From Phoronis australis (Eukaryota > Animalia > Phoronida), in assembly GCA_002633005.1 (NCBI GenBank), contig NMRA01000150.1:592453-656452 (forward strand): a stretch of 64,000 nucleotides of DNA. The letters run 5' to 3'. The notes under the pieces were generated by a model that did not search any database, was not told where the DNA came from, and saw nothing but the letters and a program-made list of their open reading frames with translations. Position numbers and translations under genes: made by a program. Positions 1 through 64,000 of this stretch are shown here, in pieces. Position 1 is the first letter of the stretch; each line of letters opens with the position of its first letter.

Positions 1-586
1 GACTACCAAAAGGAAGTATTGTTGGAACAGACATACGGTAAAGTAATTGAATTTACTTGTGTTAATTTTTACTTCCTTTTTAACAGTTGCTGGAACTTTC
101 CTGTTGTCTGTCCCTACTCCTACTGTTTGTCTTAGCTCGTCTTTACTTTCAGCAAATTAGATTTTATGTTGCCAAAAATTCTCCATCCCTTTGCGTGTTT
201 CTGGGGCGCGACGTGAGTCGTCACTCATGGTGTTGCCAACCTAAAGTGTAGGCCTACTCCAGCGATTCAAGTGCGTGAATTCATGCGTACGCACCAATCC
301 AAAGCTGCACATCAAAAGATAACAGGGTCCTAAATGAAAGAGTGTACCGGCATGACTGTTAAGCACCAGGGTGCCATTGGTCCTGACGGTTATAAAAGAC
401 CTGATGCTTAGCAATATTCCGTGGGACTGATGAAGCCCAGACCTGATACTTTGTTGCTCGGTTGTGAACCTGGTCGATATTCCCTAGGACTGATGTTCTA
501 TCCCCGAAGGTCGCTATTGCAACTAAATGGATAGATGCAAAATTGTAGTTAGTGAATTTTTATTCTTCTCTTCAAACAACCCCCGC

Positions 587-965
587 CAATTTGTTCAAGG
601 AATTCAGTGGGATATTTCAGTCGCATCTTTGGTCTACAATTGTGCGAGGAATTCCTTGGGCTATTTCACAATCACACACTGGCCTACATTTGTTCAAGCA
701 ATTCAGTCCGCTATTTGAGAGTCACACACTGGCCTACAGTTGTTCAAGGAATTCAGTCGGCTATTTCAGAGTCACACACTGGCCTACAGTTGTTCAAGGA
801 ATTCAGTCGGCTATTTTAGAGTCACAAGCTAGCCTACATTTGTTCAAGGAATTCAATGGACTATTTAAGAATCACATACTGGCCTACTTTTGTTCAAGGA
901 CTCCAGTGGGCTATTTGACAGTCGCAAACTGGCTTACATTTGTTCAATAAAACCAGTGGACTATT
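587..965. repeat. Minisatellite, 50-bp unit, ~7-8 copies
   Basis: TTGTTCAAGGAATTCAGTCGGCTATTTCAGAGTCACACACTGGCCTACA. Confidence 0.9.
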
Positions 966-1910
966 TCATTTTGAAATATCTGACCAACGTAAGTTGTATT
1001 TAAGTCAATGAACCCGCATCACCTGATGTTGTCCTGGTTTAATAGGTTAAAACTAACTTACCAAACCTTGTATGGGTTTACAGTTTCTGTTTACTTGGTA
1101 TTAATTTCCCAAGGCTTAATTTGATAATGTAATGGTTCTATAGGAAGCACTTCCGCTGTTGTGCGCTTGTTTCAGGAAGTGCTCCTGGTCTGCACTCGAA
1201 ACAGGAAAGTATCACACTGTTGAATGTTAGTCACATACTGGTGGCTGAAGTTTGTGTGACCCCTGTTATAATATTCTTGACTGTCTGTTGACAGATAAAC
1301 TATGACTGTTGTTAAGTTGGAAAAAAGGTTGGATCTGTTGTAATGACCTGTGAATCCTGCAGTGTTATTGAAGAGACTGAGTATAACTGGAGAAAATGGA
1401 GGCTGTGAAGATTGAGAGTCTTTTGTTCGTGTTTGATCTTTCAAATATTTGCCTCAACTACCCATTAATTGGCAGATAGTGGTCTTCAACTGTTAATCCT
1501 GGATCTGGTTAATCATTTCATCTATTTTCTATTCACTGGTGTTCCTTCCCTTGGAGGATTAACAGTGTGATTTGTATGTCAGGCTAATACTCCAGAACTA
1601 TACAAGACATCACTTCATTTGATTGTGTGATAAGATCGTCTGTGGAATGACTGAAGCCAGTGAGGACTTGGTTATTGATTGAAGTGGTGTTACCATCTCC
1701 TTGACAGACTTGTGGTTTGGTCTGCTACTGGCCTACTGCCATCATGTAGCTGTGAATGTCACTACCATAGTTACCAGTGACTCCCTCTAATCTCACACGT
1801 AGTTAATAAGGATTGCTGTCTCACTAAAAGGACATACAAAGTCGACTCGAAGGATTACTGAATTACTAGGATCACATGTTTGAATAATGCCACGGATTTG
1901 GAGAAGTTGC

Positions 1911-2091
1911 ATGATGACTAACTGAGTGTGGTCACCTGTTACATGACTAACTGAGTGTGGTCACCTGCATGATGACTTACTGAGTGTGATCACCTGTTAC
2001 ATGACTAACTGAGTGTGGTCACATGTATGATGACTTACTGAGTGTGGTCACCTGCATGATGACTTACTGAGTGTGGTCACCTGTTACATGA
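1911..2091. repeat. Minisatellite, ~29-bp unit, ~6 copies
   Basis: ATGACTAACTGAGTGTGGTCACCTGTTAC. Confidence 0.9.
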
Positions 2092-2226
2092 AAGTCTCTG
2101 AGGTATCATAAGCCCTCTGATGTTTCTGTGCTACTACTAATACTTTTGATTTTAACATTTATTTATTCTGATGTGTACAACTCAAGTTCCATAGTAATTA
2201 GAATGTGTGAATTATTTAGGATCCAA

Positions 2227-2482
2227 ATGGTGACTATGTTAGCTTTACGACTTGTTTTGGGTCAGTTTGCTTTCTGTGGCTTGGTGAAAATCCATGGTAG
2301 CCCATGCCAGAACACTTCTTGCTCTGGAGGTCACAGTTCAGAGGTCAATGAACAGTCGGAGGTGATAACACAAAGCCTGAGTATATCTACTGTTACTAGT
2401 GTGGATGCTACTGCTGTGGTGCAGGTTACTACTGCTGTACCACCTATTGCAGTTAGCACACCTTCCCTGCCAGCTAACAATG
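2227..2482 (+). CDS. RPTP coding exon 1: signal-peptide-like N-terminus and Ser/Thr-rich segment
   Basis: Acceptor tttag at 2219, ATG 2227, [20 protein letters not shown]..., donor G|gtaagt in phase 1 matching exon 2. Confidence 0.7.
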
Positions 2483-5400
2483 GTAAGTAAAGAAAAGACA
2501 GCCATGTGGTAATTCATGTTAAAATTGATGTACAAGATTCATAGAAGGAATCGATTGACAACTGGAACATTCCTCCCTGTCTACCTGCAGGCCCTGTTGG
2601 AGTTTCAAACATTTTTTACCCTGATGTTTCAAGGAAATGAGGGAAGGTGCCCATAGCTGCTCATGTGTTGCAATAACATTGTCAAAACATTGATGTTATA
2701 TTACATCAAAAGTCTATTTCACTTCCTTGACGATTAATTTTCTGTTGTTATGACATACAGTGCTGGGAAACAAAACCAAACAAAACAAAACAAACCCAAA
2801 TCAAAAACCAATAAATGAAAGCGCTCCGAGGAGCAAAATTATCTGAACAGACCTCAGTGAAGATGATGAAGATTATGGTTTTGGTGGTGGTGGTGGTGGT
2901 GGTGGTGATGGTGGTGGTGGTGATGGTGATGATTACGATGACGATGACGGTGATGATGAACAAAGATGTCAGAAATGATTAAGAAATAGGCTGTAGTCTT
3001 GTTCAATAGAAGGTAAACCAACAAAAGTGCAGCAAAATCGGTCAAGAAAGGAACAGCCTTATCAGAAAATCTGCATTTAATAATGACTAGGTACAAGAAA
3101 CTAACATTTGAAAAATTTCAAAGCAATTGGTCCTTCAATGCGCTCTCTACAAAACGTTTTCGTCCCAAAATTGAGGGGCACATGCACAATGGCCGATGTT
3201 TCCGCCATCTTAAACCAGAAGTGAATGATTTCTGGCATAAGTTGTTCACATCCTCAACAATGAATTAGCGATTTTCAACCATCTACGTCAAAAACTACGG
3301 CCTCTAGGAGCATTTGAACCTGAATTTGAAAACAAAATCATGAAAAACAGTAGGGATCCAGCTCTTGCGGAAGTAGAGGATCTGTGTAAATTTCGTGAAA
3401 ATGGCAAGAAAATACGAACTGCAGAGAGAACAAACAAAAGAAATCAACTTGATGGCATACTCGCCAAGTAATAATTGGTAGGGGTTAATCAGTTTCATCT
3501 GTCAGCAAAGCAACATCTACATATATTGTTGGAGAGTGGATGGTAAACGATAGGAGGATTGGTGTATACATGGTCAAATTGGCAACATGGTCACCGCCTC
3601 ATACTAACGTCGATGTTTTGTGGAGTTGCAGTCTGTATGAACGGTTAACTTCAGTCCTGGGTTGAAGTTAAGACCACCAGTTAACTTTGTAGTAAACGGG
3701 TGGATTTAACAGTGGAGCATCAACGCTGTGTTACAGTAATTGAACGGTCAACTTCAGTCTCATCGAAGTTATCGCCAGGAGCCACTGTTATCGTCAACAA
3801 TTAAAGGGTAGTGTCGCCATTAATAGTTGCTTATATTTTGCTGGAATAATCATCGATCAAATTAGAAATCAGGGCTTGACATAACGAGCTGCAGGTCGCA
3901 TTTGCGACTTGAAATTTGGAAATACGAACTGAGATTTTTATCAGCTTGTACCAAGTCGCAAAATGTGACCTGGAATATCTGACGTATGCAAGCTGAGTTT
4001 TTACACTTCTCGACAGATGCCTGGCAAATACAAAGCAACTCTTGTGAATTCAACTGTATTGGTTGTTGCCAAATCTAGTTCAAAGGAACACTAACCCAGA
4101 ACAGCCCTCCCGATAACTTGTAAGCATGTCGCGTGAACATGGGATAATGCAGAATCAATCTTTGACGCGTTTCATTGGCTAGCATATTCAGGTATTTTTG
4201 CTAAGTTCCGGATTCTCGGAAGAAAGTTTCGGGACACGGCATAACACGTGATAAATCGTCACAAAACAGTGCTGTTTCTAATAATTCTTAAGCGATCAAC
4301 TTACTAAAGTTTGTGGTGGAAAAACGACAATATCCCTGATATCGTACTGCGGCACTGGTGTCGGTCCCGTTATTAGGGCGTAAGCCGTCCCGGTAGACAA
4401 TCGTGACTTAGAAATGTGCGTCTTGTTTTTTATCATGTAGGAGAGCAAAAGTGAAAGTGACAACCCTATTAATCGCCAGGTCTTTACTTTCAGCAAAGTA
4501 GTTTTTGAGTTGCCAAGAAATTCTCAAGCCCCTTTACTTGTTTCTTTGACCACATGCGTGAAATATGATTTTTCTTTCACACGTTGTTGCCAAAGTAAAA
4601 TGGAGGCCTACTCCAGTGATTCATGTGCTTGAACTCACGCGGGCGCATCACTCCAAAGCTGCACATCATAACAGAACAGCAACAGTCCTAAATGAAATAG
4701 TATACTCGACCTGGCATTTTGGCTCTGTTAAACATCCGGGTGCCAGTGGTTTATTTGAAAATGAACTTAATAGATTCCCGAGACCGAACCCAGAACTGAT
4801 TTCCTATTCCGATGTTGCCCGCGGTCGATGATCCCTAAACCCGATATTGTATGCCCGTAGCCAGCTATTGCAACTTAACGAGTAGTTGGGAAATTGTTTT
4901 GACCAAAGTTTTTATTCTTCATGTATCCCCCTGGCAAGTTTTCGCTCCCCGGACCACCGTCGGCGTAAAATGTTCAGACTCCAATAGAAACAATCTTGTT
5001 CCGGCTGAAGCGGGCAATTGAAATCCAAATTATCCCGGTTGGCTAAAAAGGGTACAGTGTAGGTGGTAACGATACCCAGGAAGTCACCCCTACTAGATGG
5101 AGTTTGCCTCGCAAAATCATATAATGTTTCTTACCGTTCCAGTCTTTCAATATCTTATTACGGCAAACACTCGGGTTAATGACTATGCTCACGCTTACGC
5201 CTACTCCCTACCTTTGAGGTGTTTATAATAAGTGATCACTGATCTACGTAAGCGCTTCCCCCCACTTTTTGAGAATTTCCAATTAAGCACCCACAGTTCA
5301 GGCTATCGCCCATCTTAGCGCACTACAAACGACCGTGCGTTATATGAAGTTGACACTATAATAGTGAGTCACTCTCAAAAACGTCTTTCTCAATATGTAA

Positions 5401-8400
5401 AAAACGAACTCCGGCTTTGTTTTATACCTCCGAAAGAAAGTTAACACCAGTGACATGCGTGTCGTTTAGTGACTGACCTATTTTCCCTTACATGGAAGGT
5501 ATTGAGGAGCAAACGTGAATTACCTGATGGAAACACGCACGGAGTCGGGAATTATTTCGAGGATATTCATTTTATTTAAAACTAATTGTTGGGTAGGTAA
5601 CGAGCCTAAGTTCCACATTTTTTGAGAATTTTGCACTGAATTATTCCTGCACATCTAAATACATCATTCGGTTAGGCCGCATCGTTTCAAGGATTTTTTC
5701 TGCAGATGTTTTTCAGACGTCGAGTTAGGTTACAAAATTTGGGCTGCGAACAAAAAATAGAGGGAGTTTGCACTCCCATTATTTTAGTTAGTTTGATGAC
5801 AGCTACATTGCAGGTCAGACCTAGCAAAATCACGGATATTTTTTCAACAGGCATTTTCTCCCTTTTTACATCGCAAACTTAGCTTCTCAAATGCACGTGT
5901 CAGTTAGAGAGCATTGATTCAACTTTCACGTCGGCAACTAGCCTTGGGCTCTAGAGCCTTTCAATGGCGGTCGTGAGAAACAGTAACGAGACGTACCTGC
6001 ATGAACGAACTCAGTTTTGCGATCTGAAGTTTGTGAGTATTTAACGCTGCAGGTAAAAAAGCATAATCTAATCGTTTTCTTGATGATCTACAAAATCAGT
6101 TTTGGCGCGTAAAATGGCAGGAAAATTTTGCGACCTGGCATTTATGAATGCGAGCTAGATTTTGAAAATGCGACCTGGGATTTTGGCTAGGTCGCAAAAT
6201 GCGAACTGGCGATTTTAATTGTGTCGAGCCCTGGAAATAAGTTTTGTCCGTTGGCACACATACATATTCTCAAACTGTCGTGTGCATGGTGTGCATCTGC
6301 GCTACCTTGTGATTACTTTGATGATGACAGCGTCACCTACCGTTTTCTTTGATACCGTTAACTACCGAAGCTGTTGTGAATGATTCAATTAACTTTGCAG
6401 TTTATATTGATGCACCACTGGTATGAAGGAGCCATAGTACACGTGAACTTGCAGTGAACTAACTACAAGTCAAATGTAAAACATCATTACTACTGATAAC
6501 AAAATTAATGAAGATAGTCTAAAGCAATTGAAACTCATTAATTTAGTCTGTAATCAAACCAACGTTACCCATAGGTTATGTCATGGCAGCGTAGCAGTGA
6601 AAAAGGTGGGGCTATAGCCTCCCGAGCCCCCTATGGTGCGCTGCCCATATATGTTCATATTGCCTCCCGGTGCTCTAGACTGATGAATTTCAATATTCTC
6701 TTTGCACAATACCACAGTGCACTCTCTGAATCTATAGTATTGACCCACAATGCAGGTCACTTATTGCCCAGCTGTATACTGCTGCCATGCCATTCACAAC
6801 AAAGTATCTTTAGTTTGTGAGTAGTTATTTTGATGCCAATGAAATTTCACTTCTGCACAGTGAGTTGCAATGCAGTAAAAAATGACTGAGACAGGATAAA
6901 ACATTCTTCACTAATGTGCAACTCGGCTCAGAAGTGTGTTTGCATCCTTTTATTTTGAAAACTTGGTCCATGCATTTTTCTGCCTCCGCAATTGAAGAGC
7001 AGTAGTTAGTTAAAGGACGTGGCATATTGTGTGAAAATGTGAATGCTGATTCAAAACTTTGACCTGAACTTGCAAATTAAAGTTGTCTGTTCTACCTATG
7101 TCATGAGAATTTGGTTCTCATTCAGTGGTGTGTTTAATTGACCTGATACACTCCTCTGTTCTGTTCATATAATCATCCCGTTGTTGTCAGACTGTTGATC
7201 AACCACTTGTAGCCAGACACTATTGATCAACCAGTTGTAGTCACACAGTGTTGATCAACCAGTTGTAGTCAGGCAGTGTTGATCAACCAGTTGTAGTCGG
7301 GCAGTGTTGATCAACCAGTTGTAGTCGGGCAGTGTTGATCAACCAGTTGTAGTCAGGCAGTGTTGATCAACCAGTTGTAGTCAGGCAGTGTTGATCAGCC
7401 AGTTGTAGTCAGGCAGTGTTGATCAGCTGGTTGTAGTAAGGCAGTGTTGATCAGCCAGTTGTCGTGAGACAGATTATCATGGTCATATTACCAACAGTTT
7501 ATGAAGTGGTAAGTAATTATGATTATTTCCATCGAAACTATGACTTGCCGTGATGGTAGTGGTTCTTGTTTCTCATTTCAGACAGCGACTATCAGTCAGT
7601 TGTCACTAGTGATCCTGTACAGCTTCTGTGTGATGGGGATAGTCTGCAGTCACCTGATGAAGTCATTTGGACTAAAGATGGCACTGATGTGGCAAAGTGG
7701 CCACAAGGTGAGGAAGCGATCCAAGTGGTTAGAGTAATGTCACGTGGTATTACAGTTGTACATGATGGCGAGATTGGGTTTTGCTTTAAATACCACGTTT
7801 TCTTATACTCTAAAAATTTACCTGGTTGTTCAGGGTTTGGGCCAGGCTTATTTCAGTTTGCACCTAAATTTGACTTGAGTACTCACCTGTAACTTACGTC
7901 ACCCAATTGGTTTTCAGAACTGCAAGGTACACCTTCAAATTTTGAAACTGAATTAGTTCCGAGTCGTTTAGTGTATCATCCTTGAAGTCAATACTGGGGG
8001 ACATCATTTCCTGTTTTAAGACTGTTGGTGCAAAATGCTGAAATTGGAGCATTACGAGGAACACCAAAATGTTCAGAATTAAGTAAATTCAATTTGTGCT
8101 GGAAAATTGGTGCCCACAATTTTAGAGATTGTCACAAACTGGAGAATTTTAACTGAAATTTTAGTAAGAAGCAAGATATACAGTTTTTGATTTGAGGGGA
8201 TTTTTCTTTATTTTCAGCGTTTATATTCATGTAGTTTTGGCTCACATTGTGTCACATGTTATTCAAAGCTGCGAGGTATTGTATTATGAGTTCACAATTA
8301 ATTATGTTATATTTTGGCAAACGTGGTTGATGCACTTGATGCATTTTAAATGTTTGACCGTTATATTGTGTTGATTGCTGTAGTGCTGTAAGAGATGCTG

Positions 8401-11400
8401 TTATATTGTGTTGATTGCTGTAGTGCTGTGAGAGATGCTGTTATATTGTGTTGATTGCTGTAGTGCTGTGAGAGATGCTGTTATATTGTGTTGATTGCTG
8501 TAGTGCTGTGAGAGATGCTGTTATATTGTGTTGATTGCTGTAGTGCTGTGAGAGATGATCAGTTATGGAGGTCACCCTTGACACAATGTACTCATCTTTG
8601 TCCTACTGCATGTTGACAGCTGAACTCATGTCCAATATTCGTAGCTGTGCTCAAGTGACATGTCATACATTGATTCATCACTGTTCATGGCCATCTAGTT
8701 ATGTTCAAGTGACATGTCATACATTGATTCATCACTGTTCATGGCCATCTTGTTGTGTTCAAGTGACATGTCATACATTGATTCATCACTGTTCATGGCC
8801 ATCTAATTGTGTTCAAGTGACATGTCATACATTGATTCATCACTGTTCATGGCCATCTAGTTGTGTTCAAGTGACATGTCATACATTGATTCATCACTGT
8901 TCATGGCCATCTAGTTGTGTTCAAGTGACATGTCATACATTCAACACTGTTCATGGCCCATCTTTAGTCTTCAGTTCTCTTCTAGGTGTTCCTTCCTTGT
9001 CTAATGAGCGATACACAATTCACCAAGATAGACTGGACATTAGTCAAACCCTGGTGTCAGACACTGGCCTCTATGTATGTCATACGTACTTTAATGAGAC
9101 CAGCCTGGACAATGTCACTACAGAACTGGTGGTCAAAGGTAGGATTTGACAACATAGTTCCCTCATCTGGTGATAGTAAATGAAATTTTCTAAATTCAAC
9201 TCCAAACTTTAACAAACATTTGAAGGGTAAAGGTGTTGGTAAACGCCCATTTTCACGTGACGAGAGTTTGTTTATCATTTATCAAAATCTTTGTGTCACG
9301 TTTGCTGTAAAGCTCCAAGTGTGTGCACTTTAATTGTGTCAATAATAATGATGTCAGACTTTGACAGGGTATTGCCATCTGGCCAATGTATTTTCAAAGG
9401 AAGCTAGTTGTTAACTTCCTTTCGTTGAAACTAGTTTTGGTGAAGTACAATGGAGATGCAACTTGTGTGTTTTTTCTTTGGGTTGGAACTGACTCAGTTC
9501 ATTAACTACGGTTAGTATAATCCTAACTCATCTCTGGGAAAAAAGGAAAGTTGCTGAAATTGAAATTGAAATTGGTGAAAATGTGAATACGTGGAACTAT
9601 TATTAAGCGTGGTTACATGGTATCCTGTTTTATGCAAATGCAAGTCTTATGAAAATGTTATTTCTATTATGACTGCTTGGTGAACAGGTTTGGCATTTTT
9701 GCAAATTTTAGGAGAAAGGAAATGTTAGGGACTAAATGCAAACTTAAAGTGCTATAAACCGTTTCTGATCAGCCCTAGTTTATGTTGCCTGATGTACATG
9801 GTAGTGCATAGTAATGGCTCCCGTTGTGCACCACTAGCACGTGGCTGTGGCTCTTAGATAGGGTTTATTTTCTCATACTTGAATTACACACATTTCACAC
9901 TTTGTCATTTATGTGCAGTGCGAATGATCGCTCAAGTGTTGGGATTATCACCTTTACAGACAAACCTTCAACCCCTGCTGCTCTGCAAGTACTGACTGTC
10001 CTATCCAGGTGGGCATCATTTAAGTGGGAGGCAAGTCAAGACAATAATGACCCCATCTTGTATTACAAGTTACAGATCAAGTGAGTGACATTGTACTTTC
10101 TCTGTGACTCTTGAATTTTAATGCAGCGCCATCTTTGGGTGGAACCCGGTCTTTAATTTTTGATACATGTTTCATAATCTCCTTAGAAAAGAGTCACTGC
10201 TGCCATCTTGATTTTGAAATTTGCATTTTCAGTTTGACCAAATTTGCACTGTGCGGGTCTTTAAAGGGATTTTCGTAAACCCTGTTTTGGCAATTTTAAC
10301 AAGTCTTTGTATTACCCCTGGTAATGCACTTTTGGTGTCTCACTTGAATGATACAAACATTATTCAACTAAAAATACTTGCAGTACATGCCAAAAGAAAA
10401 TAAAAAATAAATCAAATATATGCTGGAATGCCATGCAATTACTGACGGATAAGTATATAAAAATAGTAAGAATAAAACGCAGAGCGTCGGTACTAAAATT
10501 TCTTAAAATATTCCCCCCATTTTGAGCGATGCGCTCTGTCAAGGGTTTGATACAGACTGCCGATTAGATGGATATAAATCAAATCTAACAGCCACCTATC
10601 TCCATGCGGTCACCAGTGCGATTTTATTTATGTCCATCTGTTCAGCATTCTGTATCATACCCTTGACAAAGAGCGCATCGCTCGAAAAATGGGGAATATT
10701 TAACATATTTAAGTACCGACGTTTGTCGTTTTATTTTTACTACAACTATTTTATGGAATCGATAAGTGCGTCACCTTGAACGCAACTTTTTGTTCAAAGG
10801 TTGTGATAAATAAAACTGAAATCAAATGAAAATCATTTGGTGCTTTTCTCGTATTACCATACTGCACCTTTCATTCATGATAGCACCGTTAGGTTTCATT
10901 GGTCCTCCGTAAGTCGGTCATCACATTGTTGGTCAGCATATCCAGTTACAACTTGTCCAATAGGGGCACTCAGAAATGTCTCACAGAAATGAGGTAGAAA
11001 CAGACGAATATTATGAAAAATAAAGCTTGTCTCATACTTTCCGAAATGTGCTTTTAAATGTTTCGGGACTAGGTTTCATGGACCCCAAAAATATTGGAAG
11101 GTGGGTCCACTAGACCCCAGTTCTTGGAAGAGTAGAGTGAACACTGCGGCTCATTATGCTATATTCTTTTGCCTTATGTATTGGTAAACGTTTTCTAATT
11201 ATGAGGTGAAACTAAAATTCCTATATTTGTAGCCTTGCTTATAAATAATTACAGTTCATATTAAACAGTTGTACACTACAAATCATGGTGGCAACTATCA
11301 AACATCAGTTATATCTACAGGTGTTGAAAATTTTGAGAGAATAAATTAAATTAACTCAAAAATGTAATGTTTTACTGCGCGTAAATATGGTTGTTTTACG

Positions 11401-14400
11401 TGACAGAAAACTGGTGCATTATTTTCATTGCTTTATTTCAGTCTGTGAAATGTGTTATGTTGAAGAATTATGGTTTTTGAAGAAAGTTTGTTGATCAAAG
11501 TTTTCAGACTAAGCATATTGTTTACATTGCTATTGTTTTGACAGGAAAGTGATGTTGGCCTCTTGGGATAGCTCTGAAGATTTCCGGATAACTGGCTCTG
11601 CTACCAACTTTAGCTTGGAAACAACATCTGACCTTCAACCTCATAAAGAATACCAAGCTAGAGTGGCGGCGATGAACAAAGTTGGAATGAGTGGCTGGAG
11701 TAACATTGTCAGTTTTGAAACAGAGGAAGATAGTAAGTGTACAGCAGTTTACAAATATGAATAATTTTGAAACAGAGGAAGATAGTAAGTGTACAGCTGT
11801 TTACAAAACTGAATCATTTTGAAACAGAGGAAGATAGTAAGTGTACAGCTGTTTACAAATATGAATAATTTTGAAACAGAGGAAGATAGTAAGTGTACAG
11901 CAGTTTACAAATATGAATAATTTTGAAACAGAGGAAGATAGTAAGTGTACAGCTGTTTACAAATATGAATAATTTTGTGTCACGCTTCCACTTGTTTGGT
12001 TAAATGAAATTGGTGTTTTTTGAAATTTGGTTATTGTGGACAGATCTTGTAAGAAGTATTGATTTTTTCTTGTGGTTCATTTTAGTGTTTTTATGGGAAT
12101 TCATTGTGGTTCTTGTTGCCATTAGTCCAAGAAAATCATTGTTCTTGGTCATCAACTGTTGTCATTGTGTCATTGTAGTCCAAGATGGTCATCATTCTTG
12201 GTCATGAACAGTCATTGTTATGTCATTGCCATTATCAATCATCACCGCTGTCGCCACAAATGGTCTTCGTCATCGTCACTATTACGGTCATAAATCATCT
12301 TCAGTTTTATAAAATTTTGGATCATGAGTATGCTGCTTGCAGAACTGATTAACATAAATTAGTTCTGCAAATAAACTGTTCTGTAAATTTATTATAGACA
12401 TCCAAGACAATCACTGGGTCACAATTACTAACAGTAGATAATTGGCTGTGTCACTACTAGGTATTCACTGGGTCTCAACTAGATAATCACTGGGTCTCAA
12501 CTAGATATTCGCAGGGTCTCAACTAGGTATTCACTGGATCTCAACTAGATATTCACTGGGTCTCAACTAGATAATCACTGGGTCTCAACTAGATATTCAC
12601 TGGGTCACAGCTAGATATTCACTGGGTCTCAACTAGATATTCAGTGGGTCTCAACTAGATATTCGCAGGGTCTCAACTAGATATTCACTGGGTCTCAACT
12701 AGATATTCACTGGGTCACAGCTAGATATTCACTAGATTTTCACTGGGTCACTGCTAGATAATTACTGGGTCTCAAGTAGATTATTGCAGGGTCACAACTA
12801 GATGATCACTGGGTCGTAACTAGGTAATCTCTGAGTCACAGCTATATAATCGTGGGGTCATGAATTACTAGCAGTAGATATTTGCTGTGGTACAACTAGA
12901 TAATCCAGTCAATTACATTGGATAAAGAATGTAACCTACTCTTTGTTTCCATACCTTTTTCAATGTTTGATTTCCAAGTGTCTAACGCAGTTTCATTTTA
13001 TTTCCTCACTGTAAGGTTAAGAAGATTGTAGCATTGTGTAAATTCAGTAACCTTATGTTTAGTCTCATTGCTAAGAGTCATTCATTAACCTTATGTTTAG
13101 TATATTTGTTAATAGTATTCATTAACCTTGTTTTGTCTATTTGTTCACAGTATTCATTAACCTTATGTTTAGTCTATTTGGTAGCAGTCATTCAAAACGA
13201 GCAGAGTACGTGGAAGTTGTGACAGATAATGTAGAGGATGTGCATGTCAGTTGTGTTAATGTAGTCATGCTTGTCTCCAGTTCCCAGCATTCCCCTGGTG
13301 TACAGTGCGACAGGTCAGACTAGTACTACTGCCAACATCTCCTGGCAACGACCAGAGCATCCTAACGGCGTTCTCAAAGATTATACCGTTCATGTGGAAC
13401 AAATACTCACCAATGGCAGTAGAAAACTGCCGTCATCAGGACTAGGACTGAACACAGGCAGTAACCAATGGAAAAAGACATTCATGATGAGAATCGGCAA
13501 CCTCAGTAAGTGTACCCACATTGTTATTGGTCCTTCATCAAAATAGTATTAAACAGTGTGTACATCGTTTATCATAGTATAGAGAAAATGCTATTTTCAC
13601 CTCATTTCTTCGCAGAACTCCTAGGATGGTCGAAACAAAAATCTACTTAGATATTGCTAAATATCTCAGGAAATTTCATTTTTGTTCAGCTCATGCGAGT
13701 GCAACATCTCTGTTGATTCTGACCCAAATGTGAGTCACATGATGTCTAGTCTGATCTTTGATGAAAACAACTACCATGGGTTTATGGGTATCAAAACTGT
13801 TGGTCACGTGATAATTGCAGGTCACGCTTTATCGTAACATTATATTGCTGATTGTTTAAGTTTTTTAAGTTCACTAATTAACCCCATCTCTTCGTAGTAT
13901 CTTGATCTGTTCATTCACTTGACTCATCAGTCATAATGTAACTGTGGTCACTTGAGTCATCCATCGTCATGTATCTGTGCTGTCATTGTGTTTTGCAGGG
14001 AATTTTTATGTAGTCTTTAACCACTGTGGTAATACTGTAACATCATTTCTAAAATCTATTGATCTATGTACTCTAACCTAGACCATTTACATTCAGGCAC
14101 TGCATTTGGTCGGTCATTTCTCTGGTCATGTTCGAGTGTCACAACCATAGACATCACATAGACTGGGTGTGTGCCACTCAGATACATGCAGCTCCCGTTG
14201 TCAATATGACGCCATATTGGAGGGTGTTACACAGGACAAAAATGTTGGAAAACACTGTGAGCCCTATGGCATCAGTCATAAAATCGGCGGGCTCGCAGTG
14301 TTATGCTTGCAGCCAACGAGTTAAGATTTTTGGTCCTGCCTTTGAGTCATAGGTTTTTTGGTTCGGCCATGGAGTTTAGAGGTGCTGACACTAGGTTTTT

Positions 14401-17400
14401 ATGTTCTGCCACCATAGTTTAAGCGGAGCGATAATGCGTTGTTTCCACTTCAGTCTTGGGGATTGAGACCATATAAGATCAATTAAAAAATAATTATTGA
14501 CCAGCATATGCTGTTATCCAATGATAATGCTGTTTTTTAATTTAAGTAAATATTTGGTATCAATGACAACCATATGTATTTTTACTTGTTCTGAAATATA
14601 ACATCCCCGAACCTACTCGCTAGCTATCAAAATCAGTACATCTAAGTGAATAAAATGTATTTGCTATTGAAATATATACTGCTAATTTCTTAATAAGTAT
14701 TCCAAAATCAGATTTCTTCTGTTGTATTAAAACAAACATTATCCCTGCAAAATCTGTACTTATGTTAAACTTGATATTGGAAATTTTGTGGATTTGCACT
14801 GCTTGCTTACGAGCTCTTTGTTTTGTGACTCAAAACTTGCGCAAAAAAGTAAAGTGCATAGTAACCAAAATATCAAACTTCTACGACTGAATTGCGCATC
14901 CAACCTATACCCAAAGTACAGAATTTCCCACAAGAAACTTAGTGGAAATATACCCAACCGAGCCGCTGTAGCATTGAATAGTGACCCTGTGAAAAATGAC
15001 CCCGGCTAGTTTTTTTACAGGGTTTAAATTTAATGTGAAGAATTTTTAGCCCATGAAAAAATGACCTCACGTCCGTGAAAACTCGTCCCGTCATTATTCA
15101 ACGGTTCCATGGGCGGATCCAGAATTTTGATTTGGGGGTGCCAAGGCAGAGGATCACATACGTGCACCCAGCCTAAAATATAGTGGGGGGGCTCGAATTT
15201 CACGTTCATGCGGACCTTTTACTGGAACAAGAAGACGAGTACTAAAAAACAGGGTACTAGGTTCAACCCCATGCATTGTGTATTCGCGACACATTCCTGT
15301 CGACGTTTTGTTTCTCTAAGAAGGGTGACACGAATTAAATGATAAATTTGCACGATCTTACTGGTTTCTCTTGAAAAAAATGAAAAAAAAATAAAACGCT
15401 CACAGTGGATAACAAGCGTGCAGCCGCTTAGACAATTCGAGAATCTGCCACTGGTTGCGATCTTCTGTTAGTTTGATATTTTCCCTATCGACTGAATGAC
15501 ACTTAAAAAAACACATGTAAGTGTGACATCACATGATTTTTTGTGTTTCTGGAAAAAAATCACACTCTTCCGCCTCTTAATTCGTTAGATATCGTGCTTT
15601 GAAAAGAGCATTTTGCCCTGTTTGTTTACACAGCAATTAGCTGTGTCACGTGACTAGTAACAATCTCCAATATGGCGTCAAGTTGTCAGCTGCAGTAGTG
15701 CGTGCGCCCGGTCTATAGTATTGAGATGACTATGGTCACAACGGTCTTGGAAGAATGAGCAAGACTGTATTGTACACTGGTCATCAGTGTTGAGCACAAG
15801 CTGGGTTTGAACCAGGTACCTCTAGATTCTCTGTCCAATAAACCAATAGATTTTAGAAATGAATATGTATGTTATCATATGATGACTTTCAAAATTCCCA
15901 TCAAAGTATGTTCTGTGGGAGTGGTTATTAATACTGTTGCAATGTTGTTCTAATATCTCGGAGTGGTTATTAATACTATTGAAATGTTCTAGCTCCATAC
16001 AGCCAGTACTGTGTGTATGTGACTGCCTCGACAGAGAAAGGCAGAAGTCCCAAACCTAAAACGTGCTTCAACCTTATCACAGATGTGGCAGGTATGTACC
16101 TGACTGTAGGCATTTTCCGTGACCCCCTGACCCTAATTAATTATGCATGAAACCTTTTGTCACTTTCCCACCAACACTACAACTCCCCTGTTTTGCACTT
16201 CTGCTATATGGGAAAGTATAACTCCTATATTAAGCTATAATTGTAACTCCTATAGTTAGCTATTGCAACTTGTCACAAAGTAAACGGATTATTGTACAAT
16301 GTGGCATAATTATGCTTCAGTGGGAAATGTTAACTCCATTTGCTAGATGTCGCTAGATGTCGCAGCATCAATCGCTCGAGACACAATGAGACATAGTCAT
16401 TCCTTTGTCTTTCATTACCAATTACTATAAATAGTCGCATGTAAAAGAAAAAGATAACAAAAATCTGACTAAGAATAACACTAATTAATCAGGCTTTAAG
16501 ATGTCTAGAAAACTTTATTAATCTCGCATAACGTATTCGCCGTAATAACCGCCCAGGGCGCTTAGAAAAGTTCGGTTCAGGAGGGGCGCTTATTATAACC
16601 CAAGGCGGTTGAAATCCGGTCTCCGAAACGGGTGAAATCGGAAGCTAAGATTCATCAAATTTACGTTCTGTGACATATCTGTAATCTATGAAAGACTTCC
16701 AACAAAACTGTGGTGAATTGCTATCAAACTTTGCTAAATTACGATCATTTTACAGAAAATTGTGTTGAAATCCCAGGGCGAAAACTCGCCGACTGACTGC
16801 CTCAAAATTGCCGTCTTCGATATGGCGACTTCAATGCTTGAATAAAAATAGTTTTGACTCAAGCAAATTACCTGAGATCCTCATTAAGTTTTCTAAGTAG
16901 CGTCCCTAAGACTTTTTTAAGTTCCCGTGGAGTCTGGATTTACGGCAGTTTTAAGTACAAATCTGCGCAACATCGTGCCATCTACATGTATTATCGGCAA
17001 CACGGCGAGAAAAATGTCTGGACGAACACACATGTTGTTGTCACGTGACGTTTGTTTTGAAGTTCGTCTGCGTGTAACCAGAGTTCATTTGCCAAAGCAG
17101 AGACCGTCTTTTGGCCAGAGCAACGCAATCTAATGAGCTAGATGTGCATTGCGTCTAAAGAAATTTGCACAAGCAGTAGGCCTAAACCAGAGCGTGTTTC
17201 ATTCAGCACTTGCCGGTCTCGTGCTAAAAATGTTTGACATTTGTTTCGGTAAGGCCCATATTAGTCGCCGTGTAGCTGGATGCGTACGTAACTATCTCAC
17301 AGTTATTTTTCGGTGTAAGGGTGTGTAAGCATTCACTGTCAGTTGTCATTTTATCGGATATTCGGCTTAAAAACACCAATTATGGTTAATCAAACAATCC

Positions 17401-20400
17401 ATCTAAAAAGTAACGCAAACATGTTTTATAGTATTAGGAATTGTTTGAAATTAGGGCCAATATTCATTTCTTACCGATGCTATGCTACCCGTTTCATGAA
17501 TGGATAGTTCCCGACTAATGTCTTTAATGACATCTAGGTTCATATATGTAGCGCGCGCTTTCTGGCCACGTGCGTTCAACACGGAGTTATTTTTATTCAT
17601 GAGACAGTCGATGTGTCTACTGAATGGTCAGACCATAGTGGGACACGGTCGTCGCGAAAGTAGCAACGCTGTTGCATTCTTTTTGAAGCGCTGTGTTACT
17701 TTGAAGTGTATAGTAACGGCTAAATACAAAGGTAGCAGTGCGGCTGGTGATCTAGAAGACCCGTGCAAAACTTTTTTGATAAATTGAAGACGTTACTGTA
17801 GTTGAGTTTTAGGACTGAAGGTACGTCATTGTTCGCATGTACACGTTCATGGACTGGGCGCTTATTTCAGTAAAGTCTGAAAACATGTGGGGGGGGCGCT
17901 TATAGGGGCATGGGCGGTTATTACGGCGAATACGGTACTCTCAATACTATGATTCAAATTCTCCATCTGTTGTTTAAATTGGAGAACTAAAGGTAACTCT
18001 GATATTGCCAGTTAATGGGAAAGGTAAGTGCAGTTGTGGTTGAGTTGCAATAGATGGGAGTTCCTGGTTTTGGTGTTGTTGGGAAAGCCATCTTAAAGTG
18101 ACATGTATTTCAGAGTCGTGCGTCTTTATTGAATATTTACATGTGATCAGAACTCGGTTCTACCGCAAGGCAGTCATTTGCATAGTTACTCAGTTAAGTG
18201 AACGTCTCTGTACATGATGCAAGGTGTGTATCGTACTCGTCCGGGTTATGGCCCATGCTCGGCTTACTGCCCACCTCCAATTTTTCATGATCGAGACTTT
18301 CGTAAAAGTATCTGTGCTTCTGTGAACGTTCGTCGCACAAAATTAAAATTCCAAAACGTGCGCAACTCGCTTACCTTTCTGTGACAATCAATCAGTTTTA
18401 GCGGAACTGGGGTCTTGCCTAACTATGGCGGTAAAATACCCATATTGTTATGCCCTTTACTGAAGGAGACAATTGTTTCCTGTGGCTCACACGCGGAACT
18501 CTTGTACTGATTACTGAGACAGCGCTTGTGGAATGTATTTCATTTGCTGTAGAAGAACAGCGAAGCAGTACTTGACAAGGATATCACGTCCATGGCACAC
18601 CTTTATGTGATTCCCCGTGACACTACACGAAACCACTCACGCTGTTTGCGGTGCATCCACTTCTCTAGCTTTTCCAAGATCAGCATGATGAATTGTTCAG
18701 TTGAATTGCTGTTTATTTAAAACACTCCAATCAACAATCTTCAATGGTATATATTCTTAGTTACCAAACTGAGCACCCTTCATAAGCTATGTTTTGTCTC
18801 AGTTATGACAAAGTTCTACCAGATTTATTGTAATCATCTGTTTTTGGTCAGTGTGATGTAGCATGTAACATATGAAATGCTCTCTTGTGGGCATAAGTGT
18901 CCGTCCAATGAGAAAGATGCATTGGGTATTAATTTGCAGTTGGAAAGCTATATTTTTTATCAAATTTGTTGGCTTTCAGTTCTGATATAATTTGACAGTG
19001 TCAAAATGTCTGACTGTACAGACATGGAACTCTTATTTGCCTTTTGGGAACATGTTTTAATACGTCTGCTTTTGATGAACTTGTTCTACTATCTGTCAAT
19101 AGGTGTCACTGGAACTTAATGAAAAATCAATTAATGCTAGTGTCACAGATATATGTCAATTGATCTGCAGAGCAGTAAGGACTGCTCAGATGTTATGTTC
19201 TGTGTATGCAGCTGATTATAGTTTGGATCTTATGTTGATCATATGGACATTTTGAAGCTATCTAAATCTCACAGCTTTATGAATCATCTAACTCATGGAT
19301 TGAAGCAAGGTTTGTAAGATGCAAGCTATACGAATAGGACCTGGTTCTCGAACAGTCTAAAAAGTTGATTTTTTTGGCTTTTGGGTTTGGTTTTCAGTCT
19401 GCTCCTGAGCAGGCTATAGATTTCTGTCATCAGGTTTCAAGTTGTAGACAGATTTTTGGACTTTTAGTCGTAGGCTGATTTCATGAAACCAGCTAAGCCA
19501 TCCGTAGACTGCTTTTTGCCCAAAGACAAAGGCTCTTCAAGAGACATCTCCCCAACAGTTAAAGATGTATTTGCATGCTCCTAACTATGCTAATGTATAG
19601 CAGGAATTAAGCGACAATGCTATTTGAACATCATCTACACTAAACGAATTGCAGTTGTATTAATTACCAATTTCTTAATGTGAAAACAAAAAAATCTGCA
19701 AATTGGTGACCTTTGCAGTAATGATGTACCTTGGGGGCTCACATAACCTGCTTCATGCAGTGTTATTACCCAACACCCGGTCATGATACTTACTGGATAT
19801 GGTAGAGTGATTTGCAACGGATCATTTTCGACGCACAAGTCGTTCTTAAAAACATTTCACAATTTTCATCCTATTTCATATGATATGTTGTGTTTCATAT
19901 TCACATCGTTATATGTTGTGTTTCATATTCACATCGTTATATGTTGTGTTTCATATTCACATCGTTATATGTTGTGTTTCATATTCACATCGTTATATGT
20001 TGTGTTTCATATTCACATCGTTATATGTTGTGTTTCCAACCAATTTGACCATGCAATCACAGAGATAAGGAATTAGTGTGCAAGTTGTACTTTAAGTCAG
20101 TCCAAACCTGGACATAAACATGTTGTAATGTAACATTTAGAGCCAAAAGTTTCGGTGCATGTGTACTACACATAGTTGAACGGCATGATCAAGTGTTTGT
20201 GAGTGGTTGTATTTTTGCCTATCTTTAGAACAAAAGTTGATGCTATGTTGTTCTCAAACCAAACCATTACTAACTGTTAAGTTTCGTCTTGTTCAACCAT
20301 TCTGTGTTTAATTATGTTTCTTGCAATGCTCATATGTTATGTACAATATTCTAGCTAATTACCTTGTTGGCATATTTAAACCAGGATTTTAGCAAGTGAC

Positions 20401-23400
20401 TCATTTCTGATTTTACCCATTTGGTGTATATTTGCTGACGGTGGTGTCAACTGGAAAAGCCTGTAAATTATAAAGTATGCCAGCTACTGCTGTATCTAAT
20501 GCTGGGTAATGACAATGATTGGTTGGAATTCAGAACATGCCTGGCCAGATTTCAAAGTTGATCAAGAAAATTAGGTGACCAAAGTGATTTTTGTGCTGAG
20601 TTTGGGTTTAAGAAGGATTTTTCCAAGAAACTACAATTTGTTTACTTTAGGACATATACAGCATGAGTCATACTTTAACACCTGACAATGGCTCTCCCTC
20701 AGGTTTCAGTTTCACACGTGTTTAGACTGTGCCATGTATGTGGTGACAATTTTCTCAAACCTAAGTCTAGTGATCTGTTTTCATCTTCTCATATACTGCT
20801 GTGGTAAAATCTCACATATTTAGGATACCATATGGCGAACAGGTAATATTATTTTTTCATGAATGACATGTAGCACCAAATTAATGGTTTTCTGTGTTCA
20901 AGTTCTGCTCTACAGCAACCAGTATACATTATGCCCATGTTCAAGTTCTACTCTACAGCTACCAGCAGACATTATTCCAAAGAACTCTGGGCATTTGTTA
21001 AACTGTTAGAATCTCTTGAAAAATTGGAAAAGGGTCAATTTTGTTGATTATGGTTTGTGATATTTTACCCTGGCTTGTGTGTTGTTGAGTCACTTCTAAA
21101 GGATATTACGGTATGTGTTTCTTAGCTACAACCACAGACTCCCCTTCTTGTGCTGTATAATCCACTTGTTATCCATGTTCCAATGTGGTATAATCCACTT
21201 GTTATCCATGTTACAATGTGGTATAATCCACTTGTTATCCATGTTCTAGTGTGGTATAATCCACTTGTTATCCATGTTATGTTGTGGTATAATCCACTTG
21301 TTATCCATGTTCCAATGTGGTATAATCCACTTGTTATCCATGTTACAATGTGGTATAATCCACTTGTTATCCATGTTCTAGTGTGGTATAATCCACTTGT
21401 TATCCATGTTATGTTGTGGTATAATCCACTTGTTATCCATGTTCCAATGTGGTATAATCCACTTGTTATCCATGTTACAATGTGGTATAATCCACTTGTT
21501 ATCCATGTTCTAGTGTGGTATAATCCACTTGTTATCCATGTTATGTTGTGGTATAATCCACTTGTTATCCATGTTCCAATGTGGTATAATCCACTTGTTA
21601 TCCATGTTACAATGTGGTATAATCCACTTGTTATCCATGTTCTAGTGTGGTATAATCCACTTGTTATCCATGTTCTAGTGTGGTATGATCCACTTGTTAT
21701 CCATGTTACAATGTGGTATAATCCACTTGTTATCCATATTATGGTGTGGTATAATCCACTTGTTATCCATGTTACAGTGTGGTATAATCCACTTCTTATC
21801 CATGTTACAGTGTGGTATAATCCACTTCTTATCCATGTTACAGCACCAAGTGCACCCCTGTTGCTGAATGTGTCCAGCAATGCCACTGGTGTTGTGGTGG
21901 TCGAGTGGTTACCATCTGAGGTATTCAATAAGAGTCTTGATCGTTACGAGGTGCAGCTCACTGATAACAAAACTGGTGCCATCATCAATCGGACAAGAGA
22001 CGTGACAGACATGAAGGGTGAATATATACCGAAATACACATCAGTAAGTGTTCACCAACAGTGAGAATGTTCACTTGTTTTGTATTGATTGTTTCTTGCA
22101 ATCTTGTCGTATTCTCAGTGTTCCTTGACACCTACACCCATTATATATATTGTATATATCGTATTACAGTAAAATTTGTCAGTTTGAAATGGTGAAAAAT
22201 TAAGGAAAATTGAGGTGGGAGGCTGTGCCATATTTTAGATAGAGATAGTGTTGGCTATCCCAAATTCAAGAATTACGATGCACAACGATTATCATTTGTT
22301 CATTATACACTATGGGGATGCATGAAAATGTTTCATTGGCGTCCATTTTCTAAGAACTGCTAAGCTTTCATACTCTGTTGGTGTAAACCACTGTGTCCAA
22401 TATTTGAGAAATGTAATGAACATCTGCATTGTCCATATCCTGAGTTTTAGAATTAAAGAAAATTCGATTTGGCTTGAATGTGGGTATGTTTACAGACTGT
22501 CCTAAACTAGATATCTTTTGCCATTGTCTTTCAATTTGTAATATTCATAGTTGGGGGTCACTTGATAGTTTGTCACTTTCCTCAGCAGTAAAAGTGCAAT
22601 CAAACAAAATGAGTGACTGGAGGATGAGTAATGTCTACAGTAGTGACTGGTGGGTTGAGTGGGTGGGTGGGCAGGTGAGTAATGTCCATACAGTGACTGG
22701 GTGGGTGGGTAATGTCTACAGTATAGTGACTGGTGGATGAATAATTCTGTATAGGTACATTAGCGCCGTCACTGTTATGAATTGCAATATACTTACCAGG
22801 CAATACACTGTTATGAACCGCAGTACACTTACTAGGCAATACACTGTTATGAACCGCAGTATACTTACTAGGCAATACGTTGTTATGAACTGCAGCATAC
22901 TTGATAGGCAATACACTGTTATGAATCGCAGTACACTTACTAGGCAATACACTGTTATGAACCGCAGTATACTTACTAGGCAATACACTGTTATGAACCA
23001 CAGTATACTTACTAGGCAATACACTGTTATGAACCACAGTATACTTACTAGGCAATACACTGTTATGAACTGCAGTATACTTACTGGGCAATACAGTGAT
23101 ATGAACTATAGTATACTTACTAGGCAATACACTGTTATGAACTACAGTATACTTATTTGGCAATACACTGTTATGAACTGCAGTAAAGAAGTTATTGATA
23201 TCCTGCTACTTGATGCATTGTAAGTATTTTAGGAATTGTGTCAGCGTGCTCGGTAATTGTATCAAATGGGCCATTTTGTTGGCATTGGATGATTGTTATA
23301 AGAGGTTTCAGCTCTTGGTGATGTGTCATGACTCATCATTTTCAGCCAGAATTAAGCGGAATTGACCATCGTGATATGGAAACAATATTTTGTCCATGTT

Positions 23401-26400
23401 CATTTGGCTCCTACTGTCTGTTGAGTCGAGCAAGACTACACTAAGTATTGCTTTTCATTGCAGGCTCGTTTGACAAATATCACTGGTAACACTACATATA
23501 CTGTGCGTGTGAGAGCTGCTACAATCAGTTTGTTCTCCAGCCCTGAGAATCCAAAATTTATCTATGGCTCCTTGTCCAACTCAATAACGTTGCATTTACC
23601 AGGTGAGTTACCAAGATGGCTGTCTAGCTATTGAGTTTTAAGTGATGTCTCTCTGTGTATAGTGATGTCTCTGTGTGTTGAGTGGTGTCACTGTGCGTGT
23701 TGAGTGGTGTCTGTGTGTTGAGTGGTGTCTGTGTGTGTTGAGTGGTGTCTGTGTGTTGAGTGGTGTCTGTGTGTTGAGTGGTGTCTCTGTGTGTTGAGTG
23801 GTGTCACTGTGTGTTGAGTGGTGTCTCTGTGTGTTGAGTGGTGTCTCTGTGTGTTGAGTGGTGTCTCTGTGTCTCAGTACTTGGGACTTTGTTGTAATAC
23901 TGCTTTGACACAAGTCTTCTGTCCACACTCTTGTAGTTTGTACAATTATAGTTAGTCTACTGTAGTTTTAGACTATAGTTTGGATACCACGAACATGGGT
24001 TAAAGTTGAAGCTGCTCTGAACCTGTGTTCAGTCAAAGAAATTTAATCTTTTGATTTATACGGCTTACCACATAAAACTAGTTTCACCATGTTCCTTACT
24101 CAGATAAGTGATTCTGCGAATTGAATGTACAGTTGTTTTAAAATGACAAACCGAAATGTTGGGCCTGGTCTCTTGTAACAACAAACTAGTAGCAAGGAGT
24201 GTACTAGTAGAGGAGAGTTTACTCCGCCATTTTATCATTCGCCGCAATGGTCACTGGTCGAAACACTAGCGCTCCAAGCGGTGAATAATCAACACTTAGG
24301 AGCGCAGTCCGAACAAAGTAAACACTCATAAATTCATACTTTAATGTCGTTCAATGTGCAATAAAATTACTATGTGATTGAAAATGGTTAGAATACATAA
24401 ACTAACATCCACTTACAATAAAATGAGAAAGAAAATGTGTATTTTAATCAATATTAAAGTGTATTTGTTTTTATTCTCTTGAAGCTCCCTTCAAAATCCA
24501 TCATCATGTTTGAGTTCTTAACACGGCAATTATCGTTCCTTATAACAGTTCATACCTCCATGGACTACATAATTTGAATGATTTCCCCTGGGGGTTCAGA
24601 GGGGAATTCCCCCCAGGTGCCAGCTAAGGGGGTACCAGGCAAAAACCAGGTGGGCGCCAAATGGGTGTTGACCCCCTCCCAGGGGTGTTACATGGGAGGA
24701 GTGCTAAACATGTAAAAAACAATGGGTATGTATGCCACATGGGTGTTGAGCCCTCCCATCGTCACACATTTTGGTTGCTCCTCTGACCATTGACAAACAT
24801 GTTGCTCCTAGCTCACTGCTGGTTTCATCTCCACCCATGTTCCCTATTCAATGCACCAGGCTACTAGCAATGCAGACAGTTGTTTTGTGCAGTGCGTGTA
24901 ACACAAGTGAGAAGAAGAAAGCAAGGCAATTCATCATTACCACAAAATCGTAATACAATTTTAGAACATTCCATTATTTCTTAGACATGCCAGTATAGGG
25001 CTCAATCCCACTCTCCCACTCACCAACAGTTACAAGTCACTTGCTAATCTGTAGAATAGCTCAGAACTTACAAAATGAAGTAACATTGAGTATATCATCA
25101 CTCATAACTAGTCAAAGTTCAAAATGTCATGTCAAAAAATCAAGAGGTACTGAACAGCAATCAAAACATTCACTACCCACATAGCTTCATACAAAACTGA
25201 ATTAAAAAGACTTGGATGATAAAACCAAAATTTTATTTGTATACCCACTGTTCCTATTATCAATAATAGTAAGTATTTCAGGTAAGTTAAAGCCAGACCA
25301 CAAGGTCATATCTGATACCTAGCCACAACTGGGGCTTAAATAAATCACAGTCTCCAGAAACTTACAAAATAGGCAACACATACACCAACCAATACAACAA
25401 GAAAATCTGACCAACCTTGTCAATCTCTATTAATTCACTAGTAAATAACAGCTGCACTTTTCACCAAATAAATGCGTTATAAATAAAGCTGAAAACTAAT
25501 TTACTCACAGAGGTGTTTGTCATCGAGAAGCAAAATGATATGGATAACTTGGGTTTAACAAAATTTCAGCCCACCACTCAGACTCTGAATGATCCATCAG
25601 TTTCACTTTGGCTCTCTCCAAATCACAGGCTAACCATTCATAAAATGTTTCAATCTGTTCAACCTTAGTAAAATAGGAAAACCAAATTTTGACTAATTGT
25701 CCTTTCTACACGTGATGTTTCAGTACTTTGTGAGACGATAATCAGAAATGCAAAAAAGCCTATTCCAGAGCTGTAATATAATTTCCCGAGAACTTTTTGA
25801 CCCTGACATCTTCATTTTTGGTGGATACGGGACATCAAATATTGTTTGGGCACTGCAGTCAATACCAGCTTGTTCTTCATCCATGAACATGGGCTCCTCG
25901 AAGTAATGAGAGCATAAGTTGCAGTTCTTGGTCAAATAGGCTGCATCTCTATTCAGAAGGTCAGCTCCCAGTGCTTGCACCTGAACAGAAATCAATGACT
26001 GAGAGACTTAGGAACAAACCTCATACTCACTAGGTTCACAGAAGACTGGTAGCCTACACTAAAGTACACTACACTACAGAATTCCTGTCGTACTGTGATT
26101 GTGATAAAGACAAAAGCGTTTTGGTGTCAACTGAAAAAAACTCGGACTCAAATGTCAATCCACGGATATTTTAAAAGGGCCGCGCCCCCGCATCATTGAC
26201 ACATATAATTAAGTTTTCAATGACGCACTGCTTAACTTAATTGGTCCAACTGGCACATTAAAATTATGTTGATTTTTTCACCTTTTCACCAAGACCCACA
26301 GATTCTCTAACTTGACTCATGACAGACTTGTGGCCCTGTGGCTGTGATTGTGCCATGGCCATGTCACCAGTCATATTACCCATGGCCATGGGTATCATGT

Positions 26401-29400
26401 TTTTCTAAAATTATCCCTGCGATCGTACGGGTGACATTTTGATTTGGAATTCATGGACTGCAAGTATCCAAAAAGGTGGCAGCCCGGTTGTACAGTAGGC
26501 CTAGCGAGCCTACACCGGCTGCAGACAACAGTGGCAACTGGACTGCGATGGACTTGTCTAACAACCGTGAACGGAACACACAAAATGAAAGCCAGTAACA
26601 GATAATCCTTACCTTTCTATATCCTTAGGAAACCTAAAAAATGACACGTCTGGGGTTTTCGTGGATGAATTCATACAATTTATCGCACTGCAAAATGCGT
26701 CCCTCCCCATTGTTTTAGCGCTTCCTGGTTGACATTTGCTTAGTCACCACTTGGCGGCGCTAGTAGTAGCGGTAACAGCGAACTCACAAGTGAACTCTCC
26801 TATACTACTACACTTCTTGCTGGTAGTCTGCACATCACCTCTTGGAAGGAGACTAGTTTTGTAAATGTAACAGTTCTATATGTTCAAGATGTGTTTTTAG
26901 CATACTCAATCACTTAATTAATTACATGGTCAGCTGCATATTGAAGTCTGTGTCTTTTTGAACCCATAATGTCATCTCCAGTCAAATTGGCTTGCTTGAA
27001 CACTTTCAAGTCTAGTTGGTCTTCACTTAGTAACTACACTATTTCAGACGGTGCCTACAATGCTGGTCCTGGCACTGGTGGACAACAGGCTAACATGGCC
27101 TATATAGGAATAGGTGTTGGACTGTTGGCTGTTCTTGTGCTTGTTCTACTGGCATTTGTCATTATCAAACGGTAAGTGTTATATAATCATATACCATTAT
27201 CAAGCTGTAAGTGTTATATCATATACCATTAAACACAGCTATCAGTAAAAGCATGAAAATTTTGAGACATACAGTTGAGTCTAATACTGGAATAAAAACT
27301 TACAAATTAAAGTTAGCCTAGCTGAAGTTTGTAAGTTTTTATTCCAGTATTAGACTCAAACTTTATCTACCAACAGCTATCAGTGTTCAGTGTGGAATCA
27401 TGACATTGTTGCATGCTTCACATTCAAATGAAACCTTTATCAGAACTTTAAATTCTTTTCTCTCTATTCTTATTGATTCATATCAAGATGATTTGTTCAG
27501 AATGGTAGCATACATATTAAACTATAGATATTGCATTCTTTAATATTTTTATCAGTTGTGCTTATTTATTTATTTATTTAAACTTCTTTAAAAGACTGGG
27601 TGACCACTTCAGTGAATACACTGATTTTCAAGTGGACCCAGTCGGAAATAATTACATGAAGTAAAATACAGACAGCTATGTACAATTAGATTGAAAAGAT
27701 TAATAAATAAAATAAATTAGTATAAAAATTTAATAGTTAATATGTACAATTAGGTGAATAAATAAGATAAAACAGAGTAAAGTAATGATGAGCTGAGGCG
27801 TACAGTCCTGAAGCGCACACTAAGTCCCAGTTATTTTGTTTGAAGAGGTGGACATTGGATGCGTTCACGAACATGGTAGTCCACTGTCCATTTTAAGCAA
27901 CAGCACCTCTGTAGGCAAAAGTTCTTTTGCCGCAGTTGTTTTTAGGTTTATCTGGTACCAGGCAGCCATAAACACTCGCTCTAGTATTGTAATTGTGAGA
28001 ATCTGTGACTGCCTTGAATTTAGTAGTAAGGTATTTAGGTGTGAGGTTATTTGTGGCTTTGTACACCATAAAGTTTAAATGAAAGGCACGCCTGTCAACC
28101 AGGCTACACCAACAAAGTTTATCGAGGAGGTCAGAAGGGCGACTATAGATGAGTATCAGCCCCTAGCCTTGTTTTGTAATTTTTGAAGTCTATCCTGCAG
28201 GAATGATGCACAATTACCCCACACAACATCACAGTAATCAAAATGTCATACAATTAGGCTCCAGTACAGAGTCTGAAGAGTAGCCTGATCACCATAGCTC
28301 CTTACTCTGTAGTCTGTACAAAAGCCCAATTCGGTGAGAAACTTTCTTGCACACATACTGTACGTGTTCGTCCCATGATAAGTTATTATCAATCAGAACA
28401 CCCAGATATTTTTACTTCTCAGTTCCTGCCAGTTGGGTGCTGTTAATAGTAATGGCGATGTTGTTTGGAGACAACACAGTCAGCCTCTGTGTGCTACCAA
28501 TAGTCATAACGTTGGTATTGAGTGACTTTCAGCCGTTAAGATGCATCATAATAGTCAGTACTACCAAGTGAGCTTTGTATGACTGACAGGCTTCAGAGTG
28601 CATAGGTTTACACTGTCACGTTGCACTTACATAATTATACGTTGTGTGTGAGTGCATATCGTCATTTCTGTCTTGGGTGTCCAGTCTTCGCTGCTGTATC
28701 TCCTAATTTAACCCTTTGCAGGATCATAATGAGATTTGTAAAATGTGCTCCTATGCAGCTGACGACACACAACGACACGTTTCGAAATCACCTGACATTG
28801 GCTATTCCCCCTTGTGGCAATTCTATTTTTATGTATTCTTCTGTCTTCGAAGCTCCTTGATGGATTTTCATGAAATTTGGAAAATTCTAATAGGGAGATA
28901 ACTTCCCCTTTGTATTTTCTGACATATTCAACATATTCTGTGCTGCTTATTCACCATTTTTATGAAATTTTGCAAATGCTTTTCTCAGGCAGATCTAAAC
29001 ACCACTGGGCCCCCTGGTGACAATTCTAATTTTTATGTTAATCTGTACATCTTTATAGTTCCCTGATATAATTTCATGAAATTTAGGTTGCTATTAAGTA
29101 TACGACAGCACTTTTTTATGTTTGGACAGATCAGACATATTATATACCACCCAGGAGCAATTTTTATTGTTTTCAAGTCTCTTACTTGACATCAGCCTCT
29201 CTGCCTCCACTGGACTGCCCAAAGAATCTTTAATAATATTGCCATGTTTTCCCACTGACCGCAGTACAACTGATATTGTTTATAGGGCGGTCATTTACTC
29301 TGGCAACTTTTTTTTCATCCCCTGCTGTTTCTCCAGAAACCTTTGCAGACTATTTGTGTACCTGGCATTAGATGAAATTCTGCGCAACCTAGTGGTCATA

Positions 29401-32400
29401 CCACAAAATGCCCTTAGAAGCATACTGTTTACAGTGTCGCTGTGGGTGCATTTCAACTTGCTGTTCTTGTTCAGTTTGTTATTCTACTTTCTCACTGCTT
29501 TTGACTGATGTCTTAACACGCATGATCTTGAAGTCACTTTATTGAAGCTGTTTGATTGCAAAAGCAGGCTGTTACTCTAGCTGGCACCAGGGGGGGGGTT
29601 TACTTCCGTAAACCAGATCACTGCTACGTTTTGTATGAGATCCAATCATGACCTGGCCTTGGTGTTATATTAAAGCAATGATCCAGAATTCTTAAAGGGT
29701 TGTTTGTGTAAACAACCATAATGCTTTCTGAACTCAATAATTCTACATTCTGACTAGTGTGATCCTGACCAGGGTGGTCAATTATAAGGTCAAGGGTTTT
29801 GATGGAGGTGTTTCATGTCAGCATTAATCTGATGGTACGTATCATGTCCTGTGTCTGTGATGAGATTGCAGGGATGCTCCATTTTTTGTTGAATTAAAAA
29901 ATGGGTGGCTGGTGCTTAAGGACATTCAACAGTCATTAGAATCAAGTGTAAAAACAAGGCATTGAACACTCTAATTTTCATTGTGCCTTGTTTGTATAGC
30001 CTTTTCTTGCCAATCACCTAGTCATGGCTGAAGAGACAACATTCTTGACTTTGTATGCTTTATTTACCCTGTATGTGCTTCTGTTCTACTGCAGTTGTGT
30101 TTCAAATCAAACTGCTTGTATCTGTTTATATGAGTTTGCTCGTTTTGACTGCCCAGCAGACAGTGCTGCCACCTGTGATGAATAAGGTAGTCTATGTTTT
30201 TGTTACTCTACGCATCTCCACCAGGAGGCGCACAGAAGCTGACGAGGATCTGTGGATTGAGGTAGATGACGAGACAAGTAGCGCCAGGTTTGGTAAGTGA
30301 TTTGGTGTTGTGCCGCATAACAGGGGCACAATAGGGCGTGTTTGGCATGCTGTCCTTGTCCTGTCAGTCCATCTGTCTTTTGCCTGAGCTATGTCTTTGC
30401 ACTGTGTTTCTTCTCGCTATACTTTGCCTGAACATGCCTTCAGCTTAGTTCCAAAAAATGTGCGAGACTTCCATTCCTGCGCTGCACCATTATTTTTCCA
30501 TGGAGTGTGTGTTCTGGCTTACAATTTTGTTGTACCAATGGTGTACAGGAGAAAAAAAGCAGATGGTGTGCATGACGTGGATTGCTGGTTTGTGTCAAGG
30601 ATGCTGCTGTATGTAATAAGCAGGATGGAAGTCTAGGCCGTTGAACAAAGCAGGTTTTTGGCACATTCTCTGTGTGAATTTATCTTAGTGTTGTGTTTTT
30701 ATGTTGTTTTCTTGTGTATCCAACCACAGGAGACCGACATACCAAAACGACGACTTCTGGATCGATATATCCCAGCCCTTATTGTCAGAGTTTGGTGAGT
30801 GAGGGCGCTAGTTGCATGCTGGAAGTTAAGGGGTTTGTTACAATTGCATAACAGCAGATGAGTAAATTGACAGTATAATGCTGCAAGTACAATTTATGTC
30901 ATTTGTGACGGGGTAGCTGAGTCAGTCTTTGATGTCACATGACCAATTTATATTCATTGCTTTTGCCATGATCACTCCCACAGTTTGTCTTTTTGGAAGA
31001 TAATGAATACGCTGTAGTTCTTTACTGAACTAACATGAACATAGGGTAACACTGCTTGGTCATTGTATTTTAGTCGCTGTGTTTGGTCATCTTATATGTA
31101 CCGTGTGTCGGGGGGGGGGGGGNNNNNNNNNNNNNNNNNNNNNNNNNNNNNNNNNNNNNNNNNNNNNNNNNNNNNNNNNNNNNNNNNNNNNNNNNNNNNN
31201 NNNNNNNNNNNNNNNNNNNNNNNNNNNNNNNNNNNNNNNNNNNNNNNNNNNNNNNNNNNNNNNNNNNNNNNNNNNNNNNNNNNNNNNNNNNNNNNNNNNN
31301 NNNNNNNNNNNNNNNNNNNNNNNNNNNNNNNNNNNNNNNNNNNNNNNNNNNNNNNNNNNNNNNNNNNNNNNNNNNNNNNNNNNNNNNNNNNNNNNNNNNN
31401 NNNNNNNNNNNNNNNNNNNNNNNNNNNNNNNNNNNNNNNNNNNNNNNNNNNNNNNNNNNNNNNNNNNNNNNNNNNNNNNNNNNNNNNNNNNNNNNNNNNN
31501 NNNNNNNNNNNNNNNNNNNNNNNNNNNNNNNNNNNNNNNNNNNNNNNNNNNNNNNNNNNNNNNNNNNNNNNNNNNNNNNNNNNNNNNNNNNNNNNNNNNN
31601 NNNNNNNNNNNNNNNNNNNNNNNNNNNNNNNNNNNNNNNNNNNNNNNNNNNNNNNNNNNNNNNNNNNNNNNNNNNNNNNNNNNNNNNNNNNNNNNNNNNN
31701 NNNNNNNNNNNNNNNNNNNNNNNNNNNNNNNNNNNNNNNNNNNNNNNNNNNNNNNNNNNNNNNNNNNNNNNNNNNNNNNNNNNNNNNNNNNNNNNNNNNN
31801 NNNNNNNNNNNNNNNNNNNNNNNNNNNNNNNNNNNNNNNNNNNNNNNNNNNNNNNNNNNNNNNNNNNNNNNNNNNNNNNNNNNNNNNNNNNNNNNNNNNN
31901 NNNNNNNNNNNNNNNNNNNNNNNNNNNNNNNNNNNNNNNNNNNNNNNNNNNNNNNNNNNNNNNNNNNNNNNNNNNNNNNNNNNNNNNNNNNNNNNNNNNN
32001 NNNNNNNNNNNNNNNNNNNNNNNNNNNNNNNNNNNNNNNNNNNNNNNNNNNNNNNNNNNNNNNNNNNNNNNCACTATGAAATGATTAATGTTGCCATTGC
32101 TTCATGCAGTAGTTCTGTCATGTAGTCATTTCTGTAGGATGTAGTGTTGTCATGAATTCGTTGCTGTATACTGTATGGTATAGAGCTGTCATGAATTTAT
32201 TGCCATGTAGTGTGGTGTTGTCATGAATCCATTGGTGTTTGGGCTGTGTTCTGTAGTGATATGATCGTGAAGTCATTATGAAAATCAAATGATCATTCAG
32301 AAAATCTATCATTGCTTTTGAGATGTCATCTTGAGCATTTATAACAAATAAAGTTTAATAACGTTACTAATGACGTGATTACCATGACGATGTTAATAAA

Positions 32401-35400
32401 CTTTTACTAAAAACATTGCCATACGAATTAATGACAGATTGGTAATAGTCAAAAATCAAATTCTGTTGGATGTGTGCTTACAGAAAATATATTACTTTCA
32501 CAAAGTTAAAATTTATAGTGCTGTAGGTGAATTGGCTAATACGCAAACTTGCTGTAACCTTCATCGGTTTTTGAATGACATGTGTCAGCTAACTTCATTG
32601 CAGTAGCTGATTTCTTAGAAATGATTTGTGTGTTTTAGATTGACGTGATGTTTTGTGCTGTTGACCTGTCAACAGGAAGTTGTGTGTAATTCTTGTCCCT
32701 TGGCTCTGTGCTGGTGGTGGACTGTAGTGCAGCCTATATGCTTCTGTGACACTGTTGTGTGTGCAGTCTACATGCTTGTATGACCCTGTTCTGTGTGCAG
32801 TCTCTACAATATTGTGTTATATGCTTGATATTATTGCCTTACAGTGTCAATAACAATATATTGCTGTATAACTCTTCAAATGCTCCTCACAGTGTTGTAG
32901 ATGCTCATTACTTTTCAAAACAATGTCTGATGGTAGCTGCAGTGCAGAATTTGAACATGGAAAACCTTTGATTTGGTTCTGAATGTCCTTTACGAAAAAA
33001 TGAGAGAACAAAATTTCACTTTTCGACCATGTTCTGTCCTAAGCTGCAGGGATCTTACATATTTTGAAGGAAACTCTCTCTAGGATTGGTTGTTAAATTA
33101 CTATGATATTGTTTAAAATGAATAGGGAAAGGAAATTCTAAGGGATTGGGTGTAAAATTAATGTGATATTAGAAATGAATAGGGAAAGGAAAGGGTTTTG
33201 GTACTCTCCTTTAAACTCACATCTACATAGAAATACAATCATTGTGTTGAAAAAGCATGCATAGTGTTGAATAGTTTCAACAACTGCCTGAGAAAGCCAA
33301 TGTTGTAAAGTGGTGTTTGAAGTAGTAGACTGTAGCATCCGCTGTTTCAAATGTTTTCAATTGAAAGTTCAACTTATTAAGACTAGCTTGAGCATTATGT
33401 ACATGTAATATTGAAAACTTCCGCTTTCTTCTTCAAAAAAGCAACCTAAAAAGTGATATTATAAAGGCTGTTAAAAACATGATACATTGGGAATGATATG
33501 AAGATTGCAGATGCTTAACACAGAGGCAGTTGAGTTTTTGATTACTGTGTAGTGCAAGTCTGGTGTAAATCAGTGAGGTATACAGGGTTGGACTCCTTTT
33601 GTGTGGGACTGTTGGCAGTTATTGGTATTGACTAGTGACATGTTATTGCAGATGATAGTGAAGTTGATTCAGTGCCTGTGGAGAAATGGAGGGAACACGT
33701 GGCCTCACTGCATGCAGACAGTAACTTGAAGTTTGCACAGGAGTACGAGGTGAGTATGGCCCAGAGTTAACACGGATATTGCACGCAGACAGTAACGTGG
33801 CATTTGCATGGGATTATGAGGTAAGTGTAGACCAGAGTTGACGCACACACTGCATTCAGACTTTAACTTAAAGCTTGCACAGGAGTACAAGTACGACCTA
33901 GTGTCAACACCCATACTGCATGCAGACAGTAACTTGAAGTTTGCTCAGGAGTGCGAGGTAAGTATGGCCCAGAGTTGACATGCATACTGCATGCTGACAG
34001 TAACCTGAAGTTTGCATGAAAAAATTTAGAATTCAAGGTAAGTACAGCCTTGTGTTGACATGCAACTTGTAGAGGCTCATACTCGGGGTTAGTGCAGTCT
34101 GAAATGACTCGCTGTAGATATAGACCGACACGAACCTTGTCGACTGATTGCAGTATCTAGATTTATCATCGCACTATTAATCATTTTTTGTCTGATTGCA
34201 ATCACTATCTACTAATCATTATTTGTCTAAGTGTAATCATTTTAATTTATTGTGTTACCAACTGTATAGTGCATGTCATTGTAAGGAAGCGTGCTATAAA
34301 CATGTATTCACATCATGGCATATTTCTCTTCAATTTGTCTTTATTCCTTATAGGAGATCAACATTCAGCAAGACCTAACCTGCAACCACTCTTTAGACGT
34401 GGAGAACAAGGCTAAAAATAGATACACAAACATCCTGGCGTGTAAGTTGAATAATTACAAGTTTGTCTACATGTAGTCTGTTATTGTTCACACTCATTAT
34501 TCACAATGGAGCACCAGTCATCATCATCATCATCGCCCTTGCCTTCGCCACTGCCCTCGCCATCTCCCTTGCCCTTGCGCTTGCCATCTTCACCGTCACT
34601 ATCTTCATCGTATTCGCAATTCACAATGGAGCTTCATTTTCTGATTCAGGTTGTGACATCTGTTGGCTCCAGTATTTTCATAATTGCAATGCGTTGTGGA
34701 ACTCCAGTTTTTGGTTCAAATTGATTGAATCATTGTAATACGCAGTTCATGCAGTATTTTCTTTTAGGCAAACATGTCGCTTTGCAATTTTATGCTACCG
34801 ACCTTTTTAGGCACCAAAAATTTCAATGCAGTGCCTCGCACCACTTCAGTATTTGAACTAATAATTGGGCATACCATTCAGTGTTTGACCTGATAATTGG
34901 GCATACCATTCAGTGTTTGTCCTGATTATTGGGCATACCATTCAGTGTTTGACCTGATAATTGGGCATACCATTCAGTGTTTGTCCTGATAATTGGGCAT
35001 ACCATTCAGTGTTTGACCTGATAATTGGGCATACCATTTAGTGTTTGACCTGATAATTGGGCATACCATACTGTGTTTGATCTGTAACATTTTTTTTACA
35101 TTTAATTGTGTACTTTGTCAAATGTGTGCAAGTACCGGCACATTAGTCGTGTGTTTAGCTCCCGTTGTGTCTTTGTGTTTGATATGGACCTTTAGCAGGA
35201 GTTGGCAGCCACCCACCCACCTGTCATTGCAGATTGCACTATTCAGATGTAGTGAAAACTAACGTTTTCCAAGAGGTTTGTCTAATACGGTTCTTTTGCA
35301 GCCATTCTAGTCATTCACGTAAGAGTTTGTATCAACTTAGTATGTGATATTGGGGTGTGTAGATACTTGTATACGACTTCTATAGGCAATCAAAAATCAT

Positions 35401-38400
35401 AAAGGAATCGCATGTCCTCTATTTCTTCCTAAATGCTGTATAAAACTTTTTAAGCTCTTGGTTGGATTACCTGTTTACACATTACAATTAATTGAGGGCC
35501 CTCTTGGAAAGCAGTGCTATCGCTGAAGAGGCCTGCCCCATTTTAAATATTACATTAAATAAAATAAAATAACTGAAAATAAATTGTATATAAATTAACT
35601 CGTTTGCAAAAAATGGTTACGAAAACCCGTAGTATGTAGACAGCAGTTTATACTTAACTAATTGGTATGTTGACAGGAGTTTATACTTCAACTAATTGAT
35701 ATGTAGACAGGAGTTTATACTATAACTAATTGGTGTTTAGACAGGAGTTCATACTATAACTAACTGGTATGTAGTCAGGAGTTTATACTGTAACTAATTG
35801 GTATGTTGACTGGAGTTTATACTTTAACTAATTGGTATGTAGACAGGAGTTTATACTGTAACATATTGGTATGTAGACATGGAGTTTATACTTTAACTAA
35901 TTGGTATGTAGACAGGAGTTTATACTGCAACTAATTGGCATGTAGACAGGAGTTTATACTTTAACTAATTGGTATGTAGACAGGAGTTTATACTTTAACT
36001 AATTGGCATGTAGACAGGAGTTTATACAATAACTAATTGGTATGTAGACAGGAGTTTATACTTTAACTAATTGGTATGTAGACAGGAGTTTATTCTCTAA
36101 CTAATTGATATGTAGTCAGGAGTTTATACTTTAATTAATTGATATGTAGACAGGAGTTTATACTGTAACTAATTGGTATGTAGACAGGAGTTAAATATAC
36201 TATAACTAATTGGTATGTAGACAAGAGTTTATATTATTATTGTCTGGTAATGGTTCATCAGATGTATTTTCCACTGTTTTGCAGATGACAAAACACGAGT
36301 TGTGCTGGCTCCATTGCCTGGGAAACAGAAAGGTTCTGATTACATCAATGCAAACTATGTCGGCGTAAGTGAACTCCCTACCTCTTACTCAGATATGAAA
36401 ACTGTCACTTGTAGGGCAGTAGTTTTCAAAAAAAAGTTGACGGAAACATTGACTGTATCACTCCAAGTTGCCCCAAATGTGGCAATTTGCTCTTCTTGTC
36501 CCAAATGCAACTTAGATCAGTGTTTGTGAATTGATGGTACTGGCTGTACATGTATTTTTCTCTTGACGAAGTACTAACTTGTGTTCCTCACAGTCGTGCT
36601 GTTTGGGTTATGAAGTCTGCAATCATTGGAAACTTATGAAAGACCATCTTGCCTCATAATTTCTTAACTCTTCTATGTATAATAGTGTAAATGTCCAACG
36701 CCGTTTCTTATGTACTACAAATATAGTGCATTATATCTATATCTATATCTATATATTATTTATTTCTCAACTACTCTATGTATATACACCACCTTACTAT
36801 TTTGCCTCTCTTTTGATTGGGCTGAACCTAACGCCAAAACAATCCTATGTTTTTCAGTAACATACAGTGGTGCAACAGAACATTTATCCTTTGTTTATTT
36901 GTGTTCACACACAAATATTCTTCCACTGCGAATATGCCAGAAAGTTCCCTGGTACAACTTAAAGCTGTTTCAAAACCACCACAGTCTTTCAATTGTTGAC
37001 CTGTTTTCTCCATTTCATTTTGGAACTCGCAGCTGGTTTTCTCAACTTCTAAACTAAACAAATTTCTGAAAAATTGCGTTATAGTATGTCATCTTTATGG
37101 CAATATTAAACTGAATTGAATTATTATTATTATTATTATTATAGTCGCCTGTAAATGCAACTAGCCGTGTCATGCAGACTTCATTCACAATGTTGACATG
37201 ATGTTGGTAAAGCTACTCAAATGTAACTTAAGTTTGTAACCAAGAAACTAATGCAACTGTTAACTCTATGTTAAATGAGATATGCTATGAACCATTTTTA
37301 TATGCTCACATAATGTGTGGTTGCCTATTGTCGCCACTTTATCCGGGCGTCTTGGTGTCCAGCATGTGTTCGCTGTAGATCTCAAAAACCGTGATCGGAT
37401 TTTGTTGAAATTTGGCACATGGTTGTTGGGCATCACTAGGACGGTTCATGCTACTTTTCAATCTTACTAGTCCCCTGGGGTAAGGGAGGCGTAGCTTTTA
37501 TGAAACTTGATATCAGTGTGTCGGCATGATTCTGTATCTTTGGGGGAAGAGCGTTTCCATGTGATATCTAGAGAACTGATGGGCTAATTACATTGAAACT
37601 TAACATTATGAGATTGTGCCAGCTCCAGGTGGTTTTCGTCGGGACTGGACAACTGCTCTGGCTATTTCGTGTGAGGGTTATTCGAGTTGATATGTAGAGA
37701 ACTGAGGGAAGAATTTCACTGAAAGTTGACATGGGGGTATGTTTGGGCAATGTGGCTCTACCAAGTTTACAGATAGATTTGGCCACTGTAACATCCCTTA
37801 AGGGTCATTTAGATTTCGACGTGAGACTTTTCAAGTGTTATTCAGGGGAAGAGCATTTCCCAATGATATCAAGAGAACTGACTGACGGATTTTGCTAAAG
37901 CTTGACACGGAGGTATACAATATTGATGTGCATCAATTAATTTTTGGAAGGATTCCACCACTGCAGCACCTCCTAGTGGCTATTTTGGGAAGAATTTCCG
38001 GGTGATTGATCTTCAACCAACTGAGAGATTTTAATAAAATGTAAATCCATCACCATTAATTTTTTCCACAGATTCAGCTACTGCAGCACGTCCTAGTGAC
38101 CATTTTTATGCGCCCACATATTTATATGTGGACGCATTATGCCGTCATCTCTGTCCGTCCGTCCGTCCGTCCGTCCGTCCGTCCGGCGTCCGGCGTCCGC
38201 TGCTCTATCTCCAAAACCCTTTGACATACGTTCATGAAATTTGACACATATGTTCCATTCATGAATGGGACGGCATGTGCGAACTTTCAGACGGATCCGA
38301 CTACCGGTGTGCCCCCTAGTGGCAATTTTAGTTTTTTACGCTTACCTTTGTATCTTCAAAAGTCCTGAACGGATTTTCATGAAATTTGGTATGTAGGCAC

Positions 38401-41400
38401 CTATTAGTGAAATGACGCTATCCTCCCGTTTTCAGATGGATTCGACATAGTTTGCGCCACCTAGTGGCCATTTTTAGTGTTTTCGAGTCTGTTTTTGTGC
38501 GTCCACCCCTCTATCAACCAAACGGCTCAAAGGATGATTGTGAAAATTGGCATGCATATGCTTNTAGTGGCAATTTTAGTATTTTACATTGACCTCTGTA
38601 TTTTCATAGGTCTTCAGGTGTATACTTTGTGTTACTTCGTGACTGTGAAGGAAAAGTTCCAAGTAGAAATTTGTTTCTGGCATTCTAATGCTGTGCTAAT
38701 CTCGTATGTTGGTAAATTTGTTTTTAATTCTATGTTTCTGTGGTGTTTTAAGCAACTGAGGTATAGGATGTGCTTGTATTATGAAGATTACTCACATTTT
38801 GCCCCTAGCCCATTGAGGAGACAATGACCATGCCTTTCCATTTTGCAAAGTATGCCCTCTACTGGCCACTTTATGGTACCAATAAACAACCCTAGAAGGA
38901 TACCGTATGCGGTGCAATTGTGGGCGCATTTCAACGCTCCGCGTTGCTCTTGTGTTCTCAAGGGGTCTTCATGTGTTGCATGGGAAAAAGAAATTCTGAA
39001 AAATGATTGACCACAGACATGTGTGAAGCTAATGATTGACCACAGACATGTGTGAAGCTAATGATTGACCACAGACATGTGTGAAGCTAATGATTGACCA
39101 CAGACATGTGTGAAGCCAATGATTGACCACAGACATGTGTGAAGCCAATGATTGACCACAGACATGTGTGAAGCTAATGATTGACCACAGACATGTGTGA
39201 AGCTAATGATTGACCACAGACATATGTGAAGCTAATGCGCTGAACCCTTCGTTTTTGGGATGGCTTTGTCCACTACAGCATTGTGACAAGGAGCTTCTCA
39301 TGTGTTGTTTGGGGGAAGAGTGTTTCTGGATGGTATATAGAGAACTTATTGATGGATTTCAATGAAACTTCACATAGTCATGATCATATGCTGGCACCTT
39401 TTTGTGGGGATTTCTGTTTTCAAGTGTTGTTTAGGGTAAGAGTGTTTCCAAAATATATCTATAGAATTGATTGACAGATTTCGAAGAAACTTTACGCAGC
39501 TGTATATGATTACAATGTGCCGACAGTATTTGGTTTTTGTGCTGATTCGACTACCACAGCACCTCCTAGTGGCCCTTATAAATGTATTTTTGCGATACAA
39601 CGTGGACACATGTCTACGCTCCAGCGTTGCTCTTGTTCATTTGTTTTAGTGTTTTAATTCTGCCTGCTTGGTATTAAACATAATCCCCTTGAGTACAAAC
39701 ACTGCATAATCTTATAGCAAACTTCTTTCTCTTTACCAGGGTTATGACAATTCCCGGGCATATATTGCCACACAAGGTCCTCTTCCAAACACAATTGATG
39801 ATTTCTGGCGTCTTGTGTGGGACCGCAATAGCGTTGTTATTGTCATGATAACAAATCTCTACGAGAAAGGAAGGGTAATATTTTGTGAAGGAAGTTGTTT
39901 CGAGTGTGTTCTTTATGTTAAGTTATCAATACTTAGCGTATTTACATTCCATACGACACTAGGCAGATCAGATTTTAGACTCTGTGTGGTATATTTTATA
40001 AGTGCAATAATCTTGAGTTTACGTGCTTACCATGTAGTTAAGTTTTTACACTTATTCGTATCATGCAATCTTATCCATCTCAATGACTGCTCTTTTATCT
40101 TAGAAAAAATGTGACCAATACTGGCCTGAAGAAGTAGGTCAAGAGGCTACTTATGGGTTCATCACTGTTAAGCACCTGCAGAAGACAGAGCTAGCCTTCT
40201 ACACAGTACGAGTGTTCTCCATAAGGAATAAAGGCAAAAAGGTACTTGAGTCTCTTGGTCACTTATATGAGACCTGTGTACCATACAAAAAATGTGGATT
40301 CGTTTGGAAATTTGACTGGTAGTATGCAAGTAAACTTGACCAGGCAAAAATATGGAATTTCGAAGCAGATTATTTACCTACAACTGATAAGCTTATAATA
40401 GAAATTGAAGATTTTTAAACAAAAAATTCAACATATATATTTATTTTATCCAAAAAAATTAACTATGGATTCACAAACTTTGCTTCGATTCATTCTAAAT
40501 TTTGTAGCACAATTGATGAATCGTAAGGCGTCTTCTGCAGATATTCACCATCTACTGATATTCATTGTCTTCTACTGAAGATATTCATCGTCTTCTGCTG
40601 ATATTCGTCTTCTGCTGATATTCATCGTCTTCTAGTGAAGATATTTATCGTCTTCTGCTGAAGATATTCAGCATCTTCTGCTAATATTCATTGTTTTCTG
40701 TTGATATTCATCATCTTCTGCTTCAACTATTTTTGGCTAAATATGAATAGTACTTACTGTTTACAAAATGTCGATGTATTCGGAGTTGTGATGAAAATAG
40801 CTTCTGAAAGAATCCAAACTTTTTTAAAACGTTTAAGAACATGTCGTCTGCTGTAAGACATTGCACTGTGCAGATTCATGAGCACTTTCTTTCGGATTAG
40901 TGTTTAATAAGGAGCCTGAGCTTTTCACTACTGTAAACGCAGTCCACCACCTAAACACAGAAAATTTTGAAAATTGGTTGTCAATTCACAATGCATTAAA
41001 CTTTTTCAAAGGTATGTAATGGGGAACTAAACACAGTTTCAATACGCCAACATGATGAAAAGTTTGAATTTTTGTTTGGTCTCTACATGAAAATTTTTAA
41101 ATTACTGAAAAATATGCAAATCTGGTGTCATAAATATGCAAATCTGGTGTCAAAAATAGTTAAATGTTGTTGCTGATTTCACCAGCTAATATGTGTTGAT
41201 TTCCATTAATTTAACTTTTAAATATTCTATAGCCAACCATCTGTTGAGTAATGAAGTGTTTTAAATGTGTACCAAGGTATTCATGGAACGCATGTAGTGC
41301 ATAACTTGCCATGTTATGTTTCACTAGCCATGTTCTGAATACTTTGTTTCACTAGCCACCCGCTGAATACTTTAGGTTTCACTAGTCATGTGCCGCATGC

Positions 41401-44400
41401 TTTGTTTCTATCACTTGCTGTCTGTATGCATTGTCTGCCAGCATAGTGCACTGCCTACTAACCCCCTGTTCTCTCTATATTCACAGAACAGACAGGAGCG
41501 ACTAGTCTATCAATTCCATTACACTGACTGGCCTGACCACGGGGTGCCTGATTACACGCTACCAGTTCTGTCATTCATCAAAAAGTCACATGCCAGAAAC
41601 AAGAACACCAGTCGACCAATCATTGTTCACTGCAGGTGAGAGTGGAAATCTTGGTCAAGGATATGATATATTGCATGCTATTAATCTAGAATTTGAGCAA
41701 AACTATGTTGTCCCAGAGAAGCCCGTTGATTTGATAGTTTCTGGGGCTTGGATACGACAACATGAGTGTCACTTCTCTTGGTTTGACAGCATAATATGTT
41801 TCACACACCCTTGCTCACATCTTCATGACACATTTTTATGCGCCCAAATATTTATATGTGGGCGCATTATGCCATCATACCCGTCCATACGGCATCTGTT
41901 CCTATGTTCATGAAATTTTGAACATTTTTTCATTTCGAAATTGAACAGCATGAGCAAACTTCGGACGGATCCAATTATTGGTGTGTCCCCAAGTTGGAAT
42001 TTTTTGTTTTTTACGTTTGCCTGTGTATCTTCAAACATCGTTATCGTATTTTCATAAAATTTATCATATAGGCATCTATTAGTGAAGTGGCGTTATTCTC
42101 CCATTTTCGGACGGATTCTAGTCAGTTTGCGCCACCTTGTGGCCATTTTTACTGATTTCGAATCTGTTTTTGGCGTCCACCCATCTATCAACCAAACCAC
42201 TATAAGGATGATTGTGAAAATTGGCATATATTATGTTCTTAGTGGGAAGAGGAAGGTTGTTTCGTTTTTTTGCGGTCATATCTGTATCTCTTAAACCCAC
42301 TGCCGGATCTTTATTAAATTCAGCAATAATTATTTGGCATTCATATGAAGTTGACTATAGACGAGAATTTTAGGGGGGCCATGGCCCCCTTGGCCCCTTC
42401 TAAATCCGCCACTGAACGACAATGATTTTCAGACAGATCCCATGAACATTGTGCCTCCTAGTGGCAATTTCATTTTTCCCATTTTCCTCTGTTTCTCTAA
42501 AGTTGCTTTACGGATTTTTGTGAAATTTCATAAATAGATTTTTCTTACAAAACGATGACATGTTCCTGTTTTTGGATAGATTCAATATAATTTGCACCAT
42601 CTAGTGGCTATTTTTATGATACAAATAAACACCCCCCAGAAGCACACCGTTTGCGATGCATTCGTGGGGTGCATTTCAACGCTCTGCGTTGGTCTTGTAC
42701 TGATACTGATACTTATTCACGACACGAGCATTACCAACTGATTTGTAATCTGCATTTTCACCATTTATACTACTTCTGCATCTTCAGCACATGCTCAGTT
42801 GATCCGTGTGTAATGTTACTTGAAGAAACATAATCAGTGACTATGAGGTATGAATATTATGCAAAATTGAAAAGAATTACCCAAATTTACCTTAAGCAAC
42901 AGTTCAGCAGTTGTCTGGAGCTTTTTAATATGCGGGTGCATACTACTGTCATCTGTGTCATCTGGCATCCACTTCTGTATCTGCAAAAACCTCTTGACAG
43001 AACTTGATGAGATTTGGCAGATGTATTACAGTAACTATGAAGCTGACGACAGATGACGAATATCAGACTGGTCCTCTGTACCCCCCCTCCAGTTAGAATT
43101 TTAGTATTTTACATTTGTCTCTGTACTGTCAGAGTTATTTGGTGGATTTTCATGAAATTTATTGAGGAAACAACAACACTTTTCCATTTTCGGACGAGTT
43201 TAAGGTATTGTGCGCCACCTAATGGGCATTTAAAGATGTTGTGTTCTCTCTCCGCCAATCCGTAGGATTATTGTGAAAATTGACAGATGTGTTTATGATG
43301 AGGAATCCGCTGCTGTTGATTTTCGGACAATTTTGATTACTTGAGCACTCCCTAGCGGTGATTCTTTTTTGCGTCTACGGTTATATCTCAACACTTTTCA
43401 GGATCTTCACGAAATTTGGCAGGTGTGTTACTCTGGAGCTGACAGCAAATGACGGATGATTTTCAGACCAATCTGAGTATCGCTGCAGCCTCTATATTTT
43501 TGAGTTCCTTGATGGTTTTCCATGAAATTCGGGAAATAGGAGATGATGATGCCTTTCAGTTTAGTTGTAATTTGATATTTATGTGCGCCACCTAGTGGCC
43601 ATTATTGTTTTTTCATGTCCGCCTCTTAACCTGCCAAATCGCTCTGAAGATCATTTTAGCGATTTTGTTTTGTGTCTGGTGCTACATCTCCCTTATCCTT
43701 GTCTGAAATTTTGCACTTGTTTCCCTGAGTCAAAGGCTGCTGACAACTTTTAGACTACCTAGACTACCGATGTTGTCGCTGGTGACATTTTCAGTTTTCA
43801 CGCGAATTTATAATCATAAGTTTCTTTGATGGTTTTCCATGAAATTTAGCAAACGAATTTCTATTATGAAGAGGCCAACACATTTTCATTGTGGAATGGA
43901 TTCCACGTATTCTGCTCCACCTACTGGCCATTTTTTACTTTAGAATTGTCTACCTTAGTCAAACCATTGACAGTATCATTATGAAAATTTACAGAATATG
44001 TTTCTACTGATAAGTATAACCGATATGGGTCCAACTACTGTGGCGCCACCTTATGACATTTTTGCATCTGCGGCTGTATTTCCTAATCCCCCTTGAAAGA
44101 TATTTCAGAAATTTGTGGCTAAAAAGAACAGATGAACAAATCATACTGCGGCTTCGTCTCTTAATGACAATCTGTTTTTTCACATTCGCCAGTCTGTAAT
44201 CTTTAGAGTTCTTCGGCGGATTTTAGAAAATTAAAATATTTTTTTCGGAAGATGACAATACATTGCCGTCTAATAGTGATTTGCAATAAATTTATGAAAA
44301 CAAATTTTACTGTTTTACCTCATGTCAAAGCCAATGCCTTCAAAAAGTCAATCGTATCCAAAAATAACCTCAAATTGATTTTTTCTGAAGTTAAAACAAA

Positions 44401-47400
44401 TAGTGTCGTTGAAGGTGTTGGTTTGGGCCCTACATGCAAGAATGTTGTGGTGATTTAATTGACCTCAGTATGATCTCATTTTAAGTGCTGGCGTGGGCCG
44501 TTGTGATGGTTTAATTGACCTCAGTATGATCTCATTTCAAGTGCTGGCGTGGGCCGGACGGGCACGTACATTGTGATTCAGAGTATGATGGAGCAGATTG
44601 CAGCCAAGGGTACAGTCAGTGTTTACTCGTTCCTCAAGCACATACGCATGCAGCGGAACTATTTGGTGCAGACAGAGGTGAGAGTTAGTGAGGGGTGTTA
44701 CATATTTGTTTTAATTTAGATTTAATGAACTCTTTTCAATTGTTGCTTGTTAAATTAACTTTTTAATTTTGTCTCTTATAAGAGGCGAATGAAAATCTTA
44801 TTCTGTTTAAGTATTTAGCATATTATTACTTGATCTTTATATTTATCAAAACCATGCATGTTGTTACAGGACTTGTATATGTGTAATTATCAATGCATGT
44901 TCTGTTACTGGTCCTAAATAGGTTCATTTATCAAGGCATGTTCTGTTACAGGATCAGCACAATGTTCATTTATCATGGCATGTTCTGTTACAGGATCAGT
45001 ATGTGTTCATTCACGACGCCCTATTTGAGTACATAAGTAGTGGGGGTCACACAGAGATCAATGAGTCAGACGTGACAGCCTACCTGGAACAAATCAACAC
45101 AAACATAGATGGCAGCACTGAAGTGGATAAACAGTTCCTGGTAAATAGTGCTCTCTGTGGTGTTTCACTAAAATGTAGAATACCTGTTTATGACGTGGTT
45201 TTGGTATACTTATCAAAAATGTTTCATCTATGTTGGTTCCCTCACTGTGAATAACCATTTGTTCTGAATTTGTGTCTAAGGAAGAAAACTGAGTATTTAT
45301 TTTTTGTCCATAATACCCTGGTTCGTTTATATTTCATTAATTGTTTTCCGTTATACCCTGGTTTGTCCATCCTTTATTATGCGCCCACATGTGGTGCATA
45401 TTGCTGTAATATCTGTTTGGGCTTCCGGCATCTGTCGTTCGACGTCCGTCGTCCACAGCTGTATCTCTTAAACCTCTCACAGGATCTTGATGAGATTTGG
45501 CAGATGTGTTTCTGTGAAGCTGGTGATGGATGACACCGACGTTTGGACTTATCCGACTAGTGGTGTGCCCCTTAGTGGTAATTTAGTTTTTTTACGTTTA
45601 CGTTTGTATCTTCAGAGCTCCTCAATGGATTTTCATAATATTTGGCAGATATGCATCTATTAGTGAGATGACGCTATTCTCCTGTTTTCGGATGGATTCG
45701 AGGAACATTGCACCACCTAGTGGCCATTTTTTTCAAGTCTGGTTGATGAAAGGGCAGACGCTAAAAACAAACTACTCTAAGGATGATTGTGAAAATAGGT
45801 GACTATGTTCTAACTGTGAAGAGGGCGGCTCCTGATGATTTTCCGACGAGTTCAACTACTTTGGCCACTCCTAGTGGCTGTTTTGTTAGTTTTTGTGCCC
45901 ATGGCTGTATCTCCTGAACGCTCCTGCTGGATCTTTATTAAATTTAGCAAGTGTATTTATATGAAGTTGACAACAGACAACGATGTCATTTGGACAGATC
46001 CTACTACTTCTGTGCCCCTCTAGTGGCACTTTTTGTCTGTATCTTTGAAACTCCTTGGCGAATTTTTTTGAGATTTAATAAATAGATTTCTATTAGAGGC
46101 AACAGGTTCCCATTTTTAGATAGATTCAATGTATAGGGGCGGTCTTTATCTATTAAATTTTCTTGCAAATTGTAGGTTTTTATTTAGAAGAATGTGATAC
46201 CTTCTTATTTTCGGGCAGATTTGACGTATTCTGTATCACTCGGTGACCATTTTAAACATTTTTGAGTAAATTTTTGAAAATTTGAAGATGTGTTCCTGAT
46301 TAGAAGACTGATGCTGACATCGATTTTCGGATTTGTTCAACTACTCTGGCTCCCCCTAGTGGCAATTTTATTTTTTTTGCATCCAGGGCTATATCTTCGT
46401 TACCCTTTGCAGGATGTTTCAGAAATTTAGCTGATGTGTTCCTGAGTATATGGCAGTAGATTACACCCAGTTTCAGACCAATCCAAGTACAGTAATGTGC
46501 TCCCTAGTGGCAATTGTTTATGTTTGCCTTGATAACTTCAGAGTTCTTTGATGCTTTTTCATGAAATGGGGCATCCATGCTTTCCTTGTTGTGATAGATT
46601 TGTCATATTCTGCACCAACTAGTGGCCAGTTTAATTGTTTATTTGTCTGTTTTTTGTTGTTTGTTTCAATATGTACCTGCCAAACCGCACAGAGGATCAT
46701 TATGAAAATTGACAGATGTGTTTCTACTGACAAGAGCGTGACTTTCAACTTTTGTGGCGCCCCTTAGTGACATTTTTTTGCATCAATGGCTGTATCTCCG
46801 AAACCCCTTGCAAGATGTTTTTGAAACTTTGCAATCATTGTATTCCTATTAGCTTGACAGCAGGTGGATGGATTCGATTTCTGCTGTGGTTCCTAACGGT
46901 ATTTTTTTGACATTTCCTTTCGTATCGACAGATATATATAGAATTTGGCAAATAATTTTGTCAGATTTGTTTAAGGTGCTCTGCGCCATCTAATGGCCAT
47001 TTTGATGAAAATAATAAACACCCCTGGGAGCACACCATTTGCGGTCCATACGTGGGTGCATTTCAATGCTCTTCGTTGCTCTTGTTAACGTAGTAGTGTT
47101 AATTGTCCATTGTTCCCTGATTCGTCTGTTCTTATTTAGTGTTTGTCCGTTATAGCCTGATTAGTCTATACTTTATTTAGTGCTTGTCCATTATACGTTG
47201 ATTAGTCTATTCTTTATTTAGTGTTTGTCCCTTATACCCTGATTAGACTATACTTTATTTAGTGTTTGTCCATTGTAGCCTGATTAGTCTATACTTTATT
47301 TAGTGTTTGTCCATTATACAGTGATTGGTCTATTCTTTATTTATTTAGTGTTTGTCCATTATACAGTGATTAGTCTATACTTTATTTAGTGTTTGTCCAT

Positions 47401-50400
47401 TATACCCTGATTAGTCTATACTTTATTTAGTGCTTGTCCATTATACAGTGATTTGTCTATTCTTTATTTAGTGTTTGTCCATTATACAGTGATTAGTCTA
47501 TACTTTATTTAGTGTTTGTCCATTATACCTTGATTAGTCTATTCTTTATTTAGTGTTTGTCCATTATAGCCTGATTTGTCTGTACTTTCAGCTGGCTACA
47601 TACTACAGTCCACGTGAACATGAGTATGAATCTGCTCACAAGTCTTACAATGTTCACAAGAACAGGTCACCACTACTTGTGCCAGGTAAACACAAGATCT
47701 GACTTTTGAATAAAATCAGTGGTTGCAGTGTCACTCTTGGTTATGTTCAAAATAGGAATGTTTTAGTCAACTGGGTGGGCCAAGGAAAATAGACTTCTAA
47801 AACTGCTACAAAGTGCCCCCTAGTGGCAACTTCAGTATTGTTGTTTTTTGCATTTGCCAGTGTATCTTCCTTGATAGGAATTCTTTGATAGACTCTCATG
47901 AAAATTAAATATAAGTTTCTAGTATTAAGGATACAACGATGCACATTGCAAAGAAGATTTTTCACTTTAAAAGCCTTCTTTCCACTGTGCGTAACGTATT
48001 TTGTCTGATACTGTACAATTGCACACTTTGTCAAAACTCAAGAGGTGGGGTATGAGTCTGGAAGAGGACAACTGGGCGATGGTATATGAATTTTTTTATT
48101 TTTTCCTCTCACAGATTAATTTAAAGTGTTTTACCTTGCAGAAATTTTAGTTGGGTGTCATGGCTTCTTTAATCTTCCTATCCACTGAAATATTATAGCC
48201 ATTCTGGGAGAACAGCTTCACAGTTGGAATTTAATAAAGCAGCAATTACGGACCATGCACTTAAAGAAAATCATATAATTGATTGGAAAAAAGTTTCATT
48301 ATGGAAATTGGAAATATAAGATTAAAGAAGCCATTTGGATGACGTCAGAAAAAAACAACATGAACAGGGATGAGGGGGTGATGAAGATCAGCCCTGTGTA
48401 CAACAGTCTGTTTACAGCACCGCCACCTAGGGGTCACTGCTAAAGTCGGCAGATCCACATTGCAGCCGATGAACTCTAATTTTTGGGAGGAAAAAATGAA
48501 AAATTTCTGAGTATACTGATTACATTTACCTTTCTGATGAAACTGTTAACTGAACTCTTCTGGCAGATGGGTGTGTATGGGTCTGGTGGGTCTGGTGGGT
48601 CTAGATGGGAATGTGGAGTTAGATGTAGGAACAGGACAACTGGGGTTGACAAACTCTGTTGGTAGCTTACACATTGCTCAGTTTGAAAAACGGGTGTTCA
48701 AGGGTTACACATTGCTTAGTTTGGTAAACTCTTGGTGATCATAGCTTACACATTGCTGTTTCAGTCGACAACAAAAGTAAAGTGCGCATTCCCATGCAAC
48801 CAGGAGTGGAAGGGTCGGACTATATTAATGCAAGTTATCTTCATGTGAGTACAGTAACTATCACATATGTTACAGCTTAAAGCGCTGTGGAATTCCGAGC
48901 CTGTCAATTTTTCATGTGTAGGGGTTTCACAAATTCAGGCCTGATTCATCAAGGCGCTAATGTATTTGGTGTGGTGACAGTTAAATGTTGTTCCATGATT
49001 AGTGTTCACATCACAATATACTGCATCTAAGGTTCATAGGTCACAGAGGCCAAAAAGGGGTTGATTATTTAGACTTGTACTTAATTAAATATGTCACAAT
49101 TTGACCCTTTCATTTGTGAGTGAATATTATTCAGAAAGTGACAGAACCAGCGGAATAGTGTTTCTGTCTTCCTGTACATTGTTGTGAAGAAGATAACACA
49201 AATAATACAATGTCATTACGGCGTTTTCCCGTTGCTCCCAACTTGTTCGATTCTGTAGCTCAACAACAAGTTGGGAAGTTTACCCCTGTAGCCAATATCT
49301 TACACGACTGATAAACTCCATTCTGGCATTCATGGTTGGTGAGCCAGCTCTCTTTTGTTTGATAATTGCTGTAATCTTCAATAAGATCGTATCTAGCCTG
49401 ACTGGGATGTGCTGTTAAAAATAAAATTTAAGTTATAACATATTTGAAGATGAACCAATAGCATTTTTGAAATCCTCTTCAAGTGGTGATCATGTTTAGT
49501 TTTTGAATCTCCAAAATCGCCCAACTGCAACCAAAGTTACGATAATCTTTTTTTTTTCGAATGTACCAAGAATTCACTCTGGGTTTGACGGTGTTCACAC
49601 GTGGTGTGTAATAAGCCTGGTAGATAACTGGCCTGCCTGTTGTCATAGCAAACAAAAGACTTGGCTTGGCAGTGAACAAAGAAGCTAGATGTTATCACGC
49701 GCTCACAACCCCCTGCGTTTGGTAAAGTCACTGAACGGGAAAATGCTGTCATGAGGAATGACTTCACAAAATGACCCTATGACTCGAGTGGGAGTGACCT
49801 GTGCAAAAACTCCTTTGAACCTGTTCTGCATTTCCTTCTTGAACCAGTCAATACACAAAATGATGATCTGGTGAATACCCAACTGACAGGGATATACTCA
49901 AAGTTCTTAGTCATTGCCAGTGTACATTATAGTTTGCTGTTGTTTATTTGTGCAATTTTGAATTGAATGACTTGATTTGTCCACCACTGTCATGTATAAA
50001 TATCAATGAAAGAATGTGAAGTGTGGCACAAGTTCAGACTTGAAGCATTTCAAACCAAGTGCAACTCTAAGAAAGTATACATCGTGAAGTAATGATTGAG
50101 TCAATGTAAGATTAATGGCTTAACTTGTATCAATGTTAATGGGGGAAAATTTTATCTATGTGGGAAGATTGCATGAAGGATAACTGGGTGATATTGTATG
50201 GAGGATAACAGGGGAAAATTGTGTCATGGATAACGGAATTGTTTCATTTTCGTTTAATTTGAAATGCTGTTTTTCCCTGGTATGCTAAATGTGTCACTTA
50301 GGAGTGCCTCAGTAGTATGCTAAATGTGTCACTAGGGGGCGTCTCATTATTGTGCTAAATTTATTGTCTTTTGTTGCTTAAAGGGTTACTACCAGAATGA

Positions 50401-53400
50401 AGAGTTCATTGTTACCCAGCATCCCTTGCCTCATACTGTTCAAGACTTCTGGCGCATGGTGTGGGACCAGAATTCCATGACTATAGTTATGTTGTCACAT
50501 GTGCAAGATGAGGTGAGTAGAGATTCAACATATGTAGTGTATGGAGTACTACTAGAACCATGTGACTATTAGTAAATGTTGTCACATATTCAGTGTGAGG
50601 TTGGGTGCTTATGAAGTAATTTGATAATGTGAGGAGGGTATTTTGGGGTATTTGTGCACATTCTAACACATTTTAAAGACCATGAGTTTTGCAACTTGTT
50701 AATAATTCAATCATTCCAATATCAGGGCGAACTATTAGCTGCAAAATGACGGTTCAATCTCTAAATGTCACATCTTAGTAAGGGTGCATTGGACAGGACA
50801 AGTTCCACTTTTACCTACGACAAGTTTCAACTCTACCTGTGACAAGTTTTACCTTTACGTTTAACAAGTTTTCACCTCTACCTGTGACAAGATTGACCTC
50901 TACCTGTGACAAGTTCTGCCTCTACCTATGGCAAATTGCACCTTTGCCTGTGACAAGTCCCACCTCTGCCTGTAACAAGATTCACCTGAGTGACTCAAGT
51001 GAATCTTGTTACAGAGTGTACACACAAGTCACAGCCATGACTGCAGAGTGCAGGCACAATTCAGTCATTACTGCTAAGTGTGAGCACAGTCAGTCTGTTT
51101 TGCTTATTTGCCATCTCTTATAATCTGCTGTTTGTCTTTGTATAGTTTGGTATTTACTGGAACAACAAAGACGAGATTCTAGACTGGGAAGGGGGTAACT
51201 TCAAAGTAACGTCCATTGATGAACAGTTTCCATTAGACCATGCAGTTCGTGACTTTATGTTGGAGTCTAAGCAGGTAACAACAAGTCATAACTTTATGTT
51301 AGAGTCTACGCTGGTAACAACTAGTCATAACTTTATGTTAGAGTCTACGCTGGTAACAACTAGTCATAACTTTATGTTGGAGTCTACGCTGGTAACAACA
51401 AGTCATAACTTTATGTTGGAGTCTACGCTGGTAAAAACTAGTCACAACTTTATGTTGGAGTCTACGCTGGTAACAACTAGTCATAACTTTCATGCACCCA
51501 CATATCTATATGCGAGTGCATATTGCGGTCACCGCTGTCTGCCATCCACTGCCGTTGCACAATGGCCAACATTAATTTTCAAACTATTTTATAGTAGCGC
51601 CCCCTAGTCAACTTAAGTTTTCTTTCATTCTGCCTCAACTTAACACATGAGTTCCGATTTAGGAAAGCACACTTGTGACACCTCCTAAATGCAAATTTTC
51701 ATTGCTGATGTTGATTTTTGGGTGGCTCTAACTTTCCTGGAAATATTTTCAAAATGAGCGGCGCCCTCTGGTGTTCACTGTTTGTAATAATGGTCTTAAC
51801 AAATGTTTGTAATGCACAGTATAGACTTGCGTTGAGATATTGCCTATGTCAGAACATTTGGACTTCCTTGAGATATTGCCACCATCAGATGATATAAGAA
51901 TTGTATTGAGATATTTCCACCATCAGAGCGTATAGACTTGTGTTGAGATATTGCCACCGTCAGATCATATAGACTTGTGCTGAGATATTGAACCGTTGAA
52001 TAATCAACTAATGAGTGCGTTCTTCTATTGGGGTAAACTGTAGGATGACTATGAGTTAAAAACACGTATGTTTTCAACAACCAACTGGATTGAGGGTAAC
52101 CCCCTGGGACAGGTGTTTGACTTTATCAAGTATGTGAGGGAATGGCATAGAGGACATCAGGCAGGACCAATGATCGTCGTTGACAGGTATGTTATCGATG
52201 TATGCAGGTAAAAGTACTATCGGGTATTAACAGCGCCACCATGTGTCTCAGTACATAATATAATTATGAGTACAGTGTTAGAGAACAAGATGACATCATT
52301 AAAGCTGTATTTTGTCATGTTTCTATGATTAAAAACAAAGAAAATTAAATTAAGGCGTTTACTCTTAACTTTTAAACTCGGTCGCATTATGCCGTCATTG
52401 TTTAGCTTTCAGGCACTGTACCGAGTATCTTTTTTGATATACTTTACCGAATTACAGAATAAACTTGTGAGTCATGGCCAAGTTAATGGCAGATTGGTTT
52501 ATTTCAATGGACCTTCTTATTTCAACGAATATGTATTACAGATCAAAATTTGAAGCTTAGTTTGTAGATATTCACACTTGCCAATGAGGTTGTACATAAC
52601 TTTTAGACTTGCCATTTAGAGCTTTCTTGAGTTGGTAATGGTTTTGATGTTTTTGATGTAAAAATAGGCTCCTATCATCATATTAGGGAATATTACAGTG
52701 TTGTACACTTACCATTGTTGTGCCGATTTTATGAGAGTAAAAGGATTAATTCTAGTTTTGCTTTTTAACCAGATTAACAGAGAGAAATGCTAGTTCTTTA
52801 CTTGACTATTATTTCATTTTTGTTAAAAGCCTAACTTTTAATACAGATTTTTTTAAAAATAAAAATTAATAAATTTAGTAAATTGAATTTTGGAATTTCT
52901 GGTCATCGTGTAAAATAACAAAAATTGTTTACATACTAACCATGTCTAACTTTTTCAAAATTTACTTTAAAGTAAAGCCAATACAAAGAAGGTTGTGATG
53001 GTGCACCGTGTTGTAATAGTGAAGAGTAAGTGATAACACAGTGCCCTCTTGTGTTGACTTGTCGCAGTAATGAATCTGCATTCTGCCTTCATTGACAAGT
53101 TTAGCTTACTTGAGTTGAGTTTGGAAACTTACGAAAGGAGTTTGAACGTTGGGAGGATTAGTTAAGAACTTTTATGTATGAGTTCAATTAATTTGTTTCA
53201 GGACTTAAGGTACAGACTCCAAATATTATGGACATCTCAACATGTTCATGATTTTTATTGTTGTGGGATTTGAATTTTCTATAGTTGTGGGCAACACTGT
53301 AATATTAAACATAAACACCCTTTTTAATTATTATACAAACCCCATATTGTAATTATTATGTAACCACCTTGTTATAATTATTGTGGCAAAATAAGTAAAG

Positions 53401-54732
53401 AGAATGCAATAATGCTGAGTCATCCTTTCCTCAGTTATGGCGGCAAGATGGCGGCCACATTCTGTGCACTGATGTCATTACTGAATCAGTTGGAAGAGGA
53501 AAGGACAGTAGACGTCTACTCTATCATGAAAATGTATCATTTGAGGCGTCCGCATGTGTTTGAGTCAAAGGTAACCACTATGTAGAGCCTCCAATTGGCA
53601 TTACAGTTGGACCTCATTACAGTCTAACTAGCAATTGACAGTTATAGTCTTATTAAGGTGCAATAAAACATTGCAACACAATGCTCCTCTGATGAGCATG
53701 GTGGTTTGTGTGGGTAGACTACATGAAGTGTACTATGCTATCATGTAAACCAAGACAGATGTATTACTTGGCAAAATATAATTCGCCAAGTATATAAATC
53801 CGTCATGCTTCTTTGTACCCAACTCTGTCTGAGGAGTTGTTCTGAAATTTGGCTTGTAGATAGGTCTGGACTGTAACACTACAACTTAATGTTTTTGGCT
53901 TTATTATTACTGTAAGCTTTTGTTTTTCATACAAAATTTGCCTGTGTCTATAATTTTCCAAGATAAGTTATAGGTCTTTGTTAATGTCATATTTCATCCT
54001 GTTCAGTGTTCATTAAAATGTTCGTCCATTTCAGTGTTTATTGATATTATCCATCCTGCTCTGTATTCATTGATATCTTCGTCCTGCACCGTGTTCATTA
54101 ACATGTTTGTCCTGCTCAATGTTTGTTAACATGTTCATCGTGCTCAATATCCATTGGTATCCTTGTCCTGCTCATTGTTCATTGTTATCTTTATCGTGCT
54201 CAATATTCATTGATATGTTTGTCCTGCTCAGTGTTCGATAACATGTTCGTCCTGCTAAGTGTTCATTGATATATTCGCCCTTCTCACTTTTCATTGTTAT
54301 ATTTGTCCAGTTTAGTGTTCATTGATATCTTCTTCCTGCACAGTGTTCATTGCTGTCTCATTGCTCAGTGTTTATCATGGTTCAGTGTTTATTGATAACT
54401 TCTTCCTGTACATTGTTCATTGCTTTCTTCTTCCTGTACAGTGTTCATTAATGTCTTTGTCCTGCTCAGTGTTCATTGATACATTTGTCCTCCTCTTTGT
54501 TCATTGATATTTTCTGTGTTCATGTGCTTCTTTAATGTATCCTCAGGATGACATGTTCTTCATTTACGGAGCCATAGAGAGTATGTGTGTCAAGTCAGGA
54601 GACGGTGAGAACAATCTTGATAAGAGTCCCAGCATTCAACTGCAGACGTTTGGTGGATCACCACGCTCTTCAAATTACACCATCAGTCAATATGATAAAC
54701 AGATGTCAATGAAGAAGGAGTCAACGATTTAA
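2227..54732 (+). CDS. Ptp99A: Receptor-type tyrosine-protein phosphatase, Ptp99A-like / R5-type (Ig + 3xFN3 + TM + PTP D1 + inactive D2); spliced CDS of 26 exon positions, 3567 nt with exon 11A (~1188 aa)
   Basis: Hand-assembled exons have GT-AG boundaries and continuous phase. Motifs: wedge [66 protein letters not shown]; D2 [14 protein letters not shown] lacks the catalytic Cys, as in Ptp99A/PTPRG/PTPRZ1. Orthology is from motif recognition, not a search. Confidence 0.9.
2862..2960. repeat. (GGT/GAT)n microsatellite
   Basis: Seen directly; source of the poly-His/poly-Thr ORFs. Confidence 0.9.
3870..6233. mobile_element. Non-autonomous TIR DNA transposon, hAT-like termini with 5-bp TSD
   Basis: TIRs CAGGGCTTGACATAA and (reverse complement) CAGGGCTCGACACAA; flanking GAAAT at 3865-3869 and 6234-6238; subterminal GTCGCA/TGCGAC repeats at both ends. 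Confidence 0.78.
7190..7470. repeat. Minisatellite, 28-bp unit, ~10 copies
   Basis: TGTTGATCAACCAGTTGTAGTCAGGCAG. Confidence 0.9.
7582..7707 (+). CDS. RPTP exon 2: first half of Ig domain
   Basis: tttcag| ...DPVQLLCDG...EVIWTKDG... G|gtgagg; Ig B-strand Cys and C-strand Trp. Confidence 0.88.
8360..8558. repeat. Minisatellite, 40-bp unit x5
   Basis: GTTATATTGTGTTGATTGCTGTAGTGCTGTGAGAGATGCT. Confidence 0.9.
8645..8965. repeat. Minisatellite, 54-bp unit x~6, ending ~20 nt before the exon 3 acceptor
   Basis: Gives the [18 protein letters not shown] repeat in ORF 8565-9149. Confidence 0.9.
8986..9138 (+). CDS. RPTP exon 3: second half of Ig domain
   Basis: ttctag| ...[17 protein letters not shown]...ELVVK G|gtagga; DxGxYxC motif. 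Confidence 0.9.
9960..10080 (+). CDS. RPTP exon 4: FN3-1 N-half
   Basis: ttacag| DKPSTP...[22 protein letters not shown]|gtgagt (phase 2). Confidence 0.88.
11545..11732 (+). CDS. RPTP exon 5: FN3-1 C-half
   Basis: tgacag| ...[24 protein letters not shown]...ETEED A|gtaagt. Confidence 0.9.
11713..11978 (+). repeat. 52-bp tandem repeat x5 containing the exon 5 end and splice donor
   Basis: TTTTGAAACAGAGGAAGATA|GTAAGTGTACAGC(A/T)GTTTACAAATATGAATAA. Confidence 0.93.
12400..12850. repeat. Minisatellite, 22-bp unit
   Basis: ACTAGATATTCACTGGGTCTCA. Confidence 0.9.
13281..13505 (+). CDS. RPTP exon 6: FN3-2 N-half
   Basis: ctccag| ...[20 protein letters not shown]...IGNL A|gtaagt. Confidence 0.9.
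14146..15734. mobile_element. Non-autonomous DNA transposon (P- or hAT-like; CATAG termini, 8-bp TSD)
   Basis: Imperfect TIRs CATAG(A/T)CATC...TAGAC(T/C)GGG...GACGCCATATTGGAG; TSD GTCACAAC at 14138-14145 and 15735-15742. Confidence 0.8.
15993..16091 (+). CDS. RPTP exon 7: FN3-2 C-half (not in ORF track)
   Basis: ttctag| [34 protein letters not shown]|gtatgt; completes the LxPYxxY FN3 motif. Confidence 0.88.
16531..17935. mobile_element. Non-autonomous Tc1/mariner (pogo-like) element
   Basis: Perfect 24-bp TIR CGTATTCGCCGTAATAACCGCCCA, TA on both flanks, subterminal GGGCGCTTAT repeats. Confidence 0.85.
19880..20036. repeat. Minisatellite, 28-bp unit x~5.5
   Basis: ATATGTTGTGTTTCATATTCACATCGTT. 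Confidence 0.9.
21150..21843 (+). repeat. 33-bp minisatellite x21 whose last unit supplies the exon 8 acceptor
   Basis: TGTGGTATAATCCACTTGTTATCCATGTT(CCAA/ACAA/CTAG/ATGT/ACAG). Confidence 0.93.
21844..22043 (+). CDS. RPTP exon 8: FN3-3 N-half
   Basis: ttacag| [12 protein letters not shown]...[19 protein letters not shown]...PKYTS|gtaagt (phase 0). Confidence 0.87.
22770..23185. repeat. Minisatellite, 36-bp unit x~11
   Basis: AGGCAATACACTGTTATGAACCGCAGTATACTTACT. Confidence 0.9.
23464..23602 (+). CDS. RPTP exon 9: FN3-3 C-half (not in ORF track)
   Basis: ttgcag| [24 protein letters not shown]...[15 protein letters not shown]|gtgagt. Confidence 0.88.
23640..23875. repeat. GT-rich minisatellite (~18-22 bp unit) just after the exon 9 donor
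   Basis: TGTGTTGAGTGGTGTCTCTG. Confidence 0.88.
24193..26819 (-). mobile_element. P-superfamily-like DNA transposon derivative carrying a decayed THAP gene
   Basis: ~30-bp imperfect TIRs CAAG(G/A)AGTGTA(C/G)TAGTA(G/T)AGGAGAGTT; 7-bp TSD CTAGTAG/CTGGTAG; internal THAP exons. Confidence 0.78.
25815..26710 (-). pseudogene. Two-exon THAP zinc-finger remnant
   Basis: Exon 26710-26613 [33 protein letters not shown]|gtaagg; exon from 25980 CKHW/(frameshift)[24 protein letters not shown]...[12 protein letters not shown]. Confidence 0.85.
27048..27171 (+). CDS. RPTP exon 10: transmembrane helix
   Basis: tttcag| ...[25 protein letters not shown]|gtaagt (phase 2). Confidence 0.92.
27563..28520 (-). 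mobile_element. 5'-truncated CR1/L2-group LINE (ORF2 C-terminus, 3' end, (TAAA)n tail)
   Basis: Minus translation [31 protein letters not shown]...[12 protein letters not shown]...LQKLQNKA with stops; 3' GACTGGGT...ACCCAGTC stem-loop then (TAAA)n. Confidence 0.88.
28620..29472 (+). mobile_element. Degenerate HINE-like element
   Basis: Same internal modules; 3' end GTGGGTGCATTTCAACTTGCTGTTCTTGTT. Confidence 0.55.
30225..30292 (+). CDS. RPTP juxtamembrane exon 11A (alternative)
   Basis: ccaccag| (R)[23 protein letters not shown]|gtaagt; 68 nt, phase 2 to 1. Confidence 0.78.
30730..30794 (+). CDS. RPTP juxtamembrane exon 11B (alternative)
   Basis: ccacag| (R)[22 protein letters not shown]|gtgagt; 65 nt, phase 2 to 1. 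Confidence 0.78.
31123..32071. other. Assembly gap (N run); others at 57907-58024 and 60715-61160
   Basis: Runs of n. Confidence 0.98.
33652..33749 (+). CDS. RPTP exon 12: wedge region
   Basis: ttgcag| [33 protein letters not shown]|gtgagt. Confidence 0.92.
33708..34062 (+). repeat. Degenerate ~70-bp tandem repeat x5 containing the exon 12 end and donor
   Basis: CTGCATGCAGACAGTAACTTGAAGTTTGCACAGGAGTACGAG|GT(G/A)AGTATGGCCCAGAGTT. Confidence 0.85.
34354..34441 (+). CDS. RPTP exon 13: D1 KNRY motif
   Basis: ttatag| [30 protein letters not shown]|gtaagt. Confidence 0.93.
34846..35080. repeat. Minisatellite, 32-bp unit x~7
   Basis: TTCAGTGTTTGACCTGATAATTGGGCATACCA. Confidence 0.9.
35490..35575 (+). 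mobile_element. Short LINE (L2/CR1-like) 3' end
   Basis: GGGCCCTCTTGGAAAGCAG...CTGAAGAGGCC stem-loop followed by TAAA-rich tail, same layout as the 27563 element end. Confidence 0.45.
35632..36235. repeat. Minisatellite, 34-bp unit x~17, ending ~50 nt before exon 14
   Basis: GTATGTAGACAGGAGTTTATACTTTAACTAATTG. Confidence 0.92.
36285..36364 (+). CDS. RPTP exon 14: D1
   Basis: ttgcag| [27 protein letters not shown]|gtaagt. Confidence 0.94.
38105..38953 (+). mobile_element. HINE/DINE-like non-autonomous Helentron element (best-preserved copy)
   Basis: 5' subTIR ATGCGCCCACA plus adjacent inverted repeat, (GTCC)n microsatellite, 3' TGTGGGCGCAT then stem-loop CAACGC-TCC-GCGTTG and CTCTTGT; T-rich site, no TSD. 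Confidence 0.78.
39002..39237. repeat. Minisatellite, 29-bp unit x8
   Basis: AATGATTGACCACAGACATGTGTGAAGCT. Confidence 0.92.
39740..39874 (+). CDS. RPTP exon 15: D1
   Basis: taccag| [45 protein letters not shown]|gtaata. Confidence 0.95.
40104..40241 (+). CDS. RPTP exon 16: D1
   Basis: tcttag| [24 protein letters not shown]...[14 protein letters not shown]|gtactt. Confidence 0.94.
41487..41635 (+). CDS. RPTP exon 17: D1 WPD loop and catalytic Cys
   Basis: tcacag| [21 protein letters not shown]...PIIVHC AG|gtgaga. Confidence 0.95.
41834..42698 (+). mobile_element. HINE-like element, same family
   Basis: TTTTATGCGCCCAAATATTTATATGTGGGCGCATTATG ... GTGCATTTCAACGCTCTGCGTTGGTCTTGT. Confidence 0.75.
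42925..44290 (+). mobile_element. Degenerate HINE-like element body
   Basis: Repeated TTTCATGAAATT / GCGCCACCTAGTGGCCA modules shared with the family; ends unclear. Confidence 0.55.
44542..44677 (+). CDS. RPTP exon 18: D1 P-loop and Q-loop
   Basis: ttcaag| [20 protein letters not shown]...[13 protein letters not shown]|gtgaga; 136 nt. Confidence 0.95.
44994..45140 (+). CDS. RPTP exon 19: D1 end and D1-D2 linker
   Basis: ttacag| [22 protein letters not shown]...DKQFL|gtaaat. Confidence 0.94.
45377..47086 (+). mobile_element. HINE-like element, long variant
   Basis: TTATGCGCCCACATGTGGTGCAT ... GTGGGTGCATTTCAATGCTCTTCGTTGCTCTTGTT with many internal modules. Confidence 0.75.
47090..47591 (+). 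repeat. 41-bp minisatellite x~12 whose last unit forms the exon 20 acceptor
   Basis: TTTATTTAGTGTTTGTCCATTATACCCTGATTAGTCTATAC; last unit ...TTGTCTGTACTTTCAG. Confidence 0.9.
47592..47685 (+). CDS. RPTP exon 20: D2 start
   Basis: tttcag| [32 protein letters not shown]|gtaaac. Confidence 0.9.
48236..48415 (+). mobile_element. Penelope-like element fragment (GIY-YIG C-terminus)
   Basis: Translates [20 protein letters not shown]...KIKEAIWM...NMNRDEG...SPVYNSL. Confidence 0.75.
48765..48844 (+). CDS. RPTP exon 21: D2
   Basis: tttcag| [27 protein letters not shown]|gtgagt. Confidence 0.93.
50384..50512 (+). CDS. RPTP exon 22: D2
   Basis: ttaaag| [43 protein letters not shown]|gtgagt. Confidence 0.94.
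51146..51274 (+). CDS. RPTP exon 23: D2
   Basis: gtatag| [10 protein letters not shown]...[10 protein letters not shown]|gtaaca. Confidence 0.9.
51252..51490 (+). repeat. 39-bp tandem repeat x6 containing the exon 23 end and donor
   Basis: ACTTTATGTTGGAGTCTA(A/C)GC(A/T)G|GTAACAACTAGTCATA. Confidence 0.92.
52044..52186 (+). CDS. RPTP exon 24: D2
   Basis: ctgtag| [10 protein letters not shown]...[16 protein letters not shown]|gtatgt. Confidence 0.92.
53435..53570 (+). CDS. RPTP exon 25: D2 degenerate signature
   Basis: cctcag| [46 protein letters not shown]|gtaacc; 136 nt, same as the D1 counterpart. Confidence 0.93.
53985..54520. repeat. Degenerate ~29-bp tandem repeat leading up to the last exon acceptor
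   Basis: GTCCTGCTCAGTGTTCATTGATAT-like units. Confidence 0.8.
54547..54732 (+). CDS. RPTP last coding exon, ends ...KKESTI*
   Basis: cctcag| [12 protein letters not shown]...; TAA at 54730-54732. Confidence 0.9.
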   Translation, partial: DDMFFIYGAIESMCVKSGDGENNLDKSPSIQLQTFGGSPRSSNYTISQYDKQMSMKKESTI

Positions 54733-56037
54733 TTACAGAAGTCAGTGAAGGTTTAGTTGAATGTGACTATGATTTGGTGTGCTGCAGTGATGTATCGTCC
54801 ATGTCCAACCCACTGATCACTGTTGTCTCACATAGTCACATATGGAGGAGTCATTTATTATAATTGTTTCAGAGCTGCTGTTTGCTCTTGTAATGTAAAG
54901 TCATGCTTCCAAATTATTGCCTGCTGCTTATGGTTGAAGGTGTATTATATGGTGTTTTCACAACTTACTGTAACAGTTGTATTCTATGTAGTGCCGTGTT
55001 CGAACAATACATATTAAACTAATGTTTCCAGATCATTGTCTTGTGAGCCTACGGAATGAAGATTTGTAATAGAGTGTTTTCATAACGCACTGTTGTATCT
55101 TATGTAACACTGTGTTTTTACAGTGCAGTAGTGAGTCTTGTTTCTTGTAAGTTTATGTCACTTTGTTCTCATGGTTGTATTCTTCAATAAAGATCACTTG
55201 TTTACTGTGTGTTAATGTACTGTACTGTGCTGTGCCATATTGTGTCCTGTCAGTTATCTGTAGTCTACGATTTGTTACTGTGACATGTTAAGTATGAAAT
55301 GAATTTTTCATTTGATACAATTGCTTTTTACAAATATTGTAATTAGTAAGTCTTGACTATTAAACAAGGGTTTTTTTGAAAGAATGTCTTAATCAGAGTT
55401 AAAATTACAAACCTTAGCATGTTTCAGTTTCTTTTGAATTAAGTGGTTTTTGGACAGAAACTGGCTTTACTGAGCCTATGAACCTCTTCTGGACTGAGCC
55501 GCCATATCAAGGTTGATCTTGTACCAATGGCAGTTTTTATGGACAATGAGGTGCTTGATATGAGGATTCTACTAGAACTGTGTAACCCGCCTTCAGATAG
55601 TGCTGCAGACTTATTTTATAAGACTATTGTTACTCTGTTTAGTGCATCAGGGAACTGGCTTTGTTTTAGCTTACTTCTGTTGCCATGACGATCTGTCTTC
55701 CAACCTGTACCTTGCATCATTTAGGTTTACACCATTAAGATCAAATTTAGGTTTCATTAATGTTGCTTTAGGAGATCTGTTTAACAATCATTCCTTTAAC
55801 ATTACCACCTGTTGTGTCAAGTATTAAGTACTCTTAATTTTGTTTTCTGAATATTTGTCAACTAGTACTTCAATTATGCATTAATAGCAGTTTAAATTGA
55901 TGGCATTTTCTACGAGCTGTCTACCTTGCTTATACATAGTTTTGCATGGTGTCAACCCTGCATGTAGATTCACACTATAAAATTAACTATATTATTGTAC
56001 TGTATGTTGACAGTAAAGAGTTTTTGATTGAATATGC

Positions 56038-56043
56038 AATAAA
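56038..56043 (+). terminator. Candidate polyadenylation signal of the RPTP gene (another AATAAA at 55186-55191)
   Basis: AATAAA hexamers ending a repeat-free, T-rich 3'UTR-like stretch. Confidence 0.4.
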
Positions 56044-59000
56044 ATGTTAAAAACGCAAAAATTTGGGTTGCACACCAACAAATAGTTGAAACAGATTGTA
56101 TTAGGCTATAAATGCTAAAAGCAATTGCCATTTGAATGCACCAAGCCAAAATTTACTTGTGTGAAGGACATCATTGTAGACTTGATTAATCTAAAATGCC
56201 TGTGACATGCAATAACTGTGCACCCTTAGGTGGGCATATTATGTTACTATGGCACACCTGTGACAAGCAATAAGTGTGCGCCTGAGTTGGGCATATAATG
56301 TAAACATGGCACTCCATGGTAGTCCGATCCACCCGAAAGTCGTCCTCTGTTGTCAACTTCATATTAATACACCAGCAAAATTCAATAAAGATCCTATTGC
56401 GCGTTTAGGATATAAAGTGCAAAACAAACAAAACTGCTACTAGGAGGCGCTACTGTTGTCAAAGTCGTCGGAAAATCATCGTCAGCTGCCCCTTTCAGAG
56501 TAAGAACATAATGTGCCAATTTTCAAAATCATCCCTCGAGTGGTTTGGTTGATAGAAGGGCGGACGCCAAAAAATAGACTCGAGAGGATGGCATCATCTT
56601 AATAGTAGATGCCCAACTGCCAAGGAAGATACAGAGGTAAGCGTGAAAAACTAAAATTGCCATTAGGGGCACACTGGTAGTTTGAAATGTTTGTCTGTCC
56701 GTAGTCCGTGGAACTGGAACACGCAAAATATTCAGTATGAGTTCACGGACACATAACTCGCAAAGTAGAACGCATTTAAAGGCAATTTACAATCAGAACG
56801 GCAAATGGCAGTGAATGTTACCATGATGATGTCTTGAGACTCGCGCAGCACAAAAGGCATCTGACCAGTATGACAATATAAGCAGTATCTGAACATAACC
56901 CGTGACGACCTGAGCGCACTTGGTCATTCATAAATTAAATAGTTTTCAAAAAACTCGTAGCACAATGCGCGGTACTTCGGAGGAGCTAACTTCATTCAAA
57001 GAAGGAAAAATCTCAAGTGCAAAATACATATTTAAGTGCCAAGGATTGAAAAATATCAAAAAGTGGCTGATTTTTTTACTTAATAGTTAATGCCCTAGTA
57101 AACTAAAGTATTTGAAATTGTCCATTTTAGTACACACTGAGGTGCCAAAATGTGGAGCTATCGGGTTGCCTGAGAATGCTTTCACGTTATTTCTTAAAAC
57201 TCTCAGATGCATGATACATGACATGGCAAAACTACAGGTTCAAAACGGTTTTTGGGGGGAGGTTGCGCCAAGAAATTTTTCCTCTAACAACCAAGCATTT
57301 TCCTTGATTCTGAAGTATTATCCAAGAAAAAAACACGGAGAACGTGTCAAACTTGAAAAACTACGAACACCACAAACTCGAACTCACGACCAGCGGACAG
57401 AGTGCGCGTCCTTTGCCCTGCTGCACCACCACGATGTCACTCGAAGTTAAGTCTAAGAGACCTACTTGTTTAAGGTTTTTGTAATGCTTATTACACTTTT
57501 TATATTTTGTGCAATCAGTTCGTAAAAAAATTGTATTTAATTAAAATAGTCTGCAATTGCCCAAAAGACCAAATCCGTTTTCGTGTTGGATTTAATGACG
57601 CGATTGCTTAGGAAATCGTGTTAAGTTCAGGTTTGACAAAGAGAGAATTATGAATTTCTGAGTGATTCCCTAAGGCTTACCAGCAGCTTCTGTTTTTTCA
57701 TTGTCACTCAGATTCCATTTTCTTTAAAAAATGAAGTAATTTTCTTCATTGCACAGTGAAGCAGACGACGGAAACGGAGTTGTAGTGCGCTGCGCCACTG
57801 CCGGTCGTCTGGGGCATCGCAGGAGAGCCTTTACTCTTAGATATAGTTCCCGCGTTACGTTTGCGCCATGCTCCAAATTTGACACTTGAAATTGGATCTG
57901 GGCCCCNNNNNNNNNNNNNNNNNNNNNNNNNNNNNNNNNNNNNNNNNNNNNNNNNNNNNNNNNNNNNNNNNNNNNNNNNNNNNNNNNNNNNNNNNNNNNN
58001 NNNNNNNNNNNNNNNNNNNNNNNNAACACACTAAAACTGCACACATTGAAATCTTGTTTCAGCCGTATAATGTTAATTGCCGGGGTTAATTAATACAATC
58101 AACGTTTTCCTACGCTTTGGCTGTTTTATTTATTTTTGCGGCAGCCAAGGGGGGGGCCCTCCCCTAAATCCGTCTATGACCTAATTACGTAATTACAGTC
58201 GAACGATTTCGGTTGTAATTGTAAAACATGAGCCAAGTTTTTATCGTAATTGCGAGCACTTTCCTCTAACGGCTCACGATATTGATCAGGATCCCAGCAC
58301 TAAGACATGAATATGGGCTAATGGTCAAAATGGACCAGTATCCTAAAAATAATTTGTCATCTCTTAACCTATAAAATCCACTAGTAACCTCTAAGCAGGT
58401 ACACGCAGCACAAGTCTCCCGCTGTTATCAGCAAAATCATTCTGTTCAGTAGTGGAACGGTTCCATTTCAAACCTGTCATATTGATTAATTAATTATTAA
58501 TAGGGTTGAAATTTTGAGACTTTTATGCAAAAGTGAAGAGTTGTATAGTAATTGTGCGTTTTATTGGCATCATCATTTCTCGATAAATTTAACTGACATG
58601 CACAACTTTTCATGGAATTGATGAACACTTGCAGTGAAGCCAGGCGAAGTGACATCACAGTGTGGTTCATTTACAGGTGCTCCACGTAAGTCAAGCATTC
58701 ACTTGAAAAAAATGAGCAAGCAGAGTAAACATTTTCTAAAGTTGGCGAACATAAGACTAGTACATTACACAACACTATACTCAGGTCGGTAAATTTCATT
58801 CCCACATCAGAGTGACAAATGAGTATAGTTCACACCATCACTCACTTCTTACCCAGTTCCAAGTTCATTTAACTTGCGAGAAATAATTTAAACTAATTTG
58901 AACATTCTGCCAATAAATACTGTCAAATACTGGCACATCTAGGATGCTGTAAAGAAGAATCCATCTTTTTCAAAAGGAAAATATCTGCCACAGTCCCTAA

Positions 59001-59803
59001 AAACGGCATAAAACACATAGATAACTACAGATAACAGCTTGAGCCATCAACAAACCCAGTGAGTGGTTAGAAGACTGATGATGTTGCACTCGCAGACATT
59101 ATGGTTCGGTATGACATGCCATACAGTCAACTGATTTGTCACAAATCTTTTGATGGTTTCTGTGCATTATTATTTTAAACTGGTTATTGCAGCTGAAACC
59201 ACTTGAATCTTGAAGACAATTGACTGATGACTTCATGTGTTCAAGGAGCTAGTTTCCACTACTGCTGCACCATCTATTGGCCATTTTATTCTGGACCGCG
59301 TTCTGTAGATCCGACTGTCGTGAGGAAAATTAGACAGTGTGATGATGTACTTTGGATGTAATCCATAGTGAAAGTTTGCAAACATTTTGGGAACAGCTAC
59401 TTAAAACAAATGGGAGGTGATAAAACAATTCTCTTATTAGGCATGACCCAAGTCCTGTAGTTTACTAAACCAGGACACAGCGCCAGCTAAACAGACAATG
59501 ACCGTGGTAATCCCAGAAATAAACGAGTCAACTTCAAAAGACCAACTGTTCATCATGACAGACGACTGATTTACAGAAGACCACAAAATTGAAGATCATT
59601 TCGTCAAGCAGCCCTGGTTAGTTTTATTTTCAAAATGGCTCATCACACTTCTATATTTTTCACAGACGTACAATTTAAATAGTGAGCAGTGACCACCATA
59701 AGAGTGACACCTTGTGGCAAACTCATGGGTGCCCATAATTAACACAATGTCAACCATTTACCAATAGGTATTCCTCACAATAAATTAACAGTTAGACAGC
59801 CAA

Positions 59804-60057
59804 CTACGAATAAAACTTGCTTCTTCTCAACTGCTTTGTTTGAGGTGAACTTTGCTTTTGGTTTTTGACTCTTGGAGACTGGGAATGTATTTTCTGAAAA
59901 ATTTCTGGAAATTTATTGTCAGGGAACAATGTTTCAAGAATGCCTTCCAAGAAGACGTATATAAGCCTTCTATTCATCTTTCTATGTTGAAACATTTTGA
60001 AGATTCGTAGAACTCCTTTTCTTGTAGTCTCACTTCCAATTAGGTGGCGCATTTCAT
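59804..60057 (-). CDS. SNX13: Sorting nexin-13-like, last coding exon (C-terminal nexin domain), copy 1
   Basis: Minus-strand tttcag| DEMRHLIGSETTRKGVLRIFKMFQH...NRRLIYVFLEGILETLFP, recognisably the SNX13 C-terminus. Confidence 0.88.
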
Positions 60058-60422
60058 CTGAAAGTAAATGGTAACAATTAGGTAGTTATAGCTATCCTAA
60101 TGGTAATGATAGTGTAATAATAATAATCCTAATGGTAACCATGGGTAAAAATAGCAATCCTAATGGTAACGATGGGGGTAATATTAGCATTACTAATAAT
60201 GATGAGGTAATAATAGCGATTATAAAGGTAACTATGGGATTATAATAGTGATCCTAATGGTAAAGATGGGGCAATAATATTGATCTTATTGAAAATGATG
60301 GGGTAATATAAGCAATCCCAAGGGTAATGATGGGGTAATAGTAGCCATCCTAAAGGTAAAAATGGGGTAATAATAGTGATGCTATGGGTAACCATAGGGT
60401 AATAATAATGATCCTAATGGTA

Positions 60423-60714
60423 ACAAGAGCAACGCAGAGCGTTGAAATGCTCCCACAATTGCACCACATACGGTATCCTTCTAGGGTTGTTTATTGGTAC
60501 CATAAAGTGGCCAGTAGAGGGCATATTTTTTATGTAGTATGTTGTACTTTGCAAAATAGAAAGGCATGGTCATTGTCTCCTCAATAGGCTAGGGGCAAAA
60601 TGTGAGTAATCTTCATAATACAAGCACATCCTATACACCAGTTGCTTAAAGCACCGCAGAAACATAGAATTAAAAACAAATTTACCAACATACGAGATTA
60701 GCACAGCATTAGAA
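60423..60714 (-). mobile_element. 3' part of HINE-like element running into a gap
   Basis: Reverse complement is near-identical to 38684-38953. Confidence 0.85.
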
Positions 60715-62451
60715 NNNNNNNNNNNNNNNNNNNNNNNNNNNNNNNNNNNNNNNNNNNNNNNNNNNNNNNNNNNNNNNNNNNNNNNNNNNNNNNNNNNNNN
60801 NNNNNNNNNNNNNNNNNNNNNNNNNNNNNNNNNNNNNNNNNNNNNNNNNNNNNNNNNNNNNNNNNNNNNNNNNNNNNNNNNNNNNNNNNNNNNNNNNNNN
60901 NNNNNNNNNNNNNNNNNNNNNNNNNNNNNNNNNNNNNNNNNNNNNNNNNNNNNNNNNNNNNNNNNNNNNNNNNNNNNNNNNNNNNNNNNNNNNNNNNNNN
61001 NNNNNNNNNNNNNNNNNNNNNNNNNNNNNNNNNNNNNNNNNNNNNNNNNNNNNNNNNNNNNNNNNNNNNNNNNNNNNNNNNNNNNNNNNNNNNNNNNNNN
61101 NNNNNNNNNNNNNNNNNNNNNNNNNNNNNNNNNNNNNNNNNNNNNNNNNNNNNNNNNNNNCAAAAGTGAAGAGTTGTATGATAATTGTGCGTTTTATTGG
61201 CATCATCATTTCTCAATTAATTTAACTGACATGCACAACTTTTAATGGAATTGAACACTTGCAGTGAAGCCAGGCAAAGTGACATCACAGTGTGGTGCTC
61301 CACATAAGTCAAGCACTCACTTAACAAAAAAAAAGAGCAAGCAAAGTAATATTTTCTAAAGTTGGCGAACATAAGACTAGTACATTACACAACCCTATAC
61401 TCAGGTCGGTACATTTCATTCCCACATCAGAGTGACAAATGAGTACATAGTTCCACAACATCACTCACTTATTACCCAGTTCCAAGTTCATTTAACTTGC
61501 AAGAAATAAGTTAAACTAATTTGAACATTTTCTGCCAATAAATACTGACAAATACTGGCACATCTAGGATGCTGTAAAGAAGAATCCATCTTTTTCAAAG
61601 GAAAATATCTGCCACAGTCCCTAAAAACGGCATAAAACACATAGATAACTACAGATAACAGCTTGAGCCATCAACAAACCCAGTGAGTGATTAGAAGACT
61701 GATAATGTTGCACTCGCAGACATTATGGTTAGGTATGACATGCCATACAGTCAACTGATTTGTCACAAATCTTTTGATGGTTTCTGTGCATTATTATTTT
61801 AAACTGGTTATTGCAGCTGAAACCACTTGAATCTTGAAGCCAATTGACTGATGACTTCATGTGTTCGAGGAGCTAGTTTCCATTACTGCTGCACCACCTA
61901 TTGGCCATCTTATTCTGGAACGCGTTCTGTAGATCCGACTCTCGTGAGGAAAATTAGACAGTGTGACGATGTACTTTGGATGTAATCCATAGTGAAAATT
62001 TGCAAACATTTTGGGAACAGCTACTTAAAACAAATGGGAGGTGATAAAACAATTCGCTTATTAGGCATGACCTAAGTCCTGTAGTTTACTAAACCAGGAC
62101 ACAGCGCCAGCTAAACAGACAATGACCGTGGTAATCCCAGAAATAAACAAGTCAACTTCAAAAGACCAACTGTTCATCATGACAGACGACTGATTTACAG
62201 AAGACCACAAAATTGAAGATCATTTCGTCAAGCAGCCCTGGTTAGTTTTATTTTCAAAATGGCTTATCACACTTCTATATTTTTCACAGAGGTACAATTT
62301 AAATAGTGAGCAGTGACCACCATAATTTGATTTCCACACAAGAGTGACATCTTGTGGCAAACTCATGGGTACCCATAATTAACACAATGTCAACCATTTA
62401 CCAATAGGTATTCCTCACAATAAATTAACAGTTAGAATAATGTACAGCCAA

Positions 62452-62705
62452 CTACGAATAAAACTTGCTTCTTCTCAACTGCTTTGTTTGAGGTGAACTT
62501 TGCTTTTGGTTTTTGACTCTTGGAGACTGGGAATGTATTTTCTGAAAAATTTCTGGAAATTTATTGTCAGGGAACAATGTTTCAAGAATGCCTTCCAAGA
62601 AGACGTATATAAGCCTTCTATTCATCTTTCTATGTTGAAACATTTTGAAGATTCGTAAAACTCCTTTTCTTGTAGTCTCACTTCCAATTAGGTGGCGCAT
62701 TTCAT
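62452..62705 (-). CDS. SNX13: Sorting nexin-13-like, last coding exon, copy 2
   Basis: Same peptide as copy 1; one synonymous CTA/TTA difference seen. Confidence 0.88.
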
Positions 62706-62709
62706 CTGA

Positions 62710-63520
62710 AAGTAAATGGTAACAATTAGGTAATTATAGCTATCCTAATGGTAATGATAGTGAAATAATAATAATCCTAATGGTAACCATGGGTAAAAAT
62801 AGCAATCCTAATGGTAACGATGGGGGTAATACTGGCATTACTAATAATGATGAGGTAATAATAGCGATCCTAAAGGTAACAATGGGATTATTATAGCGAT
62901 CCTAATGGTAAGGATGAGGCAATAATATTGATCTTATTGAAAATGATGGGGGTAATATAAGCAATCCCAAGGGTAATGATGGGGTAATAGTAACGGTCCT
63001 CAAGGTAACAATGGGGTAATAATAGTGATGCTATGGGTGCCCATAGGGTAATAGTAATGATCCTAATGGTAAAAATGGGGTACTAGGTGATCTTAATGGC
63101 AACGATGGGGTAATACCGATTCTAAAAGTAACGACGGGGTAATAATAGCAACCCTAATGGTAACGATGAGGTGATAAAAGCAATCTTAAGGTAACAAATA
63201 GTAATGATGGGGGCAACAGCAACCCTAGTGGTAACAATGAGGGGTAATAATAGCAACCCTAAAGGTAACGATGGGCAATAACATTGATTCTGAGGGTAAC
63301 AATGGGATACTAATAGTGATCCTAATGGTACTCATGAGGGAATTATGGTGGTTTTAATGGCAACTGATTGGGAAATAATTGTGGCCCAAATGGAAACAAC
63401 AGGGTAATATTGATCCTAAAGGTAACAACAGCGTAATAACAGAAATCCTAATGGTAACGATGGAGGTAATAATATCGATCCTAAGGGTAACCATAGGGTA
63501 ATAATAGCAATCCCAATCTT
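62710..63520. repeat. Degenerate minisatellite abutting the SNX13 last-exon acceptor (also 60062-60422)
   Basis: ATCCTAATGGTAACGATGGGGTAATAATAGC-like units. Confidence 0.85.
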
Positions 63521-63859
63521 ATTCCCAGTACAATGGTTTATGACCCTACAAAACTATACAAAAATGATAATAATACACAGTATGACATGTATATTGGTTC
63601 CTCAATTCATCATACAATGTCCATTTTAATAATATGTTGCTTATCTTTCATGTCAATGTGCTTATATCTCATCAGTAATCCTGTATGTCTGTCTCCATTA
63701 GTACGTTTTGGATAGCACAACTGAATCTGCCCACACACGTGAACATTTAACAGGCTTAGATTTCAATAATTAAGTTGTTTTTGTACAAATTCAACATATG
63801 CAGTTTAACCAGAGATTACAAAAATATTACTTCATCCATTTTTGTCAGGCAACAACTAC

Positions 63860-64000
63860 CACTTAGTGCAAATAGTTATTGACAACTAACACTTAGTGCA
63901 GATAGTTATCGACAACTAACACTTAGTGCAGATAGTTATCGATAACTAACACTTAGTGCAGATAGTTATCGACAACACTTAGTGCAGATAGTTATCGACA
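63860..64000. repeat. Minisatellite, 30-bp unit, runs off the window
   Basis: ACTTAGTGCAGATAGTTATCGACAACTAAC. Confidence 0.88.

Follow-up and report, generated by a model that had tools for sequence, protein, structure and literature searches.

The closest described counterparts of the arrays reported here are the 'mirages' of amphioxus, which the passages devoted to them present as tandem copies of exon-intron boundaries in Adh3, the globin genes BflGb6 and BflGb9, troponin C and PGBD5 (PMC3087553, PMC3902484). According to the same passages they affect donors or acceptors, with a unit of 10-160 bp that is different at each site, the AG or GT is retained in many, though not all, of the copies, splicing is normal, and the origin of the arrangement is called unclear (PMC3087553, PMC3902484). 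A second counterpart is the 37-bp VNTR in intron 7 of human F7: in the part of that report dealing with the repeat, the first unit lies across the exon-intron boundary, the identical donor pseudo-sites are silent, and the most upstream donor is chosen by a scanning mechanism in mammalian cells (PMC1557585). Nothing on boundary-spanning repeats was found in the available portion of PMC10078293, and a literature search that had most subscription journals outside its reach showed, among the papers listed and judged by title and opening of the abstract, no genome-wide or lophotrochozoan treatment of such repeats.

The window analysed here (the whole stretch of 64,000 nucleotides from Phoronis australis, with about 38% GC and three N gaps) contains six arrays that span a splice junction of one gene. 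These fit the features that the mirage passages give for amphioxus, namely a boundary that is spanned and copied, both kinds of site, a unit of its own for each cluster, AG or GT partly kept, and normal splicing, which in our case was seen in RNA at exons 18, 19 and 23 (and also at exons 20, 21, 22 and 24). Moreover, the edge units of the amphioxus globin mirages are described there as excluded from homogenisation, and in this they resemble the working unit of exon 23. Unlike the amphioxus clusters as portrayed in those passages, most arrays here precede an acceptor without copying it, and the host is not a lancelet; the passages also contain no null model for positional bias, whereas here the bias was measured against nulls. 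The array at exon 5 has the design of the F7 VNTR as set out in the account of that repeat, but F7 offers one site, a donor, compared with six sites in one gene here, donors as well as acceptors, and scanning, shown for the F7 system in mammalian cells, is assumed in our case. The arrangement is already known and named, and what is new here is an estimate of acceptor-side bias, made in one gene.

The host is a Ptp99A-like receptor tyrosine phosphatase gene (2236 to 54732, plus strand) of 26 exons, with 11a and 11b as alternatives. The gene model was rebuilt by hand from GT-AG edges and reading frame, and gives an open frame of 1184-1185 aa:

Exons 1 to 5, plus strand: 2236-2482, 7582-7707, 8986-9138, 9960-10080, 11545-11732
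Exons 6 to 10, plus strand: 13281-13505, 15993-16091, 21844-22043, 23464-23602, 27048-27171
Exon 11, plus strand: 30225-30292 (11a) or 30730-30794 (11b)
Exons 12 to 16, plus strand: 33652-33749, 34354-34441, 36285-36364, 39740-39874, 40104-40241
Exons 17 to 21, plus strand: 41487-41635, 44542-44677, 44994-45140, 47592-47685, 48765-48844
Exons 22 to 26, plus strand: 50384-50512, 51146-51274, 52044-52186, 53435-53570, 54547-54732

The encoded protein has an Ig domain, three FN3 domains, a TM segment and two PTP domains, which is the architecture of Ptp99A-like receptor PTPs; by exon, Pfam placed Ig and FN3 early and tyrosine phosphatase late, with a family match for 11 of the 12 pieces. Its homologues carry the name Ptp99A-like. 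Lingula supplies the best full-length match (42% over 1046 columns), and in a tree built from 16 proteins the phosphatase falls beside this brachiopod with weak support (86/76), which makes a lophotrochozoan host likely. A homologue search with the region of exon 9 gave no match. We take the intron positions in the PTP domains to be ancient. The window also holds, on the minus strand, an SNX13-like last exon whose identity is 68% with an annelid and 56% with Branchiostoma, so that the host is no lancelet.

TRF returned 64 rows for the window, which merged into 35 arrays (period at least 10 bp) within the phosphatase gene, covering 7,569 of its 47,924 intron bases (16%). Six of the 35 span a junction (donors of exons 5, 10, 12 and 23, acceptors of exons 18 and 19) and have periods of 35-71 bp, while the remaining 29 span no boundary and are ordinary intronic minisatellites; three further arrays stop no more than 10 nt short of an acceptor (exons 8, 20 and 21). 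The arrays that copy or abut a splice site are listed here together with two degenerate copies, before exon 7 and after exon 22, which fall under the TRF threshold and were excluded from every count:

11713 to 11977, plus strand: donor mirage of exon 5, 52 bp x 5.1 (20 exon + 32 intron)
15917 to 15992, plus strand: duplicate before exon 7, 42 bp, degenerate
21155 to 21843, plus strand: acceptor array of exon 8, 33 bp x 21, with a 132-bp higher order
27160 to 27231, plus strand: donor mirage of exon 10, 35 bp x 2.1, with one decoy, weaker
33706 to 34016, plus strand: donor mirage of exon 12, 71 bp x 4.5 (44 exon + 27 intron)
44444 to 44556, plus strand: acceptor mirage of exon 18, 56 bp x 2 (42 intron + 14 exon)
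44887 to 44999, plus strand: acceptor mirage of exon 19, 42 bp x 2.7
47103 to 47588, plus strand: acceptor array of exon 20, 41 bp x 11.8
48663 to 48757, plus strand: acceptor array of exon 21, 41 bp x 2.4, degenerate
50553 to 50601, plus strand: copy of the end of exon 22, degenerate
51252 to 51490, plus strand: donor mirage of exon 23, 39 bp x 6.1

The preliminary description had seen unrelated minisatellites at exon edges, and both parts of that claim held: the arrays are real, and 40 units from the window are mutually unrelated (best local score 25 over 780 pairs, the sole related pair being the duplicate of the SNX13 array described below). The donor copies it named at exons 5, 10, 12 and 23 were all found by TRF. 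Of its proposed acceptor copies, those at exons 18 and 19 do include exon sequence, but the arrays at exons 8, 20 and 21 end 1, 3 and 7 nt short of the exon. The two degenerate copies exceeded every one of 500 shuffles (score 50 against a maximum of 32 before exon 7, and 46 against 34 after exon 22) and are real, but the exon 7 duplicate carries no decoy AG and the donor copied from exon 22 is weak. The scale of copying had been overestimated: a 20-mer probe across each splice site (at least 15 matches) detected a copy at 6 of the 52 sites only, identical with the six spanned by arrays, and most arrays adjoin a site without copying it.

The copies differ in how far the site has survived, with AG or GT intact at exons 5, 12, 18 and 19, weakened at exons 10 and 23, and lost at exons 7 and 21. 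The exon 5 array carries four identical decoy donors, from which every extension runs into a stop, and two decoys in the exon 12 array, neither of them in frame, match the real donor in strength (11.3 vs 10.8 bits). At exon 23 there are five decoys, weaker than the real donor, all in frame and stop-free, and at exon 19 a decoy acceptor at -42 is likewise in frame and stop-free. The last unit of the exon 8 array is the acceptor itself, and this array has 7 AG sites above 3 bits, compared with 10 in the exon 20 array and zero at exon 21. In-frame, stop-free decoys are offered by three arrays, those of exons 8, 19 and 23.

Other arrays end or begin close to a splice site, and include all seven that had been placed within about 100 nt of an acceptor (exons 3, 6, 14, 17, 22, 24 and 26), as well as the one at the last exon of SNX13:

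8642 to 8963, plus strand: 54 bp x 6, ending 22 nt upstream of exon 3
13042 to 13194, plus strand: 38 bp x 4, ending 86 nt upstream of exon 6
23641 to 23872, plus strand: 20 bp x 11.8, beginning 38 nt past the donor of exon 9
35632 to 36233, plus strand: 34 bp x 17.6, ending 51 nt upstream of exon 14
41317 to 41408, plus strand: 28 bp x 3.2, ending 78 nt upstream of exon 17
50280 to 50360, plus strand: 35 bp x 2.3, ending 23 nt upstream of exon 22
51820 to 51990, plus strand: 37 bp x 4.6, ending 53 nt upstream of exon 24
53313 to 53382, plus strand: 25 bp x 2.8, ending 52 nt upstream of exon 25
53989 to 54514, plus strand: 28-bp degenerate unit over 526 nt, ending 32 nt upstream of exon 26
62715 to 63517, minus strand: array at the SNX13-like last exon, 32 bp x 25, degenerate
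60067 to 60424, minus strand: second copy of the SNX13 array

The SNX13 array ends 9 nt upstream of its acceptor (exon edge 62705). Its second copy is 94% identical (349 of 369 aligned letters) and is cut by a repeat element starting at 60423-60425; the two copies agree over 11 units, after which the repeat element and an N gap interrupt one of them. The arrays at exon 25, at the donor of exon 9 and at exon 2, the last one 119 nt away, had gone unlisted in the preliminary description.

In this one gene, and with a 60-nt cut-off that was one among several tried and was picked after viewing the data, 16 of the 35 arrays lay within that distance of a splice site, against 4.2 expected under a gene-wide null and 6.1 when each array stayed in its own intron; when self-BLAST repeats were avoided the expectations were 5.0 and 7.3, respectively. 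A count of 16 was reached in none of 3000 draws (p<0.001), and a stricter TRF setting gave 13 of 30 arrays against 3.6-6.6 expected (p≤0.002). Because an array grows from within, we also used a strict null in which each array was collapsed to one unit and the seeds were confined to a cap around either junction. With the tightest cap, 150 nt (20 arrays), 11 arrays lay within 60 nt on the acceptor side against 5.1 expected (p=0.005), compared with 5 against 5.1 on the donor side (p=0.61), and 6 against 3.3 spanned a junction (p=0.10).

A null that excludes transposon-occupied sequence was run in part, for 13 of the 26 introns, with a high-copy mask derived from read depth in coarse bins (360-460 nt). 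The mask took 12,372 of the 23,043 bases of these introns. The arrays do expand introns, as had been claimed (7,569 of 47,924 bases), but high-copy repeats add more. Masked repeat DNA held 2 of 19 arrays, and the other 17 lay in 7,497 residual bases (p=5e-6, a 14-fold deficit in the mask). Among these 17, 8 lay within 60 nt on the acceptor side, against 2.6 expected from pooled introns (p=0.002) and 3.9 within the own intron (p=0.015), and the acceptor excess within 30 nt gave p=0.007 under the masked null. On the donor side there were 3 against 2.6-3.9, junctions were spanned by 4 against 1.8-2.7 (p=0.09-0.26, not significant), and for any site within 60 nt the count was 10 against 5.1 pooled (p=0.014) or 7.2 in the own intron (p=0.09). 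Donor proximity was not significant under the collapsed or masked nulls (p=0.5-0.8). Since neither donor proximity nor spanning was significant under strict nulls, the earlier proposal of a process that seeds tandem duplications at exon-intron boundaries is too wide, and the enrichment stands for the acceptor side.

The same asymmetry was seen in other measures: for 24 of the 35 arrays the closer splice site is an acceptor rather than a donor (p=0.04), and intron 20-mers with a nearby copy make up 21-33% in the stretch 11-800 nt upstream of acceptors, 6-15% downstream of donors, and 2-4% past 800 nt. Transposon DNA is thus avoided by the arrays, whose ends accumulate immediately upstream of acceptors; the acceptor-side bias is modest yet persistent, as measured in this one gene. 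When a seed in the acceptor zone overlaps the exon edge, a copied splice site is to be expected.

Some of the arrays also carry marks of their origin. A 5-nt direct repeat of the unit start closes three of the four clean junction arrays (exons 5, 10 and 23, all donor), against a background of 0.0066 per site, while the overhang of the exon 18 duplicate is just 1 nt. As read from the sequence, these closing repeats suggest seeding by slippage. In the Haber-Louis model, as outlined in the relevant section of its source, the seed of a minisatellite is flanked by a direct repeat of 5-10 bp, with slippage or unequal exchange to follow (PMC6947457). The flanking repeat is the feature shared with our three arrays; the model as outlined there has no link to splice sites and leaves the acceptor bias unexplained. 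At exon 23, two changes are common to all five copies and absent from the working unit, which argues that one mutated copy was amplified and the working unit kept apart.

The array at exon 20 bears on relative age. It is interrupted by an interspersed element:

45377 to 47087, plus strand: interspersed repeat element within the exon 20 acceptor array

Relatives of this element lie at 38105-38953, 41835-42698 and 60425-60714, and older units of the array continue beyond it at 45295-45376 (score 99 against a shuffle maximum of 62). Two arrays now have a repeat element within them (at 45377-47087 and from 60425), so arrays can predate the transposons of intron cores.

We see an even chance that the arrays are mirage-type minisatellites, unrelated to one another and each born in place, which crowd the ends of introns, mostly before acceptors, and are retained there, likely as neutral sequence. 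Slippage between short direct repeats would first double a stretch of 20-70 bp, unequal exchange would then multiply it, and the splice site would be copied whenever the duplicated stretch straddles an exon edge, as at six of the 52 sites. Exon flanks would be the old, stable part of introns, with transposons filling and turning over the cores, and this is the likely reason for the crowding at intron ends. A last unit that overlaps the branch-point and pyrimidine zone may shield its array from deletion. At an acceptor the zone that can be neither deleted nor invaded measures some tens of bases, at a donor fewer than ten; a protected zone so much longer at acceptors would generate the acceptor bias, and under retention it would lead to roughly the 11:5 split between acceptors and donors. 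Retention also predicts older arrays near exons, but these were not seen: percent match showed no correlation with distance (rho 0.00), its median being 87 in near and 83 in far arrays (p=0.99), and here biased birth or expansion fits equally well or better.

It is possible, and we put it forward tentatively, that small tandem duplications have a raised rate of origin in the 60 nt or so that precede an acceptor. Such a bias could, for example, come about where polymerase pauses or R-loops form at the 3' splice site, or at the edge of a nucleosome; alternatively, repair and recombination tracts could set out from the conserved exon and slip at the point where two strongly divergent haplotypes cease to be similar. 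The acceptor excess, which holds under all nulls tried, is consistent with this, as are the missing age gradient, the deficit of arrays in masked repeat DNA, the surplus of arrays nearer an acceptor, and the fresh two-copy duplicates at the exon 18, 19 and 10 junctions. Of the eight arrays with the highest uniformity (at least 94%), five have a splice site no more than 22 nt away, which points the same way, but high uniformity is a mark of recent expansion rather than of birth. The lack of significance for spanning under strict nulls counts against biased birth, and a polarity of homogenisation toward the exon was unconvincing (8 of 11 near arrays, with differences of 0.00-0.14 in either direction).

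Splice-site use was followed in three stranded RNA runs that bear the same species label; about 18-19% of every run was used, and the animals are others than the assembly's. All seven junctions between exons 17 and 24 were joined at the predicted exon-proximal sites, by 321 reads (44, 34, 44, 43, 21, 47 and 88 in order), with 44 and 34 reads for the real acceptors of exons 18 and 19 and 88 for the real donor of exon 23, and RNA-like contigs of X5 contained six of those seven junctions. These joints bear out the claim that the functional site is the exon-proximal one, a position that would follow from frame preservation and is silent on mechanism. The decoy sites that the arrays were said to generate are present in the sequence; their use is absent among the joints listed for exons 17-24 (15 of 65). 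Bin depth showed no excess for the exon 19 decoy and left room for at most about 12 reads at the exon 23 decoys vs 88 at the real site, in a bin that includes a repeat fragment. Since the decoys of exon 19 (at -42) and exon 23 (in steps of +39) are in frame and stop-free, decay would not hide them. The joints listed for 7500-21150 (15 of 107) were transposon reads and contigs with zero exon joints, and this region served as a repeat-depth map. Given that reads join the real sites at seven junctions, the splice-site copies are likely harmless, and at these junctions the spliceosome would simply choose the exon-proximal copy.

These data also bear on the proposal, which we regard as improbable, that the arrays are under selection, either as splicing elements (added pyrimidine tracts, branch points or sites of protein binding) or because they tune gene output through decoys and decay. 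Arrays adjoin acceptors, the sense strand shows an excess of T (0.365 in arrays vs 0.340 in introns overall), and the decoys at exons 8, 19 and 23 are of the in-frame, stop-free kind; but no motif is common to the 40 units, the copies at exons 10, 23, 7 and 21 have drifted to weaker sites, and neither the joints listed nor the bin depths at exons 19 and 23 speak for decoy use.

An origin in chance or artefact, with short ancestral introns placing seeds near exons or assembly stutter at exon edges, is just as hard to credit: the residual unique introns are indeed short (119-1072 nt), the overall count within 60 nt falls to p=0.09 under the same-intron masked null, and the assembly has N gaps and likely an uncollapsed haplotype, but the acceptor excess remains under the strictest null and within 30 nt, and assembly errors do not produce units that differ by private variants, form a higher order of 132 bp and fall to 70% identity (many being 70-80% alike). 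Moreover, contigs of the DNA run X1, which may be the source sample, break within arrays (e.g. 11742 / 11948) and continue through their flanks, which is how repeats present in the reads should behave. We rejected a transposon-borne satellite with a shared unit, since the units are unrelated and the high-copy mask contains 2 of 19 arrays, and also intron gain by tandem duplication (Rogers model), as the array lies at one end of the intron and the other end is unrelated.

The locus provides a dense, measurable case of mirages outside lancelets, with a first one-gene estimate of acceptor excess and transposon avoidance, and its in-frame decoys make splice-site choice testable by RNA-seq alone. 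If the preferred reading, local birth followed by retention, is true, the gene would show plainly how constraint shapes repeat landscapes. If birth is biased, splicing signals would be tied to the sites of DNA duplication, and introns would have a second engine of growth beside transposons. A broader and rather doubtful extension is that, in this genome and those of other marine invertebrates, the birth of small tandem duplications favours the branch-point and pyrimidine zone at the 3' splice site, with splicing or the edge of haplotype similarity steering mutation. Were this so, mirages would be the visible tip of genome-wide, acceptor-anchored intron growth, and the decoys of exons 8, 19 and 23 would be a natural test of splice choice free of nonsense-mediated decay.

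Tandem arrays (minisatellites) are also present away from known splice sites, as follows:

589-968, 50 bp x7.6 array, 5' of the start codon of the Ptp99A-like receptor tyrosine phosphatase gene
19883-20036, array far from exons, 100% match between units
39002-39237, array far from exons, 98% match between units
63852-64000, 30-bp array within the SNX13-like gene, running past the window end

Within the window, no known splice site was found close to the first or the last of these, and the first adjoins a repeat that is also present at 4480-4920. The other two are among the most uniform arrays; the array at 19883-20036 sits in an element that is high-copy by read depth, and that at 39002-39237 is flanked by repeat copies.

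A non-coding interspersed element family was also identified, with copies at the following positions:

38105-38953
41835-42698
45377-47087
60425-60714
also 56199-56681

Its members share a 5' edge rich in T, a conserved 3' end and a short inverted repeat; one copy also carries a (GTCC)n run. By appearance they are candidate DINE-1/Helentron-associated elements. Transcribed pieces of it were plentiful in the RNA runs. The last exon of the SNX13-like gene, together with the 3' region, occurs twice (58528-60064 and 61161-62712, 94% identity), each copy adjoining an N gap; a second haplotype left uncollapsed is the likely cause, with tandem duplication as the alternative.

In FN3 exon 5 (11671-11687), all reads of the three RNA runs carried six differences from the window in 17 nt, pointing either to a strongly diverged allele or to RNA from another population, or from a cryptic species that bears the same label. 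Exons 18 and 22 have AAG rather than YAG acceptors (44539-44541 and 50381-50383), and both sites were used in RNA. The phosphatase gene has two small exons in its juxtamembrane part:

30225-30292 (+), exon 11a, 68 nt
30730-30794 (+), exon 11b, 65 nt

Their phases are identical. Since the phosphatase frame is open with 11a alone or 11b alone, and broken with both or without either, this predicted pair is likely mutually exclusive.

Finally, the 33-bp array preceding exon 8 (21155-22043 for array and exon together) contains no stop over all 688 nt in the exon 8 frame, although a single unit has roughly even odds of a stop-free frame by chance. Because the array is stop-free in that frame, the decoy acceptors predicted from its sequence would yield in-frame insertions.

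Follow-up and report, generated by a model that had tools for sequence, protein, structure and literature searches.

RNA evidence for a duplicated either/or pair of juxtamembrane exons, and a candidate sorting-signal switch, in a Ptp99A/R5 receptor phosphatase gene of Phoronis australis

The receptor phosphatase gene on the plus strand of the 64,000-nt window (the whole stretch of Phoronis australis DNA analysed here) very probably carries a duplicated pair of juxtamembrane exons, A and B, of which one or the other is spliced between the transmembrane (TM) exon and the wedge exon. We tentatively suggest that, given such a pair, the swap may toggle an endocytic or endosomal sorting signal, and judging from the comparison of orthologous sequences a dileucine sorting switch would be a better reading than the phosphotyrosine YxN mechanism that the initial annotation of this DNA had put forward.

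Results

The gene is an intact spiralian Ptp99A/R5 receptor phosphatase, and its initial assignment to the Ptp99A type is upheld by the tree, the named matches and the motifs. A protein search with the D1 exon returned Ptp99A-like proteins across animals, the best at 74% identity and none of them a near-identical record, and the full-length matches carrying names were mostly Ptp99A-like. The tandem PTP domains grouped with Ptp99A, PTPRG and PTPRZ and not with LAR. Rows for the trees were hand-picked from the fetched matches for lineage spread; a 24-row tree grouped the window protein weakly with the Lingula protein (86/80), and in a quick tree of 20 rows that included LAR-like outgroups it fell within the R5 clade, where it belonged to a spiralian subclade (SH-aLRT 94) and was sister to the Logan protein P0175 (SH-aLRT 96). 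P0175 and Lingula were also its top-scoring relatives. The D1 active motifs KNRY, WPD and HCSAGxGRTG are all intact.

The ectodomain exons (Ig-like and FN3; 7560..23602, plus strand, boundaries resolved in part) include two with an fn3 domain above the cut-off, and the Ig_3 match in the upstream exons is weak and falls below it. Further along the same strand lie the TM exon (27048..27171, 124 nt, ending in phase 2), whose donor is common to A and B, the wedge exon (33652..33749, 98 nt, starting in phase 1), whose acceptor is common to A and B, and 14 exons past the wedge (34354..54732), which by translation and motifs encode D1 and D2 and are open to the stop codon. A search of PDB sequences with the wedge exon found a single weak match, to a phosphatase (2nv5_A, E 0.042). 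Just past the TM exon, a near-perfect 42-nt inverted repeat (27275-27359) is matched by many reads originating at other genomic sites and looks like a small repetitive element. The intron following the wedge exon holds about 4.5 degenerate 71-nt copies of the 3' half of that exon with its donor (33706-34016), from which no junction was listed in the RNA runs.

Exon A (30225..30292, plus strand, 68 nt) and exon B (30730..30794, plus strand, 65 nt) both run from phase 2 to phase 1 and each have a CAG acceptor, with the donors TTTG/GTAAGT and TTTG/GTGAGT, respectively. A GT-AG intron of 437 nt containing 22 AGs (30293..30729, plus strand) separates them, and an assembly gap of 949 nt (31123..32071) lies in the intron between B and the wedge exon. 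Coordinates, lengths, acceptors, donors and phases were all as first described. Translation likewise bore out a YQN in exon B (30740..30748) and no tyrosine in exon A, which has no dileucine either; B further contains DISQPLL (30764..30784), a predicted acidic dileucine-type sorting motif with Asp at -5, Gln at -2 and Pro at -1. An aligned core is DLWIEV in A (30247..30264), DFWIDI in B (30752-30769) and DFWIEL in P0175, which thus carries the core common to both exons. The pattern acidic-W-I-[DE]-[VIL] was found in just 1 of 68 orthologue segments; it resembles the LIR-type W-x-x-hydrophobic motif, which we take to be a candidate likeness.

The reading frame is open in both TM-A-wedge and TM-B-wedge, and the prediction that including both exons or neither breaks it was confirmed by translated junctions that hit early stops: with A and B together a stop codon falls within the wedge exon, and with both skipped it is the first codon past the junction. 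The skip (27171 to 33652) brings three consecutive stops directly after the membrane segment, and its product would be a tail-less receptor if the RNA escaped decay. Scanning the DNA of the TM-to-wedge intron outside the hidden 949 nt of the gap turned up 51 candidates, 56-77 nt long, that are open and run from phase 2 to phase 1. Six of these had a GTRAG donor, namely A and B, versions of the two with starts shifted by 3 nt, and two candidates unrelated to them (27985-28040 and 28272-28333), neither of which had a listed RNA junction.

Three raw RNA runs with the same species label (X1-X3, about 18-19% of each) and one contig run (X4) were mapped to 26900-34500, and junctions with fewer than 3 reads or fewer than 2 start places were left out of the table. 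All four junctions predicted for either/or splicing were found in the reads. TM to A was crossed by 27 reads (X1/X2/X3 13/9/5) and A to wedge by 21 (8/5/8), each also by a contig, while TM to B had 7 reads (3/4/0) and B to wedge 6 (1/4/1); from the wedge to the next exon there were 19/10/16 reads. All junctions were GT-AG and in a single direction. The proposal would have failed had only one exon ever been spliced in, and junctions of both A and B were read. Above the 3-read threshold, the runs listed neither an A-to-B junction nor a TM-to-wedge skip. Set against the definition of mutually exclusive exons in PMC5740500, the A-to-wedge junction (21 reads) bridges B and the TM-to-B junction (7 reads) bridges A; inclusion of both exons shifts the frame and no A-to-B junction reached the 3-read threshold; and the two exons are homologous, of 68 and 65 nt, and of the same phase 2-to-1.

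Exon A is the major form in these samples and B the minor one, B accounting for 13 of 61 junction reads (21%) and A for about 79%. The share of B by run was 16%, 36% and 7%, which did not differ significantly (chi-square p 0.08, on pooled and non-independent counts, as a single read may count at both junctions).

It is very improbable that the pair is an artefact of alleles assembled in tandem, or that exons hidden in the gap make other combinations productive. The window does contain assembly gaps and a likely haplotype duplication elsewhere, and both B junctions were flagged 'between: not known' (with no inserted letters listed), with 107 loose read ends. However, A and B differ at most residues, both were joined to the same TM donor within the single runs X1 and X2, and one X4 contig bridges TM-A-wedge-next contiguously with no letters between. 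Furthermore, the flanks of A and B are without a long repeat, which argues against alleles in tandem. The likely haplotype duplication concerns another gene: a sorting-nexin C-terminal exon (Nexin_C) occurs twice on the minus strand with the same translation (59807-60085 and 62455-62733), in blocks 94% alike over 1.9 kb that flank a gap (60715-61160), and these are likely two haplotypes assembled in tandem.

Mutual exclusion by steric hindrance needs a branch point no more than about 50 nt from the upstream donor and was rejected, because the A-B intron is too long and contains many AGs; the AG-free zone before B is 39 nt. For docking-site/selector RNA structure, the sequence outside the gap, which hides 949 nt, was scanned in 8 region pairs, of which 0 gave helices better than those of 20 shuffles (best 3/20), and no strong inverted repeat was found at exons A and B. 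An RNA with a stop far upstream of later junctions is a substrate of nonsense-mediated decay. The both-in and both-out forms have stops far upstream of many later junctions and would thus be decay substrates. Exclusivity would likely come from splice-site competition together with nonsense-mediated decay of the both-in and both-out RNAs, and frame incompatibility with decay is probably the remaining simple explanation; forms with fewer than 3 reads per run are invisible in the table, so that decay and strict exclusion at the level of splicing give the same picture.

The initial claim of an exon duplication held in shuffle tests of both protein and DNA. The likeness of A and B had a shuffle p of 0.0004 at the protein level (0.002 with ends fixed) and was reached by 0 of 10,000 shuffles at the DNA level (0.0005 with ends fixed). 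The peptides align without gaps over their first 13 residues, sharing R-x-T and then D-[FL]-W-I-[DE]-[VI], and both end in Phe. Among the 5 identical residues in these 13, three have silently different codons, one is Trp and one has an unchanged codon, so that 3 of the 4 degenerate codons differ silently. Because identical residues differ at silent sites, the duplication appears old and the shared residues look selected.

Of the two copies, B is probably ancestral and A derived, since the [YF]-Q of the family and the QPLL of the closest relatives are kept in B. In comparisons with 62 orthologue segments, exon B outscored A in 35 cases and scored lower in 16. No A-type exon was found among the orthologue proteins searched; when the wedge exon with the in-frame sequence flanking it was the query of a homologue search, neither of the 2 candidates proved a match, and the same held for all 114 candidates obtained when P0175 residues 575-700 were compared with shorter proteins. 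Orthologue isoforms were surveyed in 10 clusters with 61 members (7 without the wedge, 2 starting past the segment) and a further 10 clusters comprising 40. Of these 20 clusters, 0 had two full juxtamembrane segments as alternatives, and 4 had optional inserts at one edge of the juxtamembrane exon: inserts of 6-7 aa at the linker-wedge junction in isoforms of Owenia, Lineus and Littorina (P0123, P0124-P0126 and the P0028 cluster) and one of about 12 aa at the membrane-linker junction in Branchiostoma (P0180 cluster). Membrane-side variation apparently also occurs among wasp orthologues.

These optional inserts at the linker-wedge junction bear on the alternative that the swap tunes the phosphatase directly, through D1 dimerisation, contacts between the juxtamembrane segment and D2, or Ser/Thr phosphosites. 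Some ten residues separate the ends of A and B from the wedge region, and vertebrate R5 phosphatases vary in the same part of the protein (PTPRG exon 14 and PTPRZ1 exon 16, in the portion of PMC11215419 consulted). Nevertheless, the wedge itself is on a constitutive exon and the homologous Lingula segment is predicted to have no confident fold or contact, and we consider direct tuning unlikely.

Tandem arrays are frequent near the splice sites of the gene: of the 23 arrays in 26900-54800, 12 are no more than 60 nt from such a site, where permutation gave a mean of 5.7 (p 0.002). The cut-off of 60 nt was picked after inspection, and the reverse test by boundary had a p of only 0.07. Five arrays overlap a splice site, a possible route to exon duplication.

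The pair might be real but near-neutral, or might tune only the length or charge of the linker while the differing halves drifted. We regard this as credible but less than probable. In its favour, exon copies may arise easily in this gene by way of such arrays. The D-[FL]-W-I-[DE] core (present also in P0175) and the R-x-T site are supplied by whichever exon is used, the segment is poorly conserved across orthologues and modelled with low confidence, and usage did not differ significantly among the three runs. On the other hand, QPLL has been kept in B through a duplication diverged at silent sites, A having replaced it with an acidic Ser/Thr run; moreover, strong splice sites and open frames are kept in both exons, and both are used.

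The initial annotation had read the pair as a switch toggling a YxN site. pY-x-N is the Grb2 SH2 consensus. From 71 orthologue ids, leaving aside 2 that were skipped and 1 duplicate, came 68 distinct R5 juxtamembrane segments; past the membrane, 51 of them carry the motif basic-x-[YF]-[QH] (FQ 36, FH 6, YQ 9). The aromatic residue is thus Phe in 42 and Tyr in 9 of the 51, and Asn follows at +2 in none. YxN occurs anywhere in the segment in 1 of the 68 orthologues, compared with 8.8% of 21-mers drawn at random from the fetched proteins, so that no conserved Tyr-x-Asn of the kind expected of a Grb2 dock is seen among the orthologues. YQN in B is the family [YF]-[QH] motif with an incidental Asn, and the motif has been lost in A.

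It is therefore improbable that B adds a phosphotyrosine dock for Grb2-type SH2 domains that A removes, as predicted earlier: although YQN is in B, absent from A and followed by acidic residues, the family has Phe in most members and never Asn at +2, the sister protein P0175 has no YxN in its juxtamembrane segment, YxN is common by chance and occurs in 7 copies in the cytoplasmic part of the B isoform, and the tyrosine of B stands just 6 residues from the membrane. That part of the first reading is not supported.

The acidic-then-LL segment of B, mentioned in the same reading only as an aside, is the part that relatives keep. QPLL was found in 2 of the 68 orthologue segments, those of Lingula (ISQPLL) and P0175 (ELNQPLL), and no others, and in 0.03% of random 21-mers. 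The acid at -5 is Asp in B and Glu in P0175, and Lingula has Asn at -5 and Asp at -6. As described in the part of PMC3418312 consulted, the dileucine consensus is [D/E]xxxL[L/I], with the acid of TYRP1 at -5; in tyrosinase EKQPLL, replacing the -2 Gln or the -1 Pro eliminates binding to the adaptor, and the protein then goes to the cell surface. B departs from the canonical spacing [DE]xxxL[LI], having Ile at -4 and Asp at -5, and the TYRP1-type variant (acid at -5, Gln at -2, Pro at -1) is present in both B DISQPLL and P0175 ELNQPLL. An AlphaFold model of the Lingula protein P0122 (53-row alignment) has pLDDT below 50 at residues 492-512, including ISQPLL at 507-512, which would fit a short linear motif, although the low pLDDT in this segment may stem from poor alignment depth and not from disorder.

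Several points count against a sorting role. Besides departing from the canonical motif, B relies on Asp, and in the OCA2 tests a Glu-to-Asp change lost AP-3 binding and greatly reduced AP-1 binding (PMC3418312, in the part consulted), so that Asp is the weaker acid; Lingula lacks the acid at -5; and QPLL is present in two relatives only. The looser pattern P-hydrophobic-hydrophobic occurs in 20 of the 68 segments, and QPLL may thus be a general feature with another role.

Discussion

Duplicated exons used one or the other are a known kind of arrangement, and the A/B pair extends it to a Ptp99A/R5 phosphatase. As far as PMC5740500 was available, 377 (60%) of the human mutually exclusive exon clusters have lengths not divisible by three, and like the tandem-duplicate exons described there, A and B are homologous, of similar length and equal phase, have junctions to the flanking exons and shift the frame when included jointly. 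Human mutually exclusive exons mostly encode structured parts in the same account, whereas A and B encode a linker predicted with low confidence. The supplement of PMC5740500 includes clusters in PTPRS (an FN3 exon) and PTPRM (a catalytic exon), and the 10 of its files that were searched contain none in PTPRG, PTPRZ1 or Ptp99A.

The pair also resembles exons 17.1/17.2 of Drosophila Dscam1, an alternative, membrane-level pair in a neuronal Ig/FN3 receptor whose choice was found by experiment to affect protein localisation; however, the Dscam1 exons encode the TM segment itself, and A and B change the cytoplasmic linker only, where an effect on sorting is inferred (PMC12081453, in the part consulted). 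Closer in descent are exon 14 of PTPRG, with 29 aa past the TM, and exon 16 of PTPRZ1, with 7 aa in the wedge, which belong to the same R5 subfamily and vary in the same region but are in-or-out cassettes, the portion of PMC11215419 consulted describing no duplicated pair; PTPRG exon 14a serves as an alternative start for a cytoplasmic form (PMC11215419). In the part of PMC2687788 consulted, ptp99A is named once, in a gene list. The remark in the initial annotation that no description of such a pair was known to it for Ptp99A/R5 agrees with our literature search, which found no duplicated either/or pair for these phosphatases, subscription papers and FlyBase-type annotation being outside its scope.

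The putative motif of B shares the Q-P-L-L core of the TYRP1 and tyrosinase signals and the -5 acid of TYRP1, but has Asp, and its LL lies 19 residues from the membrane compared with the 6-11 typical of lysosomal signals (PMC3418312, in the part consulted), so that it is a predicted motif.

Considering these results, we propose the following scenario for the candidate sorting switch. The juxtamembrane exon would have been duplicated in tandem long ago, giving two exons that are spliced one or the other. Clathrin adaptors, with AP-2 or AP-1 the likeliest, would recognise DISQPLL in B and carry the B-form receptor to endosomes. The major A form, whose catalytic domains are identical, would remain on the cell surface for longer. 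That this lineage-specific duplication serves as a trafficking switch, by which a surface or an internalised phosphatase would be chosen by tissue or stage, is a stronger proposition and one that we hold as rather doubtful.

The scope of the finding is narrow, being a single gene in one non-model lineage with a function predicted from sequence. Its interest lies in an RNA-supported either/or pair in the R5 subfamily, where the literature search found in-or-out cassettes only. The two natural tails offer a simple means to probe the role of the R5 juxtamembrane linker. Since both edges of the juxtamembrane exon vary repeatedly across orthologues, the R5 juxtamembrane segment appears to be a recurrent site of tuning.
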